Assembly (NCBI GenBank): GCA_002256025.1
Contig: NKIB01014434.1
Location: 1 to 43,485 of the forward strand
DNA length: 43,485 bases
Source: Asterionella formosa
Taxonomy: Eukaryota
Reading direction: 5' to 3'
Shown here piece by piece: positions 1 to 43,485 of this stretch (the stretch's first letter is position 1; each line of letters opens with the position of its first letter). The notes beneath the pieces were generated by a model. The model did not search any database, was not told where the DNA came from, and saw only the letters and a program-made list of their open reading frames with translations. The translations under genes were made by a program, and so were the position numbers.

Positions 1-195
1 GTGATCACATAATATAGTGATGATCAGGAATGCATGCATGATACTTTGATCAAATATTTAACGTGATGTATTCAGATAATATATAGATATATTCAACTAC
101 GTATTTTGATGTATTCAACTAATTCATGTGATGCATTCAAAATCAACTAGGCTTATTTATGTGATGGTCACTTCACGTAATACGCGGCTTAGATG
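1..195. mobile_element. Terminal segment of a repeated element (second copy ends at 11668); abuts ARM coding sequence mid-repeat
   Basis: 1-195 is nearly identical to ~11478-11668. Both copies end at ...CGGCTTAGATG and are followed by unrelated sequence (ARM repeat here, LTR there). Confidence 0.75.
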
Positions 196-781
196 TAATG
201 TGCAAGAGTATTTTTGTTCAGAACTTTGGAACTTGGCGCGATTAATGAAGACAAGCAACAAGGAGGCCGATTGTTGATGCAGGAGGTATCCCTCTGATTC
301 TGTCTGCTATGAAGAAGCATCCAAACAATGCTAATGTGCAATACTATGGTTGTGCTGCACTTATGAACTCGGCTGACAATATTGAAAGAAGATGAATCTT
401 GCTGAAGCAGGAGGTACCACTGAGATTCTGTCTGCTGTGAAGAAACATCCAAACAATGCTTGTGTACAAGAATATGGTTGTCCAGCGCTTTGCACCTTGT
501 TGGCTGAAAAAAATGAAGAAAACAAGGCGACAATTGCTGAAGAAGAAAGTATCTCTGTGACTTTGTCTGTCATGAAGAAACATCCAAACAATGCCAATGT
601 ACAAGAATATGGTTGTGCCGCAATTGGTACCTTGGCTGACAATATTGAAGAAAATAAGGTGCTAATTGCCAATGCTGATTGAAAAGTCAAAATTGAGTCT
701 GCTATGCGAAACCACTCATCCAATGCTGATGTGAAAGCAAAAGCTGAAAGAGCCCTTCAAAAATTGAACCATGAGAATTGA
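196..781 (+). pseudogene. 3' fragment of an ARM-repeat paralogue (KKHPNN-type units), frameshifted
   Basis: Translates to ILSAVKKHPNNACVQEYGCPALCTLLAE and LSVMKKHPNNANVQEYGCAAIGTLAD, then a family C-cap (IANAD*KVKIESAMRNHSSN) with indels and an internal stop. Confidence 0.85.
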
Positions 782-844
782 TCATTATGGTGGAAATGTT
801 CATTTTGGTAATATTTAGGAGGATCAATAAGTATTCTTTTTTGT

Positions 845-2300
845 AAATGTATCCAAATTGCCTTTTTGATAGCTGCAGTCAATCAAGTAGATATCATGAT
901 GGCTGATATTGGCAACCAATGTCTCCTAAATGCAAGAACAGAAGAAGAGGCATATGTTGTATGGCCAGACAAGAATTTGGAGAGGATGAAGTCAAGCTTG
1001 CTATCATAGTTCGTGCCCTATATGGATTAAAGAGCTCAGGAACGAGCTGCCTGGTGTTCACATTTTGCAACAAGACTTCGGCATATCGGTTTCATTCCAA
1101 GTTACATGGATCCGGATATGCGTTGTTGGGAGGCAGTCACACCAGAAGGTTTCAAATATTATGAACACATGCATCCTTGTATAGCTACATAGATGACATT
1201 CTACGTATCTCCAAAGATCTCACTAAGATTATACATTCCTTTGCAGATCCTCACTTCCTATATCGTCTTAAAAATGTTGGACCACCAAAGATGTGGTATT
1301 TATCTGCAGAAGAATACCTGGTCAATGCTATTCCTGTCATATTAGAAGAATCATTTGGACCATTGAAGCAAACTATTATTCAAAATGAACAAGTTAGATG
1401 CTCCAGCAGCACTAGACTACCATCCCAAACTGGATACATCAGATTTTAGAGTGATAAAGAGGAAGTGACCCGTTCGTACCAAAGCTATATTGGGGTATTG
1501 AGATAGGCAAGACTTATATCGCACACTCAGGAGTAGCCAACCACGGCCTTTTTTTCATGGCTGCCCCTTGCCAGGGTCAAATGGCTGCTGTATTACGACT
1601 CATTTTCGCATATCTTTAAAAACATTTTCCCTGATAATTGGTTATAGATCCTCAAAAACAGGATTGGTCAGATAAATTGTGGGCGTCTGCTGAAATTTTT
1701 TATCCTAACATGCACAACCTAACAAGCACAAAGAAATTCCACCAAGTGCACCAAAACCACAAGGTCAACGACTAAAAATTCATACATTTTGTGATAAAAC
1801 TCATGCTACCAACCTGGTTACCCATAGATCTACAACAGGTATTTTTTTATTCTTAAACAGTTCTGTCATTAAATGGTATTCGATCCCGGCAAAAATTCTA
1901 TTGAATCTTCTACCTTTGTGCTCAGAGTTTGTTGCGCTAATGCCGATTGTTGCCAAAATGAACAATCTAATGCATTATAAACTCCGCAGGCTGGGTATAC
2001 CCATCAAAGTGCCCACTCATACTTTCTGTGACAACAAAAATGTGGTCATGAAATTGACCAGACCGGGCCGGAATCTCCTACTAGATTCCGTCCCGAAAGT
2101 TGTACTTTACAAAAGAAACACAATTCTATTGCATACCATAAAGTATACGAATGTGTTGCAGCAGAGTCAATGAGAATTAATCAGGAAACCCCCAGAACAA
2201 GCAATCTAGTAGCTGTTCTGCTCACTAAATGGTTGCCACCACATAAACTTCTCGAATCATGTTGTAACAGTTTACGGCATTGTCTTCAAGCGGGATTTGT
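845..2300 (+). mobile_element. Decayed Ty1/Copia reverse transcriptase + RNase H fragment
   Basis: Motifs DIMMADIGN, IVRALYGLKSSG, YIDDIL, FCDKTHA..RSTTG, SEFVAL, YKLRRLGIPI..FCDNKNVV and KKHNSIAYHK spread over several frames with stops. Confidence 0.9.
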
Positions 2301-3132
2301 TGAATACTTCTTGAAGGGACTATGTTGATCCCTTCATACTACCGTTATTTATATTTATATTAAAAAAATTTGTATTTATATAAATGTAATTACTTTTTTA
2401 ACAATGCAACTTGCAATCATCTGGTGTATTTTACACCCTCTACACTACTTCGGCCCTTCCTTCATGCTGCTGCTGCTGAAATTTCCGCCACTACCATGGT
2501 GTATTCGGACAAGGCACCACCAGCATGTGCTGCTGCTCGTCCGAGCAACCCTCCTAGCTATGGAAAACAATAGCCACTTCGCTCCTGCAAATATTCCACA
2601 AAAGAAAGCGCCCAAATGCGCAAACAAAAAGTCAAAGCTTGACATCTGGACATGAATGCCTACTTCCAGCACCATCCATCCTCCTTCCCTCATTCTCTCT
2701 CACTCATTGTACTCATCCCTCCTCTCTCTGCAGCTATCAAGCGAAACAAGAAGAAGTGCCCCTTACAGCTACAATCACCTACTCCCCCCATCACAGTTTG
2801 ATTTGTTATTTATCTTCTACACCTACTCATCTTTGCTGATTCTACCTCGACTTACTCTGCATGCACTCTGGCCAATGGATTCCATCAGATGTGCTCTAAC
2901 CTTGCTCTGCCTACTTCATTTCATCCCGGTAATCAACTGCCAGTCTTCTTTATTCAAAGCAACCTAAATGGTCATATAAATAATTTCTCTGTCTCCCTTT
3001 GCGTATTATTCTGCTTTATAAATCCTGTCTATTTCCATTTAGACATTCCCCAGACTACATCTAGCCTTCGGACACTTGTGAGACATCAACAGCCTAACAG
3101 ACACACTATGACATTTTACTCCCCTTTGTTTT

Positions 3133-3168
3133 AGTAAAATTAGTCGTGGCTGTGTACATTAATGGTAC
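3133..3168 (+). promoter_or_regulatory. Conserved non-coding box upstream of ARM genes 1 and 3
   Basis: AGTAAAATTAGTCGTGGCTGTGTACATTAATGGTAC matches AGTAAAATCAGTCGTGGCTGAGTACATTTAGGGGTAC at 37218-37254. A regulatory function is inferred only. Confidence 0.4.
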
Positions 3169-3476
3169 GGGGCACGACCACCCTTTACTGGGTTATGTAT
3201 AAGAGTTCGTATTTCTCAAGCTGTCATTTTTTCAGTCATGAAACGTGTTCATAGAGGATCCGTTGGATACATTTGTGTGTAACAAGGATATAAATGCATG
3301 AGTACATAAATAAAATCATACCGAATGGTACATACATGCATGATGGAGAAAAGTTTTTGTGTGACTGAAATAATTCAGAGATATTGCATGTAGCTACGAA
3401 CAGTAAGAGACAAAAAATGCTTTTTCCTTCCGCGTGCGATAAAACAACCAAAGCAATCAACGAGAACAAAGCATAC

Positions 3477-6400
3477 ATGACACTCAATCCTTCATACACC
3501 CCTAACCACCATGATGCTTCAATAGTGTCTGACGATGCCGTACAAGTTGAGCTCATCAAGAATGGACTCTGTCCTTATCATCCAGACATTCAGCTTCGCA
3601 ACAAGAAATGGAATGGAGGTTGGAAGACTTTGCGAGAGAGCTGCCCTAGATGCGATCACGAACGAATGAATACCCAAGGGCCTCCTGCTCTAACGACTGC
3701 AATGCCTCAGCAGCATCCTTCGCCAGAAACACAATCTCGGCCTTCAAACCAATTACCAACCACTTCAATTTCGTCTACGATTGCTGAAATTCTGTCAGAG
3801 ATGCAAAAGAATGAGCAGAATGCTGACATTCAAAAAGAAAGTTGTGTAGCTCTTTGGAGCTTGGCTGACAATAATGACAACGACAGGGTGGCGATTGCTG
3901 CAGGAGGTATCACTATGATTCTGTCTGCAATGAGGACTCATTCCTCCAACGCTGATGTGCAAGAGTATGGTTGTGCAGCACTATGGAACTTGGCTTATGA
4001 TGAAAACAACAAGGTGACAATTGCTGAAGCAGGAGGGATTGCTTTGATTCTGTCTACTATGGCTAATCATTCTTCCAATAAAAATGTGCAATACTATGGC
4101 TGCGCTGCACTTATGAACTTGGCTGTGAACGACAATAACCATGTGGCAATTGAGGCAGCAGTAGGCGTCACTACGATTCTGTCTGCAATGAAGACTCATT
4201 CCTCTAATGCTAATGTACAACACTATGGTTGTGCAGCACTTAAAAACTTGGCTGAGAAAAATGACGACAATCAAGTGACGATTGATGAAGCAGAAGGCAT
4301 CACTTTGATTCTGTCTGCGATGAAGAATCATTTCTCGAATGATAATGTGCAACACTACGGTTGTGCAGCACTTTGGAAGTTAGCTGCAAATAATACCAAC
4401 AATAAGGTGACGATTGCTGAAGCAGGAATTATCACTACGATTCTGTCTACGATGAAGAATTATTCCTCCAATGATGATGTTCAACACTATGGTTGTGCAG
4501 CACTTATGAACTTGGCTGAGAAGAATGACAACAATCAAGTGACGATTGCTGAAGCAGAAGGCATCACAACGATTTTATTTGCAATGAATAATCATTCCTC
4601 CAATGCTAATGTACAATACTATGGTTCTGGAGCACTTTGGAAATTGGCTGTTTTTAATGAAAAGAACAAGTTGAAGATTGCTGAAGAAGGAGGTATCACT
4701 ACAATTCTGTCTATTATGGATAATCATTCTACCAATGCTACTGTGCAAGAAAATTGTTTTAGAGCACTTACCAACTTGGCTGCGAATAATGAAAAAAACA
4801 AGATGACGATAACGGAAGCAGGAGGAATCACTACAATTCTGTCTGTGATGAAGACTCATTCCTCCAATGCTACTGTGCAGGAAAATGGTTGTTTAGCACT
4901 TAAAAACTTGGCTGAGAATAATGACAACAATCAAGTGATGCTTTGTGAAGCAGAACTCATCACTACGATTCTGTCTTCGATGAAGACTCATTACTTCAAT
5001 GCTACTGTGCAAGAAAATGGTTGTGGAGCACTACTTAACATGGCTGTGAATGACAACAACAAGGTGACGATTGCTGCAGCAGGAGGTATCCTTACAATTC
5101 TCTTTGTGATGAAGACTCATTCCTCCAATGCTATTGTGCAATGCTGTGGTTGCGGAGCACTTATGAACTTAGCTGAGAATGAAAACAACAAGGTGACGAT
5201 TGCTGAAGCAGAAGGTATTGCTTTGATTCTGTCTACTATGGCTAATCATTCTTCCAATAAAAATGTGCAATACTATGGTTGCGGAGCACTTATGAACTTG
5301 GCTGAGAATGACAACAACAAAGTCTTGATTGCTGAAGCAGGAGGTATCACTTTGATTCTGTCTGCAATGACGACTGATTCCTCCAATGCTAATGTGCAAT
5401 TCTATGGTTGCGGAGCACTTAAAAACTTGGCTGAGAATAATAAGAACAATCAAGTGACAATTGATGAAGCAGGAGGTATCAGAACGATTCTGTCTGGTAT
5501 GGATAATCATTCATCTAATGTTGATGTGCAAAAAAAACGGTTGTTTAGCACTTTGGAACTTGGCTTATAATGAAAACAACAAGGTGACGATTGCTGAAGC
5601 AGGAGGCATCACTACGATTCTGTCTGCGATGAATAACCATTCCTCGAATGCTTATGTTCAACAATATGGTTGTTTAGTAATTCAGAACTTGACTCGGAAT
5701 AAGAATAACAGGATGGTGATTGCTGCAGCAGGAGGGATCACTTCGATTCTGTCTACTATGAAAAACCATTCAAATAATGCTGACGTGCAATTCTTTAGTT
5801 GTGCAGCTCTTCGTAACTTAGCTTATGATAACAGCAACAAGTTGGCAATTGCCAAAGCTGGTGGAATAGAAGCAATTCAGGCTGCGATTCAAAATCATGC
5901 ATCCATTGTTTGCATTCAAGAAAGAGGTAATGCAGCACTTCGCATTTTGACTTCAACCCAAATTTCAACAACTACAATTTCGTCTCCAATTGCTGCGATT
6001 CTTTCAAAAATGCAAGAGAATGAACAGCATGCTGACATTCAAGACGATTGTCTCATGGTACTTGCGGACATGGCTTCTACTAACGAAAAAAACCAGGTGA
6101 CAATTGCTGAAGTAGGAGGGATCACTACGATTCTTTCTGTGATGAAGAATCATTTATCGAATGCTGATGTACAACTCTCTGGTTGTGTAGCACTTCAGAA
6201 CTTGGCTGTAAATAATGACAACAACAAGGTGGCGATTGCTGAAGCAAAAGGTATCACTACAATTTTGTCTGCCATGGAGACTCATTCCTCCAATGTTCAT
6301 GTACAACACTACGGTTGTGCAGCACTTAATAACTTGGCTGTGAATGATAACAATGAGGTGACAATCGCTGCAGCAGGGGGTATCACTAAGATTCTGTTTG

Positions 6401-7923
6401 CGATGAATAACCATTTTTCTAATGCTCACGTGCAACACTATGGTTGTGCAGCACTTCGAAACTTGGCTGTTAATGAAAACAACAAGGTGATAATTGCTGA
6501 AGCAGGAGGTATCACTACAATTCTGTCTGCAATGAGGACTCATTCCTCCAATGCTGAGTTGCAAGAGTATGGTTGTTTAGCACTTTGGAACTTGGCCATG
6601 AATGAAAACAACAAGTTGACGATTGCTGGAGCAGGAGGTATTGCTTTGATTCTGTCTACTATGGCTAATCATTCTTCCAATAAAAATGTGCAATACTATG
6701 GTTGCATTGCACTTATGAACTTGGCTGTAAATGACAACAACCATGTCACAATTGAGGCAGCAGTAGGTGTCACTACGATTCTGGGTGCGATGATGACTCA
6801 TTCCTCCAATGCTAATGTACAATACTACGGTTGTGTAGCACTTATGAACTTGGCTGAGAAGAATGACAACAATCAAGTGACGATTGCTGAAGGCATCACA
6901 ACGATTCTGTCTGCAATGAATAATCATTCCTCCAATGCTAATGTACAATGCTATGGTTGTGGAGCACTTTGGAAGTTGGCTGTTTTTAATGAAAAGAATA
7001 AGTTGAAGATCGCTGAAGCAGGAGGTATCACTACAATTCTGTCTAGTATGGATAATCATTCTTTAAATGCTTCTGTGCAAGAAAATGGTTGTGGAGCACT
7101 TACCAACTTGGCAGTGAATGACAACAACAAGATGGCGATTGCTGAAGCAGGAGGTGTCTTTACGATTTTGTCTGCAATGAATAATCATTCCTCCAATGCT
7201 GATGGGCAAGAGTGTGGTTGTGCAGCACTTTGGAACTTGGTCGTGAATGAAGAAAACAAGGTGACGATTGCTGAAGCAGGAGGAATCACCACGATTCTGT
7301 CTGCAATGAATAATCATCCCTTTATTGCTAATTTGCAATACTATGGTTGCGGAGCTCTTTTCAACTTGGCTGTCAATGACAACAATGAGGTCACAATTGC
7401 TGCCGAAGGAGGAATTATTACAATTCTATCTGCAATGAATAATCATTTTTCGAATGCTTTTGTGCAACACTATGGTTGTGCAGCACTTCGAAACTTGGCT
7501 GCAAATGACAACAACAAGGTGACAATTGCTAAAGCAGGAGGTATCACTGCAATTCTGTCTACTATGAATAATCATTCATCCAATGCTGATGTGCAACACT
7601 TTGGCTGTGGAGCGCTTTGGGACTTGTCTATTAATAATGATAACAATAGGGTGACGATTGCTGAAGCAGGAGGTATTGCTACAATTCTATGTGCGATGGA
7701 GACTCATTCCTTCAATGCTAATGTGCAACAAAAAGGTTGTGCTGCACTTGGCACCTTGGCTTTAAATAGTAGCAACAAGGTGTCGATTGCCAATGCTGGT
7801 GGAGAAGCCACAATTGAATCTGCTATTCGAAATCACCCGTCCAATGTTGCTGTCTATGAAATCGCTCATCAAGCACTTCGAATATTGACTGTTGTGGGAA
7901 ATGATCATTATGGTATTTTGTAA
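3477..7923 (+). CDS. ARM-repeat protein 1: putative Zn-binding N-terminal motif plus two capped solenoids (~17 + ~15 units), ~1481 aa if the extra A in the A8 run at 5530-5537 is removed
   Basis: ORFs 3384-5570 and 5461-7923 join into a normal unit (VQKNGCLALWNLA) on deleting one A. ATG 3477 is the start shared with the paralogues (an in-frame ATG at 3417 is an alternative). Consensus ITTILSAMxxHSSNANVQxxGCxALxNLAxNxNNKVTIAEAGG. Confidence 0.85.
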
Positions 7924-7959
7924 AAGGATAATCAGTTTGTGTTTTTTTGTTATACTCGG

Positions 7960-8170
7960 AAATGTACATTTATGCTCATTTATATTTATTTTCCCTGATT
8001 TGATACATACATTTGATGCTCTTAATGTACACTTGTTCATTTGCATTATACCAATACATAAGGATTCGTCATCATGGAGATAGACAGCACGCCGTCACCA
8101 CCTCACCTATACTGTTTCTAAGGCTAGCGTGTGGTTCAAGATAGCACTTCCATGCCCAAACACATGCGAC
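7960..8170 (+). repeat. Conserved 3' flank of the ARM gene family
   Basis: Block GATACATACAT..TGATGCTCTTAATGT..ATGGAGATAGACAGCACGCCGTCACCACCTCACC recurs at ~33600-33750 and ~38760-38940. Confidence 0.8.
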
Positions 8171-10182
8171 TAGGTACCTGGTACCAGGTACCAGGGTATA
8201 AGGAGATGCATCCAGCTGTACATTCAGTACAGAAAGAGAAACAGACTACTGGGCCTTAAGACTTTTTTGGCTGTTCCAAGGTGCCAAGAGAAAACCTATC
8301 CAGCCGCTTTGCCTGCCTGCCCCATTGTGGTCGTGGTTTGCCAGGGGTGCATAATGGGAGGATTCAAAATCCTCTCACACTTAATCAGGAATGGTTTTGA
8401 AGCACACCTCATCCAGTTATGTTCATATGGTGTCTGGTGAGGCACCCTGCCCCTTACCCCTGGGCAAGGTAGTGTGAGACTTTCACTCACTAAAAACCTG
8501 CATGCAGCTTCAGTCTTGACCAGTACCTGGTCTGCCCTACCCATTGGGGCTTTGGCTTGGGGATGCTGCATAATATTAAGATGATTTTTTATACCCTGGA
8601 AGGTTTGGTACCAGCAAGTTATGGTAATTTTGCAATCTTAATCTCAAATTAAAATGTTTAAAATGTTTGTTTAAGCAAAATGACCATAACTTGGAGGTAA
8701 TAAGCACATTGTTTGCATGTTCTGTAAAGCCCTGTTTCTTGTATCCCCCCCATTTCCTGTACCCCTATGTACATGCATCTGGCACAACACTCCCAAATAT
8801 TTCATGTCTTCAGAAAAATGACAAGCATATTATCGTATTCTAGCGCTTTATGTATGTGCTTATATGTTTAATTGTATTCTTACAGGTCACCATCATAAAA
8901 CAACAATCAACAACAATACTAGCGATGCTAATGACAATTGCGATGGCGACATCCTTGGCCTGAGATCTATTTCAACAGTCGAAGTTGCAAGTTGCGAGGT
9001 TGTTGTGGTGCAATCGTCAAGCTGAATTCTACCGGCTCATGCAGTGCTGGCCTCAATATTGCTGGCTTGCTGGAAGCGTTCATAGAATCATTTTGGACTG
9101 CTGCCTGGATATGCAGAAATAATTCATGCATGGCATTATTCTGGTTCAATAATCATATATGCGCTATGGTTGGCTTATGTTAATATCCTTCACGATCTAA
9201 GTCGCAGATCCTACAGAAATTAATACTACTGTAGGATTATGTACAAACATGTGCACTCTCTAGGATTTACTATAGCTGTCATCACATTACACCACGGGCT
9301 TATCAGAAAGGTCTGGTAATCAATGAATTGCGCGCACATCAAACTAAAAAATTCCATGTAGTGGTTTCAAACAGCAGTATTCCGTACTTCAATGGTTGTC
9401 TGAACGGCTTAACAATTCCAAAATGATGAAATATTTCAAAATATTTCCATGTAATAATATCATCTGTAACCGTTACAAAGTTTCAACCGGAAAAGCGCTG
9501 CCACCTTTCACAGAAGAATCGCTGTCTACCAAGTTCAACTTGCTGACTGCTGACTTGATTTGCTTAAAATTTGTAATATTTGCTGACTGCTGACATGAAA
9601 TCTCTGACTGCTAACTTCAACTTGCTGACTTCAAGCAACCTAAATAAGGGGTACTGGTAGGAAGAAACCAACCGTTACTACCTGGTACCAGCCAGTGTAC
9701 AAATCGTGATTACTTTTCATATTTGAATAATGATGGAAACACATCTTTTCGATGTGGGACACTGATGTGATGCCTCATCAAACATATTATCCAGAGTAAC
9801 ATAAAGGTTAATAATAAGATACTGTTAAAAAGTCATAGATAACTAAAAATAGTAATTGCTATCTATGTCTTTATTTGCTTCTGATATGTACTATCTTGAA
9901 AATGCTCAATTCAACTTGCTATCTACTGACTGCGGACTTTCGTTTTGCTGACAGCTGAATTGAATTGCTGAAAACTTGAAAAAGTGGGTCACTGATGACT
10001 TCATTTGCTGAATACTGACATGAAATCGCTACCAGCTTCAACTTACTGACTGCTGACTTCAAGTTCATTTTGACAATAAAACCAATAACAGCTTACAGTT
10101 CCTTTCCCGGAATACGATTGTTCAGTCCAGGACAGAAGCACTAGATGTTGGTAAACTTGAAGAGCATCCCTTCATTATTCCA

Positions 10183-10557
10183 GTGAATTACCTTTTTTCT
10201 CGGGTTGTGAAGTATGGTGATTATGCTAGCCAAAAACACAAAAAAATAATGACCTCCACCATGACTGTATCGGATGAAGCATATGCCTTGCTTGTCTTAG
10301 AAAATAGTTGGGATGTATGGACCCAGAACTATAAAACTGGGGATACTGGTAATGAAATTGCTGGCAGTGATGGTGGTTCAGGTGTTTTGGTGAAATGCCT
10401 CTATACAAACCATGGAGGAGTTGGCAAACGGTATGGAGGGTGGGAAACAAAAGGTTATGAAAGGTTCAATACAATTTATGATCAAGTCGAGCACCTATGT
10501 GAGTCTGCAAACAGCATGGCTTTGGAGTCTATGCAGCTGCTGCTGTATTTCTACTGA
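10183..10557 (+). pseudogene. Fragment of a hypothetical protein, probably transposon-associated
   Basis: TVSDEAYALLVLENSWDVW...YT...RYGGWETKGYERFN looks like a real protein motif that I recall from diatom repeat-associated hypothetical proteins (not verified). No clear start. Confidence 0.45.
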
Positions 10558-10571
10558 ATTATTGAACGACT

Positions 10572-10917
10572 GGTTCAATAATTCAGTAGAAATACAGCAG
10601 CAGCTGGCAGCATGACAAACAGCACGCCAAGGCACAATAGCAACTCATGATTTATGGAGCCCTGTTATCATATGACATTAACACAGAATCAGAAAGCAAC
10701 AATAGTCAATCCTGGATTTCATCCGAATGCTCCTGAATTGAAAGGGTTCAATAATTCAGTAGAAATACAGCAGCAGCTGGCAGCATGACAAACAGCACGC
10801 CAAGGTACAATAACAACTCATGATTTACGGAGCCCTGTTATCACATGACATTAACACAGAATCAAAAAGCAACAATACTCAATCCTGGATTTCATCCGAA
10901 TGCTCCTGAATTGAAAG
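10572..10917. repeat. Tandem duplication, 173 bp x2
   Basis: GGTTCAATAATTCAGTAGAAATACAGCAGCAGCTGG starts at 10572 and 10745, with few mismatches between copies. Confidence 0.95.
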
Positions 10918-11668
10918 GGGTTGCTGCAATGTTAATTGAATCCTCGACTCAAATAAAAGAACTCTGCAATACAGTTGAATGGTGAGTGTGTTTTTGTTGT
11001 GTATCTGAATGCTAGTATGGCTTGTCAGCTCACGCATTGTTGTTGATAACAGGCAGGGACAATGAGGTCCGGAATGAAAGTTGTTCTGGTAAGATTACTG
11101 CGCTATTTTGATGGCTATATGAGCAACAACACTACTGATAACTCACACTGATCTTCCTCTACATTCATTTGACATTGCAGCAAACCCTTTTAGTGCAGGA
11201 GCATGAGCAGGCTTTATTTTATTCATGAAACTCTTTAATTTAGTTGAATTACCTGCAGTAAAATAGTTGAACAACCTTCAGAAAAATAGTGGATTTGCCT
11301 TCAGATAATTAGTTGAACAACCTTGTGATAATTAGTTGAATGAACTCCAGAAAATTACGGAAACAAATTTTACATATTAAGTGAACTTTATTCTAGAATT
11401 ATGGGAACGAAATTATAAGGCAATGTGAACTAAAATTACATAATTACGTGAAGTATTTCAAATATAATTACGTGAAGGTGATGACGTAATATAGTGATGA
11501 TCAGGAATGCATGCATGATACTTTGATCAAATATTTAACGTGATGTATTCAGATAATATATATATTCAACTACGTATTTTGATGTATTCAACTTAATCAT
11601 GTGATGCATTCAAAATCAACTAGGCTTATTTATGTGATGGTCACTTCACGTAATACACGGCTTAGATG

Positions 11669-11963
11669 AGGCAATGGGGAGAATACTGAACCTAATGTTG
11701 TAATTAGCGCTATCGAACGGTACCACATAAAAGAGAAGAAGTGATCACATATAATATCCAACACAACTTGTTGGATGGGAAAAACTCGACATATTCCAGA
11801 CAAGGATTACCCACTCAAGGATGACCAAAATGCACGCTGGTCCAACAGGCCGCTAGTACCAGGCGCCTGCATGTCAGAAGACAGACCTCGCAGGACTACA
11901 CCTAACTGTTTTCCCCGTTGAGCGTGCGCTCGTGATACCCTGAGGTAAACTCAGAATTTACCA
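11669..11963 (-). mobile_element. Truncated solo LTR of the Copia family at 15677-33568
   Basis: Aligns to ~33274-33568 (GGGGAGAATACTGAACCTAATGTTG...CAGAATTTACCA). About 30 bp are missing at its left end, where the DNA element abuts. Confidence 0.9.
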
Positions 11964-12303
11964 AGTATGGCATATGAACGGATTCTGGATTCTCCCCTGT
12001 GGTACACTCGTGTGTGGAATATATTGACTGTAGCCTGTTCATATTTGACCTACGTAAATGTCAAAGTGTCCGGTAAAACTAAAATGCAACTCATCAGCTT
12101 AATTTCTTTAAGTCTGTATAGAATACATAAATACATGTGCAACTACCGGTAGTGTATAATGCTTGCACATACAAACAAAACGTTAGATGATGGACACGGT
12201 GTGACAGAAATAATTAAGAGATTGCTTGTTCAGAATTGAGAAAAAGGCGTTTCCTTACGCGTGCGATAAAACAACCAATGCAATCAACGAGAACAAAGCA
12301 TAC

Positions 12304-15300
12304 ATGACACTCAATCCTTCATTCGCCCCTACCAACAACGATGCTCCAATAGTGTCTGACAGTGCCATACAAGTTGAGTTCATCAGGAATGGACTATGTC
12401 CTTATCATCCAGACATTCAGCTTCGCAAAAAGAAATGGAATGGAGTTTGGAAGATTTTGCGAGAGAGCTGCCCTAGATGCGATCAAAAACAAATGAATAC
12501 CCGAGGGCCTCCTGCTCTAACGACTCCAATGCCTCAGCAGCATCTTTCGCCAGAAACAAAATCTCAGCCTTCAACACAAATTGAAACCACTGCAATTTCG
12601 TCTACGATTGCTGAAATTCTGTCAGAGATGCAAAAGAATGAGCAGAATGCTGACATTCAAAAAGAAAGTTGTGTAGCACTTTGGAAATTGGCTGACAATA
12701 ATGAAAACGACAGGGTGACGATTGCTGCTGCAGGAGGTATCACTATGATTCTGTCTGCTATGAGGACTCATTCCTCCAACGCTGATGTGCAAGAGTATGG
12801 TTGTGCAGCACTATGGAACTTGGCTTATAATGAAAACAACAAGGTGACAATTGCTGAAGCAGGAGGGATTGCTTTGATTCTGTCTACAATGGATAATCAT
12901 TCTTCCAATGATAATTTGCAATACTATAGTTGTGCATCAATTTGGAAATTAGCTGCGAATAATGCCAAAAACAAGGGGACGATTGCTGGAGCAGGAGGTA
13001 TCACTACGATTCTGTCTGCGATGAAGACTCATTCCTCCAATGCTACTGTGCAATACTGTGGTTGTGGAGCACTTAGTAAATTGGCTAAAAATAATGACAA
13101 CAACAAGGTGACGATTGTCGAAGCAGGAGGTATCACTTTGATTCTGTCTGCGATGAAGAATCATTTATCAAATGTTCATGTACAACACTACGGTTGTGCT
13201 GCACTTTGGATTTTAGCTGCGAAAAATGAAAACAACAGGGTGTTGATTTCTGAAGTAGGAGGTATCACTACTATTCTGTCTGCGATGAAGACTCATTCTT
13301 CCAATGATACTGTACAACACTATGGTTGTGCAGCACTTTTGAACTTGGCTGAGAAAAATGACAACAATCAAGTGACGATTGCTGAAGCAGAAGGCATCAC
13401 AACGATTTTATCTGCAATGAATAATCATTCCTCCAATGCTAATGTACAACACTACGGTTGTGCAGCACTTAATAACTTGGCTGTGAATGATAACAATGAG
13501 GTGACAATCGCTGCAGCAGGGGGTATCACTAAGATTCTGTTTGCGATGAATAACCATTTTTCTAATGCTCATGTGCAACACTATGGTTGTGCAGCACTTC
13601 AAAACTTGGCTTATAATGAAAACAACAAGGTGACGATTGCTGAAGCAGGAGGTATCACTACGATTCTGTCTGCGATGAACAATCATTTATCGAATCTTAA
13701 TGTTCAACAATATGGTTGTTTAGCATTTCAGAACTTGGCTCAGAATGACAACTACAGGGTGGTAATCGCTGCAGCAGGAGGGATCATTTCGATCCTGTCT
13801 GCTATGAAAAATCATTCATATAATGCTGACGTGCAATACTATGGTTGTACAGCTCTTCGTAACTTGGCTTATAATAACCACAACAAGGTGGCAATTGCCA
13901 TAGCTGGTGGAATCGACGCAATTCAGGCTGCGATTCAAAATCATGCATCCAATGTTCGTGTTCAAGAAGGAGGAAATGGAGCACTTCTCATATTGACTCA
14001 AACCCAAATTTCAACCACTTCAATTTCGTCTCCGATTGCTGCGATTCTTTCAAAAATGCAAGAGAATGAGCAGCATGCTGCCATTCAAAGAAAGTGTCTC
14101 ATTAAACTTGCAGAAATGGCTTTTACTAATGAAAACTACCAAGAGACGATTGCTGCAGTAGGAGGTGTCACTGCGATTCTGTCTACTATGGATAATCATT
14201 CATCCAATGCTGATGTGCAAGAAAACGGTTGTGTAGCACTTCAGAACTTGGCTATAAATAATGACAACAACAAGGTGGCAATTGCTAAAGCAAAAGGTAT
14301 CACTACAATTCTATCAGCGATGAAAAATCATTTGTCCAATGCTAATGTGCAATACTATGGTTGTGGAGCACTTCTAACCTTTGCTGTGAATGACAAAATT
14401 GAGGTAACAATTGCTGCATCAGGAGGTATCACTGCAATTCTGTCTGCTATGAGTAATCATTCATCAAATGCTATGGTACAACACTATGGTTGTGCAGCAC
14501 TTCGGAACTTGGCTGTGAATGACAACAACAAGGTGGCGATTGCTGAAGCAGGAGGTATCACTACGATTTTGTCTGCGATGAAGACTCATTATTGCAATGC
14601 TGACATACAAGAATATGGTTGTGGAGCATTTTTTAACTTGGCTGTGAATGAAAACAACAAGGGGATGATTGCTGAAGCAGCAGGTATCACTTTGATACTG
14701 TCTGCGATGAATATTCATTCCTCTAATGCTAATGTGCAATACTATGGTTGCGGAGCACTTATGAACTTGGCTGAGAATGACAACAGCAAGGTGTTGATTG
14801 CTGAAACAGGAGGTATCACATTGATTCTTTCTGCAATGAAGAATCATTTATCAAATGCTAATGTGCAACACCATGGTTTTGCAGCACTTCGGAACTTGGC
14901 TGTGAATGACAACAATGAGGTGACAAGTGATTCAGCAGGAGCTATCACAACGATCTTGTCCACGATGGATAATCATTCATCCAATGCTGATGTGCAACAC
15001 TATTGTTGTGGACTACTTTGGAACTTGGCTTATAAAAATAAAAATGACAAGGTGGCAATTGCTGAATCAGGAGGTATCACTAAAATTTTGTCTGGGATGA
15101 AGAGACATCCTAAACATGCTAAGGTGCAACAATATGGTTGTGGAGCACTTGGGAACTTGGCTTTTAATAATGACAACAATAAGGTGACGATTGTTGAAGC
15201 AGAAGGTATCAGTCAGATTCTGTTGGCGATGAAGACTCATTCATCCAATGCCAATGTGCAACAATTCGGTTTTAGAGCACTCCGGAATTTGGCTAATGAT

Positions 15301-15570
15301 AATGACAACCACAGGGTGAGGATTGTTGAAGCAGGAGGTATCACTGTGATTCTATCTGCAATGGAGACTCATTCCTCCAATGCTAATGTGCAACATAATG
15401 GTTGTGCAGCACTTGGCACCTTGGCTACCAATAATGAAAACAGAGTGGCGATTGCCAATGCCGGTGGAAAGGTCACAATTGAGTCTGCTATTCGAAATCA
15501 CCCATCCAATGCTGTCGTCTATGAAAAAGCCCATGAAGCACTTCGCATATTGACCCAAATTGGGAAATGA
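12304..15570 (+). CDS. ARM-repeat protein 2 (intact, 1088 aa): putative Zn-binding motif plus two capped solenoids (~11 + ~12 units)
   Basis: Uninterrupted ORF. The first ATG is 12304 (the track start 12226 is TTG) and is homologous to ATG 3477. Same architecture as gene 1. Confidence 0.92.
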   Translation: MTLNPSFAPTNNDAPIVSDSAIQVEFIRNGLCPYHPDIQLRKKKWNGVWKILRESCPRCDQKQMNTRGPPALTTPMPQQHLSPETKSQPSTQIETTAISSTIAEILSEMQKNEQNADIQKESCVALWKLADNNENDRVTIAAAGGITMILSAMRTHSSNADVQEYGCAALWNLAYNENNKVTIAEAGGIALILSTMDNHSSNDNLQYYSCASIWKLAANNAKNKGTIAGAGGITTILSAMKTHSSNATVQYCGCGALSKLAKNNDNNKVTIVEAGGITLILSAMKNHLSNVHVQHYGCAALWILAAKNENNRVLISEVGGITTILSAMKTHSSNDTVQHYGCAALLNLAEKNDNNQVTIAEAEGITTILSAMNNHSSNANVQHYGCAALNNLAVNDNNEVTIAAAGGITKILFAMNNHFSNAHVQHYGCAALQNLAYNENNKVTIAEAGGITTILSAMNNHLSNLNVQQYGCLAFQNLAQNDNYRVVIAAAGGIISILSAMKNHSYNADVQYYGCTALRNLAYNNHNKVAIAIAGGIDAIQAAIQNHASNVRVQEGGNGALLILTQTQISTTSISSPIAAILSKMQENEQHAAIQRKCLIKLAEMAFTNENYQETIAAVGGVTAILSTMDNHSSNADVQENGCVALQNLAINNDNNKVAIAKAKGITTILSAMKNHLSNANVQYYGCGALLTFAVNDKIEVTIAASGGITAILSAMSNHSSNAMVQHYGCAALRNLAVNDNNKVAIAEAGGITTILSAMKTHYCNADIQEYGCGAFFNLAVNENNKGMIAEAAGITLILSAMNIHSSNANVQYYGCGALMNLAENDNSKVLIAETGGITLILSAMKNHLSNANVQHHGFAALRNLAVNDNNEVTSDSAGAITTILSTMDNHSSNADVQHYCCGLLWNLAYKNKNDKVAIAESGGITKILSGMKRHPKHAKVQQYGCGALGNLAFNNDNNKVTIVEAEGISQILLAMKTHSSNANVQQFGFRALRNLANDNDNHRVRIVEAGGITVILSAMETHSSNANVQHNGCAALGTLATNNENRVAIANAGGKVTIESAIRNHPSNAVVYEKAHEALRILTQIGK

Positions 15571-15676
15571 TTATTATGGGATTATGTAGATGGATCAATT
15601 AGTATTTATTATTGTAATTAACATAACTGTTACATTTTGATTATCAATTAGAGTTCTTCTTGTTTTAACTTTGACC

Positions 15677-15897
15677 TGTACATACGACTAATTCTCCTAT
15701 CAAACAGGCAACGGGGAGAATACTGAACCTAATGTTGTAATTAGCGCTATTGAAGGGTACCACATAAAAAAGAAGAAGTGATCACAGAGCATTATCCAAC
15801 ACAACTTGTTGGATGGGAAAACTCGACATATTCCAGACAAGGATTACCCACTCAAGGATGATCAAAATGCACGCTGGTCCTACAGGCGGTAGGACCA
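15677..15897 (-). repeat. 3' LTR, left part (continues at 20069-20161)
   Basis: Matches ~33244-33463 and is interrupted at ...GGACCA by the TIR element. Confidence 0.9.
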
Positions 15898-18800
15898 CGT
15901 CTGCAAATAAAAACCATCATATTTCCATGATGCATCATGGGATTATGATCATCTGATCATAATTTTTCTTTATATCATCTAATAATTATGATAACCCTTT
16001 TGACTACCGGTATGGAAATTTAATTATTATATGTATTGTTTCTTTTAGGTTCCTTTATTTAAATTTCTCGGTAGGATAATGTACCAGTTTGAGTAATGTG
16101 GTTTGGCTCATCATCCTCGCCAGTCCTCACTCTGATTCTTGCAACAACGACAAACCAGCCTTGTCAAGAGGAACGAGTGTTTGTGATAAAATCTTCATTT
16201 GTCGTTCAAGTCCTCATATGTCTTCGATGAATCATCATCTACATTGTACAGTATGTTCGTACTACTATGCAATCTGTTAAGAGCTTGAAAAGAAATCCAA
16301 TGAAAACGAAATGGCTCATCACACAAGACGAATATTTCTGGCCGGTCTGTCACTGGAGCATTGGTCAGTGTTACAACCTCAATCATAGCTAAACAACATC
16401 CATTATAGAACAGCACAATCTAATTCTCCGTAACATTGTCTCTCTAACAAGAACGTAATACATCTAGAATTGAAACGCAGCATAGCAGGCGATATGCACA
16501 AAGAAGCATGAGACTGTCTATTTATTGTAACAGAGTGATTCTGGTTTTGTAATTTTCATGTCTCATTAGATTTTCTTTGTCATCGTTCTAGTTCCGTACC
16601 TTTAAAGACAGGAGCGTATTCTTTGATGTATCTGGATTATTTCAATGGATGGCAGCAGTTGTTATTAGGGTATTAGACACAAACCTTGACAAAAGCACTA
16701 GTACCTTGTAGATGATCATGAAAAGCGAGACACTTTGCTTGGCCTATCGCCCACCAGCCAGTCTATAACTGCAAAAATGCAAGAAGCAAGCACAAGTTGA
16801 ATACCCATTTATGGATTCAAGTTTCAGTAGTTCAACAATATAAAATATTAGAAACCGGAAGTCACATTTCATCTAATTACGGTTTTCATTAGCTATACTA
16901 GTATTGATTGAGAGGAAGCAATAGGAGAATGGCTGCCAAACGGGCGGGGGCAAACACAGAGAATCCTACAACTAATTTTTCTTCCCAATGATCCCAGTCC
17001 CTTGTTGAATGTCACTTGCTACAGAAAATGTAGAACAGCCGCCATGATCTGTTGATTGTTGCTTTATGGTGCCACTGACCGAGACCTCCAGAAATCTCAA
17101 TGAGTTGCTTGTCTCTTGACTTGAATGCAAAAGGGATCGAAACCAGCGGAAAAATCAAAAGGGAACTAAAAATGCTCTGCAAACATCAGGACAATGGTGA
17201 AATAGAAATGAAGGTTCTTGGGAGGAGAAGTAAAGGAATAATTGCTTCTGGTCTTGCGGGAACAAGAATAGATTGACCCAAAAAATGTTGACAAATAGGT
17301 ACCTACGGGAAAAGGAAGCAATGCTTTCAGCATCATCAATCTATACACAAACCTGCACCACCTGATGTCATCAATATAGCTACATCGACTTCGTCAATGA
17401 AGAAGTCAATGGGTGGAGCATGTGAGGAAAATCGGGGTTGAGGTTTTCTTGACGCCAACGTGGACCTGATTGGCTGAACTCCTTGCAGATGAAGGCATTG
17501 AGTAACCTGGGTCTGTGAAGCCAAAGGATAAAGAAAAATCTATGACAAGGGTGGTGAGATAGTGTTTAGGAAAGGGGAAGAAAAGGTTTTCATAGCTGAA
17601 CGCATTCGAAGCTTGTATAGACAATAAATGGTGGAATACCATGGCTGCTCTTGGCTGACAGCTGCCAAGTCAAGTACAAACACAACGAGGGTGCACAAAA
17701 GACAGTCCAATTTTAATTGACTGGCTGATACTTAGTTGTGAGACTCACCATTCTGCAATGGGGTGGACTTTGATCATTTCTTCGTTCAAAGCACAATCAA
17801 TTCGAATGCTGTCCAGTGAAACAGCCAATGAAAACAATTGTGGCGAAAAATCGCAGAACAGATCAAGAGATTTCATAGGAATTAAAATAACAACAGCAGG
17901 GCATATATGATGTGCTGCTCCTTGTTTCGACTAGCTATCTATGATTATTTCCATATTTCATACTACACAGGTGCATGGATGACTCCTCCCTTTCATTAGA
18001 TATGCAGCCATGTTGCGTTAATTCTACAGGACCTATAGGATTTTTAGTCTGGTGGTCATCATTTCTGCATTGTCTATACCAGTAGGAGTCACCAGCCATG
18101 TATACATGCATGCTGCGATAATTCTTTCAAGACATGAAATTTTGGTAGCTTGGGGGTTATCACTTCCATACTGTATACAGGGGGAAGGGGTTGCATGCAT
18201 GAGCAACTACTCCGGTATAAAATATGATCTTTAATCGATGATTCTTGATTCATTTATCCTATAAATTTGATCATAATATATTGATCATATGATGAACAGT
18301 GTCCTTGATGAGAAAATGAATGATCAACATTTATTTTCAAGAATCAGGATTAATTGATCTTAAAAATATGATCAAATGATCCTAAACACATGAGCATATT
18401 AAGTTTTCTGCTGCACTTTTGTGATATTTCCATGATGGAAGTAATACCCAGCAATTATACAGTACTACCGGTAGGCCACATGAATTTTGGTCAATATGAT
18501 TTCGACCATTTGAAAAATTGGTGATGACTCCAGTTTATGAAGGGGCATAATTAAATCAGCCACTGACTTGTAGGTACAAGAAATGACACAAAAAAAGTTG
18601 AAAAAACTCAACAGGTCGTGGAAAACTATGAACTCATTATGCATTTTATATATTTGAATTATGTATAATCAAATTAAAATTAGTATAAACAGGATGTGCC
18701 GTATAATGAGCGTGTTTCAAACTATGCAAATGTTCAACTATGTATACATTTAAACTTCTTACAAATCTTTATATATATGTATTCATGGCTGAAACATTTG

Positions 18801-20068
18801 AAATCATGTTTTGTTGTTCCTTGTCATGCATACACTTTGCTCCTGAATTGAAGGATTAACACAGATGATGAGCGGAAAACGAAAGTGGTAATAAAGCACA
18901 ATGATACATGCAGCTTAGAAGAGAAGGGCGGAATCAATTTATGGTAAGTCAATAGCAAATGCCTTTCATGTTCCTTGTCATGCTGCATCCACTTCCTCAA
19001 ATGAAGGATCTCAAGCAACACAGCCATGATGCGAAAAACTGAAGTGACAATACAGAACGATAAGAATGAGTGAATATGATGGAGAAGGGCGGAATCAACA
19101 AGCTGTGCATAGCATCACGGTTTGTCAAGAGCAAATGCCAAGATGATCAATTGCTGGGATTATTGGCTGGCCAACCATCAATGTGGACAAAAGAAATCGG
19201 TAAGTGTTGCCTATCAGCCATCTTTGGATCAATGCACAACTGTTGAAGAAACTGACACATATGTGTTGCTTCTCTCAGGATAATGGTAGACAAACAGTAT
19301 TTGTAAGTTACAAACAGCAGTGCTGGAGCCCATTTATTGATCGATACTTTGCTTCTCATTCAATCCTCGACTGACACATTCTTGTACAGAAATATGCATC
19401 AGTTACTTCCTCAATTTGTGGTAAGTGAAGCAAGATAGAAGCGAAATGAATGTTGTTGTGTAAGCAAAACATGAACAGCTAACAATGAACTGCTTCTCTT
19501 TGTTAGTATGGCTGATTGGAACAACGAAACAGATTCAATAGTGCGTGAATGCAAACTCAGATCCGTCAGGAGTAAATTGAACAAAGCAAGCAGGGGAACA
19601 ATGGCAAGGCAACCAGTACAACAACCTTCAGAATTGGATTGGGGGGAAGGTGGAAGTGAAAGCGACACCGACAATCATTGCGATGAGAGCATTGTAGAGC
19701 ATTCTGTAGCCACTTAAGATGTAGAATCATAGAACCATTCTTAGCTAAATATAGTTCTAAATATCGATCAATTTCATCCTATTTTAGACAGCGATATCGA
19801 TGAGAATTACGATCATGCTAATATAGATGTATGACAAAAGTATACACATCACATGACCATGTTAAACTAATTATATGATGCAATGGTATTAAAACTATGA
19901 TAGTCTCATCATACTTCAAGCTTGGTAAGAAAAGTTTACTGCATGATAATAATAATATGATACATTGATCATATTTTTGATCGAAAAACTATCATATATG
20001 TGAAAATCCTGTGCCACTTAGCGTACGATACCCTTGATCATATTCATGATATTTTTTATTTACAGACG
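15898..20068. mobile_element. ~4.2 kb TIR DNA transposon (CACTA/Plavaka-like, non-autonomous) with a 2-bp CA target duplication
   Basis: Left end CGTCTGCAAATAAAAACCATCAT; reverse complement of right end CGTCTGTAAATAAAAAATATCAT. CA flanks both sides. ATCAT/ATGAT-rich subtermini. No intact ORF. Superfamily is inferred. Confidence 0.8.
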
Positions 20069-20170
20069 CAGGCCTATACCAAACGGTTTTCCCTGTTGAG
20101 CATACGCCTGAGACACCCTGAGGTATACCCAGAATTTACCAGTCCCCCCACAGTGGTAACCATGTCAGAT
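20069..20170 (-). repeat. Remainder of the 3' LTR and polypurine tract
   Basis: TTTTCCCTGTTGAGCATACGCC..CCTGAGGTATACCCAGAATTTACCA matches ~33514-33568. The minus strand reads GGGGGGAC immediately before TGGTAAA. Confidence 0.85.
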
Positions 20171-20388
20171 GCCACCGTGAAACGCTCCTCCATTGCAACA
20201 TAAACGACCGGTTCTGCCAGTGATCTTCATCACTCAGTCCATTTTGGGCTGTACCATGTATTCCAATTCGCCAGCCACTGTCTCCATATTCCGTTTTGGA
20301 AAAGAACAGTAGTTATTGAACCTTGTTCTTTATCAAACATCACTGAATATCTCTCGCAAGCAATGTTACAATAGATAACAGAAACAAC

Positions 20389-22329
20389 TTAATCTAAAAC
20401 ACTCCTGGCAAAATGATAAACTGGCACTCCAGTGAGTCTTTTCGTTAAACCATCAGAGCAGTTAGCCTTACCAGAATCATGTGCAACACGCGCTGACCCA
20501 TATGCACAAGCCTCACGACACTTGTGATAAGCAATTGCATTATGCCTTTTATTCAACGTTGACTCAGGCCTAGTAACATCTCGCGTTGTCTCCAAACATA
20601 TTTGCGGCACCATCAATGGGCACTCCCATCATGTGTAAATCATTCATTTCAATAGCAATTTTCATCGCCACAAAGTCACTCCCAAAAGTTGACATTTTGA
20701 CAGTATTTTGCTGTTTGGAATACCACCTCTCAGCAACACCATTTAAGAATATCAATACCCCTGTTGTCGATCTACGGGGAGCAAGGCAAGTCGCATGTGC
20801 AGCATCACAAAAGATGTTGATTTGTACCTCTTTCCCAAGACCCTCTGGTGCACCTGTTGGAATCAACTCAACATCATCAGGGTAAAATTCTTTCCAATCA
20901 GCACCACCATGATACCAATCGACTGTATTCCAATCCCTATTTCCCTTTTACATAACCAAATATGCGGAGCACTGCCTCCATGTGTCCTTCACAAGGAGCA
21001 TTCCTAAATCTCGACATGAGCGCCACCAAATGCATCAAATCAATTCATGCTAACTCAGTCACCCATTGCAGGATTCCAATATAACTAGCTTACAAGGATG
21101 GATCATCCTCACTCAATAGGGGGCTGACATCAATCTCAGGATGGTATCCAGCTGGTAAGGGTGAGGACGCCTTTCGGCATAATTTTTGATCCCAAGCTTC
21201 CTCCTCAATAGTCAGAATAGCATTAGTGTGGTAATCCTCTGCTGACATGGACCATGCCAATGACCCATCACCAAATTGATACTGGCCAACCATTACGCCT
21301 ACATAGCGACAAGGTGCGGTTCCTGGATCTTCAACAACCTTAAGTGTAAAGTAACAAGCTAATTCCTTGACTAACTCATCAGCTGCCGCTGAAATGAGCA
21401 TAACATTGTCAACGTAGACCAATGCATATTCATAGTATGCTGAGCCATCCACTTTTGTTGCTTTCCTCAACCACAGATCTGGATCAGCCTCACAAGTATG
21501 GAAATGCATATAATCACGTAACACAGAAGCCAGATGTAACCGGAAGGCGGCACCAGCAGACTTCAGAACTTAAAGAGCACAAATGATCTTCAGCAAACAA
21601 CTTTTCAGCGGGCCAAATTCGTCCCCTGCCACAACATAAAAATGCTCTTTCACAGGCGCTGTCAAATAAGCATTCCCCCAATGTCTGTCAGCCGTAGATT
21701 TAATCCATTTTGACCGGCAACCAACAAGGCAACAATGCGAATTGTCTCCCTAGAAGCGACACTTGAATATGTGATTGCCTTTGGGGGGTCAGTCCTATGA
21801 CCTCCTGCCACATACCTAGACTTGCGCGTGAAGTCCAACTTGACATCCCAGATTATATGTCCCGGAATCTTCTTGTATCCAGGAACATGGGTTGCCTTTT
21901 CTGGCCGAACTTCAAAAGCTATCATCACTGCAGACATCTCCTTGCGGAGAGCAGCCATCCATCCAAAGTATATTAACATTTTCATGGTCCAACCTTGCTG
22001 CATCAGGAAAGCTAGAACTTGGCATTTGAACAACAATTGTAAAACTAGCTCGGTGGTATGGTCTACTCTGTGTTGCCTTGATGATTCGTTTCATGCGTTT
22101 TAAGACCATTGGAACCCACCAAAAAAAGCAGGATTGATTTCGATTTGGTTCGCTTTGGCATATTCAGCAAGTTCAATCGGATTTGTTTCCTTCAGAGTCT
22201 TTAATGGGAGCCAGGATGTAGATCCGTCCCTCCATTCGACTTCTAGATCCCACCCAGTTGTTGTCTTCTTCTTGTTATAATTTTTCCCGTTTTGCGGAAA
22301 TTATTGATCACTCTTCTCCACAGCCTTCC
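20389..22329 (-). pseudogene. Copia pol remnant (RT + RNase H)
   Basis: GYKKIPGHIIWDVKLDFTRKSRYVAGGH, YSSVASRETIRI, LTDIG, EADPDLWLR, YYEYALVYVDNVM, FCDAAHA..RRSTTG, STFGSDFVAMK and KRHNAIAYHKCRE, with frameshifts. Confidence 0.93.
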
Positions 22330-23594
22330 TGTAAAAACAATCATATTTCCGTGATGCATCATAGGATTGTGATGATCTGATAATAATTTTTTGTTATATC
22401 ATCTAATAATTTTGAGAAATGCCCTTGAAAATTAAATAGTTACCCTTTTGACTGCATACATTAAATTATTATATGTATTGTTTCTATTAGATTCCTGTGT
22501 TCGAATTTCTTGGTAGGATAATGTACCAGCTAATGTAATGTAATTTGGCTCATCATTTCCATCCTTCATCACTCCGATTTTTTCAACAACAACAAAATAC
22601 TAGCACCGACAAGTGAAACGATTGTTTGCAATAAAAACGTCTTCAATTGTTGGTCAAGCAATCATTATATCTTTGAGAAATCGTCATGTGCAGTGAACCG
22701 TTGTTCATAATCATTCAATTAAGAGTTTACAGAGAAGAAATCATTCAAGCTTGTAATGGTTCTGCACACAGCGCACATTGTGAATGTGTATGTGCACTGT
22801 CAACTTGTGTACATTTCAGGAGTGACTTAGCTACTAAAGGGCATGTTAAAATATCATACTCCATAGTACGATGCAGAATACTACAGTTCCCAATCATCTC
22901 ATCATGATTGATAAGATGATAATGTGATATCACGATAGGGTTACATCGATGCATGCATCACCAAAGTATGATAATTAATATTGAATAAAGAATATCACAT
23001 AGCTATGATGCATTGATCATAGAACTGTGATGATTTCTTAAAATGATTATGATATAATTATGATCAAAAAAAGATCATGCTAAAATAATACAATGATAAT
23101 AAAATACGATAAAATATGTACACAAGTGTTATCGATGCATCACAGAAAGTAAATGAATAAATCACAATTATGTTACTAAATTTATAAGTTCGACTTTTCA
23201 TGTATACAGTAATAGCCAACAGTTAATATGATAGTATTATACGGTGGATAGGATTTAAGTATACGGATGCATTGATATGTACCTCACAATAACATGATTT
23301 GTGATATGGATTGATGCATATCACATACCGGTATCCTCAACAACCAGCCATCACGTTCATTGTTTTGTCGTTTTTCCTTGTTATAGCTATATACCGGTAT
23401 ATGCCGGCATATTGTGTAAACACAACGCTGGCGGAAGATGCATATTACACTGTGCACTGTTCAACAATTACTACACTCGGTTACCATCACACCAGTTGCA
23501 TCTCCACAGGCGCTGCAAAAAGCTCCGCGTTTCCCTTTCACTGTTTTACATCATGGTCTTCTGTCCCTTTTGACAAAAATCCAAATGGCATTTC

Positions 23595-25390
23595 ATGGAT
23601 TTCATGCAAAGGATCCCTCAGTCAAACGAGAAACGTGACTTACTTCCGTTGTTTACACTACTCGACTTTATGTTTTCGGAAAAGAAGATGAAGAAACTTA
23701 TGAAATCAATCGAAGATTCCTTTGAATACCCTCAAATATCAGATGAAATTGAACAGATTCATCACACTCCAGAAAAAAATGAAGCAAGTATGCCGATACC
23801 ATGGTGGCAGAGATTAAATAGAAGGAAATATTGCTTTTGAAGAGCCAAGGAAACCGAAACAGTTGTTCTTCACGGATGAAGACTCTGTTCCTACAGAATC
23901 GCAGTTCCATCCAGTGTCGTATTTTGCTCCTTATTCTCCTGAAATCGCTGATAATAAAGAAGAATTCGGTCATTCTCATTCATTTGATGAACAAATTCAT
24001 GCGATGAATGAAAATACCAGCGGAAATGTTGGAGACATGGGATCACTTCTGAAGTAGAAATGGTTGAAAAGTTGCAAAACCAAGAAATATGTCACTATTC
24101 GTCCAGATCATCAAGATGAACATCATGAAGGCACAGAAACTATTGAATTTCTAAAATAAAAGATATTCAAGAAAAAGTCCGAGCTAGATCAAGACCTCGA
24201 ATTCAAGAGGATCAATGCAGACAGAGATGTGATGCTGGCTAAGGCAGTTGATGCACTGAGTCGGGAACAAAGTTTGAAGAAAAATTTGAATCTTTTTCCA
24301 AATCATACATTGAAGAAAAAGATTAGTATTTCCTTGTAAAGTCATCATTTAAAAAACGAAGGCAGCTAGCTACTTTTGTGAAGAGTCAGCATGTGAAATG
24401 TTTACAGTTATTTTGCCAAAGCAAACTGCATTTTCCTTGAGTTTGCCGAAAACACATGGACAAATAAAATTTTGGAAAGATTTGTACACACGTACGCACC
24501 CCACAAGAAATATTCAATAACGCCTCTATATTTTATGGAGTCAAAGGTATCAAAAAATCATCTTCAGATTTTAAAGATCTTGCATATTGGGACCTTGAAA
24601 CAAATACCTCTCTCTATGATCCATTATATAATTCATGAACTTCATCCAACTGATGTAAAGGTAATATTTGATCTGGATTAGAATCCAGAAAAGGGTAATA
24701 ACAAACCATAGTACTATATATACCAAGGTGATTGTCATCCACTTCATCATGACAGTAACTATGTGCTAATTGTTTATTGCAAAAGATCATATAAGGAGGA
24801 AAACAACCATTTTGTGCAGAATCTTTTTGCTATTAATGATGGATTATGTCAAGACCGTGATCCAGGAAAAGATGCAAGTTTGGATGAACATTATGATCAA
24901 GTAATTCACCTTGCCCGTAAGTACTGCATCATCCCTGGATGCACAAAACAATTGGAATTGTTATGCACCGATACAGGTTTTCTTTCACAAGAATACCATA
25001 TACCTGAATAAATTGCTTGGTTTATTGGAATCTTTCTATACTGGCACCAATGCACCATTGCAGATCATTATGGCCACTGAACATGATTCCATGTTGCTTA
25101 TTTCAACCAGAAGATGATACTGGATGGTCATTTGGACCATTTACAATTGTGAAAGTTTTGGAAACTCTATTGCAAGTAGAAAGGAATGGAGAAACCAAAT
25201 TTCTTTGCAACCGGCCAGGCACGATTCCGTTTGGAGACGGAGTCCTGGAAAGCTTTAAAACGTCAGGTGGTAGGAACTGATCGAACAGACGATTTTTTAT
25301 CTGTTACATCTGACTCACCAACCAAGTCAACATACATTTATCTTGCTTGGAACAGTTTAGCATCAAGTGACATTGACAAATTCTCGTGAG
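23595..25390 (+). pseudogene. Decayed accessory ORF of the TIR element, possibly with a C-terminal Ulp1/C48-like peptidase
   Basis: Chain of same-strand ORF fragments. HDSNYVLIV and QPEDDTGWSFGPF loosely resemble the His and Q-x-D-x-x-x-C-G motifs of C48 peptidases. Weak. Confidence 0.3.
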
Positions 25391-25899
25391 AATATGTTTC
25401 AGTTGGATATAACTGTTCTTTAATTTTGTATCGACAAAATTTTGAGTTCCTATTTTGATTAAAAAATGTTGAACGAATTATTTGGACGACTTCCTTGCAA
25501 TTCATCTATCAAGAAGGATGATGTTGTCAAAGTGAAATCCATGATCCAACAAATGAATGAAAAAGTTCCTACCTTCAAATGGTATAATCACCATGTACCT
25601 CTTGGCCAAATTTCTGGATGCATCAAAATTATTTTGTAACTGTTGAAATGTTAGCCCTTCTGGAATCAAATTGAAAAAATGCACAGACTCATATCGAACT
25701 GCAGTTGAAAAGTGGAAAAGAAAAATTTCGGACGAAACGAGAAGGACCATCTTAGGTTATTTGGGAGTGAAAAAGAACAAATAATGGCTAATTGGGATTA
25801 TCCAATGTCATCATTCCTTGGGACATTGTAGTTTGTGAAAACTTTCTAATATCTTAACTAGTATGTGAAAGGTTTTTATCACTACTATATATTCTTGTA

Positions 25900-28200
25900 T
25901 ATTTATCAACATTCCCTTTTTAGCTTTTGGTCCCACCTGATTGATTTCCACAAATGACGTGGAGGCATGGCAACATAAAAATTATCTTTCCATATCTGTT
26001 CCAAAACTTCTTGCGGTTTCAGAGATTTCCTTGATTCCTGTGGTTTCAAAGCAGGGACAACAAATGCTGCCGAATGTATGTTATGAAACTCAACAACGCT
26101 CAATTCATTTGTATCATTGCATAAGGTGTTTCCTCTTGCAAAAAACATATGTTTATGAATTTTCATTTCAGTTGAACTTTTCAAGGAACAAATACATGCT
26201 AAGAGAATGGTTGTTTCCCCAAAGAAGTAGTTTTTCCGTTACTGAACTGTGTAGGAACTTGATCCATCAACTTTCTCCATGTTCACTTCAACCCAGTCAA
26301 ACCATTCACGACCAGAGATTCCTGCATTTGAATCGTTATTCCATTTCGGATGGCATCAGAAAATAGGAGTTTGGCAGGAAATTTTACTTTTAATTTGAAC
26401 ATGATAATAAAAGTCAATCCTTACAATGGAAAAATGCCCAACACCATCTTCAAGACTTTATTTCTTGCTATTTCTATTGCTGAATTCGAAATGCTCTTTA
26501 CGTTTTCGGCCCCCTTCGCTTGGTAAATCAGGATGAACCAATTGAGACAAGGGTGCATCCCTACTCCGTGATACATGCCCAATCTTATTAGGGGCGCCTG
26601 CTATAGTCCATGGACCATTTGATGATGAAGCAAAAAATTGAACTTTAACCGGAAGGGCTGGTGAATGGATTTTGGTTGGCGAGATTCCCAAATTTTCAGG
26701 TGACCTACTAGGCAACATCATTGTATCCGGAATCATTCCTTCGAAATCAATTTCTGTTGAAATACCCTCATTTACATTGATGGTATTTTCTCTACTCATC
26801 TTTTTTTGTTTGTTTTCTGTATGTAATGACTCACTTACAAAAACAATTTTTCGTGCCAAGGCAAACTGCCTGCCTTGTTTCATGTGACCTTGTTAAATGT
26901 CATGAAACCAGGCAATCACGACAAACATATCGTCGATATAATCCATTACCACCCCTGAAACCACAAATTTTGTTGTGTTCTTCTGTATCACCAATGATCA
27001 TTCCAATCTGGAAATAAACTTTTGTCATACCAAGACCATGAACCCAAATATCGTATGACTTGTTTGGATAGATCTTCGAAAGGTTTCAATAGAAATCCTG
27101 TAACAGAATGGTAAAATTTGAGTCGACATAAGGACAAGTCATCACCAGATAACTTATTATTCATTTGTTTCTCCAGATCACTGACCTGTTTCAATGTCTG
27201 GCAAAAGAGATACCAATTGCCATCCATCATTTTTTTCCTTCATTCTAACGATAAGTTTACATTGTCAAAAAAAATGGGCAGATGCTCGGAATGTTTCATT
27301 TGTTTATCAATAGGTGAACCATCGCTCACTGAAAACTGCTAGGGCAACAAATAATCACCCTGTCTTGACTTCAACACTTTATTTTCTGATGTAGGAGAAT
27401 TATTAAATACATTTTCAAACCAAGTTGTGGATTTTACTTTGTCATTTATTCAGGCGTTCTCCACAAGTTGTAAGTTTTACGTGTGGGTGACATACAAAAT
27501 GTTGCATGATATCTGAATCATGTAACAATCCTGCCATGAGCTGTACTGGTTCGAAATAATGGAGTGTGTGTGTGGGATGATCATGTTTGAATTGTTATCA
27601 ATCTGTATTTTTTTGTCAATGGTTGACTACCACCAGCTAATGTTGGTGGAAATGAAATATCCATGCGTTTATCAAAGTCTGGTAGGATGGAGCTTGATAC
27701 CTTCCAACAAAGTATTTCATTGCTTTTGCCTTGAACAGCCATTTCATTAGATGATCAAAGTAAACTGGTGGAAAGTTATTCTCGTTAAGGAATAACATGA
27801 GTTCTAATTCGATTGGATGGATGTTTAGGGAATTTTTACTTGGAAGTTTTTAAAATGGAGGAGGAAGGGGCATTTTCATTGCATTTTCAGGGAGAAAGCC
27901 AGTGCGATCTTGAAAATCTGAATATTGCATGGTTTGTTTCTGCATTCAAGCCTTGGAGAGTTTTAGTCTTAATTGTTCGTCTTGTTGTGACTGAATATTG
28001 TTATAAACTGAATCATCGCTGTTGTCAAGAAATGGATGATTGTGGCAACTTGATTCAAGGATAGGACACATATCTCTTCTTGTTGTCTACCCTCCCTAAA
28101 TGCTGCATCAGTTACACTGCCATTAACTTCTACCGCAATACATAGTTTCATTATGTATTCCAGGAACTCAATGTTCTTGCATGCAATGTCGACAGTGACC
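25900..28200 (-). pseudogene. Decayed putative transposase (Plavaka/CACTA-like)
   Basis: Minus-strand fragments VFSDGSPIDKQMKHSEH, KFYHSVTGFLLKPF, IIGDTEEHNKICGFRGGNGLYRRYVCRDC and NIHSAAFVVP resemble this transposase class from memory. Many stops. Confidence 0.45.
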
Positions 28201-30008
28201 ATATGCAAAGAAAACACGGTTGCTTTTATTTGTAGTTACACAGATAACACCATTGCAATGTCCACAAAGACATTGCCAATTTCAAATTATGACAAAGTCA
28301 GGATATGAACAGGATAGAATGAAAATGAATTAATAATAAAAAAATTGAGCATCACTCCGATCATGCCTTGCTGGACAATACAGAGTCGTGAATATCACTC
28401 CACCATAGTAGTAAAATGGAGGAATACCGCTACATACAGTACAGGCGCCACTACTAGTAATATAGAGCAGCATCAATGTTTTCCTAACATTTATGATATG
28501 GTTTGCATTGTAGAAGTCTCACACTAACTATATTTATTATGCAACTACTAAGTATGCATTGGATTCTATTAGATCCATTCAAAATCAACGTCGTCATCAA
28601 TGTCCTGTTGATTAATGCGTTCATTGTAATCAATATTCTTCTCAGGAACATTTGGTTGAAGTGGTTCAACATATTGATGCATATCCTCTTCACTTACGTT
28701 GGGAAATTGGAAGTATGAGTGTGGGTAGATGATATTTGTTGTGGAAGTAGCTAGCAATCCCACTAGGATTTCTTCCATATTCAGATCGATTCTTTTGTGA
28801 AAGTCCAGTGTAGATTTCCTTAAAATAACCGAGTAAATCATCAGTTCATCATTGATCAGTGAGACCATTTAAAACTGAACTTTCTTCCCTCACACTTCCA
28901 ATTTCGACAAATCAGAAGAATGACGAATATCGTTCCTTCTCTGAAATTTCATGCATATCTGGATTGAAACCCAAATATTTTTGTTGCAATCGGAATTTTC
29001 CTTTCAGCACGATGAAGCAAAAGGCTTCTATACTGGCATTATTCAGCAAGCCAACAAATCGTTATTGCAATTCACAATGTGCCAGAAGACTTAGTTGAAA
29101 TTTGTTCACACCAGATTTGTCTCCTGTTAAAATTGGTTCTCCACGGCTTGTCCTGCCTATAAAATACACTGGAGCAACAACATCACGCCAGACTTGGTAT
29201 CCTTGGCTTCCCCCGCCTGTCAATATCCTTTGACTGCGAAAAACGATAAAGCGTGAACGGCCGCCCACCTAATAAAGTCATCGATATCCATAGTCTGGAA
29301 GTTTGCTTTATTCTGTTAGACGAGCTGGTGTGTCATGAATAATGTTAGCATTTTTAAATTCACCAAATGTTGATTTGATGTAATCTAAACGTGCCTTGTT
29401 GGTACGTTCAATGATCTGATTCATCGGAAGTAGTTCATCAGAACCATTCCATATGAAATCGGCAAGCTCTGGGTCACTCTATACTTCTTTGCCAAACTCC
29501 GGTTTCTCTGTGTATAGCCGAATTAGGAAGGTCAACATTGGGCAAACCAATCCTGTGTGTGATTAGAAATGCCTTTCATACTACTTGGACCAGATAGGGC
29601 AGAAAGTTTGATTCTTTTTTGGGACCAGAAAAAAGCATATTAGATTGATATTCTGTTTAACAGTACCTGCAGTTCATAATCTTTAACCTCAAACTTACGT
29701 TTTCACAGCTAAACTTCGTGGTCTTAAAAGGAAATAAAACTCACAACCTTTGTTACAATTGATGGTTCACTTTTAGCTAACGTTCTGATAAGTCTGCTGA
29801 AATTGAAGATTCTTGATAACCTCGTATGGAGAAGCGAGTTTTGAACCGAATTACGACAACGACCTTTGTTGTAATTGAGTTCATTGACCAGTGGATAATA
29901 TCCTTTGGCAAGTGCAAAATGTTTTTCCCTCAGGTTGTCATGTAGTTGTTGGTCCGTTCGATTAGAAAATTTATGATATGGTACCATGTCATCCATGTGC
30001 ATTCGGGA

Positions 30009-30080
30009 GTTATTAATGGTATCATCGACACATCGACAGGAGCCGTTATTAATGGTATCATCGACACATCGACAGGAGCC
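30009..30080. repeat. Perfect 36-bp tandem duplication
   Basis: GTTATTAATGGTATCATCGACACATCGACAGGAGCC x2. Confidence 0.95.
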
Positions 30081-30568
30081 ATTTTTCTTGTATCAACAAC
30101 TGAAAAAGAAACGTCATCATTGCTTTCAGTATCAATTACAGGACCCTTTGTACTAGTAGCTGATGGTGTCTTTATCATCAATGGGGTAGTACCCCCACTA
30201 GCTCCCTGTCACCGATTGGGTTCCTTTGGATAAGCGCCTAATCTCTTTTTCTTTGTTAGCTCATTTTGGTACTTGCTTCTTTGTTCCATACTGGCAGTAT
30301 TTGCTACATGTCGCTTGTTTCCATGAACCTTTTAATGGTTTTTTGAAGACATTGTACTACTAGATAACTGTTGTCGTTCTCTTCCTTAAAGTTCGATGAT
30401 CTAAAAATCAGGTGTTGCTAGCTACAATGAATTGAATCATCAGCCACTACATATAATATTTTACTCTGTCTAGACATGACACCATATAAACAACAGTGCT
30501 ATTCCAACAGTACTATTTACATTATCATCTACAAAATCAGAACCAAGATTGAGTAAAAGCAGATCTTG

Positions 30569-31033
30569 TTTTCAATTTTATGATCATACAATCCTGAAAC
30601 TATGATGCTTTGCGGTCCCACTGTGGTAGCAACAGTCCTGAACATATGGTGCTCTGTTGCTCACATACTACTACGACAATCCTTTTTCAATTTTATGATC
30701 ATAGGATCATGAAACTATGATGATTTAATGTCCCGCTGCGCGTGGTAACAGCAGTCATGAACATATGGTGCTCTGTTGCTCGCTTACTACTCCTACTATC
30801 CTTTTTCAATTTTATGATCATAGAATCCTGAAACTATGATGATTTAATGTCCCACTGTAGTAACAGCAGTCATGAACATATGGTGCTCTGTTGCTTGCTT
30901 ACTACTCCGACTATCCTTTTTCAATTTATGATCATGATACGATCCTAAAACTATGATGAATTACTGTCCAACTTCAGTAGCAACAGTCATGAACATATGG
31001 TGTTCTGTTGCTCGATTACTACTCTGACTATCC
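30569..31033. repeat. Minisatellite, 4 x ~115-119 bp
   Basis: Unit TTTTCAATTTTATGATCAT..GAAACTATGATG..GAACATATGGTGCTCTGTTGCT..TACTACT starts at ~30569, ~30682, ~30801 and ~30917. Confidence 0.93.
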
Positions 31034-32006
31034 CCAGTATATCATTTCTTACTTGCTACTGGTACTCTGTATATATATGGTAAAATGTTAATGTCGTTTG
31101 ATGTACGGTACACATGAAGAACTCCCGCCCAAAAAAGGGGCTCAGACAATTTGTTCCCAAATTCCTTGCATAGAAATAATGATACAAATGGGTTATGATT
31201 TAAACCAAATGAATGGTATAAACAATTAATTCCAACGGACGTAAAAAATATTGATGCTAACAAATTTCAAAAAAACAGTACCGGCACACGAAGTCATGGA
31301 AAACAATGGACACATCGTGCATTGAATATTTTCGAATTATCTGTACGCAAATATGATCATCTCAACAATACTAGCTACCAGAGGACCTGCCATATTGAGA
31401 GTGCCTTAAATGTACGACACTTGATATATTTATTTATTTACAAAGTTTATAGCTATATACATGGCAATTATATTTGAAATCGTTCTGTCATCATGTTAAC
31501 AAACAATGCCTGCGTCATGAAAAGAAATACCGTAGTAAAGCACCTGACATGACAAGAAAGGTAAGTTTACGCAATCACGAAAAACATTGTGGCTTCTACA
31601 CATTGCGCCTTCGAAGGATGGAGTATGTTTAAGGTTATGAAGCCATCAATGTGGTACTTGGATGACAATCGTTGGGTGGCAGGACAACCACAACTTGTAA
31701 ACTAAACGCACATTTCCTTTTTTCTCAGATGATTCAACAGCTCGTTTCGCTTGTTGGGAAGCACCAATGTAAAAAAAAATTGGTAAGTGCTCTTGTTGTT
31801 GGACTTATTCACTTCTGATGGAACATAAATGACGGACACGCCATTTATACTTCAAGGTTGGTAAAATATTAATAAATCATCATAGTTATAGGATACCTTG
31901 ATCATAGTATTGATCAAAAAATTATCATAGATACGAAAATCTTGTTCCACTTAGTAGCGTATGATACCCTTAATCCTATATGCATGATTTTTTTAATTTG
32001 CTGACC

Positions 32007-32830
32007 CTGAGAAGATGCTCTGCCAATATATTGTATGCGATTTGCTGTTGCTCACCATCTAAGAATTCGACCTCAAAAACCCTGGAATCTAACCTCGGAA
32101 ACCTTTGCTTTCGCCCAACCAGGTTCCCGTTCACATCCTACTTTCGTTTAATGACCACCGCAATCATATCGCCCTCCTTGTGTGGAAGTACGACCTGAGC
32201 GTTAATGTCGGGAGTCTCACCCATCATCACTTCATATGGAGATCGACCCTTGAGTGCATGTCTACACATGAGCTGACGGATGTTGGAGGTATATTCCGCT
32301 GCAAAACACCATAGCATGTCTGGACATCTGTATCTATTCATGATACGACGCCAATGCGTCTTGAATTGTCCGATCTTGCTCTCAGCTCTGTTCATCCAGT
32401 CATCACTTCACATAGAGATCGACCCTCAAGTGCAGGTATAGACCTGAGCTGACAGATGTTGGAGGTATATTCTGCTGCAAAACACCATAGCATGCCTGGA
32501 CATCTGTATCTATTCATGATACGACCCCAATGTGTCTTGAATTTTCCGATCTCGCTCTCAGCTCTGTTCATCCAGGGATTGTGAGGCTCTGTTGTTGTGC
32601 AAGGAACCAAATGGGTCTTCTGGACTCTCTTGAACTCTGTGAAGTCTCATGTTTCCACAGCTGCATTTTCAGAGTGGAAACCTAGTTCTGGAATTCCATA
32701 TTGCCGGATGGCTTCAATGAATCTATCCCCACAATCTGCTTCAGAGCGCATTGGATACACCTTGGCCCAACACTGATCATGACAGAAAAGTTGTGCTCAT
32801 GTGCGTCCCCTCACTGACTTCACCTTGTCC
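32007..32830 (-). pseudogene. Copia integrase remnant with a 176-bp tandem duplication (32224-32399 / 32400-32575)
   Basis: KVYPMRSE, YGIPE, TEPHNPWMNRAESEI, LWCFAAEY and GRSPYEVMMGETPDI. The block MNRAES..EVM is present twice. Confidence 0.92.
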
Positions 32831-33243
32831 TTGGGAAACATGGTATCACTATACGTACAAAACCGGCGGGAGACCTCTTCCATTTGTTGGTAAAACCGTA
32901 CTGCTCTTGTTGTAGATGCCTGCAGGGTACTCGCTGCAGTTGCCAAACTTGTCCCCCATCGTTAGGCCATTGTGGCTGCGTCCACAGATGAGCGGCGATC
33001 TGTGCTGGAAGTGGCTCCATCACAGTGCACAATGACGCCATGTGTGCTAAAGAACTCCCCAGTTGTATCTCCACCAGCAACATTTTCAGTCTTGTTGACA
33101 TATGATGACCCCAACACTGAACAACAATGCGAAAAAGCGGACTCCCAGAACGCCAAAACAAGCGTTGCTTGCTGGCCAGCAGTTTTCCCTTCAAATATTT
33201 CAACAATCAACCGACAAAGGCTACTGAAGAGACTACGTGGGTC

Positions 33244-33568
33244 TGATAAACCGACTAATTCTCCAATCAAACAGGCGATGGGGAGAATACTGAACCTAAT
33301 GTTGTAATTAGCGCTATCGAAGGGTACCACATAAAAAAGAAGAAGTGATCACAGAGCAATATCCAACAAAACTTGTTGGATGGGAAATCTCGACAAATTC
33401 CAGACAAAGATTACCCACTCAAGGATGACCAAAATGCACGCTGGTCCTACAGGCGGTAGTACCAGGCGCCTTCATGTCATAAGACAGACCTCACAGCACA
33501 CTGCACCTAATGGTTTTCCCTGTTGAGCATACGCCCGAGAAAACCTGAGGTATACCCAGAATTTACCA
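33244..33568 (-). repeat. 5' LTR, 325 bp
   Basis: Bounded by TGATAAA...TTTACCA (TG..CA, imperfect 7-bp inverted ends) and homologous to the two other LTR copies. Confidence 0.9.
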
Positions 33569-36500
33569 TGTTATTTATGTGATTCTAATTGAACTTTTCC
33601 TGATTGATACATACATGTTGATGCTCTTAATGTAAGCTCGTTCATTTTCATTACATCAATACAAAAGGATCCATCATTATGGAGATGGACAGCTCACCAT
33701 CACCACCTCACCTCGACGGCTCTTAAACAAGTACTCTCATGCCCAATCACTTTTCAGGCTAGATTTTTGGTAGGCAACTCGACATTATAACATTGACAAT
33801 GAATAATGATAATAAAACCGACAATAATATCACACAATACAAGAACAAGGAGAGCACGCTTGATCCAGCCTTGTCAATACTATACCAGTGTACAAGAAAC
33901 CAAAACATTCATCATTAGTGTTGTATTCTTATAAAATATATATTATTGTAGGGTGCTCGCAGATGTCACAAAATCAGGTTTTTTTGTTGACAGAAAACCT
34001 GGAAACTGTTTCAATTTCATTACGATAAATCTCGTGTTGCCAAAGCAACGATGGCGATCACCGTTTTCTTCCTACCATATCAATCATATCATCATTGCTT
34101 AGTGGGTGAGCTATTGTAATGGCTGGTAGTCGACTTGTGTGTACCCTTAGTGAATATCCATATTTTTAGATATTATAGCGCATTGACTCAATTCAGGTGA
34201 GTCAAAGGACGAGAAAACTACTGGGGAAAGAATGTATAGACAAGATTTAGATAAAAATTCCGGTAGTATAAATGAAATAAATAGTGCTTTGCTGCACTGG
34301 TACCTGGTACCGGTATTACCGGTAGTCTAGTTTACCCGCACCACTGCAATTGTTTCATGATGTGGCTCACTTGTTATCGCTGGTGGTACGTGGTACTGGT
34401 GCAAGTATAAAACTGCTGACACCAGGTCAATGTAAACCTATGGAAGAAAAAATTTCAAAGGATGATTATGAATCTGTAATTTCCAACACTGATTGGAATT
34501 CAGACAAGCCGATCGCATATAGTGTACTTAATCAATATTGATCAGCCATCCTAGATTTGCATGCACAGTAACGGGATGGAGGATGCAGCAACATACCCAA
34601 GGGTGTATTAATGTCTTGCCATGTCAAAAGCTTGCTTAAGACAGTAAAAATGAGAAAGACGCAAATTGCGAAAAGCAGTTTCGATGAAAAATTGATAAGT
34701 GAATTCACACCATACACTGCTGCTGCTCAAGATTTTTCCAAGACTTGAAGGTTTGACATCTTCACCATCAACCATTGAGATGACCGCAGTTAAGCAAGGT
34801 AAAACCTACAGTTGAATTTGAATTGACAGCTAAACCTGCATACAGGGATCATATTCCACAAACCACAGTTGGAACCATTACTGAAGCAATTGAAGTAGCC
34901 AAAGTTGCCAAAGTTGATGATGCCAACAATTCTGCATTGATGACAACCGGTATGTGTGATGTGTGTGCTGACATCATTCAATTGCATCAATGTATCATCT
35001 CTTACAAAAAATCACATATCAGGCTATCAAGTTGCAGGTGAGCAAGGAACAATATGTTCTAATTGTCTTGTCAAAAGTAAAAGACGTCGAATCGGATAAA
35101 TATAATTTAGATGAATTAAAAGGAGATATATTTTATTATACACCAAATAGAATATAGAAAGAAATCTGAATCCCACTCAGGAGCTTTGAAAAATGGAAAC
35201 TGTGCCATTTCTACCTTTAAATAGCATTTTAGCTTAAAGTCATTCACTTGTACATTTTGGTAGTCTCAATAATCAAAAATCCTTCAGTATCAAATTTGCA
35301 TTTTTATTTACAGTCATTGCATGCCAAGTCATTCTACAGTCATCTACAATATTTTTGATTTCTTTAAGATTTGATGCTAACTTTGATGATGTGCTTTTCC
35401 TCTCAAAAAATAGTTTATTTGTTCCTTGTAATTTCGGGAGAGGAATATAACTTTATAAACAGCTCAAAGAAAGATGTTGTAATAGCAAGTATGCATGAGA
35501 AAAGAAGCAATCCTGGATGTCCTTGCAGGAATGGTCAATGACAGCAGATGCAGCAATGATTTTTTTGTACTGCTTGGCATTGCGGCTGATGCAAAGCCCA
35601 GCAATTTTCCGGAAGACAATACATCAACAAGTACAGGCTTGTCTCCTCCTCCACTAGTGGTCAATTGATTGAACCTATCCATTGAAAAACTTTCATATGC
35701 CAAGATTCCACCAGAGAGAGCAGCTGACATCTCCAGACACTTCATAAACCCTCTGGAAATTGATTCCTTTACCTCTGAAGGTAACAGTAGTAAAATTCAA
35801 TATTCACAAAGCATTATCTTCGTTAGCAAAGTTTGCAGTGGTAGAAAATGATGGAGCATCAGAAGTCCACGTTGCCGGAAAGCTGCATGGTAAAACTCAA
35901 TCAAAAGATGCATTTAAGAATAGCCCTCTTTCATGGCGATCTGATTGGGAACAGATGCTTGTGCAATGTCAGGAATCTCTGCACATCAGGAGGAGCCCCC
36001 ATGGAAATACTACAAATGTTGGAACAATGCTGTTCAGCATTCCTTGTCCATCATTTTTTTCATGCTCCTATAGTTTGGCAAGCCCCACGGCAGATTCAAT
36101 TGAAGAAAATTCAGCTGTGCAGTGTGTCCATGCAATGTGGAACCCGGTTTCAGGTTTATTTTCAAAATAGTACCATTTCGCATGCATCATGATGAAAGGA
36201 TATCATGTCCTCCTCTGTCCTTCTAGGATTCAGAGCAGCCGCCATGCGATGATGAGCAGTCACAAAACCACTTTGTATGTCATAATTATCAACCAATTTT
36301 CATCGATTGACAGGCCTGACAACCTTTGTGTCATACTAGTCTGCAACGGAAAGGTTCATGTTTGCAATCTTGTGGAGCATCTATAGCGAAGTGCCAAAAA
36401 GGCCAACGTTTCTTGCATTTGTATTTGAATGTGCATTCAAAAAGATACAACAAAGGATAACATGAACACGACGTGGTTGTGTAGCAACAACGCAACGACG

Positions 36501-37375
36501 AGGAGGTGTGGCTCTCACAGCAGTCGCTTTTGAAAAAGTTCTGCAAAGCCAAGGCTCATCGCACTCCTGCTAAAAAGAATCCACAATGACAAATGATACA
36601 AGGCGTGAATTTATGCCTCGAGCATGAGCATGAGCACGATCACGATGATGACGACTTCGGAGCAGGAGGAATGGATTGGGATGATTGTTTTGCGATATTA
36701 ATGGAAGATTGGATTACTACAATATTGGATTTACCATACCGGTGCCTCTACTGTAGTACCACCGGTAAGACTATAATGATGGTGAGCGACATGGTTTATA
36801 CTGATGTTCATCACTGAATAATAGTGTAAAGTGTTTCTGACTTGGTATGTAATAACCAGGTTATTAATACTGCTTTACTATAATAACAGTGGTTATTTGC
36901 CATCAAGTCTGACTTGGTGGCGTCAGACTTTGGACTCTAGTCCAGACTTGGTATAAATAACTATCACGATCTCATTTGTAGAACCTGGACAAAATACCAT
37001 TTAAGGATAAGGTACAAACGAGTACCGGTACACACTCAAGGAATTCCCATAGATGCCATCATGAAGCTCGGGCGCTCCAACCAAAATAGGAATTCTATTG
37101 CTTATCGAAAACGTGTTACCCTTTGATGTTGCTATTCTTTACAACTGGGTGGTGAAATTGCTTTTTTCCTAATGAATGTATGTTTGGATGATCAACAAGA
37201 AAGCGCCCATGTCAATAAGTAAAATCAGTCGTGGCTGAGTACATTTAGGGGTACTACGAAACCAGGTTTTAAAGTATGAAGCTTAGATGTAGAATTCAAC
37301 GACAGATAGTAGACCACAAAGAAAAAGGTTGTTTCCAATGCAATAAAAAATCAAATCAAAGAAAACAAAGCAACC

Positions 37376-38612
37376 ATGGCGATTTTCAGATACGTCCTTA
37401 CCCGCCTTAATGATCCAATGACAATTATGAATGAGTATGACGTACAAGCTGAGCTCATTAAGAATGGATTCTGTCCTTATCATCCAGACATGCTGCTTCG
37501 CAAAAAGAATTTGTTTGGAGTTCGGACGACTTTGCGAGACAGCTGCCCTCGTTGCGATCATAATCGTATAAATACCAAAGGATCTACTGCCTCTTCAATT
37601 GCGTCTACGATTGCTACAACTCTTTCCGAGATGAAAATGAATGAGCTTAATGCTGACATTCAAAAAGAAGGTCTCTTGGAGCTTGCTCAATTGGCAACCA
37701 GTTGCCGATTGCTGAAGAAGGAGGTATCACTTTGATTCTATCTGCTATGAAGATTCATTCCTCCAATGCTAACGTGCAAGCATATGGTTGTGAAGCACTT
37801 AATGACTTGGCTGTGAACAAAAATAACAAGTTGACGATTGCTAAAGAAGTAGGTATCAATACGATTCTGTCTGCAATGAAGACTCATTGCTCCAATTCTG
37901 ATGTGCAAGCATATGGTTGTGCATCACTTTTGAACTTGGCTTTGCATGACAACAACCAGGTGACAATTGTTGCAGCAGGTGGTATTTTTACAATTCTGTC
38001 TGTGATGAAGATTCATTCCTCTAATGCCAATGTGCAACGCTGTGGCTGTGGAGCACTTAATAACTTGGCAGACAATCATGACAACAACAGCGTGACGATT
38101 GCTGCAGCAGGAGGAATCAATACAATTCTTTCTGTGATGGAGACTAATTCCTTCAATGCTAATGTGCAAGCATATGGTTATGCAGCACTTTTTACCTTAG
38201 CTGAGAATAATGAAAAGAGCAAGGTGATGATTGCTGCAGCAGGAGGTATCCTTACGATTCTGTCTGTGATGAAGACTCATTCCTCTAATGCTAGTGTGCA
38301 ACACTTTGGTTGTGGAGCACTTATGAACTTGGCTTTGAATAACAACAACAAGGTGGCAATTGAGGCAGCAGGAGGTATCAGTAGTACAATTTTGTCTGTA
38401 ATGAAGACTCACTCCTCCAATGCTAATGTGCAATACTATGGTTGCGGAGCACTTCAGAGCTTGGCTTTGAATAATGACAACAAAAGGTGGCAATTTCCAA
38501 TGCTGATGGAAAAGTCGCAATTGAGTCTGCTAAGCGAAATCATGCTTTCAATGCCAGTGTGCATGACAATGGTAATGGAGCACTTCGCACATTGAACCAA
38601 CATCAGAAATAG
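37376..38612 (+). pseudogene. ARM-repeat paralogue 3, single solenoid (~8 units), two frameshifts
   Basis: GFCPYHPD..CPRCD motif and N-cap, a deletion/frameshift at ~37700, six internal units, a frameshift at ~38485, then C-cap ..GALRTLNQHQK* ending at 38612. Confidence 0.88.
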
Positions 38613-39181
38613 TCAATATGGTGGTTATATGAATGATGATCAAATAGTATTTATTGTTCTTATTACGTAACTGTTACATTTCGATAATCAATTACTGTTC
38701 TGTTTGTTTAAGTTCGACGGAATTTTCATTTATGGACCTCTTCTTCATTGAACTTTGTCCAGATTGATACAGACATGTTGGTGCTCTTTTTGTAAACTCG
38801 TTTGTTTGCATTACGCCAGTACTGAAGGATTCATCAACATGGAAATGGACAGCACACCGTCACCACCACCTCACCTTGAAGTTTCGTAGGGCTTACATGT
38901 GGTGCTAAAATGCACTCTCATGCACAAACACTTGTGACTTTTCGGGCTGAATCATTGATAGAAATCTCGACATTATGTAATATTGACAATTAGCAATCGC
39001 AAAAACCTTAACAATAACATCAAGTAGCCCTAGCAATAACATCACGTTTGATACAGCCTTGTCCATACAAATGTAAAATTAACCACAACAGTCATCATCA
39101 GTTTTGTATTCTTATAATATTAATATTAATTTTGATATACATATACATGATGCATATAATACCTGTACCTTGTTTTTATAG

Positions 39182-40048
39182 TTATGGTGATGGTGGTTTT
39201 GTCTTTTCAGGAACCATGGCCATGAGTTCACGTTCCATTCGTTTGGCAATAACATTTGCCACAGTCATGGTTTCATATTTGATTTTGAAGGATGCATAAC
39301 ATTGTTCATCAAAATCATCACTAGTAGTAGTAGTAGCATCATCATCATCCATCATGCCATTCTTTTGTCTCCATTCATCATAGGCCAACCTAGCAGCAGC
39401 ATCATAGGGGATGGTCACATCCACCTTTTCTGGGACAACAATTTGTTCCTCAAGGGCTCCAGAGTTTTGATCCAACATTGAAGATCCCAGCTGTCCACCA
39501 TTATTGCTCATGAGTGAAGCCACAACAACACCTCCGATAACAACAGCCAAAACTCCAATGGCAATGGTAGGATCCATCTGTACCATATTTATATAAATAA
39601 ATATATATATATTGTTGGTTAGTTGTACATGGATAAATTGATATAAAGGATGAAGTGTGGAAAATATAAATGTCGACAATAACAATACATTGAGATCATT
39701 ATTCAATTCAACTTACACCTGAGGCACCATCAAGCTCCATCATGTGGAGCACATGCAATGATTGCTGGTGAAGAGGAAAAAGGAAAAGCGTGAGAGGTTG
39801 CGAAATACTTGCAGTTCATTTTGATAGTAAATACACAGAACGCAGTAAGAACCGGTATCTGAAACAAAGCGAGAACTCACAGTACTTCTGGTGGATACCT
39901 GACTATGGTGGTGGCACTGGTAGTGACCTCTTGCGTTGGTTGGAGGATTGACATTGACTTTGACATTAGCAAATGCTTGCGACGAGATCGGAAGTAATGC
40001 TGCAAAACTACTGAGAATGAGGAAACATTTCGGCTGAAATCGACGCAT
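39182..40048 (-). CDS. Three-exon gene for a ~197 aa predicted plastid-targeted single-pass membrane protein (exons 40048-39899, 39764-39717, 39577-39182)
   Basis: Signal peptide ending SQA|F followed by a transit-like stretch. Two GT-AG introns with branch/polypyrimidine signals join in phase 0. TM segment IAIGVLAVVIGGVVVASLM and motif DVTIPYDAAARLAYDEW. Confidence 0.7.
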
Positions 40049-40479
40049 AGCTAGAGAGAGAAAGGTTAGGAGGATGACGTGTTTGCGAGACAAAACAGGA
40101 GATGAAGAAGGAAGACCGCGACAAGGTTCAGCAAATGATGCCGAACGATTTTATCTATGATCAAATGGATGATGAGCAGTAAAATAAATTTTTAGCAGAT
40201 TCTTTGATGGGTCGGTGGCATTCTTTAGGGGAAAGGGTTTATCCCATCGGCATCAAGCACACACATACATACGTACCGGAGCTGTGTGTTAATTTCATTC
40301 GACCCCTTTTTTGTACATACCACGGGTAGTACAACAGTTCCGCTACCTGGTACCGCTGGTAAGCCGTGAGCTGACGAATAAACAAGCAAAGATTCATGCT
40401 GTATGGACAACACGCACATCTTACAGAACAACAAGTTCAAGGAATGAAATACGTATGCATGTGAGGCCGTTGCTAACCG

Positions 40480-40553
40480 TTGACCCAAACCAAAACCAAA
40501 ACCAAAACCAAAACCCAAAAACTTATTTTTGGATTGGTTTTGGTTTTGGTCAA
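40480..40553. repeat. Imperfect hairpin of CCAAAA / TTTTGG repeats
   Basis: TTGACC(CAAAAC-like)n ... (TTTTGG-like)nTCAA. Confidence 0.8.
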
Positions 40554-41055
40554 ATCGTATACACTAAACGGCAGTTATCTGGTGGTTAGTCTACACTTTT
40601 TGTATACTTTTAGACACTAATCAATTCCTCTCACGTACCAGGTTCCACGATGCTCCTCAGGTATACACTCAAGTGTATACTTTCCACTTGAACTATTGGG
40701 GTGTGCTTTGTGGACGTACAATGTCAGTAGCGCAGTACCAGGTAGGAGGTAATTGATATTCTACACCACTAGCCAGCGGCGGTTTTCAATTCCTGACTCG
40801 ATCAACTACCGGTAGTACCGGTATGCTGGTATAGGTACAAATGTACCAGTGCCTGCTCCCATAAACCCTGGTACCAGTACCAGGGTACCAGTACCGGTAC
40901 GAGCAGGTACCTGGTACCGTTCTGGAGAGAGGCATGTACGGGTGTTATGTACTATAGTCACCAATGTAAATTATTGTTCTGATTCCTTCATCACTCATAC
41001 AAATAGGAAAGTCACTATCACCATACCACAACAACTTGTGCTTTTGACAACAAGA

Positions 41056-43381
41056 ATGCCTGGAGGCCGTAGACATCCTGCATTTTGTTCTAAAGGGACA
41101 GATGAACCTGTTGTAGGAATAGGAGGCAATATTGATGTCCATGATGAGCACTTGGGTCAAATTCAATAGACAGAAGATAACAGGCGAAAGCTGAAAACAA
41201 AACAGGAACACTGCAACAGATTGAAGGTAATAATTCAATGGTTGAAAGAGCAATACCCTCAGTATAGTACTGCAGCAGGTGGAGTTATTTCAATTTCTCA
41301 AGAGCATGCAAGAAACCCAAATTTTTTCCAACACACAAACACAGAAGACTTGAAGTACAATGAGATCAATGTCACTCTCATCAAAGCATTTCTTAGCTCT
41401 GCGAAGCGAAAATCAAATGGAAAAATATGCTCATTTTCAAATATTCGAAAGTTTCATGATTCCATTTTATTTGGTGCAGAGCAGGCATCAGAAGTTCTAC
41501 CTCAAATCTACCATCAAGAAATACAAAAGTTTTTAGAATCATTCAAAAAAGAGTCAGTTAAAGCAAAGCAACAAGGCAATGTTGATGAGCATGATGCAGA
41601 TCAAATACCACTTCCACTATACAGTCACATTTGTGAGTGGGCAGTGGCTGCTGGCAATATATTTGCATAGACATTTACAGTGTGCCAATGGAACTGCATG
41701 GGTCGAAGTGCATCCATAGATCCATTGGGAATTCACAATTTTACAATTCAAGATAACATATGATGACTCAAAGACTGACAGAGCTGGCGATCATGTTATT
41801 CCTAAGAATTTATATTCCAATCCCTTTAAGCCACACATTTGCCCTGCAACTGCACTTGGAATCTGGTTGTCACTTCGTAATGAAGCTTTTACTAAGGATT
41901 GTGACTCCATATTCCTTGATAATGGTACTCTTGGAAGTGCTGCTCATCGATACTGTCAACAGCTTGTTAAAATTCTGGCAGGTCATCATGACGAAGTTCG
42001 ACAATACTATTGTGCTAAGCGAGTGAAAAGCCATGGTCTCAGGAAAGGGTCTGCTACCCATGCAACAAGTGGAACCACTGTTCCTCCACCACTTCCATCA
42101 GTGGCTAGACGAGGTGAATGGAGCCAAGGAACTATCTTTGACATATATTTTTTGTTTGCAGAACCTGGTGATAAATACCTTGGGCGATGTCTTGCAGGCC
42201 TCCCACCTAATGCAGTTGATTTCGCGGTTCTCCCACCACATTTCATTTATGGTATGGAAAATGATGATGTCAAGCAGGCATTACAGATATGTTTTGGTTG
42301 CATCATTGACTTGTATGAGGAGAGACAAAATGGGGTTATAGTTGGTGTTTTGCTCTACTTCCTTGCATCAGTTGTTTATCACATGGATGCCTTTGTTAAA
42401 CCTGTAATTGAGAAACAACCAAACCACCCATTTTCTGCAATTCCACTATAGCAATATCCTGGCCTCCTTCAGCGCTTGCAAAAATTTGTGACACTTGATA
42501 GAACTGACAACATTCACCAAGCCACAGGGATCCCACCACAGATTGATCACTCACAAAAATTGAGTGAGATTCTTCTAAAAGTCACTCAGATAACATCAAT
42601 GATGATGCATCAGACAGAGGAAATCAAAGCTTCTGTAGTTCAAGCAATTGAAGAGCATGACATCCGTGGTGGTGTCATTACAATCGATTTTCTAAACAAT
42701 CGGTTGAAAGAGCATCACAAACAGCTTGAACAGGTGCTTTGTGATCAGCTTCAACAAGGTGGAATAACAAATGATCAGGTAAATCGACCACTCCCTGAAC
42801 AAGAACACCAACAAGATGGGATAGGTCATACTTTGTACTGCTATGATGGAAAGTTTTGACAGGTCCCAAGGGGTTGGCAGTTTCCTGAAAAGATTCTCCG
42901 CCGGACAGGGTGGAGTCTATGGCTAAATGGACAACCAGGCATTGTCAGACCATTTCGCCTTCTTGATCCACCGTCACTATCCCCTGACAAGAAGCTCCGG
43001 GATAGACTGAAATTAGAGTGGAGACCAATTTTCCAAATGATGGAACAAGCACCAGACATGGAGATTCCAACAGGGTCACACAATGTTACACCAGAATTTG
43101 TTGAGCAATCATTTCTGCAGGGAACTTATTATCTCAAGGCAAGAGCTGGATATGTTTGGGAGCGTTCAACAAGACCTGAAGTTCTTACTATCAGCTCATG
43201 GTCTAAACATGTTCAGCGGAGTAACATTGAGAAGTTTGGGAATGATAATGACCGTGCCAATCTTCCACCTCCAGATCGGCACAATGCTCCCCACAGCAAT
43301 ATACGGCAGCGGCGGCGCCAGCTTGCACCTAAGGTACTTGATCAAAGAAGAAGAGTTTGTCAGAGACACAATTCTCCTTGA
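41056..43381 (+). mobile_element. Decayed Crypton-like tyrosine recombinase gene
   Basis: WNCMGRS (catalytic Arg), SHGLRKGSATHA (HxxR), RRGEWSQG..IY (W, nucleophile Tyr), GDKYLGRCLAGL, and C-terminal VPKGWQFP..GWSLWLNG..RPFRLL. In-frame stops at 41167, 41668, 42449 and 42857, plus frameshifts. Confidence 0.85.
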
Positions 43382-43485
43382 AATTACTAGTGAATATTTA
43401 TATAAATATTTATCATATTATGTATATACTATACAAAGCAAGTAACTGGTACACAAGAGGTGTAGCCAGAGATGTTCTAGTTAAA

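What the first reader, a model, noticed from the sequence alone, without database searches (positions are those of the whole stretch)
3477..38612. Cluster of hypervariable ARM-repeat genes resembling a combinatorial receptor repertoire
Seen: four co-oriented intronless paralogues (the fourth is the fragment at 196-781) with ~32, ~23 and ~8 units in the three 5'-complete copies, conserved N-terminus and caps, reshuffled internal units and several pseudogenes in a TE-rich block. Established: high-identity repeat arrays with birth-and-death turnover characterise non-self receptors such as fungal NLR WD40/TPR/ankyrin arrays and brown algal ROCO LRR genes. Inference: this may be an undescribed ARM-based recognition or immune family in a diatom-like host.
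Basis: partly seen in the sequence, partly recalled or inferred. Interest (0 to 1): 0.85.

Follow-up and report, generated by a model that had tools for sequence, protein, structure and literature searches.

The report
Fast-evolving armadillo-repeat gene cluster in diatom
A freshwater diatom-like alga carries a tandem cluster of genes built from dozens of shuffled armadillo repeats whose predicted ligand-touching residues vary faster than silent sites, which points to a diversifying family of binding proteins, although nothing yet ties it to immunity.

Summary
Four co-oriented armadillo (ARM) repeat loci lie on the + strand. c2 (12304-15570) is intact: 1088 aa, 23 units. c1 (3477-7923) has 32 units and one frameshift in an A8 run. 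c3 (37376-38618, 8 units) and c4 (152-778, a 3' fragment) are pseudogenes. All 5'-complete copies share a ~60-aa Cys/His module that matches no Pfam family, then a linker, then one or two cap-delimited ARM arrays. Units average 73% nt and 64% aa identity. Mosaic tracts of 95-99% identity move between genes and between modules. Two unit positions (39, 43) carry more nonsynonymous than synonymous diversity (family-wise P<=0.0025 in a neutral simulation). Positions 32, 36 and 39 align with Vac8 residues that contact Atg13. Contigs from RNA libraries match c2 exactly. Differences from other samples are mostly synonymous (11 of 17). Best reading: an intact, probably transcribed diatom family of intracellular peptide-binding solenoids that diversifies by unit shuffling. 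The immune reading is untested and fails NLR membership: no NOD domain, and internal identity is below the 85% used for fungal NLRs. The "TE-rich" claim is only partly supported.

The parts
152..778 (+). c4: 5'-truncated pseudogene fragment, the last ~4.5 ARM units plus the C-cap
   Evidence: tblastn interval in frames 2 and 3. Five unit-HMM hits at 197-766. In-frame stop in the cap unit 647-766.
3477..7923 (+). c1: CHCC head + linker + two cap-delimited ARM modules (17 + 15 = 32 units), with a single frameshift
   Evidence: ORFs 3417-5570 and 5464-7923 overlap. 32 units. MTLNPS start and N-terminus conserved with c2.
5530..5537 (+). A8 homopolymer where the c1 frame shifts; either a real lesion or an assembly error, not resolved
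   Evidence: Frame comparison and position of the run.
12304..15570 (+). c2: intact 1088-aa gene, 23 units
   Evidence: Single ORF. Pfam Arm 94.9 bits and ARM_LRRK2 218.9 bits. Contigs from RNA libraries match with 0-1 differences.
12304..12513 (+). c2 N-terminal CHCC (Cys32, His35, Cys56, Cys59) putative zinc module; no Pfam family
   Evidence: C32 invariant, C56 and C59 in >=90% of 25 aligned sequences, H35 in 21 of 25 rows by my count of the printed alignment. 179 library representatives at E<=0.001. AF2 pLDDT 87-94 for residues 20-60.
12592..14001 (+). c2 ARM module A: N-cap, 9 internal units, C-cap
   Evidence: Unit HMM hits. PDB sequence match to Vac8, E 8e-33. Foldseek gives ARM solenoids.
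14035..15558 (+). c2 ARM module B: N-cap, 10 internal units, C-cap
   Evidence: Unit HMM hits. A second 'ISSPIAAILSKMQENEQ' N-cap is seen in the translation.
37376..38618 (+). c3: single-module copy (8 units) with at least two frameshifts; pseudogene
   Evidence: Frames 1, 2 and 3 are all used. Its first ORF, with the same out-of-frame tail, recurs as P0087 on 3 other contigs, 1 of 119 residues different.
12227..12303 (+). Conserved proximal upstream stretch shared with c1 (3400-3476)
   Evidence: The last 100 nt upstream of the c1 and c2 ATGs are 74% identical, against 59% over 300 nt.
33588..33945 (+). Orphan copy of the 3' flank of the ARM genes, with no gene body
   Evidence: 70% identical to 38747-39128 (downstream of c3). 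33595-33713 is 86% identical to 7990-8108 (downstream of c1).
15685..15905 (.). Dispersed repeat; further copies at 11669-11966, 33252-33571 and 20067-20141
   Evidence: Self-blastn, 83-95% identity.
21093..21569 (-). ORF resembling copia-type reverse-transcriptase fragments (a lead only)
   Evidence: ESM Atlas scores 0.95-0.96 to clusters in which 17-22% of members carry RVT_2. No Pfam hit.

Best explanation
This is a tandem birth-and-death cluster of a diatom-specific gene family. The proteins have no evident signal peptide (by inspection only). They carry a small basic Cys-His-Cys-Cys head, probably zinc-binding, then a Pro/Ser/Thr/Gln-rich linker, then one or two capped armadillo solenoids of 8 to 32 near-consensus 43-44-residue units. 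Shown: the architecture, unit shuffling within and between paralogues, the pseudogene states, and an excess of nonsynonymous diversity at unit positions 39 and 43. Also shown: variable positions 32, 36 and 39, and the conserved Asn40, align with Vac8 residues that contact the extended Atg13 peptide. Inferred: each unit gives Asn40 to hold a ligand's backbone and variable helix-3 residues (29/32/33/36/39/43) to read its side chains. An array would then bind an extended peptide segment of a partner protein. Unequal crossing-over and short gene-conversion tracts would generate new specificities. The head, or in some relatives a C-terminal kinase-like or an inserted TAZ domain, would couple binding to localisation or signalling. 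The ligands and the cellular process are unknown.
For: Architecture and unit counts. ARM identity: Pfam Arm 94.9 bits (cut-off 20.6) and ARM_LRRK2 E 1.4e-64; PDB Vac8 E 8e-33, then ODAD2, beta-catenin and LRRK2; 161 Foldseek matches at E<=0.001, the listed ones ARM or ARM-like solenoids. Concerted evolution: mean synonymous difference between units is only 0.31-0.34, with shared codons (for example ATT in 46 of 49 units at position 17). Mosaic tracts of 81-184 nt at 93-99% identity occur, including between modules. Site pattern: among 49 internal units the highest entropy is at positions 39, 43, 32, 29, 22 and 36. The entropy has a helical moment of 0.55 on helix 3 (permutation P<1e-4), and the same top positions (39, 43, 29) appear in 72 units from 42 close database relatives. 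Selection: per-site pN is 0.65 (position 39) and 0.61 (position 43) against a global pS of 0.36. In four neutral simulations of 400 replicates each, the top and second ranks were reached in 0 to 2 replicates. In 17 independent sister pairs, positions 39+43 give pN 0.417 against pS 0.198, Fisher P 3.4e-5. Ligand surface: all 10 Vac8 residues named as Atg13 contacts in PMC7469494 (passages read) map through the HMMER alignment to unit positions 5, 32, 33, 36, 39 and 40. Function retained: c2 is an open 1088-codon frame. 17 differences to contigs of other samples split 11 synonymous to 6 nonsynonymous (pN/pS 0.16, binomial P 2e-4). Transcription hint: contigs from a polyA RNA library and a metatranscriptome match c2 with 0-1 differences over 149-160 nt, and one runs 77 nt past the stop codon. 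Head: 179 representatives at E<=0.001, often 2-4 copies per protein, in named diatoms. Relatives with other parts: P0232 carries zf-TAZ at E 2.3e-17, and P0223 has a weak kinase start.
Against: No ligand, localisation or phenotype is known. The ARM model has low confidence (mean pLDDT 58). The groove assignment therefore rests on sequence alignment to Vac8 and on helix geometry. Positions 43, 29 and 22 are not among the Vac8 contacts listed. Overall pN/pS among units is high (0.6), and the non-variable positions still give 0.51. Between c1 and c2 the head and linker differ by 31 nonsynonymous against 4 synonymous changes (ratio ~2.2, P 0.05-0.10). Much of the cluster may therefore be under relaxed constraint. 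Only one of four copies is certainly intact. The site test assumes one tree for units that recombine, and it used pairwise counts rather than a codon-model likelihood test. The SNP contigs could come from very recent paralogues rather than alleles. Contigs from RNA libraries do not prove transcription.
Confidence: 0.6

Rival explanations
1. Non-self recognition repertoire. The arrays would be intracellular sensors of viral, chytrid or bacterial molecules, or of mating or allorecognition cues. They would diversify under an arms race, and the head or partner proteins would act as the output.
For: Position-specific excess of nonsynonymous change on the predicted binding face. Unit shuffling and paralogues with 8, 23 and 32 units. 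Pseudogenes in a tandem cluster. Many distinct short contigs at least 95% like c2 in each run laid, for example 1364 laid of 437,982 records in the polyA run. ARM arrays of the same type sit next to TIR_2 (P0281, 28.2 bits) or DUF4062 (Salpingoeca P0224, 28.1 bits) in other protists, and next to an LRR array in L001. Fungal NLR repeats show the same trio of concerted evolution, repeat shuffling and selection on the binding surface (PMC4986451, passages read).
Against: No NOD, TIR, death-fold or other known immune signalling domain in c1-c3. Unit identity of 63-64% aa is below the 85% criterion. c2-like sequence from other samples differs mainly at synonymous sites, and pieces of up to 328 nt are identical in a run from another study. 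No expression data under infection. Repeat-number polymorphism between strains could not be tested.
Confidence: 0.17
2. A decaying or neutrally drifting repeat-gene cluster with no current function. Its apparent hypervariability would only reflect unconstrained surface residues.
For: Two of four copies are dead and a third has a frameshift. pN/pS is 0.6 among units and at least 1 in the head and linker between c1 and c2. The neighbourhood is rich in dispersed repeats.
Against: c2 keeps 1088 codons open. Differences to other samples are skewed to synonymous sites (P 2e-4). Scaffold positions are strongly conserved: 4 invariant and 12 nearly invariant of 43. Positions 39 and 43 exceed the neutral expectation rather than merely reaching it. 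RNA-library contigs match c2 exactly.
Confidence: 0.1
3. A modular nucleic-acid-binding solenoid in the manner of PUF, TALE or PPR proteins, with one unit reading one base through the variable positions.
For: Near-identical tandem units with a few variable 'code' positions per unit. The head is basic, pI 9.3.
Against: The arrays are neutral to slightly acidic (pI 6.3 and 6.8). Matches are to peptide-binding ARM proteins, not to PUF or PPR families. The Asn ladder typical of peptide-binding ARM grooves is conserved (N40 in 78% of units).
Confidence: 0.05

Closest known systems
Fungal NLR repeat domains with high internal conservation (Podospora HNWD/NWD WD40, and ANK and TPR NLRs)
   Same: Tandem superstructure-forming repeats that are exchanged within and between paralogues, differ in number between copies, and show excess amino-acid change at a few positions on the ligand-binding surface (PMC4986451, passages read; here).
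   Different: No NACHT or NB-ARC domain and no known effector head. The repeat type is ARM, which those passages do not list (they name WD, ANK and TPR, and HEAT in one Podospora set). Internal identity is 63-64% aa, not >=85%. Allelic repeat-number polymorphism is not shown.
Vac8 (yeast vacuolar ARM protein), the closest solved structure by sequence
   Same: Canonical ARM units, E 8e-33. Partners bind as extended loops in the inner groove (PMC10161063 and PMC7469494, passages read). The contact residues align with the variable positions 32/33/36/39 and with Asn40.
   Different: Those papers describe Vac8 as having 12 ARMs and as the only ARM protein of budding yeast. Here there are 8-32 near-consensus units, often as two capped modules, in a multi-copy, pseudogene-bearing, lineage-specific family with a different N-terminus. 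c2 starts MTLNPS and so lacks a Gly2 acylation site (the acylation rule is recalled).
Designed armadillo repeat proteins (modular peptide binders)
   Same: Identical or near-identical internal units between caps. Side-chain pockets are formed by helix-3 residues of neighbouring repeats, so specificity can be changed pocket by pocket (PMC11228518, passages read).
   Different: Those are engineered. The register between their numbering and the unit here is recalled, not tested: no designed ArmRP chain reached E<=0.01 with the unit profile.
LRRK2 ARM domain (PF23744)
   Same: Best Pfam family (E 1.4e-64) and best PDB match of the unit profile (E 1.4e-8).
   Different: No Roc-COR, kinase, SAM or TIR domains in c1-c3. 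Any regulatory or sensor role is recalled from the literature, not tested here.
Seminavis robusta 'ARM' protein (P0007) and the unnamed metagenome protein P0017
   Same: The same CHCC head motif (C..HP.I.LRK..W...CPRCD) followed by a long linker and ARM repeats.
   Different: 36% (P0007) and 29% (P0017) identity to c2, with much more divergent units and longer linkers. Annotated only as ARM, hypothetical or unnamed.

Membership tests
Armadillo-repeat superfamily (Pfam Arm PF00514 and relatives) | Tandem ~42-residue repeats that match the Arm profile | tested here: met
   PF00514 at 94.9 bits against a cut-off of 20.6, and PF23744 at 218.9 bits. 69 unit hits with a 43-44 residue period.
Armadillo-repeat superfamily (Pfam Arm PF00514 and relatives) | Three-helix units stacked into a superhelix | tested here: inconclusive
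   The AF2 single-sequence model has mean pLDDT 58. H2 and H3 are predicted periodically but H1 poorly. Foldseek still returns 161 matches at E<=0.001, the listed ones ARM or ARM-like solenoids, at TM 0.29-0.47.
Armadillo-repeat superfamily (Pfam Arm PF00514 and relatives) | Conserved helix-3 asparagine lining the ligand groove | tested here: met
   N40 occurs in 38 of 49 units. It aligns with Vac8 Asn152 and Asn193, which bond to Atg13.
NLR / STAND receptors (including fungal NLRs with highly conserved repeats) | Central NACHT or NB-ARC NTPase domain | tested here: not met
   Pfam scans of c1, c2 and c3 list only ARM-type and chance families.
NLR / STAND receptors (including fungal NLRs with highly conserved repeats) | Repeats at least 85% identical (aa) over at least 100 residues | tested here: not met
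   Mean unit identity is 0.63-0.64, range 0.37-0.95. Criterion taken from PMC4986451.
NLR / STAND receptors (including fungal NLRs with highly conserved repeats) | Concerted evolution with repeat exchange within and between paralogues | tested here: met
   Mosaic tracts at 93-99% identity, some non-colinear. Unit tree with intermixed c1, c2 and c3 units.
NLR / STAND receptors (including fungal NLRs with highly conserved repeats) | Positive selection at binding-surface positions | tested here: met
   Positions 39 and 43, by pairwise counts and simulation rather than a likelihood codon model.
NLR / STAND receptors (including fungal NLRs with highly conserved repeats) | Repeat-number polymorphism between individuals | not testable with these tools
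   Only short contigs of public runs were available (longest listed piece 353 nt).
Brown-algal ROCO-LRR / NB-ARC-TPR families | Roc-COR or NB-ARC domain, with one repeat per exon (features recalled) | tested here: not met
   No such Pfam domains. The c2 array is one uninterrupted ORF.
PUF / PPR / TALE-type nucleic-acid code solenoids | Family profile match and a basic binding surface | tested here: not met
   No PUF or PPR Pfam hit. Array pI is 6.3 and 6.8.
Diatom CHCC-head proteins (unnamed module) | C-x2-H ... C-x2-C module with the HP.I.LRKK..GGW core | tested here: met
   C32 invariant, C56 and C59 at >=90%, H35 in 21 of 25 rows by my count. phmmer finds 179 representatives at E<=0.001 and 37 at E<=1e-10. 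Members named from Cyclotella, Stephanocyclus and Thalassiosira.

The most novel reading that the evidence does not exclude
Diatoms possess a recognition repertoire without a NOD domain, built on armadillo arrays. It would be a natural counterpart of engineered modular peptide binders. Shuffled units with variable helix-3 pocket residues would create many peptide specificities. Interchangeable partner domains (CHCC zinc head, LRR array, TAZ finger, kinase) would link recognition of parasite, viral or mating-partner proteins to a response.
Probability: 0.15. Interest if true: 0.85.

Novelty: new variant of a known kind. Interest (0 to 1): 0.55.

Why it matters
To my knowledge (recalled, not searched) no family of variable intracellular receptors is established for diatoms, although they face intense pressure from viruses, chytrids and bacteria. 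This cluster shows that ARM solenoids can evolve in the mode known from fungal NLR repeats: unit shuffling, copy-number change, and selection on the binding face. The fungal NLR passages I read do not list ARM as a repeat type. Here that mode is joined to a diatom-specific, uncharacterised Cys/His head. Whether the role is defence, mating or ordinary regulation, the family gives a concrete, testable set of natural 'programmable' peptide-binding modules. It also flags a widespread diatom domain that matched no Pfam family here.

Tried and rejected
(1) Likelihood and ancestral-state site tests. The script machine does not offer ancestral sequences, so I used pairwise and sister-pair counts and forward simulation instead. 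SLAC, FEL and PAML-type tests remain undone.

(2) Fold of the CHCC head. Foldseek against the PDB gave no match at E<=0.001 and VIA-align wide gave no match at Z>=2. ESM Atlas gave only sub-0.9 zinc-ribbon leads. A zinc-ribbon or treble-clef assignment stays a guess.

(3) TE content. Of 109 non-ARM ORFs, the only Pfam hit at E<=0.001 was a below-threshold phage XtrA match. None of 7 re-scanned at E<=5 gave a TE family.

(4) Related loci. One scan of metagenome contigs gave a single locus, L001, so no orthologous arrays were found for comparison. The window's genome is not held. Earlier scan findings: three look-ups, nothing.

(5) Near-identical database proteins. Among the 314 proteins fetched, none is at least 80% identical over at least 50 aa to the c1 frames, the whole c2 protein or the c3 array. 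The c1 frameshift therefore could not be checked.

(6) Read laying. The flanks 11900-12173 and 15599-15872 have no or almost no depth in the two RNA-library runs, although the DNA runs cover them. Bins 13681-13954 lack RNA contigs. Absence of cover in contigs proves nothing and is not used as evidence.

(7) Joints between non-adjacent units (for example 12669 to 14505 in X2, X6 and X16, side 25-30 nt, 14 foreign letters between). They may be other paralogues or graph artefacts in repeats, and are not used. Depths were not used to rank anything.

(8) Register with designed ArmRPs. No such chain matched the unit profile, so the register is not claimed as tested.

(9) P0223's kinase. Pkinase scores 18.3 bits, below the 31.7 cut-off, and covers only the first 51 profile positions. 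It is a lead only.

Full report
**What is in the window.** The 43.5-kb window is about 39% G+C. No whole genome is held for it.

Tandem Repeats Finder reports arrays of 129-132 nt units at four places:
- 3841-7790, 30.4 copies
- 12668-15427, 21.2 copies
- 37695-38489, 6.1 copies
- 270-649, 2.9 copies of a 135-nt unit

tblastn with the longest ORF marks exactly four intervals, all on + frames: 152-778, 3477-7917, 12304-15567 and 37409-38618. I built a 43-position unit HMM from the intact gene. It gives 69 hits, none on the minus strand. The counts are 32 units in c1 (one split by a frameshift), 23 in c2, 8 in c3 and 5 in c4 (the first partial).

**State of each copy.**
- c2 (12304-15570) is one open frame of 1088 codons.
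- c1 (3477-7923) is open except for one frame change inside an A8 run at 5530-5537. One A fewer would restore a perfect unit. I could not tell a real lesion from a homopolymer error.
- c3 (37376-38618) needs three frames. Its first ORF, including the out-of-frame tail, recurs with 1 of 119 residues changed as database protein P0087, seen on 3 other contigs. That frameshift is therefore real.
- c4 (152-778) is a 3' fragment with frame changes and an in-frame stop.

**Architecture.** The 5'-complete copies begin with a conserved ~60-residue module holding Cys32-x2-His35 and Cys56-x2-Cys59. In 25 aligned sequences C32 is invariant, C56 and C59 are present in at least 90%, and H35 is present in 21 of 25 rows by my count of the printed alignment. 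A Pro/Ser/Thr/Gln-rich linker follows, then ARM arrays bounded by recognisable N- and C-caps.

c1 and c2 each hold two complete cap-to-cap modules: 17+15 units in c1 and 11+12 in c2. c3 holds one.

Pfam assigns the arrays to Arm (94.9 bits, cut-off 20.6), ARM_LRRK2 (E 1.4e-64) and related ARM families. It assigns nothing to the head. The closest solved proteins by sequence are Vac8 (E 8e-33), ODAD2/ARMC4, beta-catenin and LRRK2. The unit profile alone hits the LRRK2 ARM domain best (E 1.4e-8).

A single-sequence AlphaFold model of c2 module A is poor (mean pLDDT 58). It still retrieves ARM or ARM-like solenoids among the listed rows, with 161 matches at E<=0.001.

**The head.** The head model is confident for residues 20-60 (pLDDT 87-94). 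It shows a helix, a beta-hairpin and a second helix. It has no PDB fold match.

**Whose genome.** The best named ARM relatives are Seminavis robusta proteins. One of them, P0007, and the unnamed protein P0017 carry the same head. phmmer finds the head in 179 library representatives at E<=0.001, often in 2-4 copies per protein. Of 42 scanned, 38 have no Pfam family at E<=1e-4. Named members come from Cyclotella cf. meneghiniana, Stephanocyclus meneghinianus and Thalassiosira pseudonana.

Runs that hold half or more of the words sampled from 11900-16000, where labelled, are labelled algae or freshwater metagenomes. A run labelled freshwater, from another study, holds pieces of up to 328 nt with no difference. 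The host is therefore a freshwater diatom or a close relative.

**How the arrays evolve.** I extracted 60 units. Of these, 57 are exactly 129 nt; I dropped three of 123, 126 and 132 nt. Their mean pairwise nucleotide identity is 0.73, and best matches reach 0.80-0.97. Amino-acid identity averages 0.63-0.64.

Mean synonymous difference between units is only 0.31-0.34. Conserved residues use the same codon in most units, for example ATT in 46 of 49 and CAA in 48 of 49. The units are therefore young or homogenised, not merely constrained.

The first six units of c1 and c2 are colinear. c1 then carries extra units. High-stringency alignment shows short mosaic tracts:
- c1 6299-6468 (module B) against c2 13442-13611 (module A), 98.8% identity
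- within c1, 4000-4099 against 6602-6701, 96.0% identity
- within c1, 4580-4730 against 6912-7062, 95.4% identity
- within c1, 5177-5282 against 6600-6705, 97.2% identity

The unit tree intermixes units of all three copies. This is unit shuffling by unequal exchange and short conversion tracts.

**Where the variation sits.** Among 49 internal units (caps, c4 and the frameshifted unit left out), 4 positions are invariant. The most variable positions are 39, 43, 32, 29, 22 and 36. On the predicted helix 3 (unit positions 28-43, from the DSSP) these fall within one 80-degree arc. The helical moment of the entropy is 0.55 (permutation P<1e-4).

72 distinct units from 42 close database relatives give the same top positions: 39, 43, 29 (Spearman 0.76 with the window's units). 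A distant ARM-kinase, P0001, does not have position 39 among its top eight.

The Vac8-Atg13 paper names ten Vac8 contact residues: Tyr226, Tyr227, Leu192, Ala107, Val103, Lys160, Asn152, Asn193, Asn186 and Asn145 (PMC7469494, passages read). With a chain offset of 9, which all ten residue identities confirm, the HMMER alignment places them at unit positions 32, 33, 39, 36, 32, 5, 40, 40, 33 and 33.

Variable positions 32, 36 and 39, and the conserved Asn40, thus correspond to ligand-contacting residues of the nearest solved relative. That relative binds extended peptides in its inner groove. Positions 43, 29 and 22 are not in that list. Positions 43 and 29 share the helix face.

**Selection.** In 17 independent sister pairs of units, overall pN/pS is 0.63. 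It is 1.16 for the helix-3 face (29, 32, 36, 39, 43) and 0.51 for the remaining 34 positions. For positions 39+43, pN is 0.417 against a global pS of 0.198 (Fisher P 3.4e-5).

Over all pairs of 53 units, per-site pN is 0.65 (position 39) and 0.61 (position 43) against pS 0.36. I simulated neutral codon evolution (omega 1 at all 43 codons) on the estimated tree, scaled to the observed pS. I ran four parameter sets of 400 replicates each. The observed top value was reached in 0-2 replicates, and the second in 0-1. The third (position 32) was reached in 1-6 of 400 at the matched scale, but in 64 of 400 when the tree was lengthened.

Caveats:
- The units recombine, so a single tree is an approximation.
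- The tree comes from the same data.
- Ancestral-state and likelihood codon tests were not available.

**Signs of function and of decay.** Seventeen differences between c2 and contigs of other samples split 11 synonymous to 6 nonsynonymous (pN/pS 0.16, P 2e-4). This indicates purifying selection on c2-like sequence. It also argues against strain-level hypervariability of this copy. Some of these contigs could be recent paralogues.

Contigs from a polyA RNA library and from a metatranscriptome match c2 with 0-1 differences over 149-160 nt. One extends 77 nt beyond the stop codon. This is a hint of transcription, not proof.

Against this, the head and linker of c1 and c2 differ by 31 nonsynonymous and 4 synonymous changes (ratio about 2.2, P 0.05-0.10). 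Scaffold positions give pN/pS near 0.5. Three of four copies carry lesions.

**Relatives with other parts.**
- P0229 is a complete 207-aa mini-member: head, N-cap, one unit and C-cap.
- P0223 has the head, an ARM module and the first ~50 residues of a kinase-like domain. The match is 18.3 bits, below Pfam's cut-off.
- P0232 has a TAZ zinc finger between ARM units, E 2.3e-17.
- The metagenome locus L001 encodes an LRR-like array (by eye, not scanned) joined to the family's N-cap and ARM units.
- More distant ARM arrays of the same Pfam type sit beside TIR_2 (P0281) or DUF4062 (Salpingoeca P0224).

**Surroundings.** Self-comparison shows the following:
- A dispersed repeat with copies at 11669-11966, 15685-15905, 33252-33571 and 20067-20141.
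- An orphan copy of the genes' 3' flank at 33588-33945.
- 95% identity between window 1-195 and 11478-11668, which lies upstream of c2.

One ORF (21093-21569, minus strand) resembles clusters that partly carry the copia-type RT family (Atlas 0.95-0.96). Pfam finds no informative match in any of 109 non-ARM ORFs. 'TE-rich' is therefore plausible but only weakly shown.

**Comparison with what is known.** The evolutionary mode matches the highly internally conserved repeats of fungal NLRs: concerted evolution, shuffling, and selection on the binding surface (PMC4986451, passages read). Membership fails on two counts. There is no NOD domain, and unit identity is 63-64% rather than at least 85%.

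Mechanistically the nearest models are Vac8-type peptide-binding grooves and designed armadillo repeat binders. In the latter, helix-3 pockets of neighbouring repeats set side-chain specificity (PMC11228518, passages read).

Four literature searches returned no description of such a diatom ARM family. The library does not hold most subscription journals, so this is not proof of absence.

**Verdict.** The best reading (confidence about 0.6) is a diatom-specific family of intracellular ARM-solenoid peptide binders with a novel Cys/His head. At least one member is intact and probably transcribed. The family diversifies by unit shuffling, with diversity-enhancing selection at two or three groove positions. 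An immune or other non-self role (about 0.17) is neither excluded nor supported by any direct evidence.

Noticed in passing
L001:1-2117: A metagenome contig encodes an array that looks like ribonuclease-inhibitor-type leucine-rich repeats (by eye, no Pfam scan). It is joined through a similar linker to the family's N-cap (ISSQIAAILSEMQKNEQNADI) and to ARM units. This would be an LRR-ARM member of the family. The ARM part is split over several ORFs.
   Followed up: partly
window:12304-12513 and database proteins P0075, P0077, P0123: The CHCC head is a widespread diatom module that matches no Pfam family. It is often repeated 2-4 times in proteins whose C-termini look like MORN repeats (by eye). 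38 of 42 such proteins scanned had no Pfam family at E<=1e-4.
   Followed up: partly
window:1-195 and 11478-11668: The sequence directly upstream of the truncated c4 fragment is 95% identical to a stretch 640-830 nt upstream of c2. c4 may therefore have arisen by a deletion from the upstream region into the array.
   Followed up: no
window:33588-33945: An orphan copy of the 3' flank shared by c1 and c3, preceded by a dispersed repeat (33252-33571). It may be the remnant of a fifth, deleted gene copy.
   Followed up: no
window:10572-10919, 30569-31033, 32217-32575: Minisatellite-like tandem repeats of 173, 115 and 176 nt (2-4 copies, 86-96% matches) in the intergenic regions.
   Followed up: no
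window:15873-16000: Summed contig depth in the DNA runs is very high here (264,250 in X2, against hundreds to thousands in most neighbouring bins). This suggests a high-copy repeat just downstream of c2.
   Followed up: no
window:39182-39586 (- strand): A 134-aa ORF with a hydrophobic N-terminal segment and no Pfam match lies downstream of c3. It may be an unrelated small membrane protein gene.
   Followed up: no

What the first reader, a model, noticed from the sequence alone, without database searches (positions are those of the whole stretch)
3900..7800. Variation concentrated at a few fixed helix-3 positions: possible recognition code
Seen: in VQ-x1-x2-GC-x3-AL-x4-NLA-x5 the scaffold is almost constant, while x1x2 = EY/YY/HY/EN/CC/FY/QY/LS/HF/QK, x3 = A/G/L/V/I, x4 = W/M/K/T/L/R/Q/N/F/G and x5 = Y/V/E/A/M/L. 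Established: helix 3 lines the ligand groove in importin-alpha and beta-catenin ARM repeats. Inference: per-repeat specificity residues analogous to TALE RVDs or PUF/PPR codes, making this a natural modular binder library.
Basis: partly seen in the sequence, partly recalled or inferred. Interest (0 to 1): 0.75.

Follow-up and report, generated by a model that had tools for sequence, protein, structure and literature searches.

The report
Armadillo repeats with variable groove residues
This stretch encodes a long run of near-identical armadillo repeats from a freshwater alga in which the residues that differ most between repeats sit where related proteins grip their peptide partners, so it looks like a family of custom peptide binders rather than a letter-by-letter code.

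Summary
Window 3768-7905 encodes 32 armadillo (ARM) units of 43/44 aa: 28 internal and 4 caps, in two capped arrays. They belong to one gene, 3477-7923. Three sister loci bring the window to about 60 units.

In 53 aligned internal units, 17 of 43 columns are nearly invariant. The three most variable columns are x4, x5 and x1; x3 ranks 6th and x2 13th. The variable columns lie on one face of helix 3.

By HMMER alignment to the closest solved relative, Vac8, 14 of 15 published ligand-contact residues fall on x1-x5 or the conserved Asn.

Non-synonymous change at x3, x4 and x5 runs at 2.3-3.4 times the gene-wide synonymous rate (p <= 3e-4). Against each codon's own synonymous rate, only x3 is significant. 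Recombination between units blurs every tree-based test.

Best reading: a recently expanded algal ARM family whose peptide groove has diversified unit by unit. A TALE/PUF-like one-repeat-one-letter code and nucleic-acid binding have no support.

The parts
3477..7923 (+). Gene L1: N-terminal Cys/His module plus two capped ARM arrays. It is a single ORF of 1,481 codons if one A of the A8 run is left out.
   Evidence: ORFs 3384-5570 and 5461-7923. One letter is left out at 5530 in the contigs of runs X2, X3 (polyA RNA) and X6 (DNA), but not X1. ORF length. Pfam ARM_LRRK2 151 and 128 bits, Arm 86 and 58 bits.
5530..5537 (+). A8 homopolymer carrying a +1 frameshift in the window. It falls inside the x1-x2 codons of one unit.
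   Evidence: Sequence; read-laying table 4.
3564..3656 (+). N-terminal Cys-x2-His ... Cys-x2-Cys module with no Pfam family.
   Evidence: The profile finds 271 of 1.84 billion representatives at E <= 1e-3. No PDB relative.
3765..3896 (+). N-cap unit of array I.
   Evidence: Unit HMM 61.6 bits with a divergent consensus. 91% identical to the L2 N-cap.
3897..5850 (+). Array I: 15 internal 43/44-aa ARM units, including the frameshifted unit 5466-5592.
5851..5979 (+). C-cap unit of array I.
5977..6105 (+). N-cap unit of array II.
   Evidence: RNA contigs 5582-6240 and 5638-6240 bridge the junction between the two arrays.
6106..7788 (+). Array II: 13 internal ARM units.
7789..7905 (+). C-cap unit of array II, followed by the stop codon at 7921-7923.
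12304..15570 (+). Paralogue L2: intact, same design (module 12391-12483; 9 + 10 internal units, 4 caps).
   Evidence: 12241-13898 matches 3413-5074 at 85%.
37376..38600 (+). Paralogue L3: module, N-cap, 6 internal units and C-cap lie in three different frames, so it is probably a decayed copy.
197..772 (+). Remnant L0: unit fragments in two frames and a C-cap with an in-frame stop.

Best explanation
The stretch is the repeat region of one member of a clustered, recently expanded family of armadillo-repeat proteins. The organism is a freshwater microalga, probably a diatom. Each protein has a small N-terminal Cys/His module followed by two capped ARM solenoids; this gene has 15 + 13 internal units.

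The arrays grew by tandem duplication, and units have been exchanged between arrays and paralogues. Residues that build the three-helix fold are held by purifying selection. The residues on the groove face of helix 3 (x1, x2, x3, x4, x5 and column 29, around a conserved Asn) have been replaced at or above the neutral rate, often as whole codons. As a result almost every unit carries its own groove residue set.

Proposed mechanism, by analogy with Vac8, importin-alpha, beta-catenin and designed armadillo proteins: the Asn ladder hydrogen-bonds the backbone of an extended, disordered peptide lying antiparallel in the groove. The x residues of neighbouring units form the side-chain pockets. Each array is therefore a long, individually shaped peptide-binding surface.

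Shown here: the repeat anatomy, the variability pattern and its helical periodicity, the correspondence with Vac8 contact residues, the excess of replacement over the gene-wide synonymous rate, and presence in polyA RNA-seq contigs.

Inferred: the fold, the groove orientation, peptide binding, and selection as the cause.
For: - Pfam: ARM_LRRK2, Arm, ARMC5, ZER1-like and Atx10 families all score above cut-off.
- Closest solved sequence is Vac8, E 4e-30 with one protein and 2.8e-40 with a profile.
- Entropy ranking puts x4, x5 and x1 first among 43 columns in 53 units; 17 columns are nearly invariant.
- The helix-3 variability moment peaks at 100 degrees, with 0 of 10,000 shuffles as high.
- Vac8 residues named as contacting Atg13 or Vac17 map 14 of 15 onto x1-x5 or the Asn column by HMMER's alignment. 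The exception, K160, maps to loop column 5.
- The Asn column is Asn in 40 of 53 units.
- All 12 Trp and 54 of 62 Tyr of the internal units lie in x columns, and Arg is 4.2% there against 0.6% elsewhere.
- 47 distinct x-quintets occur among 52 units.
- Codon model on 47 units of the two intact genes, with the synonymous rate fixed gene-wide: beta is 3.38 at x4, 3.27 at x5 and 2.33 at x3 (p 9e-8, 2e-7, 3e-4). These are the only columns above 1 after Bonferroni correction. All non-x columns pooled have omega about 0.5.
- x4 + x5 change 2.3-2.7 times faster than nine other columns that are freely variable in 86 units of distant relatives.
- In 19 disjoint nearest pairs, x3-x5 codons differ in 28 of 57 cells against 191 of 720 elsewhere (P 6e-4). 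Half of those (14 of 28) differ at two or more bases, against 42 of 191 elsewhere.
- The closest unit pair (97% identical) differs at three codons: one synonymous change, plus x4 and x5.
- Unit exchange: units 6367 (array II of L1) and 13510 (array I of L2) are 97% alike.
- The gene is held near-identically in contigs of two polyA RNA libraries.
Against: - No structure model could be made, so the groove orientation rests on homology.
- With each codon's own synonymous rate, x4 (alpha 2.9, beta 3.05, p 0.93) and x5 (alpha 2.8, beta 3.0, p 0.85) are not above neutrality. Only x3 is (p 0.003).
- In 19 independent nearest pairs the x columns run at 1.2-1.3 times the synonymous rate (P 0.05-0.13).
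- 56% of informative site pairs show all four gametes, so a single unit tree is a poor model and inflates counts at variable sites.
- x2 is not elevated (beta 0.9-1.1), and x1 is elevated only on the tree built without the x columns.
- Columns outside the groove face (22, 7, 5, 16) vary as much as x3.
- Five further Vac8 contact residues in a degenerate repeat map to x columns only in an ungapped register. By HMMER's gapped alignment, 1 of 5 does.
- Two of the four loci are decayed, and the window's own copy of this gene carries a frameshift.
- The RNA evidence is from assembled contigs and does not prove transcription.
- No ligand is known.
Confidence: 0.6

Rival explanations
1. Relaxed constraint only. 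The x positions are solvent-exposed and free to drift, and the arrays are spacers or scaffolds, or are partly on their way to decay. The variation carries no specificity.
For: - Own-codon omega is about 1 at x4 and x5.
- Nearest-pair pN/pS is 1.2-1.3, not significant.
- Overall omega is 0.64-0.67, high for a conserved gene.
- L0 and L3 are decayed, and L1 is frameshifted in the window.
Against: - Nine other columns that tolerate any residue in distant relatives change 2.3-2.7 times more slowly than x4 + x5 (P 5e-7 to 2e-10).
- The four scaffold codons around x4 and x5 have a synonymous rate of 0.5, so there is no local mutation hot spot.
- Drift would not place all 12 Trp and 54 of 62 Tyr in these columns.
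- The Asn between them is conserved.
- x4 is the top column in all four arrays and in 25 units from other sources.
Confidence: 0.2
2. A diversifying recognition system. The family works like the repeat sensors of fungal NOD-like receptors with 'high internal conservation': units are shuffled and contact codons kept under diversifying selection, to track changing targets such as pathogen or non-self proteins.
For: - Nearest units are 82-97% identical.
- Units are shared between arrays and paralogues.
- A few hypervariable codons sit on the predicted contact face, with replacement at 2-3 times the gene-wide synonymous rate.
- The local cluster shows birth and death of copies.
- Relatives of the array are fused to kinase, RING, U-box, PARP, caspase-like and ADP-ribosyltransferase domains, that is, it serves as a targeting module (Pfam lists).
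- The features of the fungal system are described in PMC12222747 (passages read).
Against: - No NACHT or NB-ARC domain, or any effector domain, in these genes.
- Typical unit identity is about 72%, lower than the 80-100% of the fungal repeats.
- Contigs of four runs differ from the window at only 10 single bases in 4.7 kb, of which 4 change an amino acid and 1 lies in an x column. No unit-number variant was established.
- Positive selection is not cleanly shown.
Confidence: 0.13
3. A true one-repeat-one-letter code as in TALE, PUF or PPR proteins, possibly reading nucleic acid.
For: The architecture is modular and fixed variable positions recur in every unit. PUF proteins are also three-helix solenoids (recalled).
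Against: - Pfam's PUF family was not among the matches listed for the three proteins scanned at E <= 0.01; all 19 + 13 + 15 listed families' best stretches are ARM/HEAT-type or weak chance hits.
- The conserved Asn ladder and the Vac8 mapping indicate backbone binding of peptides.
- Pockets in armadillo binders are formed by two adjacent repeats.
- 47 different quintets among 52 units is far more states than a small alphabet needs.
Confidence: 0.04

Closest known systems
Vac8 (yeast vacuolar protein 8; PDB 5XJG, 6KBM, 7YCJ)
   Same: Best solved sequence match (E 4e-30; profile 2.8e-40). Same unit consensus around V/I-Q-x-x-a-C-x-A-L-x-N-L-A. Its partners Atg13, Nvj1 and Vac17 bind as extended loops, antiparallel in the inner groove. 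The Vac8 contact residues named in two papers fall on the x columns and the Asn column.
   Different: Vac8 has 12 dissimilar repeats, one array and an N-terminal H1 helix. The gene here has 28 + 4 near-identical units in two capped arrays and an unrelated N-terminal Cys/His module. Best local identity to Vac8 was not computed; homology is at family level only.
Designed armadillo repeat proteins (dArmRP; PDB 4D4E, 5MFI hit at E 2.5e-7 and 6e-6)
   Same: Identical-scaffold internal units between special N- and C-caps. The peptide is held by conserved Asn on the concave side. Surface positions 30 and 33, and library pocket positions 29, 30 and 33 on helix 3, correspond by motif register to x2, x3 and x1. 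The natural arrays look like such a library: constant scaffold, varied pocket residues.
   Different: The register to dArmRP numbering is my own motif alignment (Ile27, Leu32, Trp33, conserved Asn), not a printed alignment. dArmRPs carry Trp at position 33, whereas here position x3 is small (Ala or Gly in 40 of 53) and Trp sits at x4. The natural units are 43/44 aa. Binding is unknown.
LRRK2-type ARM repeats and relatives (Pfam PF23744, ARMC5 PF24768, ZER1-like PF22964, Ataxin-10 PF09759)
   Same: Highest Pfam scores, 128-219 bits against a cut-off of 26.2. Shared hallmark M-x2-H ... V-Q-x2-G-C-x-A-L, visible in the LRRK2 alignment. ZER1 and ZYG11B are ARM-containing substrate receptors that recognise N-terminal degrons (abstracts only).
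   Different: Those proteins have few, divergent repeats joined to other domains (kinase, cullin adaptors). No such domain is present here.
Repeats with high internal conservation in fungal NOD-like receptors (HNWD genes het-d, het-e)
   Same: Tandem units kept alike by recombination, a handful of hypervariable codons that map to the interaction surface, and gain, loss and shuffling of units (PMC12222747, passages read). The pattern is comparable.
   Different: Those are WD40 beta-propeller repeats behind a NACHT domain, 80-100% identical, with shown diversifying selection and known ligands. Here the repeats are ARM, there is no NACHT domain, unit identity is lower, and selection is not cleanly shown.
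TALE RVD, PUF and PPR recognition codes
   Same: Tandem helical repeats with specificity residues at fixed positions.
   Different: Those read nucleic-acid bases one per repeat (recalled). No evidence for that here; see the fourth rival explanation.

Membership tests
Armadillo repeat (Pfam Arm PF00514, ARM clan) | Sequence match to the roughly 41-aa repeat profile above the curated cut-off | tested here: met
   Arm scores 86.5, 57.9 and 94.1 bits against a cut-off of 20.6 for the three proteins scanned.
Armadillo repeat (Pfam Arm PF00514, ARM clan) | Three-helix units stacked into a right-handed superhelix with helix 3 lining a groove | not testable with these tools
Inferred only, from Vac8, beta-catenin and LRRK2 sequence homology and from the 100-degree periodicity of variability in columns 28-43.
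Armadillo repeat (Pfam Arm PF00514, ARM clan) | Conserved Asn on helix 3 (the backbone-binding ladder of importin-alpha and beta-catenin type repeats) | tested here: met
   Asn in 40 of 53 internal units at column 40. It aligns with Vac8 N152, N193, N234, N277 and N318, which bind ligand atoms. The role of the Asn is stated in PMC4756613.
LRRK2-type ARM (Pfam PF23744) | Match above the curated cut-off | tested here: met
   151.3, 127.5 and 218.7 bits against a cut-off of 26.2.
Peptide-groove binders of the Vac8 / importin-alpha / dArmRP kind | Ligand-contact positions coincide with the positions in question | tested here: met
   14 of 15 named Vac8 contact residues fall on x1-x5 or the Asn column by HMMER's alignment. 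Of five more in a degenerate repeat, 1 of 5 does so by the gapped alignment and 5 of 5 by an ungapped register.
Peptide-groove binders of the Vac8 / importin-alpha / dArmRP kind | Demonstrated binding of an extended peptide | not testable with these tools
   No partner is known, so no complex prediction was attempted.
High-internal-conservation repeat sensors (fungal NLR type) | NACHT or NB-ARC nucleotide-binding domain upstream of the repeats | tested here: not met
   The Pfam scan of L1 and L2 lists only ARM/HEAT-type and weak chance families. The N-terminal 99 aa has no family.
High-internal-conservation repeat sensors (fungal NLR type) | Units 80-100% identical within a gene | tested here: inconclusive
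   Nearest-neighbour nucleotide identity is 0.78-0.97. The array-wide TRF match is 71-77%.
High-internal-conservation repeat sensors (fungal NLR type) | Hypervariable codons under diversifying selection on the interaction surface | tested here: inconclusive
   Beta is 2.3-3.4 against the gene-wide synonymous rate at x3-x5. Against the codon's own rate, only x3 is significant. Recombination confounds the test.
TALE / PUF / PPR type code | Membership of the PUF, PPR or TALE repeat families, or any sign of nucleic-acid binding | tested here: not met
   None of these families appears among the Pfam hits at E <= 0.01. Nucleic-acid binding itself is not testable here.

The most novel reading that the evidence does not exclude
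These genes are a naturally evolved armadillo 'pocket library'. A near-consensus scaffold has units that are shuffled between arrays and paralogues. Its groove codons (x3, x4, x5, partly x1) are replaced as whole codons at 2-3 times the synonymous rate. This generates new specificities for extended peptides. It would be an ARM-based counterpart of the hypervariable repeat sensors of innate immunity, used by a microalga to recognise changing protein targets such as pathogen, non-self or degradation signals.
Probability: 0.15. Interest if true: 0.75.

Novelty: new variant of a known kind. Interest (0 to 1): 0.45.

Why it matters
Protein engineers have spent years building armadillo proteins with identical repeats and selected pocket residues, in order to read peptides modularly (PMC11228518, PMC4756613). 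A natural family with the same layout offers 47 different groove residue sets in one 43-kb window. That would give ready-made pockets to test, and a case study of how such binders evolve.

For algal biology, it points to a large, uncharacterised class of recognition proteins. Relatives are fused to kinases, ubiquitin ligases and ADP-ribosyltransferases.

If the variation turns out to be drift, this is simply a young ARM gene family.

Two literature searches found no description of such arrays in diatoms, nor of hypervariable natural ARM repeats: 'armadillo repeat' + diatom + 'gene family expansion', and 'armadillo repeat' + 'diversifying selection' + 'tandem repeat' + hypervariable. That covers only the held library, and supplementary files were not seen.

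Tried and rejected
- AlphaFold model of array II (alignment A1): the tool said it was not ready. There is therefore no model and no fold search.
- Own genome: none is held.
- Earlier findings of this scan: nothing by place, by words or by sequence.
- Orthologous loci for an allele-level test: the search for related loci in metagenome contigs gave 40 pattern matches, none a relative. A degenerate DNA pattern for the N-terminal motif gave 0 matches.
- Protein database: no close full-length relative. The best is 43% identity over 56% of the query. The best short fragments are 51-68% identical.
- N-terminal module: no Pfam family and no PDB relative at E <= 10. Atlas hits score below 0.9 and are bacterial hypothetical proteins, so they are leads only.
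- Atlas on the whole L2 protein: ARM clusters, mostly haptophyte, with scores at or below 0.84. This is not used for taxonomy.
- First per-site fit with free synonymous rate (Nelder-Mead) did not converge and gave negative likelihood ratios. It was replaced by multi-start L-BFGS.
- Rejected: a bacterial reading of the window. ORFs are sparse and no genome is held.
- Rejected: the two ORFs as separate genes. RNA and DNA contigs of three runs restore one frame.
- Depth figures were not used, because repeats and contig depths make them meaningless.
- Stretches of the gene not covered by listed RNA contigs say nothing.
Full report
**What is there**

The window is sparse in ORFs, about 40% G+C, and no prokaryotic genome is held for it. 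Between 3768 and 7905 on the + strand there is a 129/132-nt tandem repeat (30.4 copies, 72% matches). It translates into 43/44-aa units with the consensus N-D-N-N-K-V-T-I-A-E-A-G-G-I-T-T-I-L-S-A-M-K-N-H-S-S-N-A-N-V-Q-x1-x2-G-C-x3-A-L-x4-N-L-A-x5.

A unit HMM finds 33 hits there, which make 32 units because one is split. They are organised as follows:
- Array I: an N-cap, 15 internal units and a C-cap.
- Array II: a second N-cap, 13 internal units and a C-cap.

The two ORFs 3384-5570 and 5461-7923 differ by one base in an A8 run at 5530-5537. In the contigs of three of four public runs laid on the stretch, one A is missing there. Those three are two polyA RNA libraries and one DNA run. The fourth, a DNA run that may be the window's own source, agrees with the window. 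With that A left out, the gene is a single ORF of 1,481 codons from 3477 to 7923. RNA contigs also bridge the junction between the two arrays.

The same design recurs elsewhere in the window:
- 12304-15570: intact, with 9 + 10 internal units.
- 37376-38600: the parts lie in three frames.
- 197-772: a remnant with an in-frame stop.

The window therefore holds a small gene cluster with living and decayed copies.

All three fuller copies start with a Cys-x2-His ... Cys-x2-Cys module. It has no Pfam family and no solved relative. The only named protein with the same module in front of ARM repeats comes from the diatom Seminavis robusta. The runs that hold the gene are freshwater or lake metagenomes and an 'algae metagenome'. 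I therefore call the organism a freshwater microalga, probably a diatom, without more certainty.

**Family**

Pfam places the arrays in the armadillo clan. ARM_LRRK2 scores 128-219 bits (cut-off 26.2) and Arm scores 58-94 bits (cut-off 20.6). ARMC5, ZER1-like and Ataxin-10 domains also match.

The closest solved sequence is yeast Vac8 (E 4e-30; 2.8e-40 with a profile). ODAD2/ARMC4, beta-catenin, LRRK2 and designed armadillo proteins follow.

Full-length database relatives are distant: at best 43% identity over 56% of the query. Many carry the array next to kinase, RING, U-box, PARP, caspase-like or ADP-ribosyltransferase domains.

**The observation**

I aligned 53 internal units codon by codon. 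Caps were left out, as were two units of the remnant locus. One unit has a two-codon deletion and one a one-codon insertion. The frameshifted unit was entered with x1 and x2 masked.

Seventeen of 43 columns have less than 0.6 bit of entropy. The ranking of the variable columns is:
- x4: 3.19 bits
- x5: 3.01
- x1: 2.61
- column 29: 2.45
- column 22: 2.44
- x3: 2.11
- columns 7, 5 and 16: about 2.0
- x2: 1.64, in 13th place

x2 is mostly Tyr, and a few columns outside the list vary as much as x3.

x4 is the most variable column in each of the four intact arrays taken alone. It is also the most variable in 25 close-family units found in 31 unrelated database fragments.

In 86 units of more distant relatives, variation is spread over all surface columns. 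The concentration seen here is therefore a property of young arrays: the groove columns have moved first.

**Where the variable positions sit**

Two indirect tests were possible.

The first is periodicity. Across columns 28-43, variability has a sharp helical periodicity. The moment peaks at 100 degrees per residue and none of 10,000 shuffles reaches it. Columns 29, 32, 36, 39 and 43 lie within 50 degrees of one face, with columns 33 and 40 beside it.

The second is the mapping onto Vac8. Its partners bind as extended loops, antiparallel in the inner groove. Two papers name the Vac8 residues involved: PMC7469494, section 6 read in full, and PMC10161063, passages read.

Chain numbering was checked on the identity of all 20 residues. 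By HMMER's printed alignments the residues map as follows:
- x1: V103 and Y226
- x2: N145, N186 and Y227
- x3: A107
- x4: L192 and R317
- x5: H196
- conserved Asn column: N152, N193, N234, N277 and N318
- loop column 5: K160

That is 14 of 15 on the six helix-3 columns.

Five more residues (E395, A398, A401, I402, L405) lie in a degenerate Vac8 repeat where HMMER opens a two-residue gap. By that alignment, only L405 falls on an x column. In an ungapped register anchored on V-Q and L-A, all five do, and their spacing fits. I report both readings.

In designed armadillo proteins the conserved Asn on the concave side binds the peptide main chain. Glu30 and Trp33 are the exposed peptide-site residues, while Ile27 and Leu32 are buried (PMC4756613, passages). 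Selected pockets use positions 29, 30 and 33 of helix 3 from two adjacent repeats (PMC11228518, passages).

By motif register (my alignment, not a tool's) these positions correspond to x1 = 29, x2 = 30, x3 = 33, x4 = 36, Asn = 37 and x5 = 40.

Composition agrees with a binding surface. All 12 Trp and 54 of 62 Tyr of the internal units are in x columns, and Arg is seven times enriched there.

**Selection**

The analyses do not all agree, so each result is given.

Pairwise Nei-Gojobori over all 53 units gives pN/pS of 0.65 overall. pN relative to the mean pS is 1.95 at x4, 1.87 at x5, 1.60 at x1 and 1.44 at x3.

Parsimony counts on unit trees, for the 47 units of the two intact genes, give replacement at about 1.9-2.3 times the gene-wide synonymous rate:
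- x3: 1.9-2.05
- x4: 2.07-2.32
- x5: 2.09-2.24
- all other columns: omega about 0.5

x4 + x5 change 2.3-2.7 times faster than nine other columns that vary freely in distant relatives (P 5e-7 to 2e-10).

I also fitted a maximum-likelihood codon model (my own script; MG94-type, fixed tree, kappa 2.06, global omega 0.67). With the synonymous rate fixed gene-wide it gives:
- x4: beta 3.38 (p 9e-8)
- x5: beta 3.27 (p 2e-7)
- x3: beta 2.33 (p 3e-4)
- x1: beta 0.97
- x2: beta 0.88

No other column is above 1 after Bonferroni correction. On a tree built without the x columns the values are higher, and x1 becomes 2.56.

When each codon is given its own synonymous rate, the picture changes:
- x3 stays significant (alpha 0.48, beta 2.33, p 0.003).
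- x4 does not (alpha 2.9, beta 3.05, p 0.93).
- x5 does not (alpha 2.8, beta 3.0, p 0.85).
- Pooled x3 + x4 + x5 give omega 1.8 (p 0.038), or 2.5 (p 0.001) on the second tree.
- The four scaffold codons around x4 and x5 have alpha 0.5.

In 19 disjoint nearest-neighbour unit pairs the x columns run at 1.2-1.3 times the synonymous rate (P 0.05-0.13). In the same pairs, x3-x5 codons differ in 28 of 57 cells against 191 of 720 elsewhere (P 6e-4). Half of the changed ones (14 of 28) differ at two or more bases, against 42 of 191 elsewhere (P 0.004).

The closest pair, 97% identical, differs at three codons: one synonymous change, plus x4 and x5.

Finally, 56% of informative site pairs show all four gametes. 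Units therefore recombine, and any single tree overstates change at variable sites.

My reading is that the groove codons turn over as whole codons, faster than anything else in the unit. This fits either repeated selection or short conversion patches that are invisible on the identical scaffold. Positive selection is suggested, most cleanly at x3, but it is not proven. Between the contigs of four runs there are only 10 single-base differences in 4.7 kb. Six are synonymous and one of the four replacements is at x5, so population data say little.

**How it most likely works**

The arrays are peptide-groove binders of the Vac8, importin-alpha and beta-catenin kind. The Asn ladder holds the backbone of an extended partner segment, and the x residues of neighbouring units make the side-chain pockets. 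The two long capped arrays give two independent binding surfaces per protein.

Duplication and exchange of units are evident. Units 6367 and 13510 are 97% alike although they sit in different arrays of different genes. L1 and L2 are collinear at 85% over their first 1.7 kb. Combined with replacement of groove codons, this creates new surfaces: 47 different quintets occur among 52 units.

The stronger claim is not. There is no evidence for a per-repeat code like TALE RVDs or PUF/PPR, or for nucleic-acid binding. Pockets span two repeats, no nucleic-acid repeat family matches, and no ligand is known.

**Comparison and novelty**

By family the genes are ordinary members of the ARM clan. What is unusual is the layout: many near-identical units between caps, two arrays per protein, hypervariable groove codons and unit shuffling.

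That layout resembles two things:
- the man-made designed armadillo proteins;
- the 'high internal conservation' WD40 repeats of fungal NOD-like receptors (PMC12222747, passages).

The genes lack the NACHT domain of the fungal receptors, and their selection is less clear.

Two literature searches of the held library found no description of such ARM arrays. Supplementary files could not be seen.

I rate it a new variant of a known kind, of moderate interest.

Noticed in passing
window 3564-3656, 12391-12483, 37466-37558: A small N-terminal module, G-[LF]-C-x2-H-P ... C-P-R-C-D (Cys, His, Cys, Cys invariant in 4 of 4 aligned sequences). It has no Pfam family and no solved relative. A profile finds 271 of 1.84 billion representative proteins at E <= 1e-3. 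Of 21 of these scanned with Pfam, 3 have ARM repeats after it, 1 has a Mind-bomb SH3 domain, and 17 have no family although several carry 2-4 copies of the module.
   Followed up: partly
window 5530-5537: The A8 run carries a +1 frameshift in the window and in the DNA contigs of run X1. It is A7, restoring the frame, in the contigs of two polyA RNA runs and one DNA run from another study. This is either a strain polymorphism or a homopolymer error shared with the source data.
   Followed up: partly
window 37376-38600 and 197-772: Two decayed copies of the family. L3 has its module with N-cap, its units and its C-cap in three different frames. L0 has unit fragments in two frames and an in-frame stop in its C-cap.
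   Followed up: partly
window 11478-11963; copies at 1-195, 15685-15897, 33252-33568: A dispersed repeat of about 300-500 bp (89-95% identity) flanks the ARM genes. It may mark the segmental duplications or be part of a mobile element.
   Followed up: no
window 20300-22400, minus strand: Stop-interrupted ORFs carry strings that look, by eye and from recalled motifs, like a copia-type reverse transcriptase and RNase H. Pfam found nothing in one of two pieces scanned and only a sub-threshold Ribosomal_L15e hit (17.6 bits, cut-off 27) in the other, 21665-22036. 22332-22706 resembles 15908-16258 at 75%.
   Followed up: no
window 10572-10919, 30569-31033, 32217-32575: Three non-coding-looking tandem repeats: 173 bp x 2 at 96%, 115 bp x 4 at 86%, and 176 bp x 2 at 90%.
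   Followed up: no
window units at 4284, 4548, 6880, 12853, 12985: In five units the otherwise conserved Asn is Lys. In four of them x4 is Trp, giving the local motif A-L-W-K-L-A. This is a possible coupled variant of the backbone-binding position.
   Followed up: no
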